From the IMG/VR virus record IMGVR_UViG_3300021399_000012, positions 8,053 to 72,052 of that record: a stretch of 64,000 bases of DNA; one strand, given 5' to 3'. The stretch comes from a virus (Duplodnaviria; Caudoviricetes). The notes beneath the pieces are model-generated. The model was not told where the DNA came from. It saw nothing but the letters and a program-made list of their open reading frames with translations, and made no database searches. Of the stretch, positions 1-64,000 are shown piece by piece (the first letter of the stretch is position 1; the number at the start of each line of letters is the position of its first letter). A program made the translations under genes and the position numbers.

Positions 1-4
1 ATCC

Positions 5-2323
5 TTGCGAAGGAAGCTTACGAAATGTAATAATCTTCCAATAGCTAGTATTTCATCAGGGTTACCTCTAAAAGAAGAAAAACCAAAAAAGAGGATTGAT
101 AAGATGATAAATATGGATGATGCTGCTTGGCAGAAGAAGATACTTATACCAAGTATTGATAAGTGCCTAAAGAAAGAACATCACCATGCTACAAAACCAG
201 AAGTAGATTTCATAAAGAAAATTTTGGACGATGCTTATGATTCAGGAAGGTTTTATGATGTTACACCATTAAGACCAGCTATATTAACATTTGCAGCTAG
301 GAGCTCTCATCAGAGTGACTACTGTATAAAACTTGTTAATTCTATGAAGTTTAAGTCCGAAAGTATTAGTGAAGTATCGGATGCTGTATACGGAGAAAAG
401 CCTATAGCGTTTTACGACGTTGAGGTTTTCCCGAATCTATTCCTTATAAACTGGAAACTGGCTGGTGATAACCCGGTTGTTAGGATGATAAATCCAACTC
501 CAGCAGACGTAGAGGCACTCATACAGAATTATAGGCTTATCGGATACAACTGTAGACGATATGATAATCATATTCTATGGGCTAGAATGATGGGTTATAC
601 AAATGAACAATTGTATAATTTGTCACAGCGTATAGTAAATGGTAGTAAGAACGCCATGTTTGGCGAAGCTTATAATTTATCATATACTGACGTTTACGAT
701 TTCTGTTCAACAAAGCAATCTTTGAAGAAATGGGAAATCGAATTGGGTATAACACACCACGAGCTGGGTCTTCCATGGGATCAACCAGTTGCTGAAGAGT
801 TATGGCCAAAAGTTGCGGAATATTGTGACGATGACGTTATTGCTACAGAAGCTGTATTCAATGCTAGAAAGGCTGACTTTATAGCTAGAGAAATATTGGC
901 AGATGTGGCTGGTATGACTGTGAATTCGTCAACTAACTCATTAACTACTAGAATTATATTCGGTAAGGATTTACAGCCTCAATCGGAATTTAATTATAGA
1001 TTCATGGGCGAGGATGTTCCGGATGACGAATTATATACTATAAAGTATGAGAAAGATAAACTAGTTCGTTCTGATAAAGTATCAAACAGTGATTATATTC
1101 TTTTCAGAAAGAGCGACAACAAGCCAGTGTTCAGAGGTTATACTTTTGATCATGGTAGGTCATTATATCGTGGATTCGAAGTAGGCGAGGGCGGATTCGT
1201 ATGGGCTGAACCAGGTATGTACGGACGTGCTATAACATTTGACGTTGCATCAATGCATCCGTCTAGTGTAATTGCCGAAGAGTTATTTGGATCTAAGTAC
1301 ACAAAGAGATTCAAAGAGATATTAGATACTCGTATAGCTATTAAGCATAAAGATTTCGATAAGGCTAAGAAATTGCTCGGTGGTGTATTGTCGAAATACC
1401 TTGATAATCCTGATGACGCAAAAGCATTGGCTCAGGCTTTGAAGATTGCTATTAATTCAGTATATGGATTAACATCAGCTAAGTTTGAGAATCCTTTCAG
1501 GGATCCAAGAAATATCGATAATATCGTTGCAAAGCGTGGTGCTTTATTCATGATTAATCTTAAAGAAGCTGTAGAAGCTGCTGGCGGAAAGGTTATACAT
1601 ATCAAGACTGACTCTATAAAGATATTAGACCCAACTGAAGAGATTGCAAATCTTGTATATTCTATGGGTAAAGAATATGGGTATAATTTCGAAATAGAGC
1701 ATATATTTGAAAAGATCTGCCTTGTTAATAATGCAGTATATGTTGCTAAATTGGCAGAGGACGATCCAGAAGATCCTGGACAATGGACAGCTACTGGAAC
1801 ACAATTCGCAGTTCCATATGTATTCAAGACATTATTTACGCACGAACCAATTATATTTGAGGATATGTGTGAGACAAAGTCTGTACAAACTGACATATAC
1901 CTAGATAATACATTCGGTCACGAGGAGATGCTCGCTGACATAGAAGTACTTAAGAAACAGCGTGATAAGAAGAAGGCTGGAGAATATGTATTATCGGAAT
2001 TAGAGCGTGACGAGTTAGATAACAAGATATCAGAACTTGAGAGTGTCGCTCATACCTATACATTCGTAGGTAAGGTTGGACAGTTTACACCAGTATCTGA
2101 TGATAAACTCGGATGCGATCTTGTTAGATCATGTACGGACGCTAAAGGTCGTAAAAAGTATGCTGCAGTTACAGGTTCCAAGGGTTATAAATGGTTGGAA
2201 TCAGCAAACGTTAAAGCATTAGGACTCGAAGATAAAATTGATAGAAGCTACTACACTAAGTTGGTAGATGATGCGGTTAAAGCTATGAGTGAATATGGTA
2301 ACGTAGACTGGTTCTTAGACTAA
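5..2323 (+). CDS. Family B DNA polymerase with 3'-5' exonuclease domain (5'-truncated by the window edge)
   Basis: Exo I FYDVEVF; motif A FDVASMHPS; motif B KIAINSVYG; variant motif C HIKTDS; reading frame open to the left edge. Confidence 0.9.
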   Translation: MRRKLTKCNNLPIASISSGLPLKEEKPKKRIDKMINMDDAAWQKKILIPSIDKCLKKEHHHATKPEVDFIKKILDDAYDSGRFYDVTPLRPAILTFAARSSHQSDYCIKLVNSMKFKSESISEVSDAVYGEKPIAFYDVEVFPNLFLINWKLAGDNPVVRMINPTPADVEALIQNYRLIGYNCRRYDNHILWARMMGYTNEQLYNLSQRIVNGSKNAMFGEAYNLSYTDVYDFCSTKQSLKKWEIELGITHHELGLPWDQPVAEELWPKVAEYCDDDVIATEAVFNARKADFIAREILADVAGMTVNSSTNSLTTRIIFGKDLQPQSEFNYRFMGEDVPDDELYTIKYEKDKLVRSDKVSNSDYILFRKSDNKPVFRGYTFDHGRSLYRGFEVGEGGFVWAEPGMYGRAITFDVASMHPSSVIAEELFGSKYTKRFKEILDTRIAIKHKDFDKAKKLLGGVLSKYLDNPDDAKALAQALKIAINSVYGLTSAKFENPFRDPRNIDNIVAKRGALFMINLKEAVEAAGGKVIHIKTDSIKILDPTEEIANLVYSMGKEYGYNFEIEHIFEKICLVNNAVYVAKLAEDDPEDPGQWTATGTQFAVPYVFKTLFTHEPIIFEDMCETKSVQTDIYLDNTFGHEEMLADIEVLKKQRDKKKAGEYVLSELERDELDNKISELESVAHTYTFVGKVGQFTPVSDDKLGCDLVRSCTDAKGRKKYAAVTGSKGYKWLESANVKALGLEDKIDRSYYTKLVDDAVKAMSEYGNVDWFLD

Positions 2324-2352
2324 AAAAATTATATTAAGAAGGAGAATAGACA

Positions 2353-2829
2353 ATGAAAGAACGTATGGACGATTTAGTTATTGAAAACGCTAGACTTATA
2401 TTTAAGAATTTTGCTGGTAAGGGTGACAGATACAATCCGGAAGGTAGTAGAAACTTCTGTGTTGTAATCGATGATCCTGAATTGGCAGAGCAGCTTAATG
2501 CTGATGGTTGGAACATTAAGTGGACTAAACCTCGTGATGAAGATGATGAGCCTATGGCATATCTTCCAGTAAAGGTGCAGTTTGGTCAGTTCCCTCCAAC
2601 AGTATACCTCATTAGTGGACACACAAAGACTCTTCTTGATGAGGACAGTATTAATACTTTGGATTATGCGGACATTAAGAATGCAGACCTCATCATTAAT
2701 CCATATCAGTGGACTATGAATGGTGCAGTTGGTGTTAAGGCATATTTGAAGACTGCTTACATCACAATCGAAGAGGATAGATTTGCTCATAAGTATGACT
2801 TCAGTGAAGATGAAGTTCCATTCAACTAA
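2353..2829 (+). CDS. Single-stranded DNA-binding protein
   Basis: Follows the polymerase; FKNFAG..YNPEG.RNF phage SSB-like pattern; acidic tail ending EDEVPFN. Confidence 0.75.
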   Translation: MKERMDDLVIENARLIFKNFAGKGDRYNPEGSRNFCVVIDDPELAEQLNADGWNIKWTKPRDEDDEPMAYLPVKVQFGQFPPTVYLISGHTKTLLDEDSINTLDYADIKNADLIINPYQWTMNGAVGVKAYLKTAYITIEEDRFAHKYDFSEDEVPFN

Positions 2830-2847
2830 TTATTCTTAATTAGGACT

Positions 2848-2875
2848 TAGGGCTCATTATATTTGATGGGCCCTA
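2848..2875 (+). terminator. Hairpin after ssb
   Basis: TAGGGCTCAT/ATGGGCCCTA 10-bp stem; weak U-tract. Confidence 0.5.
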
Positions 2876-2991
2876 CTAGTTCTTAAAGTAATAGGGGAAG
2901 TTAAAAATTGAATATGGACAGAAACTTACGAGTACAAAATGTGAGGATATTGCATTTTATAACTTGAGGATATATTATATATCCGGAAAGG

Positions 2992-3615
2992 ATGAAAATG
3001 AAAAAACGACTAACCCAATCACTAGTGCTTATTGTGGCATTAGCAGGACTAATCACTCAGGTATCTATAACAAAAAATGTACAAAGAAAGGAACTAATAG
3101 AAAAAACAAAGAATTTACCATATTCTTATGAAGATATCATGGTACCACGAAATATCAAAGAAATGTTAACAGTGACGGAACAAGATGTACAAATCGTTGC
3201 GGCACAAATGGAACCAGAGATACCTAATCCAGAACTACTAGATACTTATATTTCTAGAGGATGGTCAGAAGAACATTTCTGGACAGATGTAGATATGATA
3301 GCAAAAATGACTATGGCTGAGGCAGAAGGAGAATCTGATCTTGGCAAACGTTATGTCATTGATGTTATTTTAAATCGTGTGGATAGCCACAAGTGGCCTA
3401 ATGATATCTGCAGCGTATTGTATGAATGCGGGCAATTTACAAGTATGGATAATGGCCGTTATGACAATGCATATGTCGACGACCATATTAAGAATTTAGT
3501 TGTTGAGGAATTATATTCTAGAACAAACTATGAGGTAATGTATTTCAAAACGGATGGTTACTTCTTATCCCATTTGGATGTGGAACAAATCGGTAATCAT
3601 TTCTTTTCGAAATAA
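2992..3615 (+). CDS. SleB-like cell-wall hydrolase (Hydrolase_2) with N-terminal membrane anchor
   Basis: AEAEGES..G...V..VILNRV catalytic motif, GQF and IGNH.F motifs; hydrophobic N-terminus. Confidence 0.85.
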   Translation: MKMKKRLTQSLVLIVALAGLITQVSITKNVQRKELIEKTKNLPYSYEDIMVPRNIKEMLTVTEQDVQIVAAQMEPEIPNPELLDTYISRGWSEEHFWTDVDMIAKMTMAEAEGESDLGKRYVIDVILNRVDSHKWPNDICSVLYECGQFTSMDNGRYDNAYVDDHIKNLVVEELYSRTNYEVMYFKTDGYFLSHLDVEQIGNHFFSK

Positions 3616-3635
3616 CAAGGAAGGAGTGACTCTGC

Positions 3636-3833
3636 ATGGAAAAACTTATATTTAGTTGTGAGTTTCCAGCAGATTCCTCTGAAGCTGAGAGACTTACAGA
3701 TTGGTTAATCACAAATCGTGTTAGAAGAGTAGTTACATCATCTAGTTTCAAGAAGGGTGTTATATTCACATCATACTTTATAGAATGCACAAATAAAATG
3801 CAACTTAAAAGATTATTAGACCTTTTCGCATAA
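3636..3833 (+). CDS. Hypothetical protein (65 aa)
   Basis: ORF with AGGAG RBS. Confidence 0.7.
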   Translation: MEKLIFSCEFPADSSEAERLTDWLITNRVRRVVTSSSFKKGVIFTSYFIECTNKMQLKRLLDLFA

Positions 3834-3852
3834 TTTACAGTCCAGATTATAG
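3827..3852 (+). promoter_or_regulatory. Promoter-like motif copy 1 (consensus CGY-N6-T-N-C-N9-TATRR)
   Basis: CGCATAATTTACAGTCCAGATTATAG; same spacing in 21 copies. Confidence 0.75.
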
Positions 3853-3886
3853 GAAACAATAATTAATATTATTGGAGGGCGACATT

Positions 3887-3994
3887 ATGGAAAAGGAAGA
3901 AACCAGATGGGAACAAATTACTACAGTTGATAATAACGGTTTAGTGATTTGTATCGAGTGGGTTCCTGTAAAGGTCCCGGTAGAGAAAAATTAA
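3887..3994 (+). CDS. Small hypothetical protein (35 aa, not in ORF track)
   Basis: GGAGG RBS; MEKEETRWEQ...VEKN; lies between a promoter motif and a repeat copy. Confidence 0.6.
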   Translation: MEKEETRWEQITTVDNNGLVICIEWVPVKVPVEKN

Positions 3995-4004
3995 ATATTG
4001 TTAA

Positions 4005-4033
4005 AGACCTTAGCAAGTCTATAAACTGCTAAA
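4005..4033 (+). repeat. Dispersed pseudoknot-forming repeat copy 1
   Basis: AGACCTTAGCAAGTCTATAAACTGCTAAA. Confidence 0.9.
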
Positions 4034-4040
4034 TTCTTTT

Positions 4041-4066
4041 CGTATTATATTCAACCATGTATATAG
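4041..4066 (+). promoter_or_regulatory. Promoter-like motif copy 2
   Basis: CGTATTATATTCAACCATGTATATAG followed by GAGG RBS. Confidence 0.75.
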
Positions 4067-4079
4067 GAGGTGAAGTAAT

Positions 4080-4214
4080 ATGGTAAAGGCAAGAGAAAAT
4101 CTAAAAGCAAAAATTAGAGCGATGTATAACGCAGGATATAGTACTGGCGAAATAGCCAAGGAATTAAATATTGCAGAATACAAAGTTGTAAGGATGCTTG
4201 GGATATCATATTAA
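4080..4214 (+). CDS. Stand-alone helix-turn-helix protein (44 aa, not in ORF track)
   Basis: KIRAMYNAGYSTGEIAKELNIAEYKVVRML; GGAGG RBS; terminator follows. Confidence 0.7.
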   Translation: MVKARENLKAKIRAMYNAGYSTGEIAKELNIAEYKVVRMLGISY

Positions 4215-4221
4215 TAACTAG

Positions 4222-4252
4222 CTGGGCGGTTATTACAACCGTCTAGTTTTTT
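4222..4252 (+). terminator. Intrinsic terminator
   Basis: CTGGGCGGTT/AACCGTCTAG stem followed by T6. Confidence 0.7.
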
Positions 4253-4272
4253 CTTGGAGGTGGTTTACAAAT

Positions 4273-5466
4273 ATGGCCTTCGAATTATATCCGCATCAAG
4301 AAGCGGCGTTGAGAAAAATGAAAAACGGTTGCATTCTTAATGGCGGAGTTGGTAGTGGTAAGTCAATAACCGCAATAGCTTATTATTTTTTCAAGAACGG
4401 TGGAATCTATGAACATCATCACATGATGCCAATGGTTAAAAAGCAGTTTCTTGTAATCATAACGACTGCTAGAAAAAGAGATACCTTCGAATGGAATAAG
4501 GAGTTGTCACTTTTCGATCTATATGTCGAGAACGGAGACGCTGTTATAGATTCGTGGAATAACATAAAGAAGTATTCTGATATGAAAGATGCATTCTTTA
4601 TATTTGACGAGCAACGAGCTTCTGGATCAGGAGCTTGGGTAAAGGCATTCCTAAAGATCGCGAAATCTAATGAGTGGATACTGTTGTCAGCGACTCCTGG
4701 TGATTCATGGGTTGAATACGCTCCAGTTTTTGTGGCGAATGGTTTCTATAAAAACATAACCGAGTTTAAAAGAGAGCATGTTGTTATGAGTCATTACGGA
4801 GGATATCCAAAAATTGACAGGTATATAAATACTGTTCGATTGAATAAACTCAGGAGATCTATATTGGTTGATATGGATTTCAAGCGTAAGACTAATAGAG
4901 TGCACATAAACGTTTGGGTTCCTTGGGATAATGTAGCTTATAAAAGAGCTATAAAAACCAGGTTTAATGAGGAAACCGGTGAACCATTTAAGAACGCATC
5001 TGCATTATGTTATTATTTAAGAATGATTCTAAATAGTAATCCAGATCGCTTAGTCTTTACGTACGATATTCTTAAAGAAAAGAAGAAGGCTATTATATTC
5101 TACAATTTTGACTACGAGCTGTATATGCTTGAACAAATGCTAGATGAGTACTCTATACCATATGGAGAATGGAATGGACATCAACACAATCCGATTCCAG
5201 ATACTGACACATGGGCGTATTTAGTTCAGTACAATGCTGGCTCAGAAGGCTGGAATTGTACAAGATGCGATACAGTTATATTCTACAGTCAAAATTATTC
5301 ATACAAGATGACAGAACAAGCTTGCGGTAGAATAGACAGACTTAACACACCGTATAATAATTTATATTATTATCATTTGAAGTCTAAGGCCGGAATAGAC
5401 TTGGCAATAGCTAAAGCATTGAAAGATAAAAAGAATTTTAATGAGTCAGCTTGGACTTCGCAATAA
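4273..5466 (+). CDS. Superfamily 2 helicase
   Basis: Walker A GVGSGKS, DEQR, LSATPG, QACGRIDR motif VI. Confidence 0.9.
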   Translation: MAFELYPHQEAALRKMKNGCILNGGVGSGKSITAIAYYFFKNGGIYEHHHMMPMVKKQFLVIITTARKRDTFEWNKELSLFDLYVENGDAVIDSWNNIKKYSDMKDAFFIFDEQRASGSGAWVKAFLKIAKSNEWILLSATPGDSWVEYAPVFVANGFYKNITEFKREHVVMSHYGGYPKIDRYINTVRLNKLRRSILVDMDFKRKTNRVHINVWVPWDNVAYKRAIKTRFNEETGEPFKNASALCYYLRMILNSNPDRLVFTYDILKEKKKAIIFYNFDYELYMLEQMLDEYSIPYGEWNGHQHNPIPDTDTWAYLVQYNAGSEGWNCTRCDTVIFYSQNYSYKMTEQACGRIDRLNTPYNNLYYYHLKSKAGIDLAIAKALKDKKNFNESAWTSQ

Positions 5467-5484
5467 TTTCAACCTCTTATATGA
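5459..5484 (+). promoter_or_regulatory. Promoter-like motif copy 3
   Basis: CGCAATAATTTCAACCTCTTATATGA. Confidence 0.7.
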
Positions 5485-5556
5485 GAGGAAAATAAAAAAT
5501 TATTTGAACTTTTAAAGGTCTAGGGACTAGCTTATATTAGCAGTTTCTGGGCTTTT

Positions 5557-5702
5557 TGTTTTTACGGCTTTAATAGTGATTTATTTGACTAGTAGAATAA
5601 AAGACTCTTACTCCCCCATTTTAAATAATTTATCGAATCCAATAATCAAATAAATATTTTCACATCGCTATCAAATAAGTCACTATTAAAGCCGTAAAAA
5701 CA
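5557..5702. repeat. 32-bp inverted repeat with 82-nt spacer
   Basis: Arms 5557-5588 and 5671-5702; one mismatch, which is G.U-compatible. Confidence 0.9.
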
Positions 5703-5890
5703 TTATATCTTTGGTATTAATAAGGGGTAGCTTAGTTTATTCAAATTTCCTTTCTGTATTTTTATATTTAGTTTGACGTGTACTTGGTTTATTATTTGTG
5801 TTTTACCTCTTTTTGTGATAGTTATTATTTTTGCATATGTCGGCTACCCTTTATTAATACCAAAGATATATTTAATTATATTTTTTTTAT

Positions 5891-5916
5891 CACATATAAC
5901 GATTGGTAAGTTTTTA
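5891..5916 (+). repeat. 26-bp direct repeat copy 1 (second copy at 8972-8997)
   Basis: CACATATAACGATTGGTAAGTTTTTA directly before an RBS. Confidence 0.85.
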
Positions 5917-5929
5917 GGAGGAATGAATT

Positions 5930-6385
5930 ATGTACAAACTATTCAAAAAATTTATGGAGAAGCTTTTTAGTTATGTGGAAACTGAAAAGAAAGAAGACAC
6001 AGTACCAGAGGTAAATGAGCCTGAAAAGGAAGAGGATACAGTATCAGAAGCAGACGTGAATGCATGTGATGTTCATTATCTGTTCTTCGCTAGCTTTGAT
6101 GAGATGGAAGATATTGAAGAGAAGATCGATAACGTAGTTAATGATCCTTCAGGCATGGTCCCTAATGCGCATGTTACATTGGCTCTCGACGAGGTAGATA
6201 ATATACCTTACGAACCTGACTTGTATGACATTGTGTATGTGTCAGATAAGTTTACAGATCGAGAAGCTATATTCGCTCTCTTCACCAATGCTCAGAAGAA
6301 GTACAAGTCTTTAAATGGCATCTTGAATCGTTTGAAGGCCGAACCAAAGCATGAGGGTAAGAAGTATAAGAAATACACAGTTTAA
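5930..6385 (+). CDS. Hypothetical acidic protein (151 aa)
   Basis: ORF with AGGAGG RBS. Confidence 0.75.
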   Translation: MYKLFKKFMEKLFSYVETEKKEDTVPEVNEPEKEEDTVSEADVNACDVHYLFFASFDEMEDIEEKIDNVVNDPSGMVPNAHVTLALDEVDNIPYEPDLYDIVYVSDKFTDREAIFALFTNAQKKYKSLNGILNRLKAEPKHEGKKYKKYTV

Positions 6386-6397
6386 GAGGTACATGTC

Positions 6398-6640
6398 ATG
6401 ATATACATTATAGCTATTATAGCATTGATTATTGGTATTATATTTGGAATCTTTATCGGTGTCAGGATGAAAGTATCCGAAGTACCTAATGTTGGTACCT
6501 TATGCGTCGATATGGATTCTGCTGGTTTTTTCTGGGTTGAATTTTCAGATAGATCGACTTTTGAATCTATGAAAAATAAATACCTTAATAAGCAGGTTCG
6601 TATGAAGGTGAAACCTGTGCATTATGAAAAGACGCAATAA
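6398..6640 (+). CDS. Hypothetical membrane protein (80 aa)
   Basis: Hydrophobic N-terminal helix; GAGG RBS. Confidence 0.75.
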   Translation: MIYIIAIIALIIGIIFGIFIGVRMKVSEVPNVGTLCVDMDSAGFFWVEFSDRSTFESMKNKYLNKQVRMKVKPVHYEKTQ

Positions 6641-6658
6641 TTTCCGTTTCTTATATGG
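6633..6658 (+). promoter_or_regulatory. Promoter-like motif copy 4
   Basis: CGCAATAATTTCCGTTTCTTATATGG. Confidence 0.7.
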
Positions 6659-6695
6659 GTAATTGGTGCCCGTTTAACATTAAGGAGGTATAGAA

Positions 6696-7115
6696 ATGGC
6701 AAAGGAAATTTCAGAAATGACATTAGACGAATTGTTAGACTACAATCTGTCAAAAGAACTTAAAGATTTTGACGGTAAGAACAAGGAGCAAACTCAGGCA
6801 GTTGAGATGCTTCTAAAGCAGTCAACGGACAGAGACCGACTGGAATTTGAAATTACTAAGCATGAGGACGACTTAAGTGAACGTAAAGCTCAGAGAAAAT
6901 TCGAATCGAAGGAGAATGAGCTTCAGCGTGAGCATGAGAAATACTTAGCGAAGCAAGATCAGAAGAAAGAAGGTATTAAGACCGCTGGCGTTGTATTAGG
7001 AGGATTGATATCTGCAGGGGCAGCTATTGGACTTGCCAACAGCGTCATGAAGTTCGAAGAAGACGGTGGTTGTATAACAACTAAGTCTTGGGGATTTCTA
7101 AATAGACTTAAGTAA
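6696..7115 (+). CDS. Hypothetical coiled-coil protein with C-terminal hydrophobic helix (139 aa)
   Basis: AAGGAGG RBS; GVVLGGLISAGAAIGLA segment. Confidence 0.75.
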   Translation: MAKEISEMTLDELLDYNLSKELKDFDGKNKEQTQAVEMLLKQSTDRDRLEFEITKHEDDLSERKAQRKFESKENELQREHEKYLAKQDQKKEGIKTAGVVLGGLISAGAAIGLANSVMKFEEDGGCITTKSWGFLNRLK

Positions 7116-7140
7116 AGTATCTATTATATTAAACAAAACC

Positions 7141-7173
7141 AAGCTATGGGATTCAGGTCCTATAGCTTTTTTT
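7141..7173 (+). terminator. Intrinsic terminator
   Basis: AAGCTATGGGAT/GTCCTATAGCTT stem followed by a T-run. Confidence 0.7.
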
Positions 7174-7189
7174 AGAAGGAGAAACAACA

Positions 7190-7453
7190 ATGAGTGAAAA
7201 CGAAAACGTTAAGAATACAGAAGAAACAACTGATGATAAGAAGACATTCGGAGAGATTTTGGACACACTGAATCAGGACCAGCGAATGGCATTATATTCT
7301 ATGCTTGGCGCTCTGGCTTCTAACAAAGATGCATTAGCAACTTTTGATGAATATCAGATTGCTTTTCTTGGACAGATTATTCAGATCGAGATCGCAAAGC
7401 TGCACGTTGCAAAAGTTTCAAGCGATACAGAAACTGACAAGAATGCAGAATAG
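7190..7453 (+). CDS. Hypothetical protein with a scaffold-repeat-like motif (87 aa)
   Basis: TFGEILDTLNQDQRMALYSMLG resembles the repeat in the prohead protease/scaffold ORF. Confidence 0.75.
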   Translation: MSENENVKNTEETTDDKKTFGEILDTLNQDQRMALYSMLGALASNKDALATFDEYQIAFLGQIIQIEIAKLHVAKVSSDTETDKNAE

Positions 7454-7455
7454 TT

Positions 7456-7481
7456 CGCAAGGTTTTCAACCATCTATATGG
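7456..7481 (+). promoter_or_regulatory. Promoter-like motif copy 5
   Basis: CGCAAGGTTTTCAACCATCTATATGG. Confidence 0.7.
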
Positions 7482-7515
7482 AATATTAATAAACATATAA
7501 ATGGAGGAAAACATT

Positions 7516-7713
7516 ATGGGAACAAGTATTATTAGTATTGTTATAGGTGCAATTATGATTGGATTTTGCATTCTTGAATTTTACGCGCTAAGTAAAATGG
7601 ATCTTAGCAAGTGTTATTCAGGAGCTGTAAGAGCCGCATATGGTATACTTACAACAATAGGTATATTTGGAACTGTACTTGTACAATCCGGTATTTATGG
7701 ATTGTTGTATTAG
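7516..7713 (+). CDS. Small two-helix membrane protein (65 aa)
   Basis: GGAGG at 7503 favours ATG 7516; two hydrophobic segments. Confidence 0.7.
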   Translation: MGTSIISIVIGAIMIGFCILEFYALSKMDLSKCYSGAVRAAYGILTTIGIFGTVLVQSGIYGLLY

Positions 7714-7718
7714 TATCA

Positions 7719-7747
7719 AGACCTTAGCAAGTCTTTAAACTGCTAAA
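7719..7747 (+). repeat. Dispersed pseudoknot-forming repeat copy 2
   Basis: AGACCTTAGCAAGTCTTTAAACTGCTAAA. Confidence 0.9.
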
Positions 7748-7754
7748 ACTTTTT

Positions 7755-7780
7755 CGCAATATTTACAGTTTCATATATGG
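7755..7780 (+). promoter_or_regulatory. Promoter-like motif copy 6
   Basis: CGCAATATTTACAGTTTCATATATGG. Confidence 0.75.
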
Positions 7781-7821
7781 AAAAATCAGCATTTTGCAAT
7801 GATGGTAAATTCATTACTACA

Positions 7822-7850
7822 AGACCTTAGCAAGTCTTTAAACTGCTAAA
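7822..7850 (+). repeat. Dispersed pseudoknot-forming repeat copy 3
   Basis: AGACCTTAGCAAGTCTTTAAACTGCTAAA. Confidence 0.9.
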
Positions 7851-7890
7851 ACTTTTTTAGGTAATTATATTATAAGGGAGGTAACTTAAT

Positions 7891-8574
7891 ATGATTAAAA
7901 TCAACGGAAAGACATTGTCAACATTAACTTGCATTGGTGGTGCTGTATCGCTTGGAGGATTGATCACATACTTATGTGTGGATTCCGCTAAGAAAAGCAA
8001 GGCTGCTAAAGAGGAAAGAGAAAAGAAGTATCAGTATGAAAGAAAGGGTATCCTGGCGACGCTGGATGCTAATCCTATTCCAGAAGATATCGATATCTCC
8101 AACGCTACATTTGCTAATAAGGCATTTACAGGCGAGGAAAAGGCAGCAGCTAGAAAGGTTATCAAATATTATATTGATATCGCTGAGTGCGCAGAGAAGT
8201 CTATCAGGAATTCAAAGGACACAATTGAAATCCAGAATAGATTACTCGACAAGTACCTTGACAATGTAAACCAGGCTAAAAACATTATATCTGATTTCAC
8301 AAATCCTAATTTCTCAGCTGACATCATTAAGAGTGTGCTCGTGTACCAGTCATCTGTTCTTGCAGACATTGCAAAGGCAGCGGAGGAAGCACAAGCCCGT
8401 AAGGACGAGATGGATCGTCTTGATAGAGAGTATCAGATGGAGAAGTTAAGACTTGATAGAGAGGCAGCAGCTGAACAGCAGAAGCTCGAAGCATTAGCAG
8501 TTGCAGCTAAGGCAATGAGCTCCAACGTAAATGTACAGGTTGGAGATGCTAATGTAACTAAGGAGGAATCTTAA
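7891..8574 (+). CDS. Membrane-anchored coiled-coil protein (227 aa)
   Basis: N-terminal hydrophobic helix, charged helical body; GGGAGG RBS. Confidence 0.75.
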   Translation: MIKINGKTLSTLTCIGGAVSLGGLITYLCVDSAKKSKAAKEEREKKYQYERKGILATLDANPIPEDIDISNATFANKAFTGEEKAAARKVIKYYIDIAECAEKSIRNSKDTIEIQNRLLDKYLDNVNQAKNIISDFTNPNFSADIIKSVLVYQSSVLADIAKAAEEAQARKDEMDRLDREYQMEKLRLDREAAAEQQKLEALAVAAKAMSSNVNVQVGDANVTKEES

Positions 8575-8711
8575 TGAAGAACAAATTAACTTTACAAGAT
8601 TTCTGTGTTCAGGTGCTTGGCATGTCTGTTCGTAGTTTCTCTCATATGAATAAGAGACAGAAGGTGGAGGCCATAAAGCAATACAACAATTATATTAATA
8701 AAAAGAACTAG
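8574..8711 (+). CDS. Small hypothetical protein (45 aa, not in ORF track)
   Basis: TAATG coupling to the upstream gene; AGGAGG RBS. Confidence 0.6.
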   Translation: MKNKLTLQDFCVQVLGMSVRSFSHMNKRQKVEAIKQYNNYINKKN

Positions 8712-8727
8712 GAGGAATTGCTGATTT

Positions 8728-17432: not shown

Positions 17433-17766
17433 AGATATTTTCATTTGGGTACGCGGGATTTCACTTTGCATAGCTGCAGTATGTGTTATATTTGGATTTT
17501 GTGTTCCGAATGTATTAGCAAAGGAATCTAAAAAGAATACAGTGAGAATAACTGAATATGACAATAAAATCATAGGTGACGATGCTGGCGGTATAATCGA
17601 TTTCACAGACCCAGAGACCGGAGTGTGCTACTTTATTTATAAGGATGGATATCATGGAATGGGTCAGGGTGGAATGACCGTGCGATACAATGCAGATGGC
17701 AGCATTATGGTTAGAGATGTTACTGTGATTGATAAAATAGAAGAGAAAGGAACTGGAGGTAAGTAA
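17413..17766 (+). CDS. Membrane-anchored or secreted protein, DUF6440-like (117 aa)
   Basis: DPETGVCY...GG.TVRYNADG motif. Confidence 0.65.
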   Translation: MKKDKIKDIFIWVRGISLCIAAVCVIFGFCVPNVLAKESKKNTVRITEYDNKIIGDDAGGIIDFTDPETGVCYFIYKDGYHGMGQGGMTVRYNADGSIMVRDVTVIDKIEEKGTGGK

Positions 17767-18051
17767 ATGAAGAAGAAAGTAATTAGTTTAGGTATTATTT
17801 TAACATTATGTGTTATGGTGCTCACAGGCTGCTCTGAGAAGACTAGAGCTAGAAACTTTGGTGGTAACGCTTCAATTGATTTAGAGCCAGGAGAAAAGCT
17901 TGAAGAGGTTACATGGAAAGACAGTAATCTCTGGATTCTCACAAGACCGATGAAAGACGGTGAGACTGCCGAGACATATAAATTCTCTGAGGATAGTGAA
18001 TTCGGTGTCCTCGAGGGAACTGTTACTATTATAGAGCATGAAGGAGAGTAG
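17767..18051 (+). CDS. Lipoprotein (94 aa)
   Basis: Signal peptide with LTGC lipobox. Confidence 0.8.
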   Translation: MKKKVISLGIILTLCVMVLTGCSEKTRARNFGGNASIDLEPGEKLEEVTWKDSNLWILTRPMKDGETAETYKFSEDSEFGVLEGTVTIIEHEGE

Positions 18052-18053
18052 AT

Positions 18054-18215
18054 ATGGATAAAGAACTTTATGTAATATCTTCTTTAGGTGGCGATTGGCA
18101 GAAGGCTGTTAAAATGACGAAAGAGGAAGCAAGAGCCATTGATTGGTTTATTGGACAAACTGATGTGGATTATTATATTCAGAACGCAAAAGAGATAGTG
18201 GAGGAAATAGAATAA
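18054..18215 (+). CDS. Small hypothetical protein (53 aa, not in ORF track)
   Basis: AAGGAG RBS; TAATG coupling to the next gene. Confidence 0.55.
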   Translation: MDKELYVISSLGGDWQKAVKMTKEEARAIDWFIGQTDVDYYIQNAKEIVEEIE

Positions 18216-18409
18216 TGATTAACTGGAATAAAGTTTTTACTAGTATAATAGCGTTTATTATCGTTATGGTTATCAGTTTCTTAGTTACAGCTGGGTTAAT
18301 CAAAGTACTTAGTTTATGCTTTGGTTTTGTATTTAGCTGGAAGCTGGCTTTAGGTATATGGGTGCTATTTATTCTAATAAAATGGCTACTTCCATCAAGT
18401 AAAAACTAA
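18215..18409 (+). CDS. Small membrane protein (64 aa)
   Basis: Two hydrophobic helices. Confidence 0.7.
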   Translation: MINWNKVFTSIIAFIIVMVISFLVTAGLIKVLSLCFGFVFSWKLALGIWVLFILIKWLLPSSKN

Positions 18410-18444
18410 ATAAGATTATATTTAAGAAAAGAGGTAAAAATATT

Positions 18445-18831
18445 ATGGAAAATTTAGAAAGATTCAAGGGTATGACAGTTGTTGCTAAGGATAGAGTTGG
18501 TAATGCACCATTTGGAGATGTTACATTAACTTACAATCCAAAGAGAACAGAGGTGTACATCGCTATTGATCGTGTTGCGTGCACAATTGCGTTCAAGCAC
18601 ATTGAGGATCTTCGTATTCTTCCAATTCTTGATTATAAGAATAAGAGATTATATCTGGTTCCTGATGAGCGTGGGTATGTTATGCGTGGTACCAAGACTA
18701 GCAAAAACAGCAGACTTAACTTTGCATCAACTCCATTGTTCACAGAGTTCAAGAAGCACAAGCTGTCTAGTAGTATTTCTGATTTAATATTTGATTCTAA
18801 GCTGAATGCTTATTATATTGAATTAAATTAG
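18445..18831 (+). CDS. Hypothetical protein (128 aa)
   Basis: GAGGT RBS. Confidence 0.75.
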   Translation: MENLERFKGMTVVAKDRVGNAPFGDVTLTYNPKRTEVYIAIDRVACTIAFKHIEDLRILPILDYKNKRLYLVPDERGYVMRGTKTSKNSRLNFASTPLFTEFKKHKLSSSISDLIFDSKLNAYYIELN

Positions 18832-18842
18832 GAGGTACCACC

Positions 18843-19031
18843 ATGTCTAAAACAAAAATATGTGATATATGTGGAGAACCAATGCACTACTATCCACGAT
18901 ATCAAATACGTCAGACTGCTTTAGGGTTTTTATCACAGGAAGAATACCTGAGTGACGTAAAAGATGTTTGCAATCCATGTTATAACAAGTTCATTAGATT
19001 TGTAGAAAAGGAGAGAAATAAAAATGAGTAG
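18843..19031 (+). CDS. Small zinc-finger protein (62 aa)
   Basis: CDICG...VCNPC; AGGAGG RBS. Confidence 0.75.
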   Translation: MSKTKICDICGEPMHYYPRYQIRQTALGFLSQEEYLSDVKDVCNPCYNKFIRFVEKERNKNE

Positions 19032-20082
19032 ATATATTATAGCTATACCAAAAGATCCAAGATTCGATAAGTATAAATATATAGCTGAAAGTGTTGCAGG
19101 ACCACGTTTTACCGATTGTGTTTTTGAAGCTATATGGTATGGATCTAGAGTTGCTGCTGAAATAGCAAAAGACAATTTATCAAGAGAGTATCATGCTATC
19201 GTTTTATCTCTTGAGAATACTATTGCGCAGATAGATAGAGAAAACGATTATAAGCCTTTCTATATCCTCCGCGATACATCAGATAATAGGATGGTGCGCA
19301 AAATAGCGACGCCGATGAGCATACCATTATTCACAGATGGTTTGAAGAATACTCTGAAGTTTGAGACTGTTGATGAGGCGATGGACGCTATAGATAATAT
19401 AAATAGACACACGAATAATACTTATGAGTTCATTGTCGAGATGCATCATTTTGATGAGTTCTATAAGGAGCGGTATGAGCATTCTGAGGAACCACAGTTT
19501 TTTATACATGGTGGTCGTGGAGGTGGAAAGACTTGGCTTGACGAGAACCCTAATATCGCTATACCAAATACTGTCACTATGCACTACACCGGACACAGTT
19601 CTATTAATTCTATTATATCAGCAAAGGAGATGTACAATATGTTTGGATCAACTTATCATTTACCAGAGATTAAGAAAGTTATATTCAGCAATTCAGTCAC
19701 TATTGTATTATGGAAGGATGGCACTAAGACCATCGTAAGATGCCAGGATGGCGAGACATTCGATCCTGAGAAGGGTCTGGGAATGGCGTTTATGAAGAAG
19801 GCATTCGGTAACAAGGGTAACTATTTTGACAAGGTGAGAAACCTGCTTAATAATGCTACCTATCAGAACGAGGAGGATCAGGCAGACCAGCAGGATCGTA
19901 AAGGCTGTAAGGACGATGTTCCTTTCGCTAAGAAGACAAAGAACGGTACTTACAAGTGCCCTCATTGTTCTAGATTCGTGCCTTCTAAAAGAATTGAGGG
20001 TAAGAAGGGTCCTTTCACATGCGATAAATGCGGTAAGAAATTTAATATCAACTGGGAAGGAGAATTAGATTATGAGTTTTAA
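19024..20082 (+). CDS. Multidomain hypothetical protein with C-terminal zinc ribbon (352 aa)
   Basis: IKKVIF...TIVLWKDGTKT.V.C...FDPEKG phage domain; CPHC...CDKC. Confidence 0.75.
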   Translation: MSRYIIAIPKDPRFDKYKYIAESVAGPRFTDCVFEAIWYGSRVAAEIAKDNLSREYHAIVLSLENTIAQIDRENDYKPFYILRDTSDNRMVRKIATPMSIPLFTDGLKNTLKFETVDEAMDAIDNINRHTNNTYEFIVEMHHFDEFYKERYEHSEEPQFFIHGGRGGGKTWLDENPNIAIPNTVTMHYTGHSSINSIISAKEMYNMFGSTYHLPEIKKVIFSNSVTIVLWKDGTKTIVRCQDGETFDPEKGLGMAFMKKAFGNKGNYFDKVRNLLNNATYQNEEDQADQQDRKGCKDDVPFAKKTKNGTYKCPHCSRFVPSKRIEGKKGPFTCDKCGKKFNINWEGELDYEF

Positions 20083-20377
20083 GGCGATACTTGTTGTGAT
20101 CATTGTTTTATCATTGGGCGTACTCTTTTGGCTTATTGCATTAACTGCAACTACGATTTCTACAGATCAAGCTAAAATGATTGCTGATTCTTGTGCAAAT
20201 GAACTTGAGTGGAAACTGCATGGTGAGATACACAAATTGAGTTATGATCAGCAATTATATCGTGAAGAACTCGACGAATTGAAGTCTGCTCTTAATGAAC
20301 AGGGTATCGCTACTGGTTATACAACTGAGAAGAAATTATATTATAAGGATAAGAAAGATGAACGAACCAACATGTGA
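20072..20377 (+). CDS. Membrane-anchored hypothetical protein (101 aa)
   Basis: Hydrophobic N-terminus. Confidence 0.7.
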   Translation: MSFKAILVVIIVLSLGVLFWLIALTATTISTDQAKMIADSCANELEWKLHGEIHKLSYDQQLYREELDELKSALNEQGIATGYTTEKKLYYKDKKDERTNM

Positions 20378-20552
20378 GAAATGCACGCATTATGATACTT
20401 ATCCTGGAATCTGTGGGTGGACAGAAAGAATCTGTGACATCCACGGAAACCTGGATTTTAAAGACATATCAGCGTGTGAAGATTTCGAAGATATGAATGA
20501 GAGAGTAACCGAAATTCTACACAAATACAATACATCAAAGAGGACACTATGA
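20358..20552 (+). CDS. Small Cys-rich protein (64 aa)
   Basis: CEKC..Y....C......C pattern. Confidence 0.6.
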   Translation: MNEPTCEKCTHYDTYPGICGWTERICDIHGNLDFKDISACEDFEDMNERVTEILHKYNTSKRTL

Positions 20553-20649
20553 ACTGGAAAAGAAACTTATTAACAATAATTGAATTAATTATATTTGCAG
20601 GCATTTGTTATGGTGTTCATTTATATACACATTATCTGGGAGGACATCT

Positions 20650-20979
20650 ATGAGAGAATACACATCTATAGAAGAACTAAAGTCATGGCTAAAAAAGAGA
20701 AAGAGCTTAAAGAGTCTAATACCTTATGAAGACATCATAACATATTTAGACTCTAAGCCTCCTCTCAGAATAAGAGATGATGATGCCAAGAAACTATTAG
20801 TAAAGTACAGACCGGCAGAACCAAGAAAAGACTACACATACACCATAAACGAAATAACATTCGACACGTATGAGGAGTTTGCTGATTGGTTGAACTGGGC
20901 AAACGATGAAGACTCAATAGGTTACATTATTATATTAAGTATAACGGAGGTGCCGAAAGATGGAGGATCTACGCAATAA
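20650..20979 (+). CDS. Hypothetical protein (109 aa)
   Basis: GGAGG RBS favours ATG 20650. Confidence 0.7.
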   Translation: MREYTSIEELKSWLKKRKSLKSLIPYEDIITYLDSKPPLRIRDDDAKKLLVKYRPAEPRKDYTYTINEITFDTYEEFADWLNWANDEDSIGYIIILSITEVPKDGGSTQ

Positions 20980-21092
20980 ATTAGATGAAGTCACTGCCAC
21001 AATAGCAAATAATTACAAATTGAGCGAAGCGTATACATCAGAGATTATACAAAATAGTCTGGACGCAATAACAAACAAGGAGGAAAAGAAAG

Positions 21093-21374
21093 ATGAATAA
21101 ACCAACATTTGAAAGTTTAATGGATATGAATGCTAAGGAGTTATCAGATCTCAAACGTAAGACCTGGGATGCTGTGGATATTATGAGAAATTATAAGACA
21201 ATGACCGGTGGATCTACAAAGCCATCATTAATTGCTTTCGACTATGTAAACATCATTAAGTCAGGAATTGGTGCTTTCAGTTGTATCGGGGCAGCAACTA
21301 TCGGTTTCTTAGCCGTTAAGTATTACACAGATAAGAAGTACAAGGAGAACGAAAAGGTTGATGATAGGAGATGA
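21093..21374 (+). CDS. Hypothetical membrane protein (93 aa)
   Basis: AAGGAGG RBS; hydrophobic segment. Confidence 0.7.
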   Translation: MNKPTFESLMDMNAKELSDLKRKTWDAVDIMRNYKTMTGGSTKPSLIAFDYVNIIKSGIGAFSCIGAATIGFLAVKYYTDKKYKENEKVDDRR

Positions 21375-21448
21375 TCGAGTCGTTGGTATGATTTCATTAC
21401 TAGTACTGATGGCATGCTACTTTATATTTAAGAAGGAGGACTGATCAT

Positions 21449-21757
21449 ATGGAAAACGAAAAAACATTAATGAGACATACAGCAGAAGTGGACGTTCCAG
21501 TACAGGTTACTGTAGACAATATCCAGGAGAAAGTAAAAGAAATAATTGGCTGCGATGATCCTGTAGGTCATTATATCCAATATACTCAGAAATATGCAAA
21601 TGCAAATATAGATGATAAGTATACCGGAACAATAGTTGCTGAATATGAGCATCTATATGTTATGGAAGCTCAATTGCCTGAGAATAGAGTATTATCTATT
21701 TGTATTAACAAGGCTGACATAGCATGCGGAAAGGCTATAGTTAAGGTGTTAGATTAA
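21449..21757 (+). CDS. Hypothetical protein (102 aa)
   Basis: AAGGAGG RBS. Confidence 0.7.
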   Translation: MENEKTLMRHTAEVDVPVQVTVDNIQEKVKEIIGCDDPVGHYIQYTQKYANANIDDKYTGTIVAEYEHLYVMEAQLPENRVLSICINKADIACGKAIVKVLD

Positions 21758-21937
21758 ATGACAGCTATTTTATATGTATTTTTAATATGTGTCATGTTAT
21801 TAGCATTTGTTCCTATTGGAATATTTGTAGGCTTTGTTATTAAGACTTTCTGGTATTATATTTGGAAACTTGCGATTTTTGCTGTATTATTAGCTGGGGT
21901 AATATATCTATTTAATATGTTAGGAGTGCTTATATGA
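21758..21937 (+). CDS. Small membrane protein (59 aa, not in ORF track)
   Basis: Abuts the upstream stop; ATGA overlap with the XRE gene; very hydrophobic. Confidence 0.6.
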   Translation: MTAILYVFLICVMLLAFVPIGIFVGFVIKTFWYYIWKLAIFAVLLAGVIYLFNMLGVLI

Positions 21938-22122
21938 ATAAATTGAAAGATATTTTAGAAGATCGATGTATGACTCAGCGTAAACTCAGTGACAAAACTG
22001 GTATATCTGAGATCACTATTTCACGCTATGTTAACGGTAAAAGGACACCTAATGTGCGTGAAGCTATGTTAATTGCACGGGCTTTAAATGTGTCAGTAGA
22101 CACTATTTGGCCTGCAGAATAG
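21934..22122 (+). CDS. XRE/Cro-family HTH regulator (62 aa)
   Basis: MTQRKLSDKTGISEITISRYVNGKRTP...IARALNVSVD. Confidence 0.9.
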   Translation: MNKLKDILEDRCMTQRKLSDKTGISEITISRYVNGKRTPNVREAMLIARALNVSVDTIWPAE

Positions 22123-22130
22123 GTAAATTA

Positions 22131-22164
22131 TGGTCTCCTGGCTGGTGCTGGGAGACTATTTTTT
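22131..22164 (+). terminator. Intrinsic terminator
   Basis: TGGTCTCCTGGC/GCTGGGAGACTA stem followed by T6. Confidence 0.75.
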
Positions 22165-22189
22165 ATCGTTTTTTCTTCAATTTCTATTA

Positions 22190-22500
22190 TTTTTTTTCTG
22201 ACACTTTTCTGACACTTTTGTATTTTTTGTCATTTTTCTGACACTTTTCTGAAAAATCTGACAGAAATGGGAGTAATTTTAGGGTGTACGGACGGTAAAA
22301 AATGACAAATTTCTGACACTTTTTGCCATTTCTGACACTTTTCTGACACTTTTTTTTCAAAAATGACAAAGCGGAAAGCCTTGCTGGGAGCGGGTTTCAG
22401 CGATTTTCTGACACTTTGTCACTTTTTTCTTTAATTTACTCACGAAAAAAAAAATTAATAATATATAGTAATTTGCCAGAAAAAGTGACAAAATGACAAA
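22190..22500. repeat. Non-coding TCTGACAC/TGACA repeat array (candidate replication origin or operator cluster)
   Basis: TCTGACAC at 22197, 22208, 22237, 22312, 22331, 22342 and 22407, plus several TGACA/TGTCA cores; AT-rich stretch at about 22425-22475. Confidence 0.8.
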
Positions 22501-22531
22501 ACTTGTCCGGGAAGGCCCAAAACTTGCCATT

Positions 22532-22557
22532 CGTTATATTTTCAGCGACATATATGG
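22532..22557 (+). promoter_or_regulatory. Promoter-like motif copy 9
   Basis: CGTTATATTTTCAGCGACATATATGG. Confidence 0.7.
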
Positions 22558-22585
22558 AAAATATGTCTGTAAGGAGGTAAACAGT

Positions 22586-22897
22586 ATGAAAGTATTTATT
22601 ATTTATATGATTATCGGTATGGTGATCATAGTGGCACAGGAAATAATAATTGATAGTGTGTTATATGGTATAAGGAATTTCAAGACTGTATTTCGGTATA
22701 CACGTAATGTATTCAAAACAGAAATGTGGAAACTGAATACTATTGAAAAAGTTATAACATATATAGTACTAGCATTATGGTTTCTAGTATGGCCTACTAT
22801 GATAATATGGATCATTATCCGAGATATCAGGATAATAAAGAGCGGAAATTTAATTACATTGGAACAGATACTTTCCGAAGAACAGGATGAGTCTTAA
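22586..22897 (+). CDS. Membrane protein (103 aa)
   Basis: AAGGAGG RBS favours ATG 22586; two hydrophobic segments. Confidence 0.7.
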   Translation: MKVFIIYMIIGMVIIVAQEIIIDSVLYGIRNFKTVFRYTRNVFKTEMWKLNTIEKVITYIVLALWFLVWPTMIIWIIIRDIRIIKSGNLITLEQILSEEQDES

Positions 22898-22917
22898 TTG
22901 ACTCTCCTTTTCTTTTT

Positions 22918-22943
22918 CGCATTATCTTCAGGTGGATATATAG
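22918..22943 (+). promoter_or_regulatory. Promoter-like motif copy 10 (preceded by hairpin GAGTC-TTAATT-GACTC and a T-run)
   Basis: CGCATTATCTTCAGGTGGATATATAG. Confidence 0.75.
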
Positions 22944-22956
22944 GAGGTGAAGTATT

Positions 22957-23160
22957 ATGAACAAAATAACAAAGATACTCACAAGTCTGGATATGATGAA
23001 AGATGATCACATGAGAAAGAAAGAACAGAGAAGAAGAGAATACATGGAAGCTATGGAGAGCATAGCAAAAGGAAAAGTAGAACTTCCAGATCTGTTTGAT
23101 AAGAAGTTAACTCATGAGATTAACAAAATCAATGAGGCGTGTGAGCGAAATAAAAAGTAA
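22957..23160 (+). CDS. Hypothetical protein (67 aa)
   Basis: AGGAGGTG RBS. Confidence 0.7.
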   Translation: MNKITKILTSLDMMKDDHMRKKEQRRREYMEAMESIAKGKVELPDLFDKKLTHEINKINEACERNKK

Positions 23161-23241
23161 ATATTAAACCAAGTATAGATCGTGATAATTTCATGGTCTA
23201 TATTTTTTTTTTGTCATTTTTCGACTTGCCAATCGTTACAA

Positions 23242-23267
23242 CGCGAAAATTTCAACCCCTAATATGA
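23242..23267 (+). promoter_or_regulatory. Promoter-like motif copy 11 (upstream of the nuclease-RNAP operon)
   Basis: CGCGAAAATTTCAACCCCTAATATGA. Confidence 0.65.
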
Positions 23268-23351
23268 GAGGAGAATAAAAATAGTCCGTTATTTTATAGA
23301 CTATTATATTCAGCCTCTTAATTTTTTGTTTACTGGGGGAACAATGCTGAT

Positions 23352-23672
23352 ATGAAAAACGAAAATAAATTTCAATCAGAGCTAATCGAAGAACTAAAAT
23401 CTTTATTTCCTGGATGCATTGTCCTGAAAAACGATCCTAATTATATTCAAGGTATACCAGATCTATTAGTGTTATACAAAAAGAAATGGGCTGCCTTAGA
23501 ATGTAAGAAAACAAAAAATGCAAAGCATAGACCTAATCAAGATTATTATGTTGATAAAATGTCTAAGATGTCATATGCAAATTTTGTTTATCCAGAAAAT
23601 AAGGAGGTAGTGTTAAGTGATCTGGAAAAATCATTCAAACCTAACAGGAAGACACGCAAAACTAAGTCCTAG
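23352..23672 (+). CDS. VRR-NUC-type PD-(D/E)xK nuclease (putative resolvase)
   Basis: E..FQ...GIPDL......ALECK. Confidence 0.8.
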   Translation: MKNENKFQSELIEELKSLFPGCIVLKNDPNYIQGIPDLLVLYKKKWAALECKKTKNAKHRPNQDYYVDKMSKMSYANFVYPENKEVVLSDLEKSFKPNRKTRKTKS

Positions 23673-24252
23673 TCAATCAGCTAGATGGGCTACAAAAGAT
23701 TTGGATAATGACGCCGTCTTTAAGATGATCAATTCTGGTTATTCTCAAGAGATCGGAACGTTACTGCATGAATACGCAGAACAATGTATCCGCTTTTCTT
23801 TAAAGATGACTAAGTATTCAAAGAGAGATGTTTTGAAGCATCTATTAATTAACAGGATTCCCAGAAACGTTGCTAACGAATATGTAGAAAGATGTTTTGA
23901 TAATCTTTTACTATATGTTAATGATGCTATTGGTTTCAGAATGGATCCTGAAGTAATATTATGGTATTCCGATTATATTTTTGGAACAGCAGATGCCATA
24001 ATGTTCAGAGATAACAAATTACAAATCCATGATTTAAAAACTGGAATAACTCCAGCACACATGGAACAATTATTAACATATGCAGCTCTATTCTGCTTAG
24101 AGTATAAAATTAAACCTGCAGACATTGATATAGAGTTGAGAATATATCAGTTAGAGGAGGTTATAGTCCATAAACCGGAAACAGATGAGATCGTTCCGAT
24201 TATAGACAAAATAGTCACATACAACAAGTGGCTGACTAAAGACTTAGATTAA
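23617..24252 (+). CDS. PD-(D/E)xK exonuclease-like protein (Cas4/DUF2800-like)
   Basis: HAKLSPS, GTLLHEYAE, FGTADAI, IHDLKTG. Confidence 0.75.
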   Translation: MIWKNHSNLTGRHAKLSPSQSARWATKDLDNDAVFKMINSGYSQEIGTLLHEYAEQCIRFSLKMTKYSKRDVLKHLLINRIPRNVANEYVERCFDNLLLYVNDAIGFRMDPEVILWYSDYIFGTADAIMFRDNKLQIHDLKTGITPAHMEQLLTYAALFCLEYKIKPADIDIELRIYQLEEVIVHKPETDEIVPIIDKIVTYNKWLTKDLD

Positions 24253-24272
24253 CAATTTGGAGGAACTAGATC

Positions 24273-27200
24273 ATGGAAGAATTCTTTGATGATGATTTTG
24301 AAGAAGATTCAGAAGAATCGTTAATGCATTATGGCACTAAACGACATTCGGGAAGATACAAGTATGGATCTGGTGAGAATCCATATCAGCACGAAGCGTG
24401 GTTTGTGTGGAATTACAACACTATAAAAAAGAATAATTTTGGTATTAGCGATGATGATATCAGAAAAGCCATGGGATACACCGGCAATGGTGGAAAGGCT
24501 AAATTTAATAGAGAAAAAGAAAGAGCATTTGACAATATAAAGGATATTGCAGATGTTATCATGCAGAAAGAAGGTTATACTAGAGATTCAGAAGTTGCGA
24601 GAGCACTTGGTATGAGTTCAGGAGACCTTCGAGCATTAAAAGGTATAGCGAAAGCTAAACAAAATGAGGACCTTATGAGACGTAACTTACAGCTCGTAGA
24701 GCATGGTTACAGTTCTAGAAATAAAAGAGCGGAAATGCTCGGTATTCCAGAATCCACTTTAAGAAATATGGAAAAAGATGGATATATGGAAAGAAATTCT
24801 AAAGCATACAATGTTGCTGAAGAAATGAAGAAGTACATCAAAGATGATAAATCTTATTATGATGTCGGAAAAGGTATTAATTATTCATTGAACGTTTCTG
24901 AACACACGATGCAAGAAGCCCTTACAATTCTGAAGAATCAAGGTTACGGTGTTCATAACATACAGGTTCCTCAGGCCACAAATCCTGATCAGAAGACTAC
25001 GGTTTCCGTATTAGGTCCTCAAGGGGCTTCTTGGGCTGATACGATGAAGAATCAGAATAATATCAGCACTTTTGATATGTATTTTAATGATGATGGAAAA
25101 ACTAGAAGAGGCATCTATGAGCCAAAATCTATAGATTCATCTAGAATTAAGATACATTATGGTGATGAGCAGTTCCAGGGTACTTTAGGTACTGATATGG
25201 ATGGTGTTATACAGCTTCGTAGAGGAGTTGGAGACATATCATTAGGAAAAGCGTCATACGCTCAGGTTCGTATCATGGTTGATGGTACGCATTACTTAAA
25301 AGGTATGGCTATCTATTCTGATAATATGCCTGCTGGAAAAGACATCATCTTTAATACTAATAAGCCTAGTGGAACACCAGCTTCTAAAGTATTCAAAAGC
25401 TTAAAGACAGTCGACATCAAAGATGCGAATGGTAATGTTATCAAAACAGAAATTGATAAAGATAATCCTTTTGGAGCAAATATTAAAGCTGGTGGACAGA
25501 ACTTCTATAAAAATAAAAATGGTGAATATGTCCAGACATCTATTGATAATTTTGAGAAAGCAACAGCATCTAATATTAAGAAAAGTATAGATGGTGAAAG
25601 ATACTCATTATCTGCTGCGAATATTATCAAAGAAGAAGGAGATTGGAATCATTATCAAAAGAAGTTGGCTTCTCAGTTCTTATCTAAGCAGCCTATGGAA
25701 CTCATTAACAAACAGCTGAATTTAACATATGCTGACAAGAATGCTGAATTTGAAGAAATTAAGAGTTTAACAAACCCTACTATCAAAAGAAAACTTCTTG
25801 CAGACTTCGCTGAATCATGTGATAAAGCAGCTGTTGATTTAAAAGTAGCAGCTTTACCAGGACAAACAGCTAAAGTAATATTGCCTGTTACTGATCTTAA
25901 AGAAGGTGAATGCTATTGTCCTACTTATAAAGATGGTACTTATTTGGCATTGGTTAGATATCCACATGCTGGAACTTTCGAAATTCCTATTGTTAAAGTT
26001 AATAATAAGAACAAGCAAGGTCAATCTATAGTTGGTCCAAATGCGCAGGATGCTATCGGAATATCTGCAAAAGATGCAGAACAGCTTTCAGGAGCTGATT
26101 TTGATGGCGATACTGTAGTTTGTCTACCTACAACTAGAAAGCCTACAGCTAATGGTATCTATATTGCTAGTAGAAAGCCATTTGAATCTTTAAAGAACTT
26201 CTCTACAAATGAGTATGCTATCTCTGATGAAAGATTCAAAGCTACTGGAGAGTACATTTTAGGAAAGAATCCTTTAAAGACAGATACTGAGAAAGTAGCT
26301 AATCTTAAGAACAAGATAGCAAACGGTTATAAGCCTACTGAAGCCGACTTTATAGAAGTTGGTAAAGAAAAGCTTGTTATGACTGAAGATGCTAAGCAAA
26401 AGCAAATGGGTGTTGTATCTAACCTTATTACAGATATGACGTTAAAAGGTGCATCTCCAGATGAATTAGCAAGAGCTACAAAGGCTTCAATGGTCGTAAT
26501 CGATGCTGTAAAGCATGAACTTGATTACAAGCAAGCATATGAAGATTGCCGAATTCCTGAGTTAAAGAAGATCTATCAGAAAGAGTACAATGAAGAAACT
26601 GGTGAAACAACTGGTGGTGCTTCTACATTGATATCACGTTCTAAGTCAGAAGTGAGAATCAAAGAAAGAAAAGAAGGCTCTACTGATTACATTGATCCTA
26701 AAACAGGAGAAAAAGGAAAGGCTCGTATGTATTACGATCCGAATACCGGTAAGCGTATCTATACTGAGACTGGTAGAACCTATACCGATAAGAATGGTAA
26801 CGAGGTGGAGGCTCTTCAGAAAGTAACCCGTATGGCCTATGCGGACGATGCCATGGACCTGGTATCCCAAATGGGTACTCAACAGGAAAAGGCATATGCA
26901 AGATATGCAAATGCACTTAAAGAGATGGCTAGAGAAAGTAGAAAAGAACTCTACAAGACCGACCGTGCCGTATACGATAAGGATGCTAAAGAAAAGTATG
27001 CCATCCAGGTAGAAAGACTACAGTCTAAGCTAGAATTAGCAGTTGCTAACTCCCCTAGAGAAAGACAGGCCCAGATAGATGCTAATAAGACTATCAAGGA
27101 GGCCATTCAGAGAGATCCTTCTCTTAAAGATGACAAAGAGCATAATGCTAGACTTAGACAACAAGCCATAGCGGCATCCCGGGATAAGTATGGGGCCAAA

Positions 27201-27473
27201 GGTAAAGATACTAGAATTAAGATAGAAGATGATGAATGGGAAGCTATACAGGCTGGAGCTATATCGGATAGTAAATTAGAGGAGATACTGAAGTATTGCG
27301 ATCTAGATGTTCTTAGAGAACGTGCAATGCCAAAGACTCAAAAGACATTATCCAATGCTCAGGCAGCTAGAATTAAAGCTATGAAGAACTCAGGCTTTAC
27401 AATAGCTGAAATAGCTGAACAAATGTCGTTGTCAACATCAACAGTGTCAAAGTACATTAAAGAAGCTGCTTAA
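24273..27473 (+). CDS. Single-chain two-barrel (DPBB) RNA polymerase, probably virion-associated
   Basis: QVR...YLKG, RYPHAG and LSGADFDGD catalytic motifs; HTH-like segments near the N-terminus and at the C-terminus; acidic leader ending in LMH. Confidence 0.85.
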   Translation: MEEFFDDDFEEDSEESLMHYGTKRHSGRYKYGSGENPYQHEAWFVWNYNTIKKNNFGISDDDIRKAMGYTGNGGKAKFNREKERAFDNIKDIADVIMQKEGYTRDSEVARALGMSSGDLRALKGIAKAKQNEDLMRRNLQLVEHGYSSRNKRAEMLGIPESTLRNMEKDGYMERNSKAYNVAEEMKKYIKDDKSYYDVGKGINYSLNVSEHTMQEALTILKNQGYGVHNIQVPQATNPDQKTTVSVLGPQGASWADTMKNQNNISTFDMYFNDDGKTRRGIYEPKSIDSSRIKIHYGDEQFQGTLGTDMDGVIQLRRGVGDISLGKASYAQVRIMVDGTHYLKGMAIYSDNMPAGKDIIFNTNKPSGTPASKVFKSLKTVDIKDANGNVIKTEIDKDNPFGANIKAGGQNFYKNKNGEYVQTSIDNFEKATASNIKKSIDGERYSLSAANIIKEEGDWNHYQKKLASQFLSKQPMELINKQLNLTYADKNAEFEEIKSLTNPTIKRKLLADFAESCDKAAVDLKVAALPGQTAKVILPVTDLKEGECYCPTYKDGTYLALVRYPHAGTFEIPIVKVNNKNKQGQSIVGPNAQDAIGISAKDAEQLSGADFDGDTVVCLPTTRKPTANGIYIASRKPFESLKNFSTNEYAISDERFKATGEYILGKNPLKTDTEKVANLKNKIANGYKPTEADFIEVGKEKLVMTEDAKQKQMGVVSNLITDMTLKGASPDELARATKASMVVIDAVKHELDYKQAYEDCRIPELKKIYQKEYNEETGETTGGASTLISRSKSEVRIKERKEGSTDYIDPKTGEKGKARMYYDPNTGKRIYTETGRTYTDKNGNEVEALQKVTRMAYADDAMDLVSQMGTQQEKAYARYANALKEMARESRKELYKTDRAVYDKDAKEKYAIQVERLQSKLELAVANSPRERQAQIDANKTIKEAIQRDPSLKDDKEHNARLRQQAIAASRDKYGAKGKDTRIKIEDDEWEAIQAGAISDSKLEEILKYCDLDVLRERAMPKTQKTLSNAQAARIKAMKNSGFTIAEIAEQMSLSTSTVSKYIKEAA

Positions 27474-27501
27474 TTAAAGTTTGAGAAAGGAGAAAAATTA
27501 A

Positions 27502-27744
27502 ATGGCTAAAGCTTATATGTTAACAACAGTTGATAATCCATTCAATCCTTTTGAAGACTTTGAGAAATGGTATCAGTTTGATGAGGAAAAAGGTTATCAT
27601 TCATGTCAAAGATTGGCAAGATTCACAAACAATTCAGATTTCATGTCTGATGCTGAGCAAAGAGAAGATCAATCACAAGCAATTGATAAAATTATTGCTT
27701 TAGACTTTACAAATTTGTATAAAAAAGTTTCTAAAGATCTTTGA
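27502..27744 (+). CDS. Hypothetical protein downstream of the RNAP gene (80 aa)
   Basis: AAGGAG RBS; YMLTTVDNPFNPF motif. Confidence 0.75.
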   Translation: MAKAYMLTTVDNPFNPFEDFEKWYQFDEEKGYHSCQRLARFTNNSDFMSDAEQREDQSQAIDKIIALDFTNLYKKVSKDL

Positions 27745-27880
27745 TTGACTCATTGAATGAATCATTTCTAAATTAAAAAGAAGATTGTTGTGTGATTTAA
27801 TATTTATTTTGGATTCTTCTTTCTGTTTTCATTCTTTTGGTTGGCACACTGAGGCTAATCGGATATAAAAAGAATGGACA

Positions 27881-27950
27881 GGGGGAGGGGTCCGCTAAAT
27901 ATACACCCCCTCCTATATCGCGGCGGTCTTAAAAAATTCTCCGGAGGGAT
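27881..27950. other. GC-rich island upstream of the terminase genes; candidate cos/packaging site
   Basis: GGAGGGG...CCCCTCC inverted repeat and CGCGGCGG in an AT-rich intergenic region upstream of terS and HNH. Confidence 0.4.
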
Positions 27951-27961
27951 ATTTTTAAAAC

Positions 27962-28071
27962 TTATATCGGTATTAGTACTGGGCATTTAAGCGTGAACGC
28001 GTGGAAAAATCCCCCAGCTAAAAAGTACACCATAAGTAATGCTTAAGTGCTCAGTACTGATACTGATATAA
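27962..28071 (+). ncRNA. 33-bp stem-loop in the leader of the packaging operon
   Basis: All five non-Watson-Crick positions are G.U on the + strand; 44-nt loop. Confidence 0.55.
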
Positions 28072-28102
28072 ATTATATATCAGGTAAAAGGAGTGAAAAC
28101 TA

Positions 28103-28444
28103 TTGGGAAAGGCTAAGCAAACTAGTGATGGTTTTGAGGCTAAGACTCGTCCAGCGTTGTCTCCAGAAGCAAAACAAGCTCAATTGATAGGTTTAGCCAT
28201 GGATAATGTCGAACGACGTCTAAGAGAGAACAAAGCCTCAGCTCAAGAGATCATTCACTTTTTAAAATTAGGTACAGTCCAGGCAGAATTGGACTTAGAG
28301 AGAGCAAAATTAGAAAACGAATTAGTAAAAGCTAAAACAGAATCACTTCAGTCGGCAGCAAAGATGGAAGAAACATATACGAAAGCTCTAGAAGCTATGC
28401 GAAGATATTCTGGACATGGGGACGAAGAGGATGAGAACATATAG
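28103..28444 (+). CDS. Putative terminase small subunit
   Basis: Position before HNH and terL; helical 113-aa protein; TTG start with GGAG RBS. Confidence 0.6.
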   Translation: MGKAKQTSDGFEAKTRPALSPEAKQAQLIGLAMDNVERRLRENKASAQEIIHFLKLGTVQAELDLERAKLENELVKAKTESLQSAAKMEETYTKALEAMRRYSGHGDEEDENI

Positions 28445-28841
28445 CGAGTTAATACAAATACCAACTTTCGAAGAAAGACTATTATATTTAAAGTTAGATT
28501 CGAAAGTAGGATTCACAACATTTGGTGGTAACCGATACATGAATCAGCAATTCTATAATTCTAAAGAATGGAAAGATATTTGTAGCTTTGTGATAACTCG
28601 TGATAATGGATGTGATCTAGGCGTTAAAGGATACGAATTGTTTGATGATATTTTAGTTCATCATATGAATCCTATAAACGTTGATGACATAAGATTCTCA
28701 ACACCGTTTCTTTTAGATCCGGAATATTTAATTTCTACATCTCGTAGAACTCACAACGATATACATTATGGTAATGACACAATTATATCTAGAGAACCAA
28801 TCATTAGAAAACCGAATGACACGATTCCTTGGAAACAATAA
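28431..28841 (+). CDS. HNH endonuclease (packaging-associated)
   Basis: RDNGCD...VHHMNP...HNDIH. Confidence 0.8.
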   Translation: MRTYSELIQIPTFEERLLYLKLDSKVGFTTFGGNRYMNQQFYNSKEWKDICSFVITRDNGCDLGVKGYELFDDILVHHMNPINVDDIRFSTPFLLDPEYLISTSRRTHNDIHYGNDTIISREPIIRKPNDTIPWKQ

Positions 28842-28853
28842 TGTTTAATAGGA

Positions 28854-29675
28854 GTGACCTATATGAGTGAACAATATTTAGCCCATCATGGCATACGAGG
28901 TCAAAAATGGGGAAAGAAAAATGGTCCCCCTTATCCTTTAGATTGGACCGATCATTCTACAGCAGAAAAGAAAGAACTGACTAAGGATGAAATACGTGCC
29001 ATGACTGAGGACATGGATGAAGTTACAAACTTCAACAAGAGAGTAGCTGTGTACTATGATACAAAGATGGAAGTCAATAAATCGCAGGCACAGTATCTCG
29101 ATAGTAAGAAAACCGCAGGAGAAAAATTCAAAGAGAATCTCAAGAATAAATTAACCAGCGGAATTATCGACGGATTGAGCAAAGGTGCTTCAAAAGCTGT
29201 TGAAACATCCATAAACAACATCACTGATGAATTATGGAAGAGAGCGAGAGAGCAGATGGATCCAGAAGGCGAAGCTATGAAAGCTAAGACTGCTGAACTG
29301 GAAAGAAAGAATGCTTTATCGAAAGCACAAAGCGAATACGATCGATACAAGAAAGAAAAAGAGAACAAGCAGGTAAACGATGTGTTATCTAAGCTTGACC
29401 TAGAAGACAAATTACGTAAAGCAACACAAGCGAAAGAAGACGCTTCTTATTATAGAGAAAAAGAACTTGCAAATAGAGCAAGGGAAGAAGCCGAGACAAA
29501 GGCTAAAACTCAGGAAGCTCTTAATAAGCTTGCTAAAGCAGAATATGAGCGTGATTTAATGTCAAACGACCCATCTAAGTTCTTTAGTAATGATAAAAAA
29601 TCAAAAGGTTCATCAGACAGTCTATCAGAAGATGACGTACGTAGAATAGCTAAAGAAATAATGGATGAGATGTAA
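28854..29675 (+). CDS. Putative internal head protein with LAH-HGIRGQKWG motif (273 aa)
   Basis: YLAHHGIRGQKWGKKNGPPYPL followed by a Lys/Glu-rich coiled coil. Confidence 0.7.
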   Translation: MTYMSEQYLAHHGIRGQKWGKKNGPPYPLDWTDHSTAEKKELTKDEIRAMTEDMDEVTNFNKRVAVYYDTKMEVNKSQAQYLDSKKTAGEKFKENLKNKLTSGIIDGLSKGASKAVETSINNITDELWKRAREQMDPEGEAMKAKTAELERKNALSKAQSEYDRYKKEKENKQVNDVLSKLDLEDKLRKATQAKEDASYYREKELANRAREEAETKAKTQEALNKLAKAEYERDLMSNDPSKFFSNDKKSKGSSDSLSEDDVRRIAKEIMDEM

Positions 29676-29704
29676 AAAAAATCAAAATACGGGGGTAAAT
29701 AGAA

Positions 29705-31444
29705 ATGGCGTTGTCCAATACAGCGGTTCCCGTTTACTATGGACAATTTAGAGATCAAGTCTTACGTGGTGAAATACCCGTAAACGAGTTCATAGCCATG
29801 GAAATGAACCGTATCGATAGTCTAATAGCCAATCCAGGAATTTATTACGATGATAAAGCTATGGATGGTTTTGTAGAGTTCTGTGAATGCGAGTTAACAC
29901 TTACGGATGGTGCAGACCTAAAGCTATTAGACTCATTTAAATTATGGGCCGAACAAATATTCGGCTGGTATTACTTTCAAGAACGTAGTGTCCCAGTACC
30001 AGATGAAAATGGTATAACACATTACGTTAAGAAAACTATCAAGAAACGTTTAGTTAATAAACAGTATTTGATAGTTGCCAGAGGTGCTGCCAAATCAATG
30101 TATGGTTCTTGTATACAGAACTATTTCTTGAATGTTGACACATCAACTACACATCAGATAGCAACTGCTCCAACTATGAAGCAGGCCGATGAAGTTATGT
30201 CACCTATAAGAACTGCCATAACAAGAGCTAGAGGTCCTTTGTTTAAATTCTTAACAGAAGGATCTTTACAAAACACCACTGGTTCTAAAGCCAATAGAGT
30301 TAAACTGGCATCTACGAAAAAGGGTATAGAAAATTTCCTGACTGGTTCTCTATTGGAAGTTAGACCAATGAGCATAAATAAGCTTCAAGGTTTAAGACCA
30401 AAGATTTGTACAATCGATGAGTGGCTATCAGGAGATATACGAGAGGATGTAATCGGTGCATTAGAGCAAGGTGCCTCTAAGATAGATGACTATTTAATAG
30501 TTGCTATATCTTCAGAAGGTACAGTTCGAAATGGAGCTGGAGACACAATCAAAATGGAGCTCTTAGATATTCTTAAGGGCGAGTATGTGAATCCTCACGT
30601 ATCTATATGGTACTATAGACTTGATAAAGTGGAAGAAGTTGCCGATCCTAATATGTGGATAAAAGCAAACCCAAATATAGGTCTGACTGTTTCTTATGAA
30701 ACATATCAATTGGACGTAGAAAGAGCCGAGAAAGCTCCAGCTGCTAGAAATGATATTTTAGCAAAGAGATTCGGAATTCCTATGGAAGGTTACACATATT
30801 TCTTCTCATATGAAGAGACTATACCTCATAGAAAACAGAATTTCTGTGGTATGCCATGCGCTTTGGGTGGCGATATGTCACAGGGCGATGACTTCTGTGC
30901 ATTTACATTCTTATTCCCATTACGTGATGGATTCGGAGTGAAGACTCGAAGTTATATTTCATCATTAACATTACATCGATTACCAGGAGCTATGCGAGCA
31001 AAGTATGACGAGTTCATAGAAGAAGGAAGCTTGATAGTATTGGAAGGCAATATTCTTGATATGATGGAAGTTTACGACGATCTCGATAAACACATAATCG
31101 ATCAAGAGTATGACGTTCGATGCTTTGGCTATGATCCATATAATGCTAAAGAATTTGTAGCTAGATGGGAACTCGAGAATGGACCTTTCGGTATAGAGAA
31201 AGTAATACAAGGAGCGAGAACAGAAACAGTTCCACTCGGAGAACTTAAGAAATTATCAGAAGAAAGAGCACTATTATTCGACGAAGAGCTTATGTGCTTT
31301 ACAATGGGTAATTGTATAACACTAGAGGATACAAATGGTAATAGAAAGTTGTTAAAGAAGAGATATGAAGCTAAAATCGATAATGTAGCAGCTATGATGG
31401 ATGCGTTTGTAGCTTATAAGTTGAATAAAGATGCATTCGAGTAA
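29705..31444 (+). CDS. terL: Terminase large subunit
   Basis: Walker A VARGAAKS, Walker B TIDEW, nuclease GGDMSQGDD, KIDNVAA. Confidence 0.92.
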   Translation: MALSNTAVPVYYGQFRDQVLRGEIPVNEFIAMEMNRIDSLIANPGIYYDDKAMDGFVEFCECELTLTDGADLKLLDSFKLWAEQIFGWYYFQERSVPVPDENGITHYVKKTIKKRLVNKQYLIVARGAAKSMYGSCIQNYFLNVDTSTTHQIATAPTMKQADEVMSPIRTAITRARGPLFKFLTEGSLQNTTGSKANRVKLASTKKGIENFLTGSLLEVRPMSINKLQGLRPKICTIDEWLSGDIREDVIGALEQGASKIDDYLIVAISSEGTVRNGAGDTIKMELLDILKGEYVNPHVSIWYYRLDKVEEVADPNMWIKANPNIGLTVSYETYQLDVERAEKAPAARNDILAKRFGIPMEGYTYFFSYEETIPHRKQNFCGMPCALGGDMSQGDDFCAFTFLFPLRDGFGVKTRSYISSLTLHRLPGAMRAKYDEFIEEGSLIVLEGNILDMMEVYDDLDKHIIDQEYDVRCFGYDPYNAKEFVARWELENGPFGIEKVIQGARTETVPLGELKKLSEERALLFDEELMCFTMGNCITLEDTNGNRKLLKKRYEAKIDNVAAMMDAFVAYKLNKDAFE

Positions 31445-31456
31445 AAGGAAAGAATT

Positions 31457-32266
31457 ATGGAAAGAGCAGAGTTTTATTCAGCACTATATGATTCTAATAA
31501 TTATTTAGAGCATCATGGTGTTGATGGACAGAAATGGGGTAAACGTAATGGACCTCCATATCCATTGAATTCCGAGGGTAAAGCAAGTCTGAAGAAACAG
31601 AGAAAAGCTGAGAAATTAAATACCGAGAATAAATTAGCATATGAACAATATAAATATGCTGGAAGAGCGAATACTGCATATAATGTTAAAGTGGCAGGTC
31701 GTGTAGCAGCTCCTGTTGGAGGTATAATTGGAGCTGGTATAGGTAGCACGGTAGGACCTGAAGGCACTGTATTAGGCACAATAGCCGGACTTGCAATAGC
31801 TGATCTTGGTGCGTCAGCAACCTCTGGTATTATTAATCTCGGTATGAATGCAGTAAGAAATAGCAAGTATAAAAAAGCTCTCATAGAGTCGCAGAAACGT
31901 GCAGAAGATGATTTGGATAGACTTATGATATCGAAAAAATACAAACCAAATCTCGATAGCGGTGGTGATTTTATGACAAAGACAATTAATGGTGTTGAGA
32001 TTGATGTCGATTATACATACGACGCAGATCGTAACCGTATCGCAAAAAATGTCCAAAAATTAGAACCTAAGGTTGGATATATAAATGATCAGTTCACAAA
32101 GGAGTTGAAAGATAATGGCTATGGTGCACTTGTGAATAATAAAAGACATATGTATATATCAGATACAGTTTGCGAGATAGGTACCTATCACGACGGCCAT
32201 GACTATTCAACATATATAAACGAAGAAAATGGTAAAATTGAAAAAGGCATTATGATGAATGGTTAA
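31457..32266 (+). CDS. Putative internal head/ejection protein with LEH-HGVDGQKWG motif and Gly-rich hydrophobic hairpin (269 aa)
   Basis: 19-aa leader; GGIIGAGIG...GTIAGLAIA segment. Confidence 0.7.
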   Translation: MERAEFYSALYDSNNYLEHHGVDGQKWGKRNGPPYPLNSEGKASLKKQRKAEKLNTENKLAYEQYKYAGRANTAYNVKVAGRVAAPVGGIIGAGIGSTVGPEGTVLGTIAGLAIADLGASATSGIINLGMNAVRNSKYKKALIESQKRAEDDLDRLMISKKYKPNLDSGGDFMTKTINGVEIDVDYTYDADRNRIAKNVQKLEPKVGYINDQFTKELKDNGYGALVNNKRHMYISDTVCEIGTYHDGHDYSTYINEENGKIEKGIMMNG

Positions 32267-32325
32267 CCTATAAACAAAAAAGAACTTGAGTTATGAAAAA
32301 ATCAAAATAAGGAGAACATTGTGTA

Positions 32326-32700
32326 ATGAATGAATCAATATTATCTACTATAAAAGATATGCTAGATGTTGATGTTGACCCAGAAGAAGATGAAATTGGA
32401 GAATTCGACAATATATTAATTATTAATATTAATACAGTGTTCTCCATATTAAATCAAATGGGAGTGGGCACAGATGAACCATTTGTTATTACGGGCTATG
32501 ATGAGACATGGGACCAATTTATAGGAGAAGCTGTAGGTATTGAAATGGTGAAAACTTATATTTACTTAAAAGTAAAGATGATGTTCGATCCACCATCAGG
32601 AGCCCAAAAAGAAGCAAATGAAAATGTAATTAAAGAACTGGAATATAGACTATATGTTCTGGAAGATCTTAGAAAAGGAGCGATGAATAATGAATCGTGA
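32326..32700 (+). CDS. Putative head-tail adaptor/connector (124 aa)
   Basis: SIL.TIK.ML...FD..L...IN.VFS.L.Q.GVG...FDPP pattern typical of this module; remote assignment. Confidence 0.55.
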   Translation: MNESILSTIKDMLDVDVDPEEDEIGEFDNILIININTVFSILNQMGVGTDEPFVITGYDETWDQFIGEAVGIEMVKTYIYLKVKMMFDPPSGAQKEANENVIKELEYRLYVLEDLRKGAMNNES

Positions 32701-33061
32701 TGATTACTTCTCTAAATTAAGTAAATCTAAGAATGCATTGTCTCACGGAATGATGACTGCGGAACCCGTAGAGAGAGTCTACGTACCAGTGGTAAAAAAT
32801 GAGTCGTCTGACGCTGAAATAAAGAAGATGATTTCTAATTACGAGAAAGATATCGCAGCTAGAAAGTCTAAGTTAAAAGAACTTAGAGACAAACAGGAAG
32901 AACTCCGTGCTAATATGGAGTCCACACGAAATCTTTTAACAAGAATGGATGACGAAATGTCCGAGTTATCAAATCAGGTTGGCATTGTGAAAGATAGGAT
33001 ACTGGAAGACAATGCAAAGATTGATACTCTTCAATCATCCCTTAGAATTTTAGGAAAATAG
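32690..33061 (+). CDS. Coiled-coil protein with the 19-aa L-x-H leader (123 aa)
   Basis: MNRDDYFSKLSKSKNALSH-G. Confidence 0.7.
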   Translation: MNRDDYFSKLSKSKNALSHGMMTAEPVERVYVPVVKNESSDAEIKKMISNYEKDIAARKSKLKELRDKQEELRANMESTRNLLTRMDDEMSELSNQVGIVKDRILEDNAKIDTLQSSLRILGK

Positions 33062-33080
33062 TTATGGAAAGGAGACCACA

Positions 33081-34100
33081 ATGGATAGACGAGAATTCTA
33101 TTCTAACTTAGCTGATTCTAGAGAAGCTTTAGAACATGCTGAAGGTTTTCAGAGAGCAAATCACAAATACATAAATCGTTTCCGTGGTAGAAATGGTAAA
33201 TGGATTTACGAGTATGCTGAAGATCTGAAAGAGAAGGCTAATTCTACAGCTGCTAAAGCTAAGAAATCGCTAGGCTCTGCAGGAAATGATGCTAAGAAAA
33301 CATTAGACTCTGCAGGGGATAATGCTAAGAAAACATTGGCCAAAGCAAAAACTCGAGTGTCGAAAGGCATGAATATGGCTTCTAAATTTGGATCTGCTAA
33401 GCTTAAAGAACTGTCGAAAACCAGCGACACAGCAGTCGCAAAAGGAAAGTATCATTTAGCTAATCTAAAAAATAAAGTAGAAAAACCAACAGCTCCAGAA
33501 GAGTGGGAAAAATATGGCAAATATCAACGCGAATATGAAACTAAACAGGCTCGTATTGGCAAAGCCAGAGATCGTATGCATAAAATAGAAGCCGGTCACC
33601 ATACGTCTGATAAAAAGGCTGATAGAAAAGAACGTCTTAAGAACGTACAAAATGATTACAGTGTAGTCGGAAATGCTAACAAACAGCGCCAATTCATTGA
33701 AAATCAAGAATACGTAGAGAAAAAGCGACAAGAAGCCAAAAAGGCAAAAGAGAAAGATCGTAAAGATCGTATAGAATATAAAAAAGAAGCTGCACAAGAA
33801 GAAAGACTCGGTACTACATATGACAAGGCGCTCGATTCTATTTTCGATAAGACTGTTCGTGATAATAAAGAAAGATCACGACAGGCAAGTGCTAAAGATA
33901 CTCCTAAGGAGTATAAAGAAGAATACATATTTAACACTGGTAGTGGGTCTGATCAAGACATTCTTATAAACCTTAAGAGACAGGAAGACAGAGATAAGCT
34001 ATTAACAGCTAAAAAACGTGATGAAGCTGCTGCTCATAAGAAATATCTTGAAAAAATGCGTAGAGAACGTAATAGACAACGTCGTAACGATCGTACCTAA
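33081..34100 (+). CDS. Highly basic putative internal head protein with the 19-aa L-x-H leader (339 aa)
   Basis: MDRREFYSNLADSREALEH-A; HKYI....RNGKWIYEY; Lys/Arg-rich. Confidence 0.7.
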   Translation: MDRREFYSNLADSREALEHAEGFQRANHKYINRFRGRNGKWIYEYAEDLKEKANSTAAKAKKSLGSAGNDAKKTLDSAGDNAKKTLAKAKTRVSKGMNMASKFGSAKLKELSKTSDTAVAKGKYHLANLKNKVEKPTAPEEWEKYGKYQREYETKQARIGKARDRMHKIEAGHHTSDKKADRKERLKNVQNDYSVVGNANKQRQFIENQEYVEKKRQEAKKAKEKDRKDRIEYKKEAAQEERLGTTYDKALDSIFDKTVRDNKERSRQASAKDTPKEYKEEYIFNTGSGSDQDILINLKRQEDRDKLLTAKKRDEAAAHKKYLEKMRRERNRQRRNDRT

Positions 34101-34124
34101 TTCAAAATAAGGGAGAAATAACCT

Positions 34125-35441
34125 ATGCCAGCATTTACAGACAGACTGGCACATGCTTGGAACGCGTTCTTAAATAAAGACTCTACTGATTATTATGGCG
34201 GTCGAGAACTATCAAACTCCTTTGAGTATGGTTCTAACTTTAGACCTGACAGGCCTAGATTCACCAGAGGCAATGAGCGATCGATACTTACATCTATATA
34301 CAATAGAATGGCTTTGGATTGTGCATCAGTCGACATACAGCATGTCCAACTTGATGAAAACAATCGTTATGTATCGACTATTGATTCTGGATTGAATAAT
34401 TGCCTGACAGTCGAAGCAAACATAGATCAGACTGGAAGAGCATTTAGACAAGATATTTATATGTCTATGTTTGATGAAGGGTGCGTCGCAATCGTGGCTA
34501 CTGACACAGACATAAACCCTTTAGACACATCATCATATGATATACTGAGCATGCGAACTGGAAAAGTTACAGCGTGGTATCCAAAGCATGTAAGGGTTAA
34601 ATTGTATGATGAGAATACAGCATCCCACAGAGAAGTTGTATTGCCAAAGTCTAAGGTCGCGATAATAGAAAATCCATTTTATGCAGTAATGAATGAACCT
34701 AATTCTACTCTGCAGCGTTTAAAACGTAAATTGGTGCTCATAGATCAAATAGACGAACAAGCAGGTGCTAATAAATTAGACTTGATAATTCAATTGCCGT
34801 ATGTTGTTAAATCACAGGCAAGAAAACAGCAAGCAGAAGAACGTCGAGCAGAAATCGAAAATCAGCTTGCTAACGGTAAATATGGTATCGCATACACTGA
34901 CGGTACCGAACATATAACACAGCTAAATAGGTCGGTCGATAACCAACTGTTATCACAGATCGAATATTTAACAAATCAGTTGTATAGTCAATTAGGCATG
35001 ACAACTGCAATATTAGACGGTACTGCTGATGAAAGAACAATGCTAAACTATAACAACAGAGTTATAGAAGTATGTGTCTCAGCAGTAGTTGATGAGTTTA
35101 AGCGTACGTTCTTAACAAAGACGGCTAGAACTCAGAAAAAATCAATCATGTTCTTCAGAGATCCATTCAGACTTGTTCCTGTTGATAATCTTGCCGATAT
35201 CGCAGATAAGTTCACAAGAAATGAGATCCTTTCTTCTAATGAAGTTAGACAGATTATAGGTCTTAAGCCTATCAACGATCCGAAAGCAGACGAGTTAAGA
35301 AACAAGAATCTAAACGTCGCTGAAGGTCAAGAATACGCAACGACCAATCCTACTGCGCAGGTTGAGGGAAGTGCTGAAGAAACAGAAAATTATGATGCAG
35401 AAAACATGGCTCAAATGCCAGCATCATTATTTAACCAGTAA
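34125..35441 (+). CDS. Portal protein
   Basis: Position, size (438 aa) and HK97-type portal features. Confidence 0.85.
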   Translation: MPAFTDRLAHAWNAFLNKDSTDYYGGRELSNSFEYGSNFRPDRPRFTRGNERSILTSIYNRMALDCASVDIQHVQLDENNRYVSTIDSGLNNCLTVEANIDQTGRAFRQDIYMSMFDEGCVAIVATDTDINPLDTSSYDILSMRTGKVTAWYPKHVRVKLYDENTASHREVVLPKSKVAIIENPFYAVMNEPNSTLQRLKRKLVLIDQIDEQAGANKLDLIIQLPYVVKSQARKQQAEERRAEIENQLANGKYGIAYTDGTEHITQLNRSVDNQLLSQIEYLTNQLYSQLGMTTAILDGTADERTMLNYNNRVIEVCVSAVVDEFKRTFLTKTARTQKKSIMFFRDPFRLVPVDNLADIADKFTRNEILSSNEVRQIIGLKPINDPKADELRNKNLNVAEGQEYATTNPTAQVEGSAEETENYDAENMAQMPASLFNQ

Positions 35442-35459
35442 CATAGGAGGACATTCAAA

Positions 35460-37361
35460 ATGGGATCAAAATATGATTTCGGTGGTTACGCTACTCGAAA
35501 TGATCTCCGTTGCTCTGATGGTCGAATCATTAGACATAATGCATTTATCGATAATGACGGCCAGGTTGTAGCATTAATGTGGAATCACAAGCATGATACT
35601 ATTGATTCTGTAATCGGTCACGCATTGCTTGAAAATAGAGAAGATGGCGTTTACGCTTATTGTTCTCTTAATGATTCTCCAGGAGCTGACAAAGCTCGTA
35701 GTGCTATTAAACATGGTGATATAGATTCATTATCTATATATGCAAACCATTTGAAGCAGAATGGCAACAATGTCATTCATGGAGTTATTCGAGAAGTAAG
35801 CTTAGTTTTGGCAGGAGCGAATCCTGGTGCTCGTATCGACACCGTTATGATTCACTCTGATGCTGAAGACGGTGAGGAGGCAGAGATTTTTATGCATTCA
35901 CAAATGGATATCTTCAACGACGATCTTGCTGATGATATGTTAGATGACGACATCATGCATGCTGACAGTGACGATGAAGATGAAAAAGGAGAGACTGTCG
36001 AAGATGTGTTTAACACATTGACAGAAAAGCAGAAGAAAGTCGTTTATGCGATAATTGGGCAAGCAATTCAGGACGCAAAGGCTGGAAAATCTGCAAAGCA
36101 TTCTGACGAGGATGAAGGAGATGACGATGTTATCGCTCATGCTGAAATGGAGCTGGGTGACGACGCTACAGTCGAAGATGTATTTAATACATTGAATGAA
36201 ACTCAGAAGAATGTAGTTTATGCGCTTATCGGCCAGGCGTTAGAAGAGGCTGAAATTCAACATTCAGATTATGAAGGAGACTACGAAATGAAAGAAAATG
36301 TTTTTGATACTGATAGTGTTATGACAACAACTTTGTCACACGCAGATATTGAAGAGATTATGGATGACGCAAAGCGCTACGGTTCCCTTAAGGATTCTGT
36401 ACTTGCGCATGCAGCTGATTATGGTATTGAGAATATCGGAACATTGTTCCCATATGAGCCAGAAGATGGTAAGTTACTTAATGACCCATCATTTATTCAG
36501 AGAGATGACAGCTGGGTTCCTAAGGTTGTTCAGGGTGCTCATCACTCACCATTCTCTAGAGTAAAGTCTATCTTTGCTAACATCACAGAGGATGAAGCAA
36601 GAGCTAAGGGTTACATTAAGGGCCACCTGAAGAAGGAAGAGGTATTCCCACTCTTGAAGAGAGCTACTTCTCCTACAACAATCTACAAGAAGCAGAAGCT
36701 CGATAGAGATGATATTGTAGATATTACAGATTTCAATGTTGTTAACTTTATTAAGGGTGAGATGAAGATCATGCTTAATGAGGAAATCGGTAGAGCTATC
36801 CTGGTTGGAGACGGTAGAGCTGCATCTGATGAAGATAAGATTTCTGAGCTTAACATTCGTCCAATCTGGACAGATCATGAGTTGTACACAATTACTCAGA
36901 CGGTTCCATTAGCAGCTAATACTAAAGATGATGATAAGGCTAAGGCTATCGAGAGAGCTGCTGTAAAGGCACGTAAGAACTACAAGGGTTCAGGAAATCC
37001 TACATTCTTCACAACAGAAGATGTTCTTACAGACATGCTGCTTCGTGAGGATACTACAGGACGTAAGATCTACTCATCTATCAACGAGCTTGCTACAGCT
37101 CTTAGAGTTAAGGAGATCGTTACAGTTCCAGTAATGGAAGGCCTTACAAGAGAAGTTGGTGGTAAGACACATACACTTCAGGGTATTATCGTTAATATGA
37201 ACGATTACAATATCGGTGCTGATAAGGGCGGAGAGCTTAACATGTTCGACGACTTCGATATCGATTACAACCAGCAGAAGTACTTGATTGAGACTCGTAT
37301 CTCAGGTGCTTTGGTTAAGCCATACTCTGCAATCGTAATTGAGACAGTACCAGCTGCCTAA
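35460..37361 (+). CDS. Prohead protease-scaffold-major capsid protein fusion (internal MCP start likely at 36288)
   Basis: N-terminal HK97-type protease (WNH, SLSIYA), acidic repeat scaffold, C-terminal capsid domain; GAAGGAGA RBS before in-frame ATG 36288. Confidence 0.85.
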   Translation: MGSKYDFGGYATRNDLRCSDGRIIRHNAFIDNDGQVVALMWNHKHDTIDSVIGHALLENREDGVYAYCSLNDSPGADKARSAIKHGDIDSLSIYANHLKQNGNNVIHGVIREVSLVLAGANPGARIDTVMIHSDAEDGEEAEIFMHSQMDIFNDDLADDMLDDDIMHADSDDEDEKGETVEDVFNTLTEKQKKVVYAIIGQAIQDAKAGKSAKHSDEDEGDDDVIAHAEMELGDDATVEDVFNTLNETQKNVVYALIGQALEEAEIQHSDYEGDYEMKENVFDTDSVMTTTLSHADIEEIMDDAKRYGSLKDSVLAHAADYGIENIGTLFPYEPEDGKLLNDPSFIQRDDSWVPKVVQGAHHSPFSRVKSIFANITEDEARAKGYIKGHLKKEEVFPLLKRATSPTTIYKKQKLDRDDIVDITDFNVVNFIKGEMKIMLNEEIGRAILVGDGRAASDEDKISELNIRPIWTDHELYTITQTVPLAANTKDDDKAKAIERAAVKARKNYKGSGNPTFFTTEDVLTDMLLREDTTGRKIYSSINELATALRVKEIVTVPVMEGLTREVGGKTHTLQGIIVNMNDYNIGADKGGELNMFDDFDIDYNQQKYLIETRISGALVKPYSAIVIETVPAA

Positions 37362-37447
37362 ATAATTTGATCAGGAGGCGGATTAATTCAAAATAGGGTT
37401 AATTCGCTTTCTATTTTAGATTTAGCCGCTAAATGGAGAAAAACGAT

Positions 37448-37771
37448 ATGGCGAATAGAAATAGATATTTGATCGGGTTCGTTGACACACAAGAAATTAG
37501 ACCCGGTATTTGGGAAGAGGGAATTGTCGAGAGAAAATATCGAGGCGATCTGAAACGATCTAGTATAAGATATCAGGCTAGCCAAGAAACAACGAATGAA
37601 AATGTTACAATTTCCAACTATCTTAGTATAGTGTCCGACCGATATGCACTTCGACATATAGAAAATATGCGCTATATCGTTGTCCGCGGCACTAAATGGA
37701 AGATCGAATCAGTGGATCCAACACAATATCCTAGATTACTAATAAATGTCGGAGGTATTTACAATGCGTGA
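37448..37771 (+). CDS. Head closure/head-tail joining protein
   Basis: Position after the MCP; GGAG RBS favours ATG 37448. Confidence 0.65.
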   Translation: MANRNRYLIGFVDTQEIRPGIWEEGIVERKYRGDLKRSSIRYQASQETTNENVTISNYLSIVSDRYALRHIENMRYIVVRGTKWKIESVDPTQYPRLLINVGGIYNA

Positions 37772-38069
37772 TAGAACATCATTTCATGAAGTACTTGTCG
37801 AAGCTTTAGGATCTAGAAATGTGTATTTCAATCCACCAGAAACATTAAAATTAAAGTATCCATGTATTGTATATTCTGCTCCAGCGGACGATGTTAAACG
37901 AGCAGATGATAAGATATACAATAGAATGATGCAATACAATGTAACTGTCATCGATAAAGATCCTGACAGTGAAATAAGTTCGAGAGTAGCTGAACTAGAT
38001 TATTGTAAGTTCACTAGATCTTTTGTGTCCGCAAATATGTATCATTTTGCATACAGAATTTACTATTAA
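37764..38069 (+). CDS. Tail terminator-like protein
   Basis: NVYFNPP...LKYPCIVY; position before the major tail protein. Confidence 0.65.
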   Translation: MRDRTSFHEVLVEALGSRNVYFNPPETLKLKYPCIVYSAPADDVKRADDKIYNRMMQYNVTVIDKDPDSEISSRVAELDYCKFTRSFVSANMYHFAYRIYY

Positions 38070-38085
38070 ACAAGGAGGACTAATC

Positions 38086-38748
38086 ATGAAGTTAGTTTGG
38101 GATAAGTCTGGGGAAAGACGTTACGAAACTGGCGTTAAGAAGGGCGTTCTTTATCCATTAGTTGATGGTGCATATCCTCAGGGTTATGTATGGAACGGCC
38201 TTACAGGAGTTTCTGAGTCTCCATCAGGAGCAGAGGAGACTAAGCTTTGGGCTGATGATATTAAGTATTTATCACTTTATTCAGCTGAAGAGTTCGGAGC
38301 TACAATTGAAGCATACACATATCCAGAAGAGTTTGAAGCTTGTGACGGATCTGCTACAATCGCTCAGGGTGCTGTAATCGGACAGCAGGCAAGAAAGCCA
38401 TTTGGTCTTTCATATGTTACTACAGTAGGAAATGATGAGGATGGAGCTGCTCATGGTTATAAGATTCATCTTATCTATGGTGCTACAGCTAAGCCTTCAC
38501 AGAGAGCTTACAAGACTGTAAATGATTCACCAGAAGCAATCACATTCTCATGGGAAGTTGGAACAGTTCCTGTTAATGTACCAGGATTTGACAAGCCAAC
38601 TGCAAACATTGTCATTGATTCAACAAAGGCTACAGAGGCAGGTTTGAAGGCATTAGAAGATGCTCTTTATGGAACTGCTGAGAAGGAAGCATACTTACCT
38701 TTACCAGAGAAAGTTATCGAGCTTCTTAATACAAAGCCAACACCTTAA
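38086..38748 (+). CDS. Major tail protein
   Basis: MKLVWD..GER.YETGV family signature; AAGGAGG RBS. Confidence 0.85.
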   Translation: MKLVWDKSGERRYETGVKKGVLYPLVDGAYPQGYVWNGLTGVSESPSGAEETKLWADDIKYLSLYSAEEFGATIEAYTYPEEFEACDGSATIAQGAVIGQQARKPFGLSYVTTVGNDEDGAAHGYKIHLIYGATAKPSQRAYKTVNDSPEAITFSWEVGTVPVNVPGFDKPTANIVIDSTKATEAGLKALEDALYGTAEKEAYLPLPEKVIELLNTKPTP

Positions 38749-38761
38749 TAGGTTAGTTAGT

Positions 38762-38815
38762 AAAAATATTCAAAATGGGGGCTTGTTTAGTTTTCAGGCC
38801 CCCAAATATTTTTTA
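38762..38815 (+). terminator. Terminator-like hairpin after the major tail gene
   Basis: GGGGGCTTG/CAGGCCCCC stem with AT-rich outer arms and a T-run. Confidence 0.65.
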
Positions 38816-38838
38816 GTTAAGAAGGAGGAACAATTTAT

Positions 38839-39291
38839 ATGTTAACTAAGACATTTACATTTACAGATTTGGATGGCAACGAGAGAGTTGAGGAGCATTG
38901 CTTTCATTTAACAAAGGCTAAACTTTTTGAGATGGAACTTTCTGCAAAGGGTGGTCTCGACAAGTATATTAGTAGAATCGTTATGGAGCAGGATACTCCT
39001 AAGTTGGTAGACCTGTTTAAGGACTTAATTAAGATGTCATATGGAAAGAAGTCTGAAGATGGTAGAAGATTCATTCAGAGCGATGAGATCTTTAATGAGT
39101 TTGCCCAGACAGAGGCTTACTCTCAGTTGTTTATGGAATTAGCAACTAACGCTGATGCAGCTTCTGCATTCGTTAATGGTATTGTACCACCAGACATTGC
39201 TCAGGCAGCAGGAAATATTCAGATTGATCCTAAGACTGCTAAAGTAATTAATTCAGGAGATGTTTCAGCTATGGCTCCAGCATCAGTATAA
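38839..39291 (+). CDS. Tail assembly chaperone
   Basis: Position between the MTP and tape measure genes. Confidence 0.7.
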   Translation: MLTKTFTFTDLDGNERVEEHCFHLTKAKLFEMELSAKGGLDKYISRIVMEQDTPKLVDLFKDLIKMSYGKKSEDGRRFIQSDEIFNEFAQTEAYSQLFMELATNADAASAFVNGIVPPDIAQAAGNIQIDPKTAKVINSGDVSAMAPASV

Positions 39292-39305
39292 AATAAGGAG
39301 TTGAT

Positions 39306-39857
39306 ATGCTTACAGTTAATGTAAAAGGACGTGAATTGTTTGACGAAGCTAACATGTCATTTTCAGTTACGAAAGACTGTGAGCTTCACTTAGAACATTC
39401 ATTAATATCGATATCTAAATGGGAGAGCAAATGGCATAAACCGTTCTTATCAAATAAAGATCAAGTGACAACTACCGAGTTGTTAGATTACATAAAGTGT
39501 ATGACTCTTGATAAAAATGTTGATCCAAAGGTTTATATTGCTCTCGCCAATGATGTCGATGCTATTAAATCTATAAATGATTACATACAAGATCCAATGA
39601 CAGCAACTTGGTTTTCCGATAAGAAAAAAGGACGAGATTCAGAAGTGATCACATCTGAGTTGGTGTACTATTGGATGACTGCATACAATATTCCATTCGA
39701 GTGTGAAAAATGGCATATAAACAGATTGATAACATTGATCAGAGTATGCAGTGAAAAGAATAACCCAGATAAAAAGAAAATGGGTATAAATGAAACAATG
39801 AGTCAAAATCGAGCATTAAATGAAGCTCGAAAGAAAGCATTACATACGAGAGGTTAA
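39306..39857 (+). CDS. Second tail assembly chaperone-like protein
   Basis: Position; own AAGGAG RBS. Confidence 0.6.
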   Translation: MLTVNVKGRELFDEANMSFSVTKDCELHLEHSLISISKWESKWHKPFLSNKDQVTTTELLDYIKCMTLDKNVDPKVYIALANDVDAIKSINDYIQDPMTATWFSDKKKGRDSEVITSELVYYWMTAYNIPFECEKWHINRLITLIRVCSEKNNPDKKKMGINETMSQNRALNEARKKALHTRG

Positions 39858-39861
39858 GATT

Positions 39862-40134
39862 ATGGGAAATAAAGAAAATACAAATAATCAGACTGAGGAA
39901 CAGGTTAATGACGTTGTAGCTGAAACAGAAACAAGTAAAGCTTCTGAGCCTGCAAAGGAATCACCAAAGAATGATGACAAGAAAATTCAAAATAGGGAAG
40001 AAGTAGATGATTCAGTTTACAGCAAAGTTGCGCTTCAGGTTAAGTCTGGACAGTTTGGAACTGGCGAAACATTGAAGAATGCGATCATCGCTAAGGGTTT
40101 GGACTACAATAAGGTCATGAAGATGGCTAAGTAA
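39862..40134 (+). CDS. Small protein with a Cpl-7 (CW_7)-like cell-wall-binding repeat (90 aa)
   Basis: VALQVKSGQFGTGETLKNAIIAKGLDYNKV resembles the CW_7 consensus. Confidence 0.55.
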   Translation: MGNKENTNNQTEEQVNDVVAETETSKASEPAKESPKNDDKKIQNREEVDDSVYSKVALQVKSGQFGTGETLKNAIIAKGLDYNKVMKMAK

Positions 40135-40159
40135 TTATATTTAATCGGAGTAACGATGA

Positions 40160-40537
40160 ATGATTTCATTTAAAGCAGAGGGGGATTGGTCAAAAACTGA
40201 CAGTTTTTTAGAGAAAGCCCTAGAAGTTGTTCATCTAGGCAATCTCGATAAATATGGAAAAATGGGTGTCGAAGCTTTGGAAAAAGCGACGCCTGTTTAT
40301 ACTGGTTTAGCTTCTAGTTCATGGTATTATGAAATCGAAAGACATGGTGACACTGTAGAGCTTATATGGTGTAACTCAGATATAGAAAATGGAAAAAATG
40401 TAATCGACTTACTAGTTAACGGACATTCTACAAAACGAGGTACATTTGTTCAAGGAAATGATTTTATAACGCCTGCACTAGAACCAGTATTCAATGAAAT
40501 AATTGAAGGCGTTGGAAAGGAGGTTAAGAGCTTATGA
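40160..40537 (+). CDS. HK97 gp10-like tail completion protein
   Basis: ATPVYTG..SSSW.YEI...GH.T..G..VQG..FI.PAL. Confidence 0.7.
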   Translation: MISFKAEGDWSKTDSFLEKALEVVHLGNLDKYGKMGVEALEKATPVYTGLASSSWYYEIERHGDTVELIWCNSDIENGKNVIDLLVNGHSTKRGTFVQGNDFITPALEPVFNEIIEGVGKEVKSL

Positions 40538-43500
40538 GTGATTCAGTTGATGAGAAGGTTGTTCGAATAAAATTCGACAATGAAAAATTCGAGCAAAAAG
40601 TAAAAAACACAATGCAGTCTCTGAAGAACTTAAAAGAGTCTCTTAACTTCGAAGGCGCTGCAAAAGGACTTGAGAATTTTGAAAGAGTTGCTAATTCTTT
40701 TAAATTATCTCATATAGAAGATAGCTTAAATGTTATCGAAAAGCGATTCTCTACTTTGGGAATTATCGGGGCGTCGGTCATTAATAATTTGACGACGTCT
40801 GCTATGGGAGCTTTGTCTAATGCTGGAAATGCCATAGAAAACATGATATCCGGTGGAGGTCTAAACAGAGCTCAGAATATTGAAAAAGCAAAGTTCCAGT
40901 TGAATGGTCTTGGAATAGCATGGGAAACAGTATCTGATGATATTGATTTCGCTGTTAATAAGACTGCTTATGGACTGGATGCAGCAGCTTTGGCCGCTTC
41001 TACTTTGGCCGCATCTGGCGTTGCTATTGGCGATTCTTTCAAAACGATAACCGATCCAAGAGATGGCGTTGAGAAGCAAATAAGCCATATGGCTGTTTCT
41101 TTGAAAGCTATTTCTGGTGTTGCTGCACAGACTCAGAGTGAATATTCTGATATAGCCAACATATTCTCAACTGTAGCTGGTCAAGGTCAACTGATGACAA
41201 TGCAGTTACGTCAGCTTGAAATGCGTGGTATGAATGCTGCTTCTATTATTGCAGAACATATGGGCATGTCTGAAGCTGAAGTCAGAGAGGGACTTTCAAA
41301 AGGTCTTGTTGACTATGAGACATTCGCTGAGGCAATGTATGATAAGTTTGCAGACCATGCTTCTGACGCTAACAATACACTTAATGGTGTACTTGCTAAT
41401 ATCAGAGCCGCATTTGCAAAAATTGGTCAGTCATTCTATACTCCTCTTATTGAAAACGAAGGACCATTAGTAAAGTTCTTGGATAAAATAAGAGGATATG
41501 TAAATGAATTAAAGAAAGACATAGAACCTAAAGATGGTGAACCGACATTAATCGGATCTTTGGTTAGTATGTCTAAAGATTTTATAGCTATAGCAGATGA
41601 CCTATTCAGTAAATTAGATCATTCAACTTTAGGATCATGGCTTAATAGTTTACACGAACCAATCGACAGACTTCATGAAAAAGTCATGGATATGTATGAC
41701 TCAATATGGGGTGTCGAGAAGAAAACCAAAGTAACAGCGACTGAATGGTCTAACATATCTAAATTGTTAGGAGCTGATTCAGATAAACTTAGAGACTCAT
41801 TTATTCAAATGGCTAGAGATAACGGAATAGCCATTGATGAGATGATAGCCAGTACTGGCTCATTTGAAAATTCTTTGAATAACGGTTGGTTATCAGTTGA
41901 TGCATTTGAGCAAAAAATAAATGAGCTTAAAAGTGGAGTTTCTGATACTGCAACATCTCAGGAAGATCTCAACAAGGTTCTCGAAGAATATAGTGCCGTC
42001 GTACATGATGTATGGATGGGCAAGTATGGCGATGACGACGTACGAAGAAAAAATCTTACAGATTTAGGATATGAAGCATCGGTAATTCAGGAACTTGTTA
42101 ATAAGGGCCAGGATTATCAACTAACTCTTGATGATATTGCATCAGTTACTGCGAATTTATCTGGAGAGAATGCTGTTACTTCAGAGTCACTAGATGGATT
42201 ATCAAAAGCGTTAAACGATAATTCGGAAGCTATCGATAAAAATCTTAGAAAATCGAAAACTGAATTGAGTGTCGCTGAGAAATTTCAGAAAACATTCGAT
42301 AATATAGTAGCTACAGCAGATTGGGTAAGAGCAGCTATCTCTGCCGCATGGTTCGTCATGTTCGGTGGTGAAAAAGATAGCAAAAATATATTAGATAGCA
42401 TTGCAACTACACTATATAACATATCTGATGTTATTAAAAATGATATCAAAAGTAATATCGGCGATCTAACAAATACTTTTAAAGGTTTGTTTGCAGCTGT
42501 AGATATTATCAGGATCGTATTTGTCGACATTATAAATCTTGTAAGAATGACATTTGCCAAAGTTACTGGCGATGCTAACATGTCAATACTTGATTTAACC
42601 GGTGGCATAGGAGAACTTATTGTTCAGTTCCACGATTGGCTTGAGTCGTCACCATTTATTGCTGATGCTATCGATAAAATATCGAGTGCTATCGCATTTG
42701 TCATTACAAAAATAAATGATTTACTCGGACTCACTCCTAAGATAAAAGATAGTACTAATAAAGTTAGTATATTTAGTAAGGCTTGGGAGAAGCTGAAAAC
42801 GGTAGTTACGGTTGTTGCTGGTGGACTGGCCGCAATCGTCATGTCTTTAGTTTTAGCAGTTAAAGATCTTATAGAAGCATTCAGAGAAATGGACGGCTTC
42901 TCATTCGATAACGTTACAAAAGCCTTTGATAATTTCAAGAAAAAGTTAACTTCCGATATCAATGGTAAAATAAACGTCGAATTTGGTCTAGCTGATAAAT
43001 TAGACGAGCTCAATGGCAGAATGCATGAGAAATACTTTGCTATTACTCAGGGAGCTGGCGAATTCAAGAATCGAATCACAGATATATTTGCTAATATATT
43101 TGGAAGTTTCGATTTGGATTCTATCATGGATGGCGCCGGAACATTGGTTACAGTATGGTCATTCACAAGAATGGTTAAAGCTCTTAAATCAATAAATCCA
43201 GTAGAGACATTCAACAACGTTCTTGGAGCAGTAGCAAAAACTGTAACAGAATATGGTCGAATGTTAAAGTCTAAGGAAGTAATGTTTATCGCAATCGGTG
43301 TTGGTATATTATGTGCTTCTTTGGCTTTGCTGATTCATACTATAAAAGATGTACCATTGTCAGATTTGGCAACGGCCGTCGGCATTATTGCTGGATTAGC
43401 CATAACTTTAACAGCATGCTTTATAGCTCTGCAAAAACTTAGCGATTCATCAGCTATGTTTACAGCAAGCAAAGGCAAAGGTGTTACTGGAAGTATTAGT

Positions 43501-46500
43501 GGTATTGGCTTAACTATGTTCGGTCTTGCTGCTAGTTTATTAATGATAGCATTGGCTATAAAGCAACTTAAAGACGTTGGTTTTGGCGATGCTATTAAAT
43601 ACATGATAGTTATATTAACCGCTGCTGCAGGAATGCTTGTAATGGTTAAACTATTGGGTGTTGAATCTGCTGCTACTATACCTAGTCTTGGAACTATACT
43701 TGGTTTCGCGGCTGGATTATATGTTACCGTGCTAGTGCTTAAGAAACTGGGCGAAATGGATTGGGAAACTGTAAAAGATGGACTAATCCGAATGATTCCT
43801 ATATTTGCAGCACTCGAAGCGATAATATGGTCAATTAATAAAGGCAGCATAAACGGCAAGACGACAAATCAAGCTGCTAGTGCATTCAAGGGCATTGCAT
43901 TGATGTTCTTAGCTATAACAGCATCTATTTATATTCTAGGACGCATGGACAACGAGGTATTACAGAAAGGTCTTGGAATAGTAACAATCTTATTGTTAAT
44001 GATCGCTGGTTTAGGCGCGGTTCTTAATCTTACATCTAAGGAATTAGAACCAGGAAAGATTGCACAAAGCAAAGATGTCTATACAGGAATAAGCAAGTTG
44101 TTAATCAGTATTGCTGGTACTGTATTCTTATTGGGTAATATGAATCCAACTAGAATGTGGCAAGGTGTAGGCGCTATAGGTATAATATTAGCTTTCTTAG
44201 CTGCTTTAGGCGCATTTGCTAACTTCAAGTTGAAAGGTACTGCTTTAACAGTATCTATGGTTAAGACTATGACTAGTCTTATAGTATCGATAGCAGTATC
44301 ATTAGTACTAGTATCCAACTTATGCAGAGATCCAGCTAGACTGTGGTCTGCAGTAGCCGCTATTGGAATTATATTGTTCGCATTGGCTGCATTATCAGGA
44401 GGATTAGCTAAGGTTAATCTGAAAGGATTTGCGAAAGCTAATGTTCTTAAAAATGCTATTATAGCTATAGGCATGCTAGTTGTCGTAGCTGGTGCTTTAT
44501 GGGCATTATCCACATTTACTAATCCGGAAAATCTTATAGCTAGTTGCATTGCTATTGGTGTTGTGTTTGCCGAGGTTATTGCAGCTTTACTTGTACTATC
44601 TGGTATATCAAGCATAGCACCACAAGCCGGAATGGGCGTTGCATTATCACTACTTTTATTAGGCGGAGTCGCTTTAATATTAGGAGCACTGGTACATTTT
44701 ACAAGCGTTGACGAATGTAAGACAATCGTTGAGATGCTAGCTGCTCTTTTCGCATCTTTAATAGTCACACTAGTTGTGCTAACTGGTGTTGGAGCAGTGG
44801 GAGAACTAGCTATAGCCGGAATTGCACTAATGGATATCCTACTCCTTGATATAATCGGCATGCTAGCACTTATAGGAGCTATAGCAAACGATTCAAAAGC
44901 AGTTGATAAAGGACTAGAAGTTCTTCAAAAAGTTGCAGATGGTATTGGAAAAGCGATAAGTATGTTCTTAGAATCAGCCGCATCTTCTCTTCCAGCTATA
45001 GGTGATTATATTAGCCAATTTATATCTAATATCGAACCAGCCATAAGTCAACTTTCAGAAATGAAAGATGCGAATGTGGGTTCAGCATTGAGTGGAATAG
45101 CTGACATCATAGGCACATTGATGACATTCAAAATAGGGGATCTTCCAACAGAAGAAGAACTTAAGTCTCTGGCAGAACGACTTGGACAAGTATCATATAT
45201 GATTATACTCATGTATGCAATGTTCAAGAATGCTGGTTTTACTACCTTCGGTCTTGCTAAAAAGATGTTTAAGAATGTTGCAGAAGCAATGGGATCGCTC
45301 AATGAGATGATTTCACAAATAACTGGCAACGGTGATGGCGATGTATGGAAACGCGGCGCTAGAGATATATTAAACTATTCAAAAGAAGATATGACTACTT
45401 TGGCTGAACGATTAGGACAGCTAGGTTATATGCTAATTTTGATATATAACGAGTTCTCTAATGCCGGATTTAAGAACTTTGGACTGGCAAAAACCTTATT
45501 CCCTAATATAGCTGATGCTATGAAAGGATTGAACACACTAGTGGCTCAACTAACAGGCAATGGTGATGGCAACATGTTCAAAGAAGGTGTTGCTGCTCTT
45601 AGGCAATACACCGAAGAAGACTTATCATTGGTTGCTGAACGTTTGGGTCAGTTAGGTTATATGTTGATTGTAATATATAACGAGTTTTCTAATGCAGGCT
45701 TCAAGAACTTCGGATTAGCAAAAACCTTATTTAAAAACATAGCCACAGCAATGAAGGACTTAGGCGAATTTGTATCTGAGGTAACTGGAGGGGTATTTAA
45801 AAAAGGTCTAGCAGATCTTGCGAGCATTGATGCAATAACACTGGCTGATGCTGCAACTAAATTAGGAGCATTAGGCTTCATGCTGATAGTATTTTACAGA
45901 ATGTTCAATGCTGCTGGTTTTGTAGATTTTGGAATGGCCCAGAAGTTATTCCCGAATGTATCAGCTGCAATGGATGGTCTTGCTGATATGTCAGCTCATG
46001 CACAGATGGTTCCTTGGGAGTCATTGGCGGCTATGCCTATTGAAGTATTCCAGAAAGCTGGAACTAATATGGCTGCTTTAGGTCTTATATTAGTTGCATA
46101 TTGGAATATATTTGGTGAAGCTGGATTCAAGACATTTAGCGAAGCTAAGAAGATGTTTGCTAATACCGCAGACGCATTTGATAGCTATGTAGTACTATGT
46201 CAAAAACTTCTAGATAATTCTAGTGTTCTTGCTGGTGTTGCTGATACTATAAAGACTGAGTCGATCGCAGCTGTCGGAAATACATTAACGACATATGCAC
46301 AAACTATGGTTGATGTAGGTCTTATAGCCAAAGACATTGATAATGGCGCGTTTGATTATTTAGCTGGTGCAACTGACAAATGGACTAAGCTATTTGACAA
46401 TCTTCCAGATGAGGGTGCTCGTAAATCATTACTCGACGTGGCAGACACAATAAAAGAGTACTCTACAAGGGTCGCTAAGATAGATTTCGATAGCTCTAAT

Positions 46501-47415
46501 ACTGCTATGCTTGAAAGTTTTGCAGGAGCGCTTGATGCTGTTTCTGATAAAATTAAGAAAGCTGCAGATAAAGCTAATGAAACAATGAAGTCATTTGCTA
46601 ATGGCTTGGTTAGCATATTTAAAGAGAATACCAGCAAACCTTTTAAGGAAGCTACTGATGCATTCTTGAGTCAGATTGCAGGTACAATATCAAAAAATAA
46701 GACCATAACGTCAAATTTGACATCGTTATCAACACGAATGGTTTCTTCGTTTAACCAAAACGGAAAATTGTCAAATCAGGCTAATAGTTCTGGTAGATAT
46801 TTTGCAGACGGAATCGCTCAGGGTGTTGAAAACAATTCACATAGAGCTGTAAACGCTGCTAGAAATCTAGGTATTGACATGAAGAAAGCGTATAACAAAG
46901 CAGTTAAGATCAAGTCACCATCTAGAGAAATGCGTAAGTCTGGTGGATTCTTTGTAGAAGGTATCATTAAGGGTGTATATGATAAATATTCAGAAGCGCT
47001 TGATGCTGTTAGAGATCTCGGTAGAGATTCAATTAACATCTTTACAAACGCAATGGCTGCTATAAGTAACATATTACCTGAAGATATAGAATTAACACCT
47101 ACAATAACTCCAGTAGTGGATATGAGCAACGTCAGAGCATCTGCTGGACTTATCAAAGATACTTTCGGAACTGTAGGATTCGGTTTAGACCAGTATGCTA
47201 TGGATAATATCGATAGTATAAACATTGGAGTTTCCGCACTTCAAAATAAGGGAAATTCAGAAGTTGTTAATGCAATTGACAAACTTAGAAGCGAGATTTC
47301 TAATCTCAATAGTAATACATACAACGTTGATGGTATCACATACGACGACGGATCTAATATATCAGACGCAGTACAGACTTTGGTTAGTGCTGCTAGAGTG
47401 GAAAGGAGGGCTTAA
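40534..47415 (+). CDS. Tape measure protein (2293 aa)
   Basis: Length, Ala/Gly-rich amphipathic repeats, multiple hydrophobic segments, about 64-aa internal repeats near 45.1-46.2 kb. Confidence 0.92.
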   Translation: MSDSVDEKVVRIKFDNEKFEQKVKNTMQSLKNLKESLNFEGAAKGLENFERVANSFKLSHIEDSLNVIEKRFSTLGIIGASVINNLTTSAMGALSNAGNAIENMISGGGLNRAQNIEKAKFQLNGLGIAWETVSDDIDFAVNKTAYGLDAAALAASTLAASGVAIGDSFKTITDPRDGVEKQISHMAVSLKAISGVAAQTQSEYSDIANIFSTVAGQGQLMTMQLRQLEMRGMNAASIIAEHMGMSEAEVREGLSKGLVDYETFAEAMYDKFADHASDANNTLNGVLANIRAAFAKIGQSFYTPLIENEGPLVKFLDKIRGYVNELKKDIEPKDGEPTLIGSLVSMSKDFIAIADDLFSKLDHSTLGSWLNSLHEPIDRLHEKVMDMYDSIWGVEKKTKVTATEWSNISKLLGADSDKLRDSFIQMARDNGIAIDEMIASTGSFENSLNNGWLSVDAFEQKINELKSGVSDTATSQEDLNKVLEEYSAVVHDVWMGKYGDDDVRRKNLTDLGYEASVIQELVNKGQDYQLTLDDIASVTANLSGENAVTSESLDGLSKALNDNSEAIDKNLRKSKTELSVAEKFQKTFDNIVATADWVRAAISAAWFVMFGGEKDSKNILDSIATTLYNISDVIKNDIKSNIGDLTNTFKGLFAAVDIIRIVFVDIINLVRMTFAKVTGDANMSILDLTGGIGELIVQFHDWLESSPFIADAIDKISSAIAFVITKINDLLGLTPKIKDSTNKVSIFSKAWEKLKTVVTVVAGGLAAIVMSLVLAVKDLIEAFREMDGFSFDNVTKAFDNFKKKLTSDINGKINVEFGLADKLDELNGRMHEKYFAITQGAGEFKNRITDIFANIFGSFDLDSIMDGAGTLVTVWSFTRMVKALKSINPVETFNNVLGAVAKTVTEYGRMLKSKEVMFIAIGVGILCASLALLIHTIKDVPLSDLATAVGIIAGLAITLTACFIALQKLSDSSAMFTASKGKGVTGSISGIGLTMFGLAASLLMIALAIKQLKDVGFGDAIKYMIVILTAAAGMLVMVKLLGVESAATIPSLGTILGFAAGLYVTVLVLKKLGEMDWETVKDGLIRMIPIFAALEAIIWSINKGSINGKTTNQAASAFKGIALMFLAITASIYILGRMDNEVLQKGLGIVTILLLMIAGLGAVLNLTSKELEPGKIAQSKDVYTGISKLLISIAGTVFLLGNMNPTRMWQGVGAIGIILAFLAALGAFANFKLKGTALTVSMVKTMTSLIVSIAVSLVLVSNLCRDPARLWSAVAAIGIILFALAALSGGLAKVNLKGFAKANVLKNAIIAIGMLVVVAGALWALSTFTNPENLIASCIAIGVVFAEVIAALLVLSGISSIAPQAGMGVALSLLLLGGVALILGALVHFTSVDECKTIVEMLAALFASLIVTLVVLTGVGAVGELAIAGIALMDILLLDIIGMLALIGAIANDSKAVDKGLEVLQKVADGIGKAISMFLESAASSLPAIGDYISQFISNIEPAISQLSEMKDANVGSALSGIADIIGTLMTFKIGDLPTEEELKSLAERLGQVSYMIILMYAMFKNAGFTTFGLAKKMFKNVAEAMGSLNEMISQITGNGDGDVWKRGARDILNYSKEDMTTLAERLGQLGYMLILIYNEFSNAGFKNFGLAKTLFPNIADAMKGLNTLVAQLTGNGDGNMFKEGVAALRQYTEEDLSLVAERLGQLGYMLIVIYNEFSNAGFKNFGLAKTLFKNIATAMKDLGEFVSEVTGGVFKKGLADLASIDAITLADAATKLGALGFMLIVFYRMFNAAGFVDFGMAQKLFPNVSAAMDGLADMSAHAQMVPWESLAAMPIEVFQKAGTNMAALGLILVAYWNIFGEAGFKTFSEAKKMFANTADAFDSYVVLCQKLLDNSSVLAGVADTIKTESIAAVGNTLTTYAQTMVDVGLIAKDIDNGAFDYLAGATDKWTKLFDNLPDEGARKSLLDVADTIKEYSTRVAKIDFDSSNTAMLESFAGALDAVSDKIKKAADKANETMKSFANGLVSIFKENTSKPFKEATDAFLSQIAGTISKNKTITSNLTSLSTRMVSSFNQNGKLSNQANSSGRYFADGIAQGVENNSHRAVNAARNLGIDMKKAYNKAVKIKSPSREMRKSGGFFVEGIIKGVYDKYSEALDAVRDLGRDSINIFTNAMAAISNILPEDIELTPTITPVVDMSNVRASAGLIKDTFGTVGFGLDQYAMDNIDSINIGVSALQNKGNSEVVNAIDKLRSEISNLNSNTYNVDGITYDDGSNISDAVQTLVSAARVERRA

Positions 47416-47418
47416 AGC

Positions 47419-49926
47419 ATGAGTGTTGGAGTTGAAGGACTCTCAATATACTATGATGGTGAATCTAGAGATGGCACATATTTGTGTGGTTTCTGGTTAC
47501 CATCGTCGTGGAGAAATCAATTCTCGCCGCAGTATCAGAACTTGGAAAAGTTTACTGTCAAATGGGAATATTTCCAATTTCCGACTGGTTGGCATCATGG
47601 AGCTATAAATACTGTAGATCGTGATGCACCACATGCAGGAGAAATTTTCTACTATGAAAATGCTTACAAACCTCCTAAATCCGCTCTTACTATTAGGTGT
47701 TTTGTATTACCAGAATGTAAGGTAGACGCTAAAGTAAACTGTAATTATGTATATGGAACATTTGCAAGTCCAACATGGCCGGACTGGGTTGGTAGTCGAG
47801 AAGTTTCTATAGTAGAGACAAATCAGCCTGCCAAACCGTCAGTTCCGACTGTTACACTTAGAAGAGATGGAGTTACAGCTGATATCAAAGTCAATGGGTA
47901 TCAGCCAGATACTCCAATATACAATCAGTATGCAGCAGCTCTAGAATTCCAAATAATGAATTTGGCAAGGCCTAATAATCCATATTCAATTTATGGCTAT
48001 TCGATAAAGAAACAGACTGATTACTTGGAGCCATTAGATATGGCTGCAGTTGCTACATTAGCTCAAAATACGAAGTATAAAGTTCGTTCCAGATCGTGGA
48101 TTGTGAATTCATCAAATCCTAATGTGAGATACAATTGTAGTGACTGGACTGAATGGACTGATCAAATACTCACCAGGCCGTCCTCTCCTACCATGGTATA
48201 TGCGGAGGCAAAATCAGAAACTGCAATATTGGTTTCTTTAGTACCTATAGGACAAAAAGATTCTTCTCAACCTCCAGCTGATCTTAGTATTATATTTGAG
48301 TATACCAAAGAGAAGGATTACTTTGAGAATAATGCTCAAGGTGTAAGCTCTGTCACAGTAAAGAACAAATGGTATACTGAATTGACTGGATTGGAGACTG
48401 GTAATAAATGGTACATAAGAGCTAAGTATACTAATAGTGGCGGCGAATCTGGATATTCTCCAATCATAACCGCTATCACAGGAAAGATACCGTCTGAGCC
48501 AACAACATGGTCGCTGACAACTACTGCACATGCAGGAGAAGATTTAGCATTATATTGGACTCATAATTCAGAAGATGCATCAACGCAATCCATGGCTCAG
48601 GTATCCATGACTGTAAATGGCCAAACAAACATAGTTACTGTACAAACGCCGGAAAGAAAAGAAGACAAGGTATACAATTATATTATACCAGCCGGAACAT
48701 ATCAGGAAGGTGCTACAGTTAAATGGAAAGTTAGAACCAGAGGTGTTTTGGTTACTGGCGGAACTGGAAACGATGGATACTCAGATTGGTCTATAGAGCG
48801 TACTATAAATATATATGCTCAGCCTACTTCTAGATTATATTTGGAAAATGGAGATGTAGTTCAGTCGTATCCGTTGAATTTTGCCGCAGAGATAACACCA
48901 CGAACTCAACAGCCTATAGGCTATTCGCTGACAATAACAGCTAATGAAGACTATACAATAGTTGGTAATGATGGCGCTGATCAAATAATATCTAAGGGAA
49001 CAACAGTTTACAATAGATATGAAAATATCAACCATATAACAGTTGCTGATCCTGGCTATTTGTTGAGAGTTCCATTATATCCTGCTGATTTGCGATTGGG
49101 TAATAACGCATCTTATACAGCTAACATTGAAGTGTCTATGAATGTTGGTCTTGTTGCTTCTAGTAGCATGACGTTTACAACAAACATACCATCTTCAGAA
49201 GTCGTACCGCAAAGTAGAATGTCATATGATCCATCTACTTATTCAGTTAGACTCATACCATATGCTACAAATGCTGCCGGTGATCAATTAGCTGAAAACC
49301 GTGTACTGTCTGTATATCGTATGGAATACAATGGCGAATTTACGCTCATACAAGATGGTGTTGAGAATAATGCTTCTACTGTGGTTACAGATATGCATCC
49401 ATCGCTAAGCAGAGCTAAGTATAGAATAGTTGCTGTTGACACAGAAACAGGTGATGTGGATTTTGGAGATATGGCTCCTTATCCTATAGATGAATCATCT
49501 ATAATAATCCAGTGGAATGGAAAGGTTCAAACTATTGATGCTGAAGGTATGGAAAACCTTACTCAAGACTCAATAGCGCAGCCGATATTCTCTGGAATAA
49601 CACTTAAATTACCATATAATATTAACATACAGGAATCGAATACAAAAGATGTATCATTCGTACAGTACATTGGACGTAAGAGACCTGTTAGTTATTATGG
49701 AACACAACTTGGAGAGAAATCAACATGGGGTTGTTCTATAAGTAAGAAAGACGAAGAGACTTTACAAAAATTAAGAGAACTTGCAATATGGACTGATAAC
49801 GTCTATGTTAGAGAACCATCTGGAATGGGTTATAACGCTTCAGTTGAGGTTTCATTTAGTAAATCTTATAACGAAACAACCATCCCAGTAACAATTAACA
49901 TTACAAGAGTTGAAGGAGGACCGTAA
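47419..49926 (+). CDS. Tail protein with Ig/FN3-like domains (distal tail-like)
   Basis: Position after the TMP; beta-rich FN3-like pattern. Confidence 0.65.
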   Translation: MSVGVEGLSIYYDGESRDGTYLCGFWLPSSWRNQFSPQYQNLEKFTVKWEYFQFPTGWHHGAINTVDRDAPHAGEIFYYENAYKPPKSALTIRCFVLPECKVDAKVNCNYVYGTFASPTWPDWVGSREVSIVETNQPAKPSVPTVTLRRDGVTADIKVNGYQPDTPIYNQYAAALEFQIMNLARPNNPYSIYGYSIKKQTDYLEPLDMAAVATLAQNTKYKVRSRSWIVNSSNPNVRYNCSDWTEWTDQILTRPSSPTMVYAEAKSETAILVSLVPIGQKDSSQPPADLSIIFEYTKEKDYFENNAQGVSSVTVKNKWYTELTGLETGNKWYIRAKYTNSGGESGYSPIITAITGKIPSEPTTWSLTTTAHAGEDLALYWTHNSEDASTQSMAQVSMTVNGQTNIVTVQTPERKEDKVYNYIIPAGTYQEGATVKWKVRTRGVLVTGGTGNDGYSDWSIERTINIYAQPTSRLYLENGDVVQSYPLNFAAEITPRTQQPIGYSLTITANEDYTIVGNDGADQIISKGTTVYNRYENINHITVADPGYLLRVPLYPADLRLGNNASYTANIEVSMNVGLVASSSMTFTTNIPSSEVVPQSRMSYDPSTYSVRLIPYATNAAGDQLAENRVLSVYRMEYNGEFTLIQDGVENNASTVVTDMHPSLSRAKYRIVAVDTETGDVDFGDMAPYPIDESSIIIQWNGKVQTIDAEGMENLTQDSIAQPIFSGITLKLPYNINIQESNTKDVSFVQYIGRKRPVSYYGTQLGEKSTWGCSISKKDEETLQKLRELAIWTDNVYVREPSGMGYNASVEVSFSKSYNETTIPVTINITRVEGGP

Positions 49927-49930
49927 AATT

Positions 49931-51019
49931 ATGAGCGTGGATTGGCTGGCGTCAATGACGCATACTTACGAATTCTATATAGTAGATCCTGTCACATGGG
50001 GCGATAAGATGCGAATTGACACAGTCACTGCATGCTCTATAAGATACGACGACTCTGTAGAAACTCTGGCAACTGCATCATTTACACTAACCGAAGAGAT
50101 CGGAGAAGTGTATGTAAGAGTATATATGGTTGTCATTCAAAATGGGGTAAAAATGAGAATTCCATTAGGTACATTTCTAGCCACATCACCGAATGTTTCA
50201 TTTGATGGTAAGGTGAAAAGTGTATCTATAGAATCATATTCCCCACTACTTGAATTAAAAGAGAAGTATACTCCTATTGGATATACGGCTCCAAAGAATC
50301 AAGAAATATTACCGCTCTTAGCGACACTATGCGAAGAAAATATGCGTAGTCCGGTTTTAAAACCATCATTTAAGAGTGATAAATTTCAAGATGATTTTAT
50401 AGCAGGCGGTGATGAGACGTGGCTTAGTTTTATAACAGCTGCGTTAAAAGCCGCTAACTATAAATTTGAATTTGACGAAAACTTTAGGGTAATGTTCGCT
50501 CCTGTTCAGGACGTAAGATCATTACAACCTAAATGGATATATAACGATGATAATAGTTCAATCTTGCAACCGCAAATAACTATTTCTAGAGATCTATATG
50601 GAATACCAAATGTGGTAGAAGTTGTGTATTCGAGATCTGGAAATGCCAATTCTGTTATGCGTTCGGTCGTTAAAAATGATGACCCTTCGAACCCGCTATC
50701 TGTTCAAGCTAGAGGCAGAGAAATAGTATACAGAGAAACATCACCGAACATAATCGGTATACCTACTCAAGAGTATCTGGATGATTATGCCGAGAAGTTA
50801 CTTAGAAAGAAATCGTCTTTGGAATGTTCTTTAAGTTATACTCACGGCTATTGTCCAGTTAGAGTTGGTGATGCGGTGTTGTTGAACTACAATAGACTTG
50901 GCTTGTTGAATGTAAAAGCCAAAGTAACATCACAAACATTGACTTGTGATTCTGGTGCACAGGTAAGTGAGACCGCAGTCTTCACAACTGAACTCTGGAA
51001 TCCATTTACTTCAAAATAG
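49931..51019 (+). CDS. Baseplate hub/tail tip protein
   Basis: Position; RVGD.V.L.Y hub-like C-terminus; GGAGG RBS. Confidence 0.65.
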   Translation: MSVDWLASMTHTYEFYIVDPVTWGDKMRIDTVTACSIRYDDSVETLATASFTLTEEIGEVYVRVYMVVIQNGVKMRIPLGTFLATSPNVSFDGKVKSVSIESYSPLLELKEKYTPIGYTAPKNQEILPLLATLCEENMRSPVLKPSFKSDKFQDDFIAGGDETWLSFITAALKAANYKFEFDENFRVMFAPVQDVRSLQPKWIYNDDNSSILQPQITISRDLYGIPNVVEVVYSRSGNANSVMRSVVKNDDPSNPLSVQARGREIVYRETSPNIIGIPTQEYLDDYAEKLLRKKSSLECSLSYTHGYCPVRVGDAVLLNYNRLGLLNVKAKVTSQTLTCDSGAQVSETAVFTTELWNPFTSK

Positions 51020-51047
51020 GGTAAAGATATTAAGAAAGGGATAACTA

Positions 51048-52493
51048 ATGTTTTATGTATTAAGTCCTGATGTTGGATTAAGATATTTTACAGATATTGG
51101 ATATTGTTATATTAGAAAGCATGCTGGAAGAACAAGACCAAGAGGCCTTACTGAAGAAGAATATGAGCTATTAAGTACTGTTTGCGACGGCAGACATCTG
51201 ATAACTGAAGATCAGGAAAGAATCCTGCATAAGTTCGAATTCGACAATGTTATCACAGCATATGATGATATCTTGCCCGTCTTACAGTATAAATGGCAAA
51301 ACATAAAAACAAATAATAGATATGTTTCCGAAATGGAAGTATCTATAACTCAGAGATGTAATTACAATTGTATGTACTGTTTTACTACTGCAGATGCAGC
51401 GCCATTAACAGATTCATTTACACTTGATGAATTTGACGACTTAGTTGGTCAGGCTTTAGACTGTGGATTCAATAGTTTTGCTTTTACTGGTGGAGAACCT
51501 ATGGTTCATAAGAACTTTAGAGAAATGATCCAGGCTGTTTACTCTAGAGGAATGACTGTTTCCGAGATAATGACAAACGGCAGTCTGATAACTGACGAAT
51601 TTATAGATTGGCTTAAAAATATGTACTACTTACCTAGATTCTGTATTTCATTTGACGGAATAAATGGTAAGCATGACATGATTCGTCAGACACACTCTGA
51701 GAATATTGTACTTGATAACATCAGAAAACTGTTGAAAAAAGGTTTTAAGGTTAAAGTTACATATAACCTTAGTAAATTTAATCTGGATGAACTTAGAGAA
51801 ACTACTAAGATTTTAGAAGAAATGGGTGTTGACGAGTTCCGAATTGCTAGAACAATGCCAGCACCAAAATGGCACAGTTTTGCTCCGGGAACAGAAATAG
51901 ATCATGAAGAGTGGATTAAGATTGGACTGGAATATTGTGACTGGTATATGAAAGAAAACATCCAAATGGATCTGGATTTCTGGAACTTAGCAGCTATAAT
52001 TCCCGGCGATAGAACACTTGGACTTAGTAATATTAGAGGCTGTCATTGTAATCGAGATACTGATAAAGATCAGCCTTTGTGTCCACTGACTGTTGAGAGA
52101 ATATGCGTTATGGGAAATGGTGGTATGACACCTTGTCAGCAGGTAAGTGGTATTCTCAAATATGAAGGTATTGATCTTGGAAATGTTAAAGAGACACCAC
52201 TTAGTGAATTGCTAGTAAATAGTGAATTCTCAAAAGTTATATATTCTACAGTTGAAAGTAGAAAAGATCATCTAGAAGAATGCAAGAATTGTAAATATTG
52301 GGAATGGTGTCTTGGTGGATGTCCTATTATATGTTGGAACTGGAGACACGATAAAGGAGATAAATTCCCATATTATCTAGATGAGACGAAATGCGCGTTC
52401 TTTAAGAATGGGTATTATGAAAAGTTTAAAGAGATAGCTGATAATAACAATTATATTTTACATGGAGGTGATCTCTATGCAACTATCGGATGA
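51048..52493 (+). CDS. Radical SAM/SPASM-domain protein with N-terminal RRE-like extension (481 aa)
   Basis: CNYNCMYC, FTGGEP, SFDG; SPASM C...G-X4-C and CKNCKYWEWCLGGC (CX2CX5CX3C). Confidence 0.92.
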   Translation: MFYVLSPDVGLRYFTDIGYCYIRKHAGRTRPRGLTEEEYELLSTVCDGRHLITEDQERILHKFEFDNVITAYDDILPVLQYKWQNIKTNNRYVSEMEVSITQRCNYNCMYCFTTADAAPLTDSFTLDEFDDLVGQALDCGFNSFAFTGGEPMVHKNFREMIQAVYSRGMTVSEIMTNGSLITDEFIDWLKNMYYLPRFCISFDGINGKHDMIRQTHSENIVLDNIRKLLKKGFKVKVTYNLSKFNLDELRETTKILEEMGVDEFRIARTMPAPKWHSFAPGTEIDHEEWIKIGLEYCDWYMKENIQMDLDFWNLAAIIPGDRTLGLSNIRGCHCNRDTDKDQPLCPLTVERICVMGNGGMTPCQQVSGILKYEGIDLGNVKETPLSELLVNSEFSKVIYSTVESRKDHLEECKNCKYWEWCLGGCPIICWNWRHDKGDKFPYYLDETKCAFFKNGYYEKFKEIADNNNYILHGGDLYATIG

Positions 52494-55400
52494 AATAATC
52501 AATGCGTTTGTTAAGACTTTGCCTAATGGCGAAAAAGACAATAGTAATGGTTATGAATTATATTATGGAACAGTTAAGGTTTCTAATGGTAAAACTAGTG
52601 TTATATTAGATGGATCGCCTGTTGAGACACCATTGAATTATTTAACAATGGGTGCTGAAAATGGTGATAGAGTTACTTGTATTATAAAAGATCATTCTTT
52701 GATAGTTACAGGTAATTTAACTCATCCATCTGAGGGAATGACTACTAAGTACATCGAGACTATGACTGTTTTAGCGCAGGAAGCAGCTATAGGAAAACTT
52801 ATAGCTACTGAGGGTGACTTTACAGAGCTTACAGCTGATTCAGCTTTTGTAAAAAGGTTAATGTCTGATCAAGTAGGTGCGTCTATTTTAACAGCAGATG
52901 AAGCATTCGTTGGCTCGCTGCAGACACAAATAGTAACAGCAGATAAGATTAAAGCTATGCAGGCTGAAATCGGTTACGTTGATGCAGAGACTCTAGAGGC
53001 TAATTATATTGATGCAGAGACGATAAAAGCTAACTATGTCGATACCAAGACATTACATGCTAATTATATTGATGCTGAGACATTAAAAGCTAACTATGTT
53101 GATACAGAGACATTAAAAGCTAATTATGTTAATATAAAGACATTAGAGGCTAATTATATTGATGCTAATACAATAAAAGCTAATTATGTCGATACAAAGA
53201 CGTTAAAGTCTGATTATATTGATGCTAAGACGATAGCAGCTAACTATGTTGATACAGAGACACTAGAGGCTAATTATATTGACGCTAAGACAATAGCAGC
53301 TAACTATGTTGATACAGAGACGTTAGAGGCTGATTATATCGATGCAGAGACGATAAAGGCTAATTATATGGATGCGGCGACAATAAAAGCCGGCTATTTA
53401 CAAGCTGACATGGCAAATTTAAAAATAGTAGAAGCTACAAAAGCATCTATCGCTACTTTATTAGCTAATATAGCGTTGGTCAAAAATGCAACAATTAGTC
53501 AAGGGCATATAACTGGAGCATTGGACTCTGTTACATTAAATGCTAATTATATTACAGCTGGTAGTTTGAGTGTTGATAGATTATATATCAACGGATCTGA
53601 TGGAAAACCAAGACTTGTTAAATTTGACTCAAGTGGAAAACCAGTAGCTACTACTATTGACGCATCTATTTTAACTGATAGAACGGTTACCGCTGATAAG
53701 ATCGTAGCTAACAGTATTACGGCTAACGAGATAAGCACTGACTTTATTACAGCGTTTAGAGCGGATATTATGCAGACAGTAACTGAGCATCTAGAAGCAA
53801 TTGATGCTGAGATTCAGAATCTTATATCTGGTGATACTACTATAACATCGTTGACAGTAAAGTCGAATGCATCAATCGGTGGTAAATTAACAGTAACTGG
53901 GTCTACGATTCTTAAAGGATCTGTAACCATGAATTCAACTTTAAACGTTGACGGAGCCCTTACAGCAAAGTCTCTCAAATTGGCAACTCCGTTACCAGAA
54001 ACATCTGGCGGTACTGGGGTTAATAACTTTAATAATCTGTTTAAAATATTTAGAGATCGCGACTATAGGTTGAACTATACTCGTACCAATCTAATAAATC
54101 CAACCGCACAGACACAGACAAAAAATGGTGTTACACTCACTAATAATGGGGATGGCACTTATACAGTTAATGGTACAGCTAGTGAGTGGACTTTTTTTAA
54201 CTTAAATTATGTTAACTCTAGTACATTGACCATACCCGTAGGAACATATAAGTTGACAGGAACACCAACTCCCAATGGCCAAAAAGTCCGAACTCAAGTA
54301 GTGACACCGGATAAAGTAATCGGTACTAATCAAAATGACTACGATGGAACTATATTTACAGTCCAACAAGGTACTGCCGCCACCTGGGTTAGGATTGCCA
54401 TCGACAAAGGTTATACAGCTAACAACCTCTTGTTCAAGCCAATGATAACAACAGACCTTAATGCAACATATGGTGATTTTGTACAGTATTCCGGACCTGG
54501 TGAATTAAATGAGAATGTAGCGGAGATTTATAAGGTTTCTGATAGAGTTTCAGATGAAACTCATACCAATCTAATAAATCCAACTGCACAGACACAGACG
54601 GTCAATGGTGTTAAATTCACTAATAATGGAGATGGCACTTATACTGTTAATGGTACGGCTAGTGCAGAAGCGCTTATCGTACAACCTAAATATTTAGACT
54701 TAACGCCACTTCGTAACAAAGACATAAAAATTGTGGGGTGCCCTTCAGGTGGAGGAGCAAGTAAGTATCAATTTAATATTAATATTTATGATGGCTCAGG
54801 CACAAACATTGGTTCTACGGTAGATTTCGGAGAAGGAAAAACACGCCATGTACCAAGTAATGCCCATAAATGTAATATCGTAATGGTTGTCCGAAACGGT
54901 TATACAGCCAATAACCTCCTCTTCAAACCAATGATAACAACAGACCTAAACGCAACATATGACGATTTTGTACAGTATTCAGGAGATGGCGAGTTAAATG
55001 AGAATGTACAGAAGATATATCGTAAACAGAGATATGTGTTTATAACGACCAACGAAATATCTGCCACATACAACCCTATGACGATTGCGGAAGAAATGTT
55101 AGCAAAAAGAGGTAACGAAGTTGGTCCAGAACTAATGTATGTGGGTGTAAGTGATACACGTGGTTATGAACAATATGCTCCTGCTTCATATACTACATAT
55201 GAAATTCGTAGAAGTACCGATACTGTAACAATAAATACTATAAGTTATAGCAATAACTTTTATTATACTAACGGTAGGTCAGCTGCTGGTAATTGGAAAA
55301 GTTGGAAAATAATGAGACCGACTGATGCTAAGCTAGATTCATCGTCTGAAAATCCAATAGCTAACAAGGCAGTTACAAACGAGTTTAGTAATATTACTAA

Positions 55401-55989
55401 AAGAACAGATTTCAAACAGGGACTATTAGATCTTGTATATCCGGTAGGTAGTATATACACATCTACAAAAAATGTTTCACCTGCAACTTTCTTAGGAGGA
55501 ACTTGGACTAGAATAAAGGACACATTCCTATTAGCAGCTGGCGATACATATGCGGCGGGTACAACCGGAGGTTCTAGTACTCATACATTAACAGTTGACG
55601 AAATCCCATCGCATGCACATGGATTAAATAATCATGTTCATAGTATGAATGGGCATACACATGGTATACCAGCATTAAGTGGAACGGCACATAGTGAAGG
55701 TGGACATACTCACGGAACGTCTGGTAAATATAGATTAGGCGGTGTCGATGTTGGTAACATGGGTGTTGGCGCTGGTAATAGTTACACACTATCTAATCCA
55801 TTCTTATCAAGTATTGGCGGTGGTGCACATACCCATTCAGTAACCACAGACGCAGGTACAACAGATGGGAATTCGACAGCATTTACTGGAGGGCCTATAA
55901 GCGGAGACACAACGAATACTGGTGGAGGAAAAGCCCATAGTATTATGCCACCATATAAAGTTGTATATGTATGGGAAAGAACTGCTTAG
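52477..55989 (+). CDS. Tail fibre/receptor-binding protein (about 1170 aa)
   Basis: Repeat shaft, duplicated beta-rich modules, gp53-like C-terminal tip (YPVGSIY...GGTW...H.HG...MPPYKVVYVWERTA). Confidence 0.85.
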   Translation: MQLSDEIINAFVKTLPNGEKDNSNGYELYYGTVKVSNGKTSVILDGSPVETPLNYLTMGAENGDRVTCIIKDHSLIVTGNLTHPSEGMTTKYIETMTVLAQEAAIGKLIATEGDFTELTADSAFVKRLMSDQVGASILTADEAFVGSLQTQIVTADKIKAMQAEIGYVDAETLEANYIDAETIKANYVDTKTLHANYIDAETLKANYVDTETLKANYVNIKTLEANYIDANTIKANYVDTKTLKSDYIDAKTIAANYVDTETLEANYIDAKTIAANYVDTETLEADYIDAETIKANYMDAATIKAGYLQADMANLKIVEATKASIATLLANIALVKNATISQGHITGALDSVTLNANYITAGSLSVDRLYINGSDGKPRLVKFDSSGKPVATTIDASILTDRTVTADKIVANSITANEISTDFITAFRADIMQTVTEHLEAIDAEIQNLISGDTTITSLTVKSNASIGGKLTVTGSTILKGSVTMNSTLNVDGALTAKSLKLATPLPETSGGTGVNNFNNLFKIFRDRDYRLNYTRTNLINPTAQTQTKNGVTLTNNGDGTYTVNGTASEWTFFNLNYVNSSTLTIPVGTYKLTGTPTPNGQKVRTQVVTPDKVIGTNQNDYDGTIFTVQQGTAATWVRIAIDKGYTANNLLFKPMITTDLNATYGDFVQYSGPGELNENVAEIYKVSDRVSDETHTNLINPTAQTQTVNGVKFTNNGDGTYTVNGTASAEALIVQPKYLDLTPLRNKDIKIVGCPSGGGASKYQFNINIYDGSGTNIGSTVDFGEGKTRHVPSNAHKCNIVMVVRNGYTANNLLFKPMITTDLNATYDDFVQYSGDGELNENVQKIYRKQRYVFITTNEISATYNPMTIAEEMLAKRGNEVGPELMYVGVSDTRGYEQYAPASYTTYEIRRSTDTVTINTISYSNNFYYTNGRSAAGNWKSWKIMRPTDAKLDSSSENPIANKAVTNEFSNITKRTDFKQGLLDLVYPVGSIYTSTKNVSPATFLGGTWTRIKDTFLLAAGDTYAAGTTGGSSTHTLTVDEIPSHAHGLNNHVHSMNGHTHGIPALSGTAHSEGGHTHGTSGKYRLGGVDVGNMGVGAGNSYTLSNPFLSSIGGGAHTHSVTTDAGTTDGNSTAFTGGPISGDTTNTGGGKAHSIMPPYKVVYVWERTA
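52978..53397 (+). repeat. 14 x 30-bp tandem repeat encoding [VI]D[AT]xT[LI]xANY decapeptides
   Basis: Read directly in the DNA and protein. Confidence 0.95.
54085..55008 (+). repeat. Internal duplication of a about 160-aa tail fibre module
   Basis: TNLINPTAQTQT..NG...TNNGDGTYTVNGTAS at 54085 and 54565; GYTANNLLFKPMITTDLNATY at 54409 and 54898. Confidence 0.9.
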
Positions 55990-56003
55990 AAAGGGAAACA
56001 AAA

Positions 56004-56414
56004 ATGGCATTACAAAAAGAAATAATGAACGAATTTGGTATTGTCGCTAACTATCATAGAATAAAGATGATAGAAAACAATAGCCCGATAATAAAAGTTT
56101 CTATATTCTCTTATGTGGATAAAAAATATAGAGAATTAGAAAAAAGTTTTGCTACAATCGAAGACGATTATCAAAAACAGACGGTGCTTGTAAATGAACT
56201 TGCCAATGACGAGACTAAGCAAGACGAACTACAAGATGCAATAAATGTATTAGAGGCTATTCAAGAAAAATTACCAAATTCTTATAAAAAATACCACGTA
56301 TTCGAAACCACAATCGAAATAAAAAACGATGGTAAAGAAGAGGATATTTCATTCAGATTAGTATATGACAAATTGAAAGAAACTGAAGAATTTGCAGATT
56401 CTATCGATGTATAA
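56004..56414 (+). CDS. Putative tail fibre assembly protein (136 aa)
   Basis: Position after the fibre; AAGGG RBS. Confidence 0.55.
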   Translation: MALQKEIMNEFGIVANYHRIKMIENNSPIIKVSIFSYVDKKYRELEKSFATIEDDYQKQTVLVNELANDETKQDELQDAINVLEAIQEKLPNSYKKYHVFETTIEIKNDGKEEDISFRLVYDKLKETEEFADSIDV

Positions 56415-56470
56415 AATCCGAAAAAAAAAAGAGTTATGAAAAATTGTAGATAATATATCTTAAGGAGACA

Positions 56471-56941
56471 ATGAAAATGGATTTATATAGTATATACAAT
56501 ATGCTAAAAGATAATGGGGGCGCTATATCGATGTGGATATTTGTGGGCTTGACTATATGTCAGATAGCACCCATTAAAATTAATCCATGGTCATATATTC
56601 TCAGTTGGATAGGTCAAAAAGTCAATGTGGTTATAATGGACTCTATAGCAGCATTAAACGACAAAGTTGATGCTCAGGGAATAGAAATAAAAAAGTTAGC
56701 CACAGAAATAAGCGACAACAACGCTATGAATTCTAGATATAGAATCATACGTTTCGGTGATGAGATACTCATGGGCACTAGACATAGTAGGGATCATTTC
56801 GATCAGATACTTGTTGATATTGATGTCTATGAAGCATACTGTAAGTCACACCCAGACTTTATAAACAATAAGGGTCAGAATGCAATGGCTCTTATTCAAG
56901 AGACCTACCAGAAATGTCTACATGACAAGGATTTCTTATAA
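56471..56941 (+). CDS. Holin-associated membrane protein (156 aa)
   Basis: IQIAPIKINPWS-like motif and coiled coil; lysis position. Confidence 0.6.
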   Translation: MKMDLYSIYNMLKDNGGAISMWIFVGLTICQIAPIKINPWSYILSWIGQKVNVVIMDSIAALNDKVDAQGIEIKKLATEISDNNAMNSRYRIIRFGDEILMGTRHSRDHFDQILVDIDVYEAYCKSHPDFINNKGQNAMALIQETYQKCLHDKDFL

Positions 56942-56953
56942 GGAGGAATAATA

Positions 56954-57202
56954 ATGAAGAAAAAGTTAACAAACAAGCAGTATGATGTTTTGAAAGCTAT
57001 TACATTATATGTATTACCTTTCTTAGGTTTCATATTGACTATGACTACATTAGTAGTTGACACATTTGATATTCCTAACGGGCCACAGATTGTTGCCCTA
57101 GTAACTGGCTTTAATACAGCTTTTGGTGTATTCATAGCCAAAGTAAGCGCCAATTATGCAAAAGAGCATGATATTCAAAATGAGGAAGAAATAGAAGAAT
57201 AG
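56954..57202 (+). CDS. Holin (Dp-1 family)
   Basis: KLTNKQYDVLKAI...LP signature; two transmembrane segments. Confidence 0.8.
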   Translation: MKKKLTNKQYDVLKAITLYVLPFLGFILTMTTLVVDTFDIPNGPQIVALVTGFNTAFGVFIAKVSANYAKEHDIQNEEEIEE

Positions 57203-57211
57203 GAGGTAACT

Positions 57212-58285
57212 ATGTCATCTTATGTAATTAATAAAGACTATCCAGCTAAGCCTATTTCTTATGATGGAACTAGACCAGCACAGAACATTAAGTGGATAGT
57301 TATTCATGGTACAGGTAATACCACTGATAAAGATATTAATAACGCTAAGTACTTTAGTGCTTCAGGCGGAAATACTAGATATGCTGGTGCACATTATTTT
57401 GTAGATGATGCTGATAATGTAATCTATCAGTCAATCGACGATCTTAAGAACGCTAATGCTGTTGGTGGTGGACGTGTTTCTAATGCATATGGAGCAGCAT
57501 CTAAATTTAGATTATGCACTAACTACAACTCTATATCGATCGAGATGTGTTCTGTTAATGGAGAGTATCAGGAAAAGACAATAGAGTTGGCACTAGAACT
57601 TACAAGAGACTTAATGTTTAAATATGGAATCGACATCGATCATGTAATTAGACATTGGGATGTTACTGGTAAGAAGTGTCCAGGCTGGAATGGATGGACT
57701 GGAGTTGATCAGAGTAAATGGCATGCTTTCAAGTACAGATTAGCTGATCTTGTCGCAGCTACATGGAAGGCACTCGCTGAGCTCAATGAGCAGAACCAGA
57801 AGAACCAGCCTGCACCTGCAGAAAAGAAGACTGAATGTGCACAGGCTCCAGCCAATGAGAAGGCTAATGTTACATATCAGGTTAAAATTAAGTCTGGAAA
57901 ACTATATGGTACTGTAGTGGATGATACGGACTATGCTGGATGGGATAATGTTCTTTTATCAGACTTAGCAGTTAAACCATCTAAGGGTAAAATCATGTAC
58001 AGAGTCCATGTTATGAAAGAGAAAATCAACGGTAAAACATACCCAGCTAAATGGCTTGGATGGATTGATACTTTCAATTGGAATGACTCTAACCATGGTT
58101 ATGCTGGTATTGATGGAAGAACAATCGATGCTATACAGGCAAAGGGTGAAGGACTTGGTGGTTCTTTAATGTATAGAGTATCTACTACAGGAACACCTGG
58201 CTATCTTCCAACTGTAAAAGAAGATAGTGATTATGCTGGTATATTTGGTAAACCAGTGGATAAGATTCAATTTTGGGTAGAGTAG
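57212..58285 (+). CDS. Endolysin, N-acetylmuramoyl-L-alanine amidase (Amidase_2) with C-terminal binding domain
   Basis: IVIHGT, AHYFVD, SISIEMC, VIRHWDVTGKKCPG. Confidence 0.92.
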   Translation: MSSYVINKDYPAKPISYDGTRPAQNIKWIVIHGTGNTTDKDINNAKYFSASGGNTRYAGAHYFVDDADNVIYQSIDDLKNANAVGGGRVSNAYGAASKFRLCTNYNSISIEMCSVNGEYQEKTIELALELTRDLMFKYGIDIDHVIRHWDVTGKKCPGWNGWTGVDQSKWHAFKYRLADLVAATWKALAELNEQNQKNQPAPAEKKTECAQAPANEKANVTYQVKIKSGKLYGTVVDDTDYAGWDNVLLSDLAVKPSKGKIMYRVHVMKEKINGKTYPAKWLGWIDTFNWNDSNHGYAGIDGRTIDAIQAKGEGLGGSLMYRVSTTGTPGYLPTVKEDSDYAGIFGKPVDKIQFWVE

Positions 58286-58291
58286 CAACTT

Positions 58292-58320
58292 TGTCCTTAG
58301 CAAGACATTAAAAGGCTATA
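58292..58320 (+). repeat. Covariant eighth copy of the dispersed pseudoknot element
   Basis: TGTC-CTTAGCAA-GACA-TTAAAA-GGCTATA. Confidence 0.75.
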
Positions 58321-58354
58321 TTGCTTTCTACCTTCTTAAATATTTTTACCTGAT

Positions 58355-58400
58355 GTGAGATTGTACGGGGGACTGATATCAGTCCTCTGTGTAGTCTTAC
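58355..58400 (+). other. Long G.U-rich hairpin
   Basis: About 21-22 contiguous pairs, 6 G.U, no mismatches. Confidence 0.7.
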
Positions 58401-58616
58401 AAGTAATTATATTTTGACTATTATTAAAAAAAACTAATTGGGAGTTGAGTTTTTGACGTGAATATTAGGAGTAGGTCACCTCCGTAGCATTCTATAATCG
58501 AATTTACCGGTTATGGAATGGACATAATCGCTGACCGTAGACAATTAACGGAGACTAGTATTACATAGCGCCTGTGAAATAACTCATGGGCGCTAATTAT
58601 ATTTGGAGATTTTATT

Positions 58617-59024
58617 ATGGCTTTCAGAAAGTATAACGCACATCCTGATGAAGAAGATATGAATGACTGCGTTATAAGAGCAATATCAAAATTTTATGAT
58701 GTATCTTGGGAAGAAGCATACCTAATGGTGATTCTTCAGGGATATAAAATGCACGTATTTCCTACGAATAGAAATGATGTATGGGGAACAATGCTACATG
58801 AAAGAGGATGCGAATTCGGGTATGTTCAAAACGTTTATCCTAATTGCATAACTGTAGAAAAGTTTGCTAACGATCATCCAAAAGGAAATTATATTTTAGG
58901 AACAACTACACATGCGATAGCTGTTGTAGATGGGGTTTACTATGACACTTGGGATTCCGGACAAGAATACCCTGTGTACTATTTTACTAAGAAGGGAGAC
59001 GAGATTGATGATAGCACACAATAA
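58617..59024 (+). CDS. Conserved hypothetical protein (135 aa), possible papain-like fold
   Basis: DCVIRAI...SWEEAY...HAIAVVDG..YDTWDS. Confidence 0.7.
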   Translation: MAFRKYNAHPDEEDMNDCVIRAISKFYDVSWEEAYLMVILQGYKMHVFPTNRNDVWGTMLHERGCEFGYVQNVYPNCITVEKFANDHPKGNYILGTTTHAIAVVDGVYYDTWDSGQEYPVYYFTKKGDEIDDSTQ

Positions 59025-59403
59025 TCCCAATAATCAACAGGTTATGAAAAATAACAATTACATGATGAATCAGGCATCAACTACGATGTTCGGATTCGCT
59101 AACAATGCCGAAGAGGCGAAATTAATGAACCTAAATAGAGGGTATACACAGGCGTATATATTCGACCTCTATATGCCAGTATTCTATTATAAGCAAATAG
59201 ATGCTAGCGGAGCGGTTATAGCTTTCGATACTTATGAGTACGATAAAGTTATACCACCAGAACCAGAAAAGCCTGTATCTCATGACGATTTAGCTGATAT
59301 GGAACAGCGTATGATGTCTAAGTTCGAAGCTATGCTTGAGAACATGACAAACAATCGTCAGAATACACAAAATACTAATAAGGGAGACAAGAAGCATGAG
59401 TAA
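59008..59403 (+). CDS. Hypothetical protein (131 aa)
   Basis: AAGGGAG RBS favours a start near 59008. Confidence 0.7.
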   Translation: MIAHNNPNNQQVMKNNNYMMNQASTTMFGFANNAEEAKLMNLNRGYTQAYIFDLYMPVFYYKQIDASGAVIAFDTYEYDKVIPPEPEKPVSHDDLADMEQRMMSKFEAMLENMTNNRQNTQNTNKGDKKHE

Positions 59404-59620
59404 TTCTATAATGATGGACAATATGCAAACTGATATGTTTACAGAGTTTGCTAAATTTAATGCTAACCCTCAGCAGTATTTATTAGAAAAGGGCTTACAC
59501 TTAGAACCTGGTGCACTGGATAACCCACAGAAAGCTGTAGAATATATCATACAGACACATCAGGGTACTCCAGAACAATTAAATCAGTTTAAAACCATGC
59601 TTAGCATGTTTCATAATTAG
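59396..59620 (+). CDS. Hypothetical protein (74 aa)
   Basis: NPQQYL...NPQKAVEY..Q pattern. Confidence 0.7.
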   Translation: MSNSIMMDNMQTDMFTEFAKFNANPQQYLLEKGLHLEPGALDNPQKAVEYIIQTHQGTPEQLNQFKTMLSMFHN

Positions 59621-59748
59621 GTACTAACTGTCGAGATGCGCATAAGACAGATATAGTATAAATATATTTTTAATTTAGCACCGGTACTTCAAAATAGGGA
59701 AGTATCGCTTACTGTCGTTCTAATTTGACAGTAGAAAGGAGTTATATT

Positions 59749-60534
59749 ATGGGATTGAACGAATCCGGTAACAACTTAGTAATGCCAGTAGGTCCATATT
59801 ACGGAAATGGAAATGGTTTCGGCGGAAACGACTGGTGGATTTTATTGTTCTTGTTTGCATTCATGGGCAATGGAAACTGGGGCAACAATGGTGGAGCAGG
59901 CGGTGTTCTGCCATACTTTACAGCACAGAATACAGATGCTACAGTTCAGAGAGGATTTGACCAGGCTGCTACTGCAGGTCAGCTTTCTGGAATTCAGACA
60001 TCTTTAACTGATGGTTTTGCATCTGCTGAGGTTGCTGATTGCAATAGAGCAATGGCTAACATGGAGCGTTCATTCGCTTCTCAGACAGCACTCACACAGG
60101 GGATGAATGGTATTCAGTCTCAGCTTTCACAGTGCTGCTGCGAGAATCGTTTGGCTACATGCCAGACACAAAATGCTATTCTTGCTGAATCAGCTGCTAC
60201 TAGAACTGCAGATGCTAATAACACTCGTGATATTATTGATGCTATCAACGCTAAAGGACAGGGTCTTATGGATAAGCTTTGCCAGTTAGAGCTTGATGGC
60301 TATAAGGCACAGCTTGAAGCTAAGAATGATCGTATTTCAGATCTTCAGACACAGCTCAACCTTGCTGGATTACAGGCTTCTCAGAATAAGCAGACAGCGG
60401 ATATTATCGCTAATAATGCTGCTCAGAGCGCTTCTCTTAGAGAGCTTATTGCTCCACAGGTTAAGCCAGCATATATTGTTTCAAATCCTAACGGATGCAA
60501 TTGTGGACAGATTAGTGCTTGCGGCTCTTTCTAG
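59749..60534 (+). CDS. Gly-rich/CCCE coiled-coil protein (261 aa)
   Basis: GFGGNDWWILLFLFAFMG and QCCCENR; AAGGAG RBS. Confidence 0.75.
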   Translation: MGLNESGNNLVMPVGPYYGNGNGFGGNDWWILLFLFAFMGNGNWGNNGGAGGVLPYFTAQNTDATVQRGFDQAATAGQLSGIQTSLTDGFASAEVADCNRAMANMERSFASQTALTQGMNGIQSQLSQCCCENRLATCQTQNAILAESAATRTADANNTRDIIDAINAKGQGLMDKLCQLELDGYKAQLEAKNDRISDLQTQLNLAGLQASQNKQTADIIANNAAQSASLRELIAPQVKPAYIVSNPNGCNCGQISACGSF

Positions 60535-60549
60535 GAAGGAGGTGTTAGC

Positions 60550-61023
60550 ATGAGAGAATTTGTCAATAATGCTGTACAACAGGTACAGTTAAATACGCCA
60601 ATTTTATTTGACGCAACAAATTGTCAATGCTCAAACCGTGGTAGTAAAATCTATCATGATAATGGCACTGGCGGTTTTATCCTTTCTGGAAATAACGCAT
60701 GCCCTAGATCTGATGGAAACGAATATCAGGTTACTTTCAATGGTAATATTGCTATTCCAACCGGAGGAACAGTTGGACCTATCGCTGTTGCTATAACAGT
60801 AAACGGCGAAGCAAAGCCAACATCTAGAGCAATATACGTTCCAGCAGCCGTAGATACTTACGGTAATGTAACATCAACAACAATAGTTAAAGTTCCAAAG
60901 CGTTGTGGATGCTTTACTGTTGCAGTAGAGTATGTTTCTGGTACAGATGATCCTACTGTTACACCAGCTCCAGTTATTAACGTGCAGAACGCAAACTTAA
61001 CTATCGACGGAACAATAGCATAG
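60550..61023 (+). CDS. Beta-sandwich protein, BclA C-terminal-like (157 aa)
   Basis: YQVTFNGNIAIPTGGTVGPIAVAI.VNGE pattern. Confidence 0.6.
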   Translation: MREFVNNAVQQVQLNTPILFDATNCQCSNRGSKIYHDNGTGGFILSGNNACPRSDGNEYQVTFNGNIAIPTGGTVGPIAVAITVNGEAKPTSRAIYVPAAVDTYGNVTSTTIVKVPKRCGCFTVAVEYVSGTDDPTVTPAPVINVQNANLTIDGTIA

Positions 61024-61041
61024 AAAGGAGGCTGAATAGAA

Positions 61042-61449
61042 TTGGATACTGTATGTATGGAAGCTAAAGAGAACCTGAAGAAAGGTTTAGCTAAGCTTAA
61101 CAAAGAACCTGTTAATGATGAAAACGCAGAGTTATATCATTTGATAACTGAATCATTGTATCATTTAGAATTAGTAGAGGCTATGAAAAATGAGTACGGC
61201 TATTCCGGTGTATACTATGATGATGGAATGATGCGTATGCCTCATAATAGTTATGAAGGAAGAATGGACCAACCTAATGATGTTGGTTATTCTGAAGGCC
61301 GTCATTCTATGCCTAGATATTATTATAGCGGTCATATGGGAAAAGAACATATGATGACTGATTTGAAAGCTATGTTGGCAGACGCTGACACTGAGAAAGA
61401 AAGACGTATGATTAGAGACCTAATTGAAGATCTTCAGCAGCTTAAATAA
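61042..61449 (+). CDS. Hypothetical protein (135 aa)
   Basis: AAGGAGG RBS, TTG start. Confidence 0.7.
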   Translation: MDTVCMEAKENLKKGLAKLNKEPVNDENAELYHLITESLYHLELVEAMKNEYGYSGVYYDDGMMRMPHNSYEGRMDQPNDVGYSEGRHSMPRYYYSGHMGKEHMMTDLKAMLADADTEKERRMIRDLIEDLQQLK

Positions 61450-61480
61450 TAGTCGAAATAATATCAGCTAAACAAATTTA

Positions 61481-61510
61481 AAGGGACTCGAAGTTATATT
61501 TGGGTCCCTT
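61481..61510 (+). terminator. Hairpin ending the post-lysis cluster
   Basis: AAGGGACTCGAA/TTTGGGTCCCTT. Confidence 0.65.
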
Positions 61511-61612
61511 ATTGTTTAGTGCTATAATTTCAACTCCTATTTACTTTTTCGCAATATTTACAATGTATATTATGAGAAACTAGGTAACTAGAAATATAGG
61601 AGGAATTATATT

Positions 61613-61723
61613 ATGATTAAATTAGTGATGGTTCTTATATTGTGTGTAGCAGCATACCAGGTAGCATGGTATGACGAAAACAAAACAAGAAAGGAACTAG
61701 AAGCAAAAGGGGTCGAATATTAA
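61613..61723 (+). CDS. Small membrane peptide (36 aa, not in ORF track)
   Basis: AGGAGG RBS; MIKLVMVLILCVAAYQVAW... Confidence 0.6.
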   Translation: MIKLVMVLILCVAAYQVAWYDENKTRKELEAKGVEY

Positions 61724-61784
61724 TCGGCCTCCTATTTTTTTTTTTCGTATTATATTCTGGCTATTATATAGGAGGTGATACATT

Positions 61785-61931
61785 ATGAAAATGGAAAAGC
61801 TATTATTTATTATGGTATTTGTATTAACCATATTAAGCTTATTAGCAGGATATTGGAGTATAAAGATCGTATGGTGCTGGGTGGCACTTATAGCGGGAAT
61901 TATATTTGATAAATGCACTCCAAAAGATTGA
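61785..61931 (+). CDS. Small two-helix membrane protein (48 aa, not in ORF track)
   Basis: AGGAGGTG RBS; hydrophobic. Confidence 0.65.
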   Translation: MKMEKLLFIMVFVLTILSLLAGYWSIKIVWCWVALIAGIIFDKCTPKD

Positions 61932-61961
61932 GTCTGATTAATTTCAGACCCTTTCTTTTTT
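61930..61961 (+). terminator. Intrinsic terminator, near-duplicated at 62303-62334
   Basis: GTCTGA/TCAGAC stem with T-run; 31 of 32 nt identical between copies. Confidence 0.75.
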
Positions 61962-62033
61962 CGCAATTTTTACAGACTTCTATATGAGGAAATAAGCAGT
62001 AATGCTTAAAGGATTCACATAATTACTGGTTCA

Positions 62034-62062
62034 AGACCTTAGCAAGTCTATAAACTGCTAAA
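62034..62062 (+). repeat. Dispersed pseudoknot-forming repeat copy 5
   Basis: AGACCTTAGCAAGTCTATAAACTGCTAAA. Confidence 0.9.
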
Positions 62063-62107
62063 ACTTTTTCGTAATTTATTCAGGTAGATATATAGGAGGT
62101 GAAAACA

Positions 62108-62314
62108 ATGACCAAATTAGAATATGAAGTTAAACTAAACGATATTAAAAATAAAATAGAGGAGGCTGAAAAGAATGAAAATTGGATGCTCGCTAGATTA
62201 TTAATATACGAGTATAATAGGTGGCTTTATATTGCAGAGTTGGACATTGCTAGACAAGAAGCAGAAAAAGAATTTGAAAGATACAAACGAAAGGTACGGA
62301 AAGAGTCTGATTGA
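62108..62314 (+). CDS. Small helical protein (68 aa)
   Basis: AGGAGGTG RBS. Confidence 0.7.
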   Translation: MTKLEYEVKLNDIKNKIEEAEKNENWMLARLLIYEYNRWLYIAELDIARQEAEKEFERYKRKVRKESD

Positions 62315-62378
62315 TTTCAGACCCTTTCTTTTTTTTTTTTCGTAATTTATTCAGGTAGATATATAGGAGGTGAATGAT

Positions 62379-62642
62379 ATGAGTAAAACAATTTTTCATA
62401 CATGCGACATTTTTAATATTACGGATCAAAAAATAAAAATGGAATATTTTGATTTCTGTTATACAAAGGCTTTGGAATGTGGGCTTACTTGTACATGTAA
62501 GGACATTGGAAGCACACCAAAGCTCAAATTGGAAGGAACTAAATGGGAATTTGTAAAATACTATTTTTTGACGTTGACAAAATGTGACTGTAAATGGAAA
62601 GGTATTAAACGATTATTATCATTCGTATTGGAGCGGTCCTAA
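62379..62642 (+). CDS. Hypothetical protein (87 aa)
   Basis: AGGAGGTG RBS; hairpin and T-run follow. Confidence 0.7.
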   Translation: MSKTIFHTCDIFNITDQKIKMEYFDFCYTKALECGLTCTCKDIGSTPKLKLEGTKWEFVKYYFLTLTKCDCKWKGIKRLLSFVLERS

Positions 62643-62735
62643 CAAGGACTGTTCTTTTTTTTCGCAATTTTTGCAATGTATATTATGAGAAATAAACATT
62701 ATAGTTTAAACGAAAGGATTAAAAAGGTGATAACT

Positions 62736-62927
62736 ATGAAAAATTCAAAAGAGACAGGATTAAGTCTTATAATAACAAACATGTATGACTTATGCAGATT
62801 TCTTAGTAAAGAAAGTCTTGTATGGGAACATCATGATATTGTGGATTATGAGATTGTTCCGCTTAAAGGAATTTCTGGTGAACCAATTGTAAGAATTGAC
62901 TTTACTTATAATGATTTTGACGACTAA
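62736..62927 (+). CDS. Hypothetical protein (63 aa)
   Basis: AAGGTGA RBS. Confidence 0.6.
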   Translation: MKNSKETGLSLIITNMYDLCRFLSKESLVWEHHDIVDYEIVPLKGISGEPIVRIDFTYNDFDD

Positions 62928-62933
62928 AACAAA

Positions 62934-62962
62934 AGACCTTAGCAAGTCTATAAACTGCTAAA
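62934..62962 (+). repeat. Dispersed pseudoknot-forming repeat copy 6
   Basis: AGACCTTAGCAAGTCTATAAACTGCTAAA. Confidence 0.9.
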
Positions 62963-63045
62963 ACTTTTCGCAATTTTTACAAACTCCTATATGAGATAAA
63001 CAATCATATGTTAAATCCGCTTTATGCGGTAGAAGGAGTATTATT

Positions 63046-63282
63046 ATGAAGAAATTTATTTTAGGTGTAATGTGTACTATAATCGCATTAGGAGCAGTTG
63101 TGGCCTTAAACACAACATTGGAAACTGAGAAAGTTGTTCGATACGGACAGCATTGGGAAGGTGACCAACTTGTAGAAAACAGTTATGCAGATAATGCAAC
63201 ACTCAAAGTTAAGAGTGTTAGTGTTGGAGCATACACAGTTGAGATACATGATGGTGACTTAACATTCAATGTTGGACGATAG
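63046..63282 (+). CDS. Secreted or membrane-anchored protein (78 aa)
   Basis: MKKFILG signal-like N-terminus; AAGGAG RBS. Confidence 0.7.
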   Translation: MKKFILGVMCTIIALGAVVALNTTLETEKVVRYGQHWEGDQLVENSYADNATLKVKSVSVGAYTVEIHDGDLTFNVGR

Positions 63283-63382
63283 AACACAAGGTTGGGTGAG
63301 CCTTTAATTCACCCTTTCTTTTTTTTCGCATTATATTCAGGTTTATATATGGAAATAAGAAAGCATTAAGGAGGTAAATATT

Positions 63383-63577
63383 ATGCAGAGTATTATGTTA
63401 ATTATTGGAGGATTAGTATTAGCAGCAATTATTGTTATAATGACTAAGGGTATTTCTATCGATGAAGATACGAAATGGACCAAAGAAAAAGTAGCAATTA
63501 TAGTAGCTGTACTAATGGTCTTTACAGTAGTAGCAACAATGATGGTACAAACTGGATTAATGTATTTAATAGGTTAA
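63383..63577 (+). CDS. Small two-helix membrane protein (64 aa)
   Basis: AAGGAGG RBS; hydrophobic. Confidence 0.7.
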   Translation: MQSIMLIIGGLVLAAIIVIMTKGISIDEDTKWTKEKVAIIVAVLMVFTVVATMMVQTGLMYLIG

Positions 63578-63583
63578 TTTCCA

Positions 63584-63612
63584 AGACCTTAGCAAGTCTT
63601 TAAACTGCTAAA
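63584..63612 (+). repeat. Dispersed pseudoknot-forming repeat copy 7
   Basis: AGACCTTAGCAAGTCTTTAAACTGCTAAA. Confidence 0.9.
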
Positions 63613-63658
63613 CTTTTTCGCATTATATTCAGGTGAATATATAGGAGGTGATTCAATT

Positions 63659-63922
63659 ATGGAAACTACTGAACAAAGATTGGATTTTTTAGAGAAGGCA
63701 ACAATCAAACAGAACGACATTATGATTAACATAAATAATCATATATTAGAGTTGCTCAATAATGATTCCGAGATATGGAATAAGATTGGCGAGAACGATA
63801 AATGGTATGTTGATCAATTATTGACGTTGACTAGGATTGTTGTGGAGCTCGCTGAAAAATCTACTAAACAGAATGAGAGAATCGCAGAACTTGAGAAAAT
63901 TATAAAGGAGAATAATGTCTAG
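63659..63922 (+). CDS. Coiled-coil hypothetical protein (87 aa)
   Basis: AGGAGGTG RBS. Confidence 0.7.
   Translation: METTEQRLDFLEKATIKQNDIMININNHILELLNNDSEIWNKIGENDKWYVDQLLTLTRIVVELAEKSTKQNERIAELEKIIKENNV

Positions 63923-64000: not shown

Follow-up and report, generated by a model that had tools for sequence, protein, structure and literature searches.

What is the role of a 29-nt intergenic repeat that this phage carries in ten copies? The question is raised by a 64,000-nt stretch of DNA, hereafter the window, corresponding to bases 8053-72052 of a 72,052-bp phage record. An earlier note had described the repeat as occurring seven times in the window, always between genes and on the + strand with a T-run behind it, and had proposed that it can fold as a pseudoknot and may be a decoy against a host type III toxin-antitoxin system.

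Occurrence of the repeat

The description of the repeat was confirmed. The pattern AGACCTTAGCAAGTCTWTAAACTGCTAAA gave 7 exact matches in the window, all on the + strand and at the positions of the earlier note (Table 1), and 0 matches in 100 dinucleotide shuffles. Over the whole 72,052-bp genome, the 29-mer was found 9 times in forward and 0 times in reverse orientation, two copies lying outside the window at genome positions 992 and 1559; the latter differs by a single G>A within the 3' arm of stem 2. A tenth, diverged copy, which lacks a clean U-run, was recovered with a covariance model (30 bits, E ~1e-4). All copies are located between ORFs and on the + strand, and each of the 9 main ones is followed, after a spacer of 1-3 nt, by a run of four to six T (T4-T6). 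The two closest copies are 103 nt apart, start to start; otherwise they are dispersed single units. Within the main set, the W at position 17 is the sole variable base among the window copies, and in diverged strains it is also the only change inside a copy among the variants listed. The 29-mer is invariant while the neighbouring promoter-like sequence differs by ~25% between copies, a contrast that points to selection on the element.

Table 1. Features of the window discussed in the text (window coordinates).
Feature	Position	Strand	Context
Pseudoknot copy 1	4005..4033	+	10 nt past stop of 40-aa ORF; then UUCUUUU and promoter-like motif 4039-4070
Pseudoknot copy 2	7719..7747	+	5 nt past stop of 70-aa hydrophobic ORF; then AAC-U5 and promoter-like motif 7753-7784
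Pseudoknot copy 3	7822..7850	+	Leader between promoter-like motif at 7753 and gene 7891-8574; then U6 and RBS; no promoter motif after
Pseudoknot copy 4	12308..12336	+	6 nt past stop; then AAC-U5 and directly RBS of gene 12358-13056
Pseudoknot copy 5	62034..62062	+	Then AAC-U5 and promoter-like motif 62068-62099
Pseudoknot copy 6	62934..62962	+	6 nt past stop of 83-aa ORF; then promoter-like motif 62967-62998
Pseudoknot copy 7	63584..63612	+	6 nt past stop of 64-aa hydrophobic ORF; then promoter-like motif 63617-63648
Diverged tenth copy	58292..58320	+	6 nt past stop of 357-aa gene 57212-58285; stem 1 TGTC/GACA; stem 2 cut to UAGC/GCUA; L3 UUAAAAG
Moron-like cassette	12076..12336	+	Promoter-like motif 12077, small ORF ~12133-12301, pseudoknot copy 4 at 3' end
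Two-barrel (YonO/crAss-like) phage RNA polymerase, 1066 aa	24273..27473	+	C-terminal sigma-70 region 4-like HTH
Ordinary GC-richer hairpin with C/U-rich tract	61930..61961	+	Pre-promoter slot; second copy 62303-62334; comparison case

Fold and covariation

The repeat contains the interleaved stems AGAC/GTCT and TTAGCA/TGCTAA of the earlier note, whose inference of an H-type pseudoknot was supported by homologues from other viruses, in which both stems covary. Searches with IUPAC patterns and BLAST showed that the consensus N4-C-UUAGCA-A-N4'-WUAAAC-UGCUAA is common to other viruses, the motif being found in more than 12 unrelated phage lineages and in one noda-like RNA virus. Covariation was evaluated in an alignment of 22 sequences representing more than 12 lineages. 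Pairing of stem 1 was 100%, matches with an unpaired stem 1 having been excluded as chance, and the S1 covariation whose absence the note had named as a refutation was found as double changes at all 4 of its 4 pairs (the first pair occurs as AU, UA, UG and CG). Stem 2 was 94.7% paired, with double changes at 3 of 6 pairs and U.G/G.U intermediates, values to be read with the caveat that some members came from patterns fixing most of stem 2 or limiting two pairs to transitions. Free of this bias are the stem 1 variants and, for stem 2, the swaps obtained by BLAST in phiCT19406B, Lj771 and Sa37. None of the shuffles and slid registers came near the observed pairing.

The element consists of a 4-bp stem 1, a 1-nt loop (C), a 6-bp stem 2, a 1-nt junction (A) and a 6-nt A-rich loop (WUAAAC), so that L1 spans the 6-bp S2 with 1 nt and L3 the 4-bp S1 with 6 nt. 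This corresponds to the definition of an H-type pseudoknot, with interleaved S1a-S2a-S1b-S2b, compensatory change in both stems and groove-crossing loops. In the loops, C11 and U24-A25-A26-A27-C28 do not vary even between very distant viruses. Because of the G.U pairs, the fold is assigned to the + strand; the RNA-virus carrier indicates that the motif acts at the RNA level. Comparison shows that the 29-mer acts as RNA, folding into a compact H-type pseudoknot.

An ordinary small hairpin terminator, UUAGCA-A-GU/AC-UGCUAA followed by the U-run, with an incidental complementarity of stem 1, would be another explanation. This hairpin is the nested MFE fold (-5.6 kcal/mol, z ~ -2) and the U-run sits behind it. 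However, stem 1 covaries at all four pairs, and no covariation is seen at the two additional pairs of the hairpin (columns 19-28 and 20-27), which are lost in every sequence with an altered 3' arm of stem 1. Moreover, the ordinary terminators of this phage differ from one another in sequence, whereas the 29-mer is invariant. The simple hairpin is already disfavoured by covariation, and we consider it very unlikely.

Relatives in other viruses

The carriers of the motif include phages of Staphylococcus, Lactobacillus, Clostridium, Anoxybacillus and marine hosts, as well as the RNA virus. Most other phages have a single copy, and in most other lineages there is no U-run behind it. In Lj771, A403 and Staphylococcus phages 37, 80 and B236, the homologue lies just 5' of the Phage_GP20 scaffold gene. 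More generally, the homologues in phages of the hosts listed above are inside the late head operon. In Firmicutes phages the element precedes scaffold and capsid genes; in the RNA virus L019 it precedes the coat gene.

The motif has no match at threshold in Rfam. Its closest known relative appears to be the GP20-b RNA motif, Rfam family RF03003 (Weinberg et al., 2017, NAR gkx699; mentioned in PMC10690425). In the alignment, the first hairpin of the GP20-b model (ccgca/ugcgg) matches stem 2, the two stem 1 arms fall on the unpaired 5' gGuC and the loop GgCg of the model, and L3 falls on its loop UAAAAg. Like the 29-mer homologues, GP20-b is located just upstream of the Phage_GP20 scaffold gene, and both are uncharacterised in function. 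This location, together with a second hairpin, is also found for the homologues in Lj771, Sa37, Sa80 and B236. The best relative against RF03003 was the Lj771 homologue, with 20.5 bits for a gathering cut-off of 36.2 bits; none of the window copies was listed even at E<=10. In contrast with GP20-b, the 29-mer of this phage corresponds only to the 5' domain and lacks a second hairpin ahead of the RBS; it is AU-rich, occurs ten times and has a U-tract behind it. Its copies precede assorted early genes, with no scaffold gene adjoining, and the family CS line printed by cmscan shows no pseudoknot. Comparison shows the 29-mer to be a member of a widespread, uncharacterised RNA motif of phages that is akin to the GP20-b 5' domain. 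The rumen phage has multiplied this motif ten-fold, placing the copies in the usual positions of terminators.

Comparison with type III antitoxins

The earlier note had favoured a ToxI-like decoy RNA that neutralises a host type III toxin, a proposal to which we now attach next to no likelihood. ToxI, CptI, TenpI and the pseudo-ToxI of phiTE are H-type pseudoknot RNAs, and the phiTE copies are phage-borne. The ToxI prefix given in the note is real, since AGGTGATTTGCTACCTTTAAG appears as a primer in PMC5772629. The claimed ToxI-like geometry stands in so far as the 4-bp/8-nt/4-bp lengths coincide with the first 21 nt of ToxI; these lengths are not a defining feature of the family. Also, a one-base L1 combined with a long A-rich loop is known from CptI of the gut Firmicute Eubacterium rectale (PMC5086642), and the copies studied here lie in the early region. 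However, type III antitoxins and the phiTE escape locus are tandem arrays of 34-45-nt repeats (PMC5086642, PMC3475682), the antitoxin units being processed by the toxin (PMC5086642, PMC3475682) and specific to their own toxin (PMC5086642); neither feature is seen for the 29-mer, which forms no tandem array. Comparison with Rfam 15 also went against the decoy, bringing up neither ToxI nor any other antitoxin, whether at the gathering score or, in stretches of 2.5 kb and 71 nt, at E<=10. As the note had observed for the window, there is no toxN-like gene: the ToxN family PF13958 had no match at E<=1 in the whole phage genome, although a decoy would not strictly need one. In the phages of other hosts, the motif sits in the late head operon. 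Finally, imitation of a single host's antitoxin is made less plausible by the spread of the motif over phages with very different hosts and an RNA virus.

Position relative to genes and promoters

The genome contains promoter-like motifs of the form TTCGCA-N15-TATAT, which the 1066-aa polymerase likely reads. Those without a 29-mer mostly have a GC-rich hairpin and a C/U-rich tract upstream; for 6 of the 9 copies, the 29-mer and its T-run fill this same pre-promoter place, and promoter motifs that have no upstream hairpin have no T-run either. The gap between the stop codon and stem 1 is 6 nt in 6 of the 8 copies having an upstream ORF, with spacers unrelated in sequence, whereas for the ordinary terminators of this phage the start varies from an overlap with the stop to 11 nt past it.

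Terminator-promoter junctions occur in phage early regions, for example in the PeSL cassettes of T4. As in these and in intrinsic terminators generally, the element is found at the 3' end of short transcription units, with a U-tract and a promoter directly after, and it is repeated in a plastic early region where it borders an indel cassette. It differs from them in that the helix beside the U-tract is the weak stem 2 of a pseudoknot, separated by 2-3 nt from the U5, which is a poor geometry for an intrinsic terminator, and in that the 29-mer sequence itself is invariant and its stop-codon spacing fixed. The stem 2 hairpin alone reaches -4.2 kcal/mol and the best nested fold -5.6, against -7.8 to -15.3 kcal/mol for the ordinary terminators of this phage; a consensus terminator scan did not call the 29-mer.

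We tentatively propose, at a little under an even chance, that in this phage the pseudoknot and U-tract form a leaky or conditional terminator or a 3'-end former. One alternative of the earlier note, pseudoknot terminators or 3' stabilisers, fits the anatomy observed here (slot, spacing, cassette). The motif has been copied ten times and set mostly 6 nt past stops with a short U-tract behind stem 2, replacing ordinary hairpin terminators ahead of the phage's own promoters. In the proposed mechanism, stem 2 would serve as the terminator helix, with stem 1 and the A-rich loop supporting it. The identity of the copies and their fixed 6-nt spacing suggest a conserved folding partner, and we speculate that a terminating ribosome, RNA polymerase or a cofactor may modulate folding; the leading edge of a terminating ribosome might just cover the 5' arm of stem 1. 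Copies 3 and 4 were correctly reported to have no promoter-like motif after them. For copy 3, the downstream genes therefore need read-through; for both copies, 4-10 kb of genes depend on it, which counts against tight termination, and these long operons would be expressed only when the polymerase reads through. Also, most other lineages have no U-run, so termination cannot be the core function of the motif, and the U-run of the staphylococcal phages is predicted to be an anti-Shine-Dalgarno strand.

Compact pseudoknots of ~28-30 nt with a one-base L1 are known from the T4 gene 32 leader and from luteovirus frameshift sites. The ~6-nt spacing from a decoding site recalls recoding stimulators, from which the 29-mer differs by having no slippery site and no conserved extension; read-through or frameshifting at these stops would add few codons, and there is an in-frame UAG in the loop. 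The pseudoknot could instead stabilise RNA without termination by blocking exoribonucleases, either 3'-5' on the upstream message or RNase J-type 5'-3' on the downstream one. Such a role would agree with the compact, triplex-capable fold, with the location at gene boundaries, right after stops and ahead of strongly expressed genes, and with the RNA-virus carrier, where bacterial termination is irrelevant. It accounts for neither the U-tract nor the fixed 6-nt spacing, and we regard it as rather unlikely.

A possible translational switch

A serious rival to the terminator is a riboswitch-like translational switch, which we consider possible, if doubtful. The pseudoknot would be a sensor whose 3' strand and U-run pair alternatively with the Shine-Dalgarno (SD) and start region of the next gene. 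Its stabilisation, whether through a ligand, a protein, the ribosome or the kinetics of folding, would free the ribosome-binding site, the T-run being the anti-SD strand. The SD region of the scaffold gene can be paired in this way in Staphylococcus phages 80 and 37 and in the S. epidermidis phage vB_SepS_48, in a helix of 16-19 bp with L3, stem 2b and the U-run (MFEs of -26.1, -25.4 and -27.8 kcal/mol, respectively). In the two phages tested, this fold gave z = -3.56, with 0 of 200 shuffles as good, and the lengths of the U-run and its partner A-run co-vary (U5/A5 versus U4/A4). The same logic of alternative pairing holds for L024 copy a (z = -2.5). In this phage, all 9 main copies lie 14-50 nt upstream of an SD. 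However, the alternative pairing here amounts to 6-7 weak, U.G-rich pairs with z ~0 against shuffles, and for 6 of the 9 copies the element is separated from the SD by a promoter, so that the gene's own transcript would lack the element.

The architecture is similar to that of preQ1-I and SAM-II/SAM-V-type aptamers, with ~30 nt, an A-rich 3' loop, a UAG...CUA-type second stem and invariant loop bases as in ligand pockets; the expression platform would be the U-tract or an SD-sequestering helix, depending on the lineage. Nevertheless, no preQ1 or SAM family was found in Rfam at threshold: the best weak match, SAM-II long-loop, had 14 bits for a cut-off of 44, and preQ1 was unlisted. The one-base L1 is too short for the SAM-II triplex. 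No queuosine or SAM genes lie nearby, and no ligand-related domains were found in the neighbouring genes.

A broader hypothesis, which we judge unlikely, is that the motif is the sensor of a new ~29-nt riboswitch-like class in many phages and at least one RNA virus, its ten copies here forming a genome-wide early timing device. If so, pseudoknot folding, set by a conserved cellular factor or the terminating ribosome, would choose between read-through and termination, or between open and sequestered ribosome-binding sites. The carriers include the Staphylococcus aureus phages 80, phiETA and phiNM4, which are tractable in the laboratory.

A cassette bounded by the repeat

A role of the repeat in DNA, as recombination arms for cassette exchange (another alternative of the earlier note) or as a protein operator on double-stranded DNA, is suggested by the direct repetition of an identical 29-mer within the plastic early region, by the palindromic half-sites TTAGCA/TGCTAA and by one cassette, present or absent between strains, that ends exactly at a copy. 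The G.U states and the RNA-virus carrier, however, place the conserved fold in RNA, single copies in most other phages would be useless as recombination arms, and half-sites 17 bp apart centre to centre are a poor match for a dimeric operator. We therefore hold a DNA-level role to be extremely unlikely; recombination at the copies is more readily understood as a side effect.

The cassette in question (Table 1) is a unit of promoter, ORF and 29-mer that resembles a moron bounded by its putative terminator. It is missing in related strains, in contigs of two other gut runs (X3 and X4), where the joint is 12075>12337 and 24 nt with a plain AGACC-AUAA-GGUCU hairpin stand in its place.

Copies of the Element in the Phage Genome

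The pattern scan revealed seven copies of a 29-mer, AGACCTTAGCAAGTCTWTAAACTGCTAAA, in the window, all of them on the plus strand, and no copy occurred in 100 dinucleotide shuffles of the sequence. An earlier note, made from the sequence alone, had reported seven intergenic plus-strand copies followed by a T-run, and the scan found them at the same coordinates. The IMG/VR record of the phage spans 72,052 bp, of which the window covers bases 8053-72052; this complete genome contains nine forward copies and no reverse copy, to which a covariance model added a tenth, diverged one. The two ends of the record share an overlap of 127 bp, so the assembly is circular. The nine main copies are confined to the early/replication region, which runs unbroken for about 22 kb (genome 70086, across the ends, to 20388). 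Every copy is intergenic, and in each main copy a spacer of 1-3 nt leads to a run of T4-T6. W is the sole variable base among the seven window copies, and the flank just 3' of the element differs by about a quarter from copy to copy.

A second sample contained the same phage (L013-L015), its copies being identical. The ten copies here compare with one or two in other carriers, and the element is absent from two relatives with about 60% helicase identity (L016, L017); the amplification in this phage is thus recent. Named phages gave no near-identity match to 10 kb of the window or to loci L107 and L165.

Coordinates of the element and of associated features (window positions unless a genome or locus is named)
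Feature	Position	Strand	Remark
29-mer, window copies 1-7 (starts)	4005, 7719, 7822, 12308, 62034, 62934, 63584	+	
29-mer, extra copy	genome 992	+	
29-mer, extra copy	genome 1559	+	one G>A, 3' arm of stem 2
29-mer, tenth, diverged copy	58292-58320	+	found by covariance model
TTCGCA-N15-TATAT(A/G)G	4039-4070, 5457-5488, 7454-7485, 7753-7784, 12077-12108	+	putative promoter
TTCGCA-N15-TATAT(A/G)G	22530-22561, 22916-22947, several in 61744-63975	+	putative promoter
Exchanged stretch	12076-12336		promoter motif, small ORF, 29-mer
Two-barrel RNA polymerase gene	24273-27473	+	1066 aa
Short direct repeats	22176-22368		TTTTCTGACAC and variants
Similar repeat clusters	L016 10592-10760, L017 20552-20745		TCTGTCA/TTTGCCCAC
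Tail fibre gene	52462-55989		1175 aa
Tandem 30-nt repeats	52884-53450		within tail fibre gene
Further internal duplications	54079-55020		within tail fibre gene
Motif in RNA virus	L019:3196-3223		stem 1 UGUG/CACA
Anti-SD complementarity	L174:1196-1295		Sa80
Anti-SD complementarity	L172:1460-1592		Sa37
Anti-SD complementarity	L175		S. epidermidis phage vB_SepS_48

Evidence for the Pseudoknot Fold

Nested folding of the 29-mer gave only a hairpin, UUAGCA-A-GU/AC-UGCUAA (-5.6 kcal/mol, z about -2), and the separate energies of stem 1 (AGAC/GUCU) and stem 2 (UUAGCA/UGCUAA) were -2.4 and -4.2 kcal/mol. Under the usual pseudoknot penalties we estimate that the pseudoknot and the hairpin are about equal in energy, and energy therefore does not decide between them.

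Comparison of homologues did decide, and the loosening of stem 1 in the search pattern was the step that opened the family. A near-exact 24-mer had no match in IMG/VR; an IUPAC scan of this database with stem 1 left free returned seven loci, in all of which stem 1 pairs (variants ACAC/GUGU, UGAC/GUCA, and UGUG/CACA). Stem 1 was also paired in 14 of 15 loci from JGI metagenomes, while GTDB genomes yielded two loci only, the number expected by chance, both with stem 1 unpaired. When the two central pairs of stem 2 were freed, members with UUAGUA/UACUAA, UUAGUA/UGCUAA, UUAAUA/UGUUAA, and UUAGCA/UGUUAA were found, their stem 1 being CGAC/GUCG, UGAC/GUCG or UGUC/GACG. BLAST with queries of 37-43 nt, which imposes no pairing, detected the motif in Clostridium tetani phage phiCT19406B (stem 2 UAAGCA/UGCUUA), in Lactobacillus prophage Lj771 (stem 2 UGAGUA/UGCUC), in Anoxybacillus phage A403, and in about 77 Staphylococcus phages.

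In an alignment of 22 sequences, several of which were fetched by patterns fixing most of stem 2 (one pattern let two pairs vary by transitions only, which favours pairing) and from which matches with an unpaired stem 1 had been set aside as chance, pairing was 100% in stem 1, all four of its pairs showing double changes, and 94.7% in stem 2, where three pairs showed double changes and U.G/G.U intermediates occurred. The unbiased evidence consists of the stem 1 variants from the IMG/VR and JGI scans and of the stem 2 swaps from BLAST. No shuffle or slid register came near the observed pairing and covariation. The two extra pairs of the rival hairpin never covary, and they are lost wherever bases differ in the 3' arm of stem 1; that the element acts as a plain hairpin terminator is very unlikely, well behind the translational switch discussed below.

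The G.U states place the fold on the plus strand. Moreover, one carrier is an RNA virus, so that the fold is one of RNA: the 5.5-kb contig L019 encodes a noda-like methyltransferase-replicase (Vmethyltransferase) and an S-domain coat protein, and the motif lies 7 nt past the replicase stop, with 90 nt between it and the coat ORF and a CGUGC...GCACG hairpin 3' of it. IMG/VR contained no relatives of this virus, and an Rfam search of its intergenic region returned nothing. One small pseudoknot recurs across very distant viruses. The H-type pseudoknot put forward in the earlier note is supported, as a fold predicted from sequence, by covariation of both stems in homologues; the covariance model and homologue search that it had suggested yielded the tenth copy and the changes at 4/4 stem 1 pairs.

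The Element in Terminator Positions

The phage genome is siphovirus-like, with all genes on the plus strand, among them those for a family A-type DNA polymerase and a helicase and a terminase-portal-protease/capsid-tail block. Another gene product is a two-barrel (YonO/crAss-like) RNA polymerase, whose C-terminal 40 residues resemble sigma-70 region 4 (HTH). The nearest named relatives of this polymerase are only about 40% identical (Faecalibacterium phage FP_oengus and Streptomyces, Arthrobacter, Gordonia, and Lactococcus phages), and many records label its relatives "RNA-dependent RNA polymerase" or "HTH protein". Upstream of the polymerase region, a gene-free gap holds a cluster of short direct repeats; like similar clusters in L016 and L017 it is iteron-like and may mark a replication origin. 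The tail fibre gene contains at least 13 tandem 30-nt (decapeptide) repeats, as well as other internal duplications.

About 20 instances of TTCGCA-N15-TATAT(A/G)G, all on the plus strand, lie just 5' of ribosome-binding sites in the non-structural regions; the structural block has none. We take this sequence to be a putative phage promoter, whose geometry is closer to that of T7-type promoters than to that of sigma-70 promoters. TATAT often abuts the Shine-Dalgarno (SD) sequence directly, and transcripts would begin at or just before GGAGG. A similar motif was observed in the relatives with about 60% helicase identity (L016 version TTCGCAAAAATTACA..TATAGTGAGA). Both sequence reading and a scan showed no acceptable -35/-10 spacing for a sigma-70 promoter within the 29-mer.

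Most of the promoter-like motifs have a GC-rich hairpin with a C/U-rich tract ahead of them, i.e. an ordinary terminator, and the 29-mer with its T-run fills this place in six of its nine copies. Where the upstream hairpin is missing the T-run is missing too, which makes the T-run part of the hairpin/pseudoknot unit. Our preferred, still tentative, reading is that the pseudoknot and U5 form a leaky or conditional terminator or a 3'-end former, by which transcripts would be ended, or their 3' ends formed, in the terminator slot. Several points speak against it: the helix is weak, a spacer of 2-3 nt separates it from the U-tract, and no U-run follows the motif in most other lineages. Also, copies 3 and 4 need read-through: copies 7822, 12308, and genome 1559 have a ribosome-binding site directly 3' and no promoter motif between, none being present within 4 kb after copy 7822 or within 10 kb after copy 12308, so the polymerase must pass all three. 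The earlier note had remarked on this for copies 3 and 4, correctly. Among the runs listed as containing the phage none was of RNA, and two metatranscriptome runs of the source sample contained next to none of its sequence words. If the pseudoknot and U-tract truly terminate or attenuate transcription, this would be an unusual form of intrinsic terminator.

The gap between stop codon and stem 1 is exactly 6 nt in six of the eight copies with an upstream ORF (5 and 10 nt in the other two), and the six spacers are unrelated in sequence. Ordinary terminators of the same genome start anywhere between an overlapping stop and 11 nt past it. When a stop codon occupies the A site, the ribosome extends some 12-13 nt to the 3' side; a terminating ribosome would thus reach just far enough to mask the 5' arm of stem 1, stem 2 being left free. 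This footprint and the 6-nt spacing together suggest that the fold may be tuned to the terminating ribosome. Recoding at this stop (read-through or frameshift) was discarded, as only about four codons would be gained before the in-frame UAG of the loop. The fold might alternatively serve as a barrier to exonucleases, a role that seems decidedly improbable and weaker than the switch.

Strains were compared using contigs from four other gut runs, containing relatives 5-10% diverged. These contigs tend to end at copies of the 29-mer, as assemblies do at repeats, and among the variants listed for the diverged strains the sole change inside a copy was at the W position. In two gut runs, a stretch consisting of a promoter motif, a small ORF, and copy 12308 is exchanged for 24 nt forming a plain AGACC-AUAA-GGUCU hairpin. 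Its indel boundary lies exactly at the 3' end of the 29-mer, and this copy, swapped as part of the unit, thus forms the 3' boundary of a moron-like cassette. A function of the copies as DNA-level recombination arms, considered beside this boundary and the covarying RNA fold, is more improbable still than a plain hairpin terminator.

A Possible Translational Switch in Other Phages

In staphylococcal phages Sa80, Sa37, and vB_SepS_48, a helix of 16-19 bp can form between the SD/start region of the scaffold gene and the U-run together with the 3' half of the motif (MFE -25 to -28 kcal/mol; in the two tested, z = -3.56 and no shuffle did as well). Both the U-run and the A-run opposite it are shorter in vB_SepS_48, their lengths thus co-varying. 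This helix is incompatible with stem 2 and compatible with stem 1, an arrangement typical of riboswitch-like translational switches, and copy a of carrier L024 follows the same logic. In the phage studied here, however, the equivalent pairing is short, U.G-rich, and no better than in shuffles, and a promoter-like motif stands between element and SD in six copies; we therefore rank the switch second for this phage, as an unlikely reading, although it may well be the primary role of the motif elsewhere. The staphylococcal pairing sits in the late head operon of phages that are well studied, where it looks like a translational switch; the literature on transcript maps of staphylococcal late operons provided nothing usable.

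The motif has two apparent uses: in terminator positions a U-tract follows it, whereas ahead of scaffold genes it is opposed by an anti-SD helix. Were the element a sensor, it would rank with the smallest known switches. Some of the Staphylococcus, Lactobacillus, and Clostridium phages that carry it can be cultured, which opens its mechanism to direct tests.

Comparison with Type III Antitoxins

The earlier note had proposed that the copies are ToxI-like decoys against a type III toxin-antitoxin system. The ToxI prefix that it gave is confirmed by a published primer, and the 4/8/4 lengths do coincide, but this is a property of many small pseudoknots. Type III antitoxins consist of 34-45-nt repeats arrayed in tandem, with a terminator and the toxin gene 3' of them, the arrays being toxin-processed and toxin-specific, and the phiTE escape locus is a tandem expansion as well (PMC5086642, PMC3475682). 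In contrast, the 29-mer units are dispersed, match no antitoxin family (Rfam, relaxed thresholds), and are conserved in sequence over phages of unrelated hosts and an RNA virus; the phage genome has no ToxN-family gene, in agreement with the note on this point. The decoy is thus hardly credible, an anti-defence function of the 29-mer is not supported, and this tempting reading can be removed.

Relation to Known RNA Families

At gathering score, Rfam 15 gave no match in the window or in seven carrier loci. Under relaxed thresholds the best hit of a window copy was SAM-II long-loop (14 bits vs a cut-off of 44), with no ToxI-like or preQ1 family. A preQ1 link was also discarded on gene content: no queuosine-pathway genes lie near the copies, where we found only a weak radical-SAM match (13515-14048).

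The Lj771 homologue scored 20.5 bits with GP20-b (RF03003), under the cut-off of 36.2. In the alignment, stem 2 corresponds to the first hairpin of this model, the two stem 1 arms correspond to its unpaired 5' gGuC and its loop GgCg, and L3 to its loop UAAAAg. GP20-a and GP20-b are candidate cis-regulatory RNAs 5' of Phage_GP20 (scaffold) genes, of unknown function (PMC10690425; GP20-b originally described in NAR gkx699). A link to GP20-b agrees with the location of the motif in Lj771, A403, and Staphylococcus phages 37, 80, and B236, where the genes for the minor head protein and the scaffold flank it, and in locus L166 the next gene after the motif is a DUF4355 scaffold. In B236 (record 21303-21341) and phiJB, the position of the motif is labelled as a BPROM-predicted promoter (P5R); this "promoter" overlaps the motif with a hexamer spacer of about 12 nt and is probably spurious.

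The 29-mer is under the RF03003 threshold and lacks the genomic context of GP20-b. It is most aptly seen as an AU-rich form of the pseudoknot domain at the 5' side of GP20-b-like RNAs, standing alone. These phage cis-RNAs are a known but uncharacterised kind, of which the 29-mer is a variant; in this phage it has an unusual use as a multiplied, stop-codon-registered element in positions where we infer a terminator function. The element provides a concrete, covariation-backed fold for a motif previously represented only by the uncharacterised Rfam candidate GP20-b and a probably mis-annotated "promoter" in some staphylococcal phage records. A literature search for the 29-mer sequence returned only unrelated primers.

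A partner protein was sought in two ways: tblastn with every ORF of this phage as query gave, in the other carriers, only a DUF3310 protein shared with the marine group, and all-against-all ORF clustering of 13 lineages gave nothing common beyond close kin; the carrier loci are fragments, which makes this absence weak evidence. A two-barrel RNA polymerase is missing from the 32-kb carrier G001. In the marine group (L020:6270-6400 and about 12 metagenome contigs), the motif is inside a block of more than 100 nt, near-identical between contigs and including a downstream GGGCUA-GUGA-UAGCCC hairpin, and may there be part of a larger RNA.

Follow-up and report, generated by a model that had tools for sequence, protein, structure and literature searches.

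The DNA analysed here (hereafter the window) is a stretch of 64,000 nucleotides of viral origin, IMGVR_UViG_3300021399_000012:8053-72052, whose positions are counted from the first nucleotide and in which all the features described below lie on the + strand. At 24273-27473 an open reading frame encodes a protein of 1066 amino acids which matches the PHROG 4291 profile from residue 91 to residue 1064 (E 2.1e-297) and which, as judged from a predicted fold matching QDE-1, invariant catalytic motifs and a motif spacing like that of YonO, is supported as a single-chain two-barrel RNA polymerase. The gene is the last of an operon that opens with an endonuclease gene (23352-23672; phrog_93, E 3e-17) and contains, directly upstream of the polymerase, the gene of a Cas4/RecB-type exonuclease (23617-24252; phrog_3953, E 1e-60); directly downstream lies a small conserved ORF of 80 amino acids (27502-27744; phrog_4303, E 7e-33). 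The polymerase gene ends the early/replication arm, just ahead of the packaging genes. The same exonuclease is the upstream neighbour in phages Circum, DrGrey and FP_oengus and the small ORF occupies the same downstream position in these three and in phage 1706; the conserved neighbourhood, with exonuclease upstream, small ORF downstream and a location near the genome end or the packaging genes, is present here.

Both the ORF and the motifs on which the original prediction relied are real, every quoted segment being found in the protein: YAQVR at residues 329-333, YLKGMA at 341-346, VRYPHAG at 561-567 and LSGADFDGD at 605-613 and, towards the N-terminus, L-M-H at 17-19, SEVARALGMS at 106-115 and RAEMLGIPESTL at 151-162, with a further helix-turn-helix (HTH) segment at residues ~1041-1061 of the C-terminus. 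Across 36 aligned homologues, which share 47-52% identity with the query, residues Q331, R333, K343, G344, R562, P564, H565, D609, D611, G612 and D613 are invariant (36/36), so that the quoted motifs are no chance matches; the metal triad, the R-x-P-H and the basic pair are also invariant in five phages whose hosts belong to two phyla.

The first, β-like double-psi barrel region would comprise residues ~286-420 (25128-25532), as delimited by the alignment with QDE-1, which begins at QDE-1 residue 684, and by the invariant residues D310-G311, Q331-x-R333 and K343-G344. R333 together with K343-G344 represents the basic pair whose counterparts are K979 and K987 in Rpb2 and R265 and K270-G271 in YonO, the first position being occupied in the present enzyme by Arg, not Lys. 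The position of the invariant pair D310-G311 agrees with the offset given by the QDE-1 alignment (residue 286 of the model = QDE-1 684) and, from this offset rather than from a residue-level superposition, D310 may be equated with QDE-1 D709 and Rpb2 D837, the fourth acidic residue. The second, β′-like barrel is placed at residues 527-636 (25851-26180) by superposition on isolated double-psi β-barrels (DPBBs) and on the Rpb1 barrel; it carries R562-Y-P564-H565, an invariant sequence located 47 residues ahead of the D-x-D-G-D triad and whose R-x-P corresponds to R446 and P448 of Rpb1 (PMC2919709), as well as the metal-binding loop D609-F-D611-G-D613 (26097-26111), which is conserved in 36/36 homologues and in the five distant phages and which occupies the place of the YonO triad, known to be essential (PMC5467207).

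The AlphaFold model of the protein (pLDDT 76, pTM 0.68) finds in QDE-1 its best Foldseek match (E 1.3e-6, probability 1.0), followed by P74 gp62, P32 gp64, P23-45 gp96 and RDR2. With VIA-align, Z scores of 11.2-11.5 over 360-384 residues were obtained with QDE-1 (model residues 282-897 on QDE-1 680-1188), of 10.3 with P74 gp62 and of 9.8 with RDR2; residues 527-635 fit isolated DPBB domains (p97-N and a designed DPBB) at 1.9-2.4 Å, and the β′-like barrel matches that of Rpb1 with Z 9-10. Two double-psi β-barrel domains sharing one active-site cleft are thus found in a predicted, not solved, structure. The comparison with YonO that had been suggested alongside that with QDE-1 gave a mixed outcome: hhalign of the 36-row profile against YonO yielded a probability of 0.2%, i.e., no profile similarity, whereas the motif spacing agrees, the three motif blocks occurring in the same order, with 222 residues in YonO and 219 in the present enzyme between KG and RxPH and with 43 and 47, respectively, between RxP and DxDGD. 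Since the sequence search with the polymerase found no solved RNA polymerase and the YonO profile comparison was equally empty, it is the predicted fold, together with the short motifs, that ties the protein to the characterised enzymes, and the protein is to be placed in the same enzyme class as YonO without being filed in the YonO family. With these qualifications, the assignment to the single-chain two-barrel RNA polymerases made in the original prediction holds, and the product would be expected to act as a DNA-dependent RNA polymerase.

The catalytic core appears to be flanked by DNA-binding modules. The N-terminal HTH region, residues 101-169 (24573-24779), includes both HTH-like segments noticed initially; residues 115-169 superpose on the tri-helical HTHs of AraC, TetR and Ada at 1.3-1.8 Å, with weak Pfam matches to MerR and Xre at residues 141-172, whereas the first segment (residues 101-122) is recognised by its sequence pattern only. 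Residues 170-256 (24780-25040) form a predicted winged-helix domain that matches the DNA-binding domains of the GntR family, the TFIIIC eWH and the Rpc34 WH with Z 5.5-7.2 over 63-87 residues, the scores of the winged-helix and HTH matches (Z 5-7) being modest, though the winged-helix hits are uniform. At the other end, residues 1024-1065 (27342-27467) constitute an HTH resembling region 4 of sigma-70, which exceeds the Pfam cut-off for HTH_24 (24.1 bits) and remains below those for Sigma70_r4 (22.3 bits; cut-off 24.1) and Sigma70_r4_2 (22.6 bits; cut-off 25.7), the latter model being matched by 36/36 family members with a best E of 4e-12. The similarity points to an HTH of the sigma-4 type and implies neither common descent nor reading of a -35 box. 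Of the HTHs originally proposed, those with a DNA-binding fold are the ones at residues 115-169 and at the C-terminus. This C-terminus is the only sigma-4-like match in the genome, and a search of the genome for sigma-70 region 2 gave none.

The family to which the enzyme belongs is already recognised computationally, and the present gene is a further member of it: it was described in silico in 2010 (PMC2919709) and again in 2021, when HTHs at both ends were recorded (bioRxiv 10.1101/842583). This layout recurs here, the C-terminal HTH being detected by Pfam and the N-terminal HTH and winged helix by fold. The rarity that the original prediction ascribed to such enzymes among characterised phages was overstated, for full-length tblastn matches (33-40% identity) occur in 250 deposited phage records and the representatives clustered at 50% identity number 1,218 at E <= 1e-30. 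Our literature search for experimental or biochemical work on PHROG 4291 found none.

The + strand holds 23 unique copies of a 30-bp element of sequence TCGCA-N5-TWCA-N6-TATAT-G, and a scan of the - strand returned none; nine exact matches of its core were found against 0.16 expected. The copies precede early genes and the polymerase operon. Starting from 3825-3853 in the early region, PWM-detected copies are located at 4039-4067, at 5457-5485, 7454-7482 and 7753-7781 (these three being also core matches) and, in weaker form, at 12077-12105. Nearer to the polymerase are a weaker copy at 22530-22558 (PWM score 23), a strong one at 22916-22944 (PWM score 52) and a diverged one, with CGCG and AATAT as variants, which was read directly in the sequence at 23240-23268, directly upstream of the endonuclease-exonuclease-polymerase operon and preceded by a terminator-like hairpin (23171-23205). 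The right-end early cluster includes 61548-61576, and further PWM-detected copies are at 61744-61772, 61960-61988, 62068-62096, 62339-62367, 62661-62689 (weaker), 62967-62995, 63325-63353, 63617-63645 and 63944-63972, the last lying inside the 127-bp terminal repeat; those at 61960, 62967, 63325, 63617 and 63944 also match the core. In six copies (4039, 22916, 61744, 62068, 62339 and 63617) the SD starts directly after TATAT, which leaves no room for an RNA start any further downstream. Sites resembling those of sigma-70 occur at chance level (42 found, 42.0 expected).

The element is found in register in each of the four relatives examined, 1706 (10 copies), Circum (8-9), DrGrey (10) and FP_oengus (11), whose hosts belong to two phyla, and was not found in SPbeta, scanned as a control. 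Its exact subtype is present in 11 viral contigs, five of which encode the polymerase, compared with ~0.5% of phage records overall, so that element and gene go together strongly though not exclusively. The distance from TCGCA to TATA is 14-15 bp, not 17, in phages of Lactococcus, Faecalibacterium, Arthrobacter and Streptomyces and in the present phage. A second co-oriented word, TCAAAAT-R-G, occurs in the late arms only.

Behind a 16-residue acidic leader, the polymerase begins with an N-terminal tag, L-M-H-Y-G...G-R-Y-x-Y-G-S-G-x-N-P-Y-Q-H (residues 17-40; 24321-24392), in which alignments show L17, H19, G21, S26-Y29, G32-G34, P37 and Q39 to be invariant in the 36 homologues; a comparison of five phages, in which 50% of its positions are invariant, shows no other segment of the polymerase to be as well conserved. 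Whether by hand or by MAFFT, the tag aligns with the DUF7211-type N-termini of head-module proteins. Because this alignment entails a four-residue insertion and the polymerase N-terminus gives no match at E <= 1 to Pfam DUF7211 (a 25-residue model, L-x-H-Y-G-V-x-G-M-K-W-G), the tag is to be considered a related variant and not a member of DUF7211. It is common to one to four head-module proteins in the present genome, 1706, Circum and DrGrey, and was found in none of those examined in FP_oengus.

In the window, the head module offers several examples. A protein of 273 amino acids encoded upstream of the terminase (28854-29675; tag L-A-H-H-G...K-W-G, sub-threshold DUF7211 match, E 5e-4) is the positional counterpart of 1706 orf7, and one of 269 amino acids (31457-32266; DUF7211 E 1.5e-5, below the cut-off) displays a 19-residue leader and an L-E-H-H-G...K-W-G tag, with L17-x-H19. 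The same leader is found at the N-termini of a coiled-coil protein of 123 amino acids, where it ends in L-S-H (32690-33061), and of a 339-residue protein, where it ends in L-E-H (33081-34100). An L17-x-H19 is present in four ORFs, all in one block, against 0.18 expected. The portal protein (34125-35441; phrog_12, PF04860) has L-A-H-A at residues 8-11, and the next gene encodes a fusion of prohead protease (S78), linker and HK97-type capsid protein (35460-37361; phrog_3270, PF04586, PF05065), in the linker of which L-x-H-[AS] sites are repeated and aligned in five phages, the last site abutting the capsid core. Moreover, 1706 orf75, the orthologue of the polymerase, is annotated 'structural protein' though it lies outside the morphogenesis block, and the record gives the same annotation to the tag-bearing 1706 orf7.

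The reading that best accounts for these data, to which we would assign a probability of about 0.6, is that of a two-barrel, DNA-dependent RNA polymerase that is promoter-autonomous and delivered by the virion. The N-terminal HTH and winged helix and the C-terminal sigma-4-like HTH, fused on either side of the catalytic core, would allow the enzyme to recognise TCGCA-N5-TWCA-N6-TATAT-G upstream of the early genes and of its own operon without sigma; built-in promoter reading by the HTHs, an idea already put forward in the original prediction, is consistent with a promoter-like element specific to the family and with the lack of a sigma gene. That the 30-bp element is what the polymerase recognises, with RNA starting at the TATAT box or immediately downstream of it, seems on balance the better guess. 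Since the polymerase operon lies behind the same class of promoter as the early genes, an initial dose of the enzyme has to be supplied from somewhere. The tag L-x-H-Y-G...W-G could provide this dose by loading the enzyme into the procapsid, whence it would accompany the DNA into the cell and initiate early transcription, like the virion polymerases of N4, crAss-like phages and P23-45; we lean slightly towards such packaging and delivery, which the original prediction had suggested from the L-x-H leader and for which the evidence given above is circumstantial. The protease fused to the capsid protein may also trim the enzyme behind His19, a step proposed more tentatively, the odds being somewhat against it. 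The complete scheme of a self-sufficient injected machine, whose tag is both the loading signal and the substrate of the protease and whose HTH and winged-helix modules guide the core to a promoter that has stayed nearly constant from phages of gut Firmicutes to those of Streptomyces, is more speculative still and must be regarded as rather doubtful.

Part of this evidence could be read otherwise. The precedent of YonO, which transcribes only the late genes of SPbeta (PMC5467207), and the placement of the polymerase gene between the early/replication arm and the packaging genes would suit a transcriptase that never enters the virion and that serves middle or late genes from another signal, possibly the TCAAAAT-R-G word of the late arms, which could be its real target. 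The 30-bp element would then be read by the host RNA polymerase, as could be the case in the actinophages, where the final box reads TATAAT exactly, and as could be suggested by a 94%-complete viral record that has two good copies of the element and no polymerase gene. This explanation is unlikely, however, in view of the constancy of the 14-15 bp distance, instead of 17, across phages of four host genera and the present one, of the last box, which in the present genome and in FP_oengus is devoid of A2 and T6, the hallmarks of the -10 hexamer, of the SD abutting the TATAT box and of sigma-70-like sites that are no commoner than expected by chance; in addition, both the 'structural protein' annotation of the 1706 orthologue and the conserved tag shared with head-module proteins favor a virion-delivered enzyme.

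Another question concerns the template. QDE-1 is the best structural match, Pfam RdRP is matched by 25 of the 36 family members, databases also name the protein 'RNA-dependent RNA polymerase' and its constant neighbour is an exonuclease of the replication/recombination module, so that one might think of an RNA-templated or dual-template enzyme of the QDE-1 kind, producing antisense RNA, dsRNA or primers instead of mRNA. This is quite improbable for an enzyme whose core is fused to three DNA-binding modules and whose gene is accompanied by a family-specific promoter-like DNA element; furthermore, the P23-45-type enzymes score almost as high as QDE-1, and YonO, whose motifs are arranged in the same way, is strictly DNA-dependent and requires its catalytic triad (PMC5467207). 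Even less credence can be given to a protein without catalytic activity that would bind DNA or have a structural role: the commonest deposited annotation, carried by most actinophage records, is indeed 'helix-turn-helix DNA-binding domain protein', and in the present protein Pfam sees only the HTH, but the triad, the R-x-P-H and the basic pair would not be expected to remain invariant in 36 homologues and in five phages of two host phyla if the protein were an inactive relic.

Among known systems, the closest are the full-length PHROG 4291 homologues, namely 1706 orf75, FP_oengus AUV56548 and those of actinophage clusters AM, AU, BI, DJ, CC and EL, which have the same catalytic motifs, HTHs at both ends and N-terminal tag, the same order of exonuclease, polymerase and small ORF, and the same protease-capsid fusion in the head module. 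YonO, from the Bacillus prophage SPbeta, is likewise a single-chain two-barrel enzyme of a siphovirus-type phage, but flanking HTHs and an N-terminal tag are both missing from its sequence; it transcribes late genes, from a promoter still undefined, and is not known to be packaged. QDE-1 of Neurospora crassa and plant RDR2 (PDB 2j7n, 7y7q, 7roz), which give the best whole-core matches (340-384 residues, 10-16% identity), are eukaryotic silencing enzymes acting on RNA or on both types of template and devoid of HTH modules and of promoter-directed initiation. Small phage-encoded two-barrel cores are also those of Thermus phage P23-45, which include virion and non-virion enzymes (gp96 and the gp64 type, the latter with PDB 8h2m, 8f72, 8f5m and Z 10.1-10.3; PMC10770324), and gp66 of crAss-like phi14:2; unlike P23-45 gp96, which is fused to the tape measure, the polymerase described here is encoded as a free protein, to which HTHs are fused and which has a short N-terminal tag, and it is no giant polyprotein. 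The N4 virion RNA polymerase has an unrelated fold and is a functional analogue only. In P23-45, crAss-like phages and N4 an injected polymerase reads the early promoters of the phage, whereas for the present enzyme both this role and packaging are proposed.

Among living enzymes, single-chain two-barrel polymerases offer the nearest models of the ancestor from which all cellular RNA polymerases descend, and those that have been studied are a handful (YonO, QDE-1, crAss gp66 and the P23-45 enzymes). The PHROG 4291 family is far larger: it numbers ~1,200 clusters when grouped at 50% identity and occurs in hundreds of phages that are in culture and whose hosts are known. In most records it is still labelled as DNA-binding or as RNA-dependent polymerase. 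If its members do read their own promoter through the fused HTHs, they would constitute a minimal, sigma-free, promoter-specific two-barrel enzyme, of help in studying the evolution of promoter recognition and suitable as a compact tool for orthogonal transcription; the tag may define a general code for cargo loading and cleavage in HK97-type capsids with a fused protease. Were the enzyme truly a self-sufficient injected machine, early expression would be independent of the host sigma factors, which could explain why the lineage crosses phylum boundaries and has a G+C content departing from that of its hosts.

The gain from the present window itself is modest; it supplies one divergent and unusually long member of the family, in a complete genome showing all the parts of the proposed system. 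Aside from a 99%-identical copy of itself, the closest match of the polymerase in the representative search is <=45% identical. With its 1066 amino acids, and save for this copy, it is longer than nearly all the relatives seen (881-971 in the 36-row alignment, 1029 for 1706 orf75 and 878-1062 for the top representative matches), the 147 extra residues being accounted for by loop insertions at 60-104, 422-437, 657-696 and 806-820; the genome too is larger, at 72 kb compared with the 51-62 kb of its relatives.

The open reading frame at 24273-27473 (+ strand) is uninterrupted in the translated window and encodes a protein of 1066 residues containing all the segments quoted in the original prediction, namely YAQVR (residues 329-333), YLKGMA (341-346), VRYPHAG (561-567), LSGADFDGD (605-613), two HTH-like stretches (106-115 and 151-162), a C-terminal HTH (about 1041-1061) and the triplet L-M-H (17-19). 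In an alignment of 36 rows, consisting of the query and 35 homologues with 47-52% identity to it, the residues of the catalytic motifs are invariant (Q331, R333, K343, G344, R562, P564, H565, D609, D611, G612 and D613), as are L17, H19, G21, S26-Y29, G32-G34, P37 and Q39 near the N-terminus. The AlphaFold2 model built from this alignment has a pLDDT of 76 and a pTM of 0.68, the former rising to about 90 around the motifs.

When this model was compared with the PDB by Foldseek, the top match was QDE-1 (E 1.3e-6, probability 1.0), followed by P74 gp62 and P32 gp64 (about 1e-4), P23-45 gp96 and plant RDR2. VIA-align superposed 360-384 residues of the model (within 282-897) on QDE-1 680-1188 with a Z of 11.2-11.5, a span that takes in D709 and the DYDGD loop of QDE-1; judging from the alignment offset, the invariant D310-G311 would lie at the expected position of D709. 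The corresponding Z values were 10.3 for P74 gp62 and 9.8 for RDR2, and residues 527-635 superpose at 1.9-2.4 Å on isolated double-psi barrels (p97-N and a designed DPBB) and also on the Rpb1 barrel. At the level of sequence, searches of the PDB sequences by phmmer or with the 36-row profile returned HTH-type or chance matches and no solved polymerase, and hhalign found nothing between the family profile, which is shallow (Neff 2.3), and the single YonO sequence.

On the other hand, the Pfam RdRP model is matched by 25 of the 36 family members (best E 8.5e-6), and YonO, taken from the SPbeta record, has all three motif blocks, arranged as in the phage protein and almost equally spaced, 222 residues separating KG from RxPH in YonO and 219 in the phage protein, 43 and 47, respectively, separating RxP from DxDGD. 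Given the fold matches, the Pfam RdRP matches within the family and this YonO-like spacing, the two-barrel identity of the polymerase is therefore regarded as settled within the limits of prediction; a single-chain two-barrel RNA polymerase, as originally proposed, is what the QDE-1-like predicted fold, with its catalytic residues intact and invariant, describes. YonO is a DNA-dependent enzyme whose catalytic triad is essential (PMC5467207), and the predicted activity of the phage protein is likely DNA-dependent RNA synthesis.

The enzyme belongs to PHROG 4291, annotated "RNA-dependent RNA polymerase", which it matches over residues 91-1064 with an E of 2.1e-297. A megablast search with the gene gave no match among deposited phages; tblastn detected full-length relatives with 33-40% identity in 250 deposited phage genomes, including those of Arthrobacter, Gordonia, Streptomyces, Microbacterium, Rhodococcus and Lactococcus (1706, P078) phages and of Faecalibacterium phage FP_oengus, where they are variously labeled RNA-dependent RNA polymerase, HTH DNA-binding protein, structural protein or hypothetical. 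In terms of size, the family amounts to over 7,800 clusters when grouped at 90% identity and to 1,218 when grouped at 50% (E <= 1e-30). Furthermore, the 1706 protein was recognized by Ruprich-Robert and Thuriaux as one of five YonO-like two-barrel polymerase families (PMC2919709), and Koert et al., who noted the DxDGD loop and an HTH at either end, described the same family as a signature gene for an Actinobacteria/Firmicutes phage supercluster (bioRxiv 10.1101/842583). The premise that such an enzyme is uncommon among characterized phages is therefore not supported, the family being both widespread in deposited phages and already described. A literature search found no biochemical or virological study of a PHROG 4291-type polymerase; the protein is a further member of a family known computationally and experimentally untouched, the enzyme itself being uncharacterized. 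With its 1066 residues it exceeds in length nearly all the relatives seen, the 147 additional residues being insertions at 60-104, 422-437, 657-696 and 806-820 that are mostly low-confidence loops of the model; one 99%-identical copy aside, its identity to other proteins does not exceed 45%.

Three DNA-binding modules are carried by the polymerase. The C-terminal 42 residues match many HTH models, HTH_24 being above its cut-off and Sigma70_r4 and r4_2 just below theirs; within the family, Sigma70_r4_2 is matched by all 36 members (best E 4e-12), so that the C-terminal HTH of the original prediction is borne out. In a separately folded model of residues 1-285 (pLDDT 77), residues 115-169 superpose at 1.3-1.8 Å on the HTHs of AraC, TetR and Ada, and residues 170-256 superpose, with modest Z values of 5.5-7.2, on the winged helices of GntR regulators, TFIIIC and Rpc34, the list of structural matches for this region consisting uniformly of DNA-binding domains. 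The second of the two N-terminal HTH segments first pointed out falls inside the tri-helical HTH, whereas the first (101-122) is recovered by the family-consensus sequence pattern only. A search of the genome detected no encoded sigma region 2, the sole sigma-4-like match being the C-terminus of the polymerase itself.

The complete viral genome, of which the window is a part, measures 72,052 bp with 36% G+C and a 127-bp terminal repeat. It contains 23 copies, all on the + strand, of a 30-bp promoter-like element, TTTT-TCGCA-N5-TWCA-N6-TATAT-G-R, whose core is matched exactly nine times (0.16 expected). The copies cluster at both genome ends before small early genes; three further copies lie at 22530, 22916 and 23240 (+), the last after a terminator hairpin and directly upstream of the endonuclease-exonuclease-polymerase operon, and the 38-kb stretch with the polymerase, structural and lysis genes is free of them. 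TATAT is followed at once by the Shine-Dalgarno sequence in six copies, with the start codon 16-17 nt further on; a transcript endowed with the ribosome site must therefore begin no further downstream than the last base of the box. The position of TATAT does not fit that of a -10 hexamer, about 7 nt upstream of the RNA start. Generic sigma-70-like sites are no more frequent than chance predicts (42 observed vs 42.0 expected).

Some other repeats and a small gene can be mentioned here. The words AGACCTTAGCAAGTCT and TAAACTGCTAAA each recur 8-10 times genome-wide, on the + strand only or nearly so, reverse-complement copies of 10-mers of this type numbering at most one, for a few of them. Directly behind a strong copy of the element, at 4080-4214 (12132-12266 of the genome), a 44-aa ORF with a very weak sigma-4/HTH-like match (E 0.02) may encode a small early DNA-binding protein.

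The element is present in all four relatives examined, and their versions align without gaps to that of this genome: TCRCA-N5-TACA-N5-TATAG-TAG in Lactococcus phage 1706 (10 copies), TCGCG-N5-TACA-N5-TATAAT in Arthrobacter phage Circum (8-9 copies), TCGCA-N5-TACA-N5-TATART-GAGA in Streptomyces phage DrGrey (59.5% G+C; 10 copies) and CGCG-N5-TACA-N6-TTTAT-GG in FP_oengus (11 copies). All these copies share the orientation of the coding strand and are located where the early arm begins; SPbeta, used as control, has none. The FP_oengus copies and most of those of 1706 were located via repeated words, the generic regular expression having missed them because their first or last boxes differ. The spacing between first and last box is 14-15 bp in all five genomes, and A2 and T6 of the -10 hexamer are absent from the versions of this genome and FP_oengus. 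In DrGrey (26922-30638) a conserved hairpin and, after it, T-T-G-G-G-T-T-T-C-G stand before most promoter copies, forming a terminator-promoter cassette that resembles the arrangement in this genome. A literature search for the element sequence gave nothing relevant.

The link between element and polymerase gene was assessed by searching 2.9 million IMG/VR viral contigs with a 29-nt pattern of the subtype found in this genome. Fifteen contigs carried it, and five of the 11 searched for the polymerase encode the gene, as do three of the five that are near-complete, the background among all phage genomes being about 0.5%. The exact copies number just 1-3 per record, and a pattern of this length should give a few matches by chance; therefore, the test demonstrates an enrichment and does not decide exclusivity. 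Indeed, a 94%-complete linear record without the polymerase gene carries two good copies, even if, the gene being at the very end of the genome in this family, the record may merely lack that end. Because the link is not exclusive, we assign a probability of about 0.55 to the polymerase recognizing the element by itself.

In the most likely scheme, the polymerase, packed into the head late in infection, would enter the cell along with the DNA, its HTH and winged-helix modules would bind the element and RNA synthesis would start at the TATAT-G box, transcription from the element yielding the early genes and that from the diverged copy at 23240 more polymerase. The main rival, a YonO-like arrangement in which the element is read by the host polymerase and the phage enzyme serves the later genes, appears unlikely. 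It could draw on a second co-oriented word of the late arms, TCAAAAT-R-G, present on the + strand at 30549, 35455, 37388, 38770, 39987, 45128, 50137, 51011 and 59689, in the late, structural arm only, with a strand bias of 9 vs 2 (1.6 expected) that recurs in FP_oengus (18 vs 2), Circum (8 vs 0) and DrGrey (4 vs 0), but not in 1706. Its contexts are mixed, being intergenic, inside genes or overlapping start or stop codons; the word may serve as a late signal or belong to a translation context, and no separate late promoter was identified. The two predicted functional roles, self-recognition of the element by the phage enzyme and its packaging, are strengthened by the conserved tag and by the conserved, co-oriented and family-linked element that precedes both the polymerase operon and the early genes.

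The tag, i.e., residues 17-40 of the polymerase beginning with L-x-H, is the most conserved part of the protein, 50% of its positions being invariant among five distant phages vs 34% and 29% in the two barrels, and all database alignments start at residue 17. L-x-H at exactly residues 17-19, together with Ser13, is shared by the polymerase and the head-module proteins of ORFs 31457, 32690 and 33081 (four ORFs vs 0.18 expected). A single block, from the polymerase through the portal, contains all six ORFs of the genome that have L-x-H among their first 25 residues. In ORFs 28854 and 31457 the motif is followed by H-G-[VI]-x-G-Q-K-W-G, which matches Pfam DUF7211 below threshold; a literature search for DUF7211 or the K-W-G motif yielded nothing relevant. 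N-termini of the type L-x-H-Y-G-V-x-G-M-K-W-G are found near the terminase and portal genes in three Circum and four DrGrey proteins, and the polymerase of every genome examined carries a related sequence, L-x-H-Y-G-x-x-R-K-S-G-R-Y-P-W-G-S-G, that can be aligned by allowing a 4-residue insertion. Two proteins of 1706 bear the tag, the polymerase orf75 and orf7, whose gene immediately precedes that of the terminase. Both are annotated "structural protein", a label that several ORFs of the morphogenesis block lack, and orf75 is encoded well away from this block. Finally, the head protease is fused to the capsid protein in this lineage, and the linker contains, in five phages, several aligned h-L-x-H-[AS] sites, the last of which abuts the conserved capsid core, at the point expected for maturation cleavage. 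The conservation of the tag, its sharing with head-module proteins, the 1706 annotations and the linker sites make it plausible, at the level of sequence comparison, that L-x-H is the site of the head protease and that the tag marks procapsid cargo.

The portal protein (34125-35441), the sixth and last of the L-x-H ORFs, has L-A-H-A at residues 8-11. In the protease-capsid fusion (35460-37361) the linker harbors, at residues about 195-290, a tandem duplication of a ~35-residue module, T-V-E-D-V-F-N-T-L...V-V-Y-A-x-I-G-Q-A, that occurs twice here and once in the four relatives.

After the small ORF downstream of the polymerase gene there is a non-coding gap of 358 bp (27745-28102) with G/C-rich inverted blocks consisting of a G5-A-G4 run and its complement. 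Since 1706, Circum and DrGrey have their physical genome end at the corresponding position, the end of this genome probably lies, by synteny, in the gap, which may be the cos site or the packaging site. In that case, the assembly's terminal repeat of 127 bp, located elsewhere, would be an assembly feature.

Follow-up and report, generated by a model that had tools for sequence, protein, structure and literature searches.

A putative post-histidine prohead protease site and a conserved box on head-module proteins in a lineage of siphoviruses

The S78 prohead protease encoded in a 64,000-nucleotide stretch of virus DNA (the window) probably cuts after histidine, and cargo proteins, an RNA polymerase among them, would be loaded into the head and trimmed there (probability about 0.68). 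We infer the scissile bond, the packaging of cargo and a targeting role for a conserved box from motif statistics, conservation, domain architecture and gene order. To our knowledge, histidine at P1 has not been reported for any prohead protease. A sequence-only reading of the window had taken a shared N-terminal leader ending in L-x-H both for the cut site of a His-specific protease and for a code that targets cargo to the capsid. The cut site appears to fit the enrichment of the motif in the scaffold spacer, the conserved borders of the protease-scaffold-capsid fusion and the junctions of polyproteins. The targeting code was not supported, since the residues preceding the His vary within the lineage in both sequence and length, and the boxes also occur inside proteins. 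The features are listed in Table 1.

Table 1. Positions in the window of the tagged genes, candidate cut sites, boxes and fusion-protein domains
Feature	Position	Strand	Basis
RNA polymerase of the YonO/crAss-like kind (two barrels in one chain) with a C-terminal HTH; candidate virion cargo	24273..27473	+	phrog_4291 E = 2e-297
Acidic 19-residue polymerase leader, ends L17-M-H19	24273..24329	+	tblastn starts and homologue comparison
Post-His segment Y-G-T-x-R-x-S-G-R-Y-x-[WY]-G-S-G, weak DUF7211-like box	24330..24392	+	conserved in all homologues
p28854 leader ending L-A-H (gene 28854-29675)	28863..28886	+	AGGAG just before ATG 28863
p28854 DUF7211 box, H-G-I-R-G-Q-K-W-G ... G-P-P-Y-P-L variant	28887..28940	+	PF23847 19.9-23 bits, under 27-bit cut-off
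p31457 19-residue leader, ends L17-E-H19	31457..31513	+	translation
p31457 DUF7211 box (gene 31457-32266)	31514..31567	+	PF23847 28.1 bits in one search, 24.7 by hmmscan
Coiled-coil protein p32690 19-residue leader, ends L17-S-H19, then G (gene 32690-33061)	32690..32746	+	translation
Basic protein p33081 19-residue leader, ends L17-E-H19, then A (gene 33081-34100)	33081..33137	+	translation
p33081 second basic/aromatic box, H-K-Y-I-x-R ... N-G-K-W-I-Y-E-Y, post-His	33159..33215	+	IMG/VR match
Portal N-terminus ending L8-A-H10, then A-W-N-A-F (gene 34125-35441)	34125..34154	+	portal N-termini comparison
Prohead protease domain (Peptidase_S78) of fusion protein	35460..35852	+	PF04586 27.2 bits vs 21-bit cut-off, residues 24-129
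Scaffold spacer, residues 132-294, seven hydrophobic-x-His sites around two helical repeats	35853..36341	+	site logo, AlphaFold2
In-frame internal start Met277, short capsid precursor with 18-residue leader ending L-S-H294	36288..36290	+	conserved start column
HK97-fold major capsid protein, predicted mature start A295	36342..37361	+	Foldseek; weak PF05065 match; helix from 294

Distribution of the motif in the window

All motif strings listed in the sequence-only reading were found in the translations. S13, L17 and H19 are shared by the polymerase (24273), p31457, p32690 and p33081, p28854 carries Y-L-A-H with H next, and the portal R-L-A-H with A next. The fusion protein has the six H-[SA]-[DEQ] repeats (H132, H146, H167, H214, H227 and H268), and also the leader of the internal capsid start, which reads T-L-S-H294 and then A, 18 residues past the in-frame Met277 (36288). 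The hydrophobic-x-His core occurs at six N-termini, at seven spacer sites and at H317.

L-x-H was present within the first 20 residues of 6 of the 98 called plus-strand genes, compared to 2.0 expected from residue shuffles (P = 0.015), and was absent there from the remaining 92. All six genes fall in a run of 11 successive head-module genes (clustering P about 1.5e-5). The DNA is that of a gut phage, and the six neighbouring products with the motif include the phage's own RNA polymerase.

N-termini might be alike through recent duplication or sequence composition, and two observations lean that way: three window leaders resemble one another, and the raw count is only modestly over chance. However, p31457, p32690 and p33081 have 19-residue leaders whose peptides are similar but whose DNA differs at synonymous sites, and these are therefore no recent DNA duplication. 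The C-terminal parts are unrelated (polymerase, portal, coiled coil, enzymes), and the motif persists among proteins only 33-41% identical and in phages of different bacterial phyla. With the polymerase homologues, the spacer-site logo and the polyprotein boxes already contradicting it, we regard paralogy or chance as extremely improbable.

In the 39306 family, a conserved L-E-H (residues 29-31) was considered as a further site and rejected, given its tail-chaperone neighbourhood and the position of the motif inside a conserved domain.

RNA polymerase

The 24273 product is identified as a two-barrel single-chain RNA polymerase (YonO/crAss-like), as it combines the profile match with a catalytic-loop motif, G-A-D-F-D-G-D, of the D-x-D-G-D type. 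The D-x-D-G-D two-barrel catalytic motif in the same phage lineage was noted by Koert et al. (bioRxiv 10.1101/842583). A PDB sequence search with the polymerase gave no matches.

Among the tblastn matches listed for the polymerase, 40 of 40 begin at query residue 17. Similarly, L-x-H-[Y/E]-G was kept in all 13 full-length homologues (identity 33-41%), and the leader preceding it was variable, at 3-24 residues. PF23847 weakly matched positions 24303-24341 of the window (E = 0.014, 12.3 bits). Within the polymerase body L-x-H was rare (3 observed vs 16.3 expected, z = -3.4), and eight control L-x-X words gave observed/expected ratios of 0.83-1.66. Such depletion is interpretable only in the divergent polymerase; in TerL, HNH and the mature capsid part control words deviate equally because the sequences are related by shared ancestry.

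Protease-scaffold-capsid fusion

The product of the gene at 35460-37361 is best explained as a single chain in which an HK97-type (S78) protease and a helical scaffold precede the major capsid protein, with an internal start that would give a capsid-only form. Residues H43, S92, H107 and E112 of the protease were invariant in 43 sequences and include the candidate catalytic Ser/His. AlphaFold2 predicted an ordered beta-rich domain for residues 1-129 and a disordered spacer. Six of the seven spacer sites (H132, 146, 167, 214, 227, 268 and 294) fell in segments with pLDDT < 50, H294 was the first residue of a helix, and the model placed no spacer site in the protease groove. Foldseek matched the C-terminal part to GTA, T5 and HK97 capsids (E = 5e-11 to 1e-9), and a PDB sequence search with the fusion protein gave no matches. 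An additional V-L-A-H317 site lies within the first helices of the mature capsid part.

The internal start is conserved: 53 of 55 fusion homologues have ATG, GTG or TTG at the Met277 column with a Shine-Dalgarno-like word upstream, compared to only 25% for other internal Met codons. The histidine sites of the spacer are also strongly patterned. Across the same 55 homologues, L-x-H occurred 153 times in the spacer vs 19.4 expected, about 8-fold, and 4 times in the mature capsid part vs 16.4 expected. P3 of the 323 spacer histidines was aliphatic in 93% (L 55%, V 14%, I 11%, A 8%, M 5%), whereas Leu makes up only 6% of spacer residues; P1' was S, A or G in 61% and P2' was D or E in 41%. Conservation reached at least 90% at both borders, for H132 between protease and scaffold and for L292 between scaffold and capsid, and these border sites lie in or beside predicted disordered stretches.

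DUF7211 boxes and the other tagged proteins

The cargo motif is the start of Pfam DUF7211 (PF23847, function unknown; profile threshold 27 bits), for which relatives scored 26-99 bits. Aliphatic-x-His was found in 121 of 121 non-redundant DUF7211 boxes from 85 loci. The family comprises at least 4,198 database proteins; in the best 120 of these, His was present in 388 of 388 boxes, P3 was Leu in 93%, and a single polyprotein held up to 7 boxes. The boxes are not solely N-terminal, and they sit at the domain junctions of effector polyproteins of up to 1,746 residues; the gene for one of this length lies between those for terminase and portal in a 64-kb phage whose gene order is the same. The cargo domains (GNAT, 2H phosphoesterase, glutamine deamidase, ADP-ribosyltransferase) are typical of injected effectors. 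A literature search returned nothing relevant on DUF7211, on the box sequence or on a prohead protease cutting after histidine.

Across 94 non-redundant tags, residues before P3 carried less than about 1 bit each in leaders of 6-61 residues, and about 45 bits of conserved information ran from P3 to P12', mostly after the His. Since the conserved information follows the His, the leader before it is unlikely to be the address label, and the conserved post-His box is the more likely candidate.

Within the window, p28854 probably starts at ATG 28863, and the extended G-P-P-Y-P-L variant of its box also occurs in more than 100 database proteins. The leader of p31457 was found only in close relatives and in locus L012; the S13 / M-x-R-x-E-F-Y-S-x-L leader is likewise restricted to close relatives. 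By eye, p31457 also bears a Gly/Ala-rich hydrophobic stretch. No DUF7211 box was found in p32690. For p33081, the search for relatives in IMG/VR gave one short match (L089), covering just the second basic/aromatic box, and the genes right after the portal in two relatives (Mudcat gp11 and ReqiPepy6 gp23) encode L-x-H followed by a similar box, H-E-Y-Y-x-R-T-R-x-L-K-G-R. Of 57 distinct portal N-termini, about 85% retain hydrophobic-x-H-[AS]-W-N. FP_oengus, Mudcat and six IMG/VR loci instead have R, N or S at the position of the portal His, a substitution in about 15% of relatives that speaks against the cleavage reading.

The length of the box admits another explanation. The information extends to P12', far past the subsite footprint of a protease, so L-x-H could belong to a binding motif that is never cut: the whole DUF7211 box would be an uncleaved peptide for docking cargo onto the scaffold, portal, shell or DNA, while cleavage at the His-rich spacer sites in the capsid precursor could go either way. 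P1' also differs by site class, being small in the scaffold and His, Tyr or Phe in DUF7211, as docking would allow. Against this, p32690, p33081, the portal and every spacer site have the three-residue core but lack the remainder of the box; the boxes are placed at polyprotein domain junctions; and no tag starts directly at the post-His box, even the shortest leaders supplying residues through L-x-H (P0233, whose sequence begins within the box, seems to be a truncated gene call). We therefore consider docking without cleavage unlikely and prefer cleavage after the His.

The proposal that the tagged proteins are cargo is in line with GenBank EU081845.1, in which the phage 1706 homologue of the polymerase (ORF75) and its two-box DUF7211 protein (ORF7) are both labelled 'structural protein'; the part of the proposal that made the leader their label is not borne out.

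Phage lineage

The pattern spans Lactococcus phage 1706, Faecalibacterium phage FP_oengus, Arthrobacter phage Mudcat and Rhodococcus phage ReqiPepy6, and was also found in Streptomyces and Gordonia phage relatives. These phages are 55-72-kb siphoviruses of Gram-positive hosts. Among 50,697 phage records, the box occurred solely in the lineage in which the protease-capsid fusion and the polymerase are also found; a megablast search of the same records with the 13-kb region gave no match.

Capsid and scaffold proteins of Staphylococcus phage 80-alpha are trimmed by the host Prp protease, and a host enzyme could by that precedent make a real cut at L-x-H. Nothing in our data points there. Phages of Firmicutes and of Actinobacteria have the identical motif, and in phage records it is found together with the S78-capsid fusion that the phage itself encodes, both of which make a host protease very improbable and favour the encoded enzyme.

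Discussion

Our results suggest the following course. After prohead assembly, the protease would cut behind the His of [L>V,I]-x-His where a small residue or His, Tyr or Phe follows. Cuts within the fusion would free the protease, fragment the acidic scaffold and leave the capsid protein with Ala295 as its first residue. This motif also heads proteins encoded around the terminase and portal genes, namely the polymerase, two DUF7211 proteins, the coiled-coil protein, the basic protein and probably the portal. Tagged proteins would be built into the prohead, trimmed at the His, retained with the DNA and mostly ejected into the host, with G-[VI]-x-G-[MQ]-x-W-G-x-R-[RK] (DUF7211) and the second basic/aromatic box as candidate address labels.

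A wider reading, which we hold to be evenly balanced, is that an S78 protease with an evolved P1 His and the DUF7211 box form a portable load-cut-inject tag, with a very large unannotated effector repertoire in a lineage of phages of Firmicutes and Actinobacteria. This repertoire would extend to a ready-made RNA polymerase and to polyproteins of several effectors that are processed within the capsid. If true, a Pfam family of unknown function with at least 4,198 database proteins gains a function, and a rare P1-His specificity joins the assemblin-like proteases. Injected effectors (acetyltransferases, 2H phosphoesterases, deamidases, ADP-ribosyltransferases and the polymerase) would become readable directly from sequence, and a working tag would offer a simple route for loading reporter proteins into siphovirus heads. 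As the lineage has many cultured members (phage 1706, FP_oengus and hundreds of Arthrobacter, Gordonia and Streptomyces isolates), the idea is quickly testable.

Several known systems share parts of this arrangement. N4 vRNAP, crAss-like gp66 and SPbeta YonO are, like the window polymerase, single chains encoded beside structural genes; N4 vRNAP and crAss-like gp66 are packaged, whereas packaging here is suggested by the label of phage 1706 ORF75 and the shared tag. MuF polymorphic toxins similarly carry variable domains (glutamine deamidase, ADP-ribosyltransferase, GNAT) on a constant head-associated module beside the portal. The constant module here is instead a 15-residue box, repeatable up to 7 times per protein, and no Pfam match to the MuF (SPP1 gp7-like) domain was found on the window proteins or on ten cargo proteins from relatives.

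In herpesvirus assemblin (UL26/UL26.5) and lambda C/Nu3, the protease is made as a fusion with the scaffold, and an internal start gives a shorter product in the same frame. Assemblin sites read (V/L)-x-A and then S, with an aliphatic P3 and a small P1'. Unlike in those systems, the nested short product here is the capsid protein, and the full chain has all three functions.

The proteases of phiKZ and SPN3US (gp175 and gp245) also recognise a three-residue motif, small/aliphatic-x-P1, with a Ser-favouring P1', and remove propeptides with several sites each from capsid, portal and abundant ejection proteins (PMC10052503). For SPN3US gp245 the cut falls after A-x-E, with Ser favoured at P1', and the substrates are the capsid, portal and ejection proteins (PMC10052503). 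Giant phages of this type carry virion RNA polymerase subunits (PMC2919709). In contrast to the present lineage, they use an A/S/G-x-Glu motif, encode the protease in a gene of its own and have no DUF7211-like box after the site.

In T4, gp21 strips N-terminal propeptides from internal proteins and Alt (PMC9026906). These capsid-targeting sequences (IPI-III, Alt) are, like the putative ones here, short N-terminal propeptides on unrelated proteins, and the T4 cargo is incorporated into the prohead and trimmed, stays with the DNA and is ejected, a course that may also apply here (PMC9026906). The T4 cargo includes an ADP-ribosyltransferase, as does the candidate cargo here, and the T4 motif also cuts the scaffold (PMC9026906). 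An N-terminal propeptide ending in the motif that we tentatively assign to the head protease is present in our proteins, and the propeptide itself holds less than about 1 bit per residue before P3, too little for conserved targeting information of the T4 kind. P1 is His here and Glu in T4, and the protease here belongs to family S78 and is fused to scaffold and capsid protein. Whereas the leader before the site is unconserved here, a conserved box lies behind it and would be retained by the mature protein; such boxes also lie inside proteins, yielding polyproteins.

Gene order and L-x-H leaders in the window

The virus record (72,052 bases) was complete, with direct terminal repeats; the window forms part of it, has a GC content of ~36% and carries every gene on the + strand. 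The sequence-only reading had proposed that an N-terminal leader ending in L-x-H is a capsid-targeting code cut after His by the encoded protease, and all the strings it quoted were present in the window translations. In our own gene call, L-x-H fell within the first 20 residues of exactly 6 of 98 genes (2.0 expected by shuffles, P = 0.015), all six lying inside 11 consecutive genes (clustering P = 1.5e-5). When three similar 19-residue leaders were aligned, each was preceded by its own ribosome-binding site, and their synonymous positions differed, indicating conservation as peptides and not recent DNA copying. For p28854 (window proteins are named by gene start), the downstream ATG is probably the true start, which would leave a leader of 8 residues.

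Features of the window
Feature	Position	Strand	Details
RNA polymerase, two-barrel, 1,066 residues	first gene of 24273-37361	+	phrog_4291, E = 2e-297; C-terminal HTH
Two small genes and HNH nuclease	between polymerase and p28854	+	
p28854	between HNH nuclease and large terminase	+	
p28854 start	GTG 28854 (longest ORF) or ATG 28863	+	ATG preceded by AGGAG overlapping GTG 28854
Large terminase	between p28854 and p31457	+	
p31457	between large terminase and connector protein	+	
Hydrophobic stretch of p31457	31697-31855	+	
Connector protein	between p31457 and p32690	+	
p32690	between connector protein and p33081	+	coiled-coil protein
p33081	between p32690 and portal	+	very basic protein
Portal	between p33081 and fusion protein	+	
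Fusion protein, 633 residues	35460-37361, last gene of 24273-37361	+	Peptidase_S78 domain and HK97-type capsid protein
[VL]-L-G-H of protease domain	35613-35621	+	fusion residues 52-54
Internal in-frame start	36273-36290	+	AAGGAGA, then ATG 36288 (Met277)
183-residue protein	39306-39857	+	adjoins tail assembly chaperone

By eye, p31457 contains a Gly/Ala/Ile-rich hydrophobic stretch of ~50 residues, of glycine-zipper type, that would suit a membrane-inserting ejection protein. Residues 27-40 of the 183-residue protein read L-x-L-E-H-S-L-[VI]-S-L-S-K-W-E, strongly conserved in all relatives examined; this L-E-H probably reflects a domain motif, not a cut site.

Histidine sites in the capsid precursor

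Three parts were apparent when 55 distinct fusion proteins were aligned: a conserved protease domain (with H43, S92, H107 and E112 unchanged throughout), a scaffold spacer that is acidic and variable, and a conserved capsid domain. With His as P1, the 323 spacer histidines had Leu (55%), Val (14%), Ile (11%), Ala (8%) or Met (5%) at P3, against an overall spacer Leu content of just 6.1%; 61% had Ser, Ala or Gly at P1', and 41% had Asp or Glu at P2'. L-x-H occurred 153 times in the spacer (19.4 expected) and 4 times in the mature capsid part (16.4 expected). Two sites were near-universal, H132 just past the protease domain and L292-x-H294 where the scaffold meets the capsid domain. The AlphaFold2 model (mean pLDDT 75.6) comprised an ordered protease domain (residues 1-129), two helical scaffold repeats, disordered stretches (131-177, 211-228 and 266-289) containing six of the His sites, and a helix whose first residue is exactly 294, leading into an HK97 fold that Foldseek confirmed (E = 5e-11 to 1e-9). 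Within the protease domain, a nearly invariant [VL]-L-G-H followed by A lies on a predicted beta strand and fits the site pattern; it may be a self-cleavage site or purely structural.

The Met277 column held ATG, GTG or TTG with an upstream SD-like word in 53/55 homologues; among the remaining internal Met codons, just 25% were preceded by such a word. Judged from this codon pattern, Met277 is conserved as a start and not as an amino acid; translation therefore probably also yields a short capsid precursor whose 18-residue leader ends in L-x-H.

DUF7211 boxes across the lineage

A DNA-level search of phage records returned no close match to this phage. Protein-level searches matched ~250 phage records each for the fusion protein and the polymerase, with identical counts for the commonest four host genera (Arthrobacter 95, Gordonia 55, Streptomyces 54, Lactococcus 13), and with Faecalibacterium and human-gut records also present. 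A terminase search of IMG/VR had at least 579 matches, and 80 further loci were taken from these. This group was described by Koert et al. (bioRxiv 10.1101/842583), who singled out the polymerase as the signature gene and made no mention of the motif.

Near the terminase and portal genes, 85 loci together supplied 94 non-redundant N-terminal tags, which gave the logo L (91%)-x-H (100%)-[H/Y/F]-G-[V/I]-[K/L]-G-[M/Q]-[K/R/H]-W-G-x-R-[R/K], identified as Pfam DUF7211 (PF23847). Ahead of P3, information was below ~1 bit per position and leader length ranged from 6 to 61 residues; the S13/M-x-R-x-E-F-Y-S-x-L leader occurred only in this phage's close relatives. On this point the sequence-only reading did not hold: ahead of His, the leader is not conserved as a lineage-wide code, and the information sits after His. 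Another 26 boxes were protein-internal, all with aliphatic-x-His. The box opens all seven consecutive ReqiPepy6 genes gp15 to gp21, as well as Mudcat gp7 and gp9, while Mudcat gp11 and polymerase gp94 have N-terminal L-x-H then Tyr but lack the G-x-x-G-x-x-W-G box. Phage 1706 has two boxes in ORF7, and S-L-Q-H then Y-G in polymerase ORF75. A box tblastn against 50,697 phage records matched 68, each either from one of this lineage's host groups or a human-gut record lacking annotation.

L-x-H-[Y/E]-G was found in 13/13 full-length polymerase homologues (33-41% identity) after 3 to 24 unconserved residues, and among the tblastn matches listed, every alignment started at residue 17 of the window polymerase. 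The polymerase body was depleted of L-x-H (3 vs 16.3 expected, z = -3.4; eight control words not depleted), an independent hint of possible exposure to the protease from a test that is uninformative for conserved families. Portal N-termini kept hydrophobic-x-H-[AS]-W-N in ~85%; replacement of His by Arg, Asn or Ser in FP_oengus, Mudcat and six other loci makes the portal site the weakest member of the set.

Polyproteins and candidate cargo domains

Of 5.8 billion proteins, at least 4,198 longer ones matched the tag profile. In the best 120 of these, boxes were located by a pattern that left P1 free; His occupied P1 in 388/388 boxes and Leu P3 in 93%; proteins reached 1,746 residues and seven boxes, including one extreme N-terminal box outside the pattern's reach. 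In a 64 kb phage (ENA ERZ1024287 scaffold_607) with gene order otherwise as in the window, a single 1,746-residue polyprotein (L092 10001-15241) with five boxes (one extreme N-terminal) and an acetyltransferase domain occupies the terminase-to-portal slot, where the window has four separate genes.

Inter-box domains included GNAT acetyltransferases, 2H/2'-5' RNA-ligase-like phosphoesterases, papain-fold glutamine deamidase, ADP-ribosyltransferases and sigma-70 region 4; phages are known to inject enzymes of these kinds. In L089 1566-2927, an internal box (residues 115-135) precedes a papain-fold glutamine deamidase toxin domain (PF15644, E = 1.8e-7). In L052 3157-4101, which also has an N-terminal L-x-H leader, and L085 10681-12276 (ReqiPepy6 gp13), a 2H phosphoesterase (2'-5' RNA ligase-like) domain precedes the internal box; both enzymes may be injected, with RNA ends or signalling nucleotides as their targets.

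Proposed cleavage and comparison with known head proteases

On the simplest account of these sequences, hydrophobic-x-His would be where the fused S78 protease cuts. Virion residence of tagged proteins is supported by one line of evidence, the GenBank label 'structural protein' on phage 1706 ORF75 and ORF7, which reportedly derives from mass spectrometry by Garneau et al. in 2008. Since the conserved information follows His, an address label, if any, is more likely the DUF7211 box than the leader, and the box would stay on the mature protein. The box may instead act after ejection, or may serve docking only, in favour of which P1' at box sites differs from P1' at spacer sites.

As a cut site, hydrophobic-x-His would place His at P1, which to our knowledge is unprecedented for this protease family. 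Its shape is that of motifs in related head proteases. In SPN3US, gp245 trims the capsid, portal and ejection proteins, cleaving behind A-x-E with a preference for Ser at P1' (PMC10052503); in T4, the N-terminal propeptides that gp21 takes off Alt, the internal proteins and the capsid protein are 7-65 residues long (PMC9026906).
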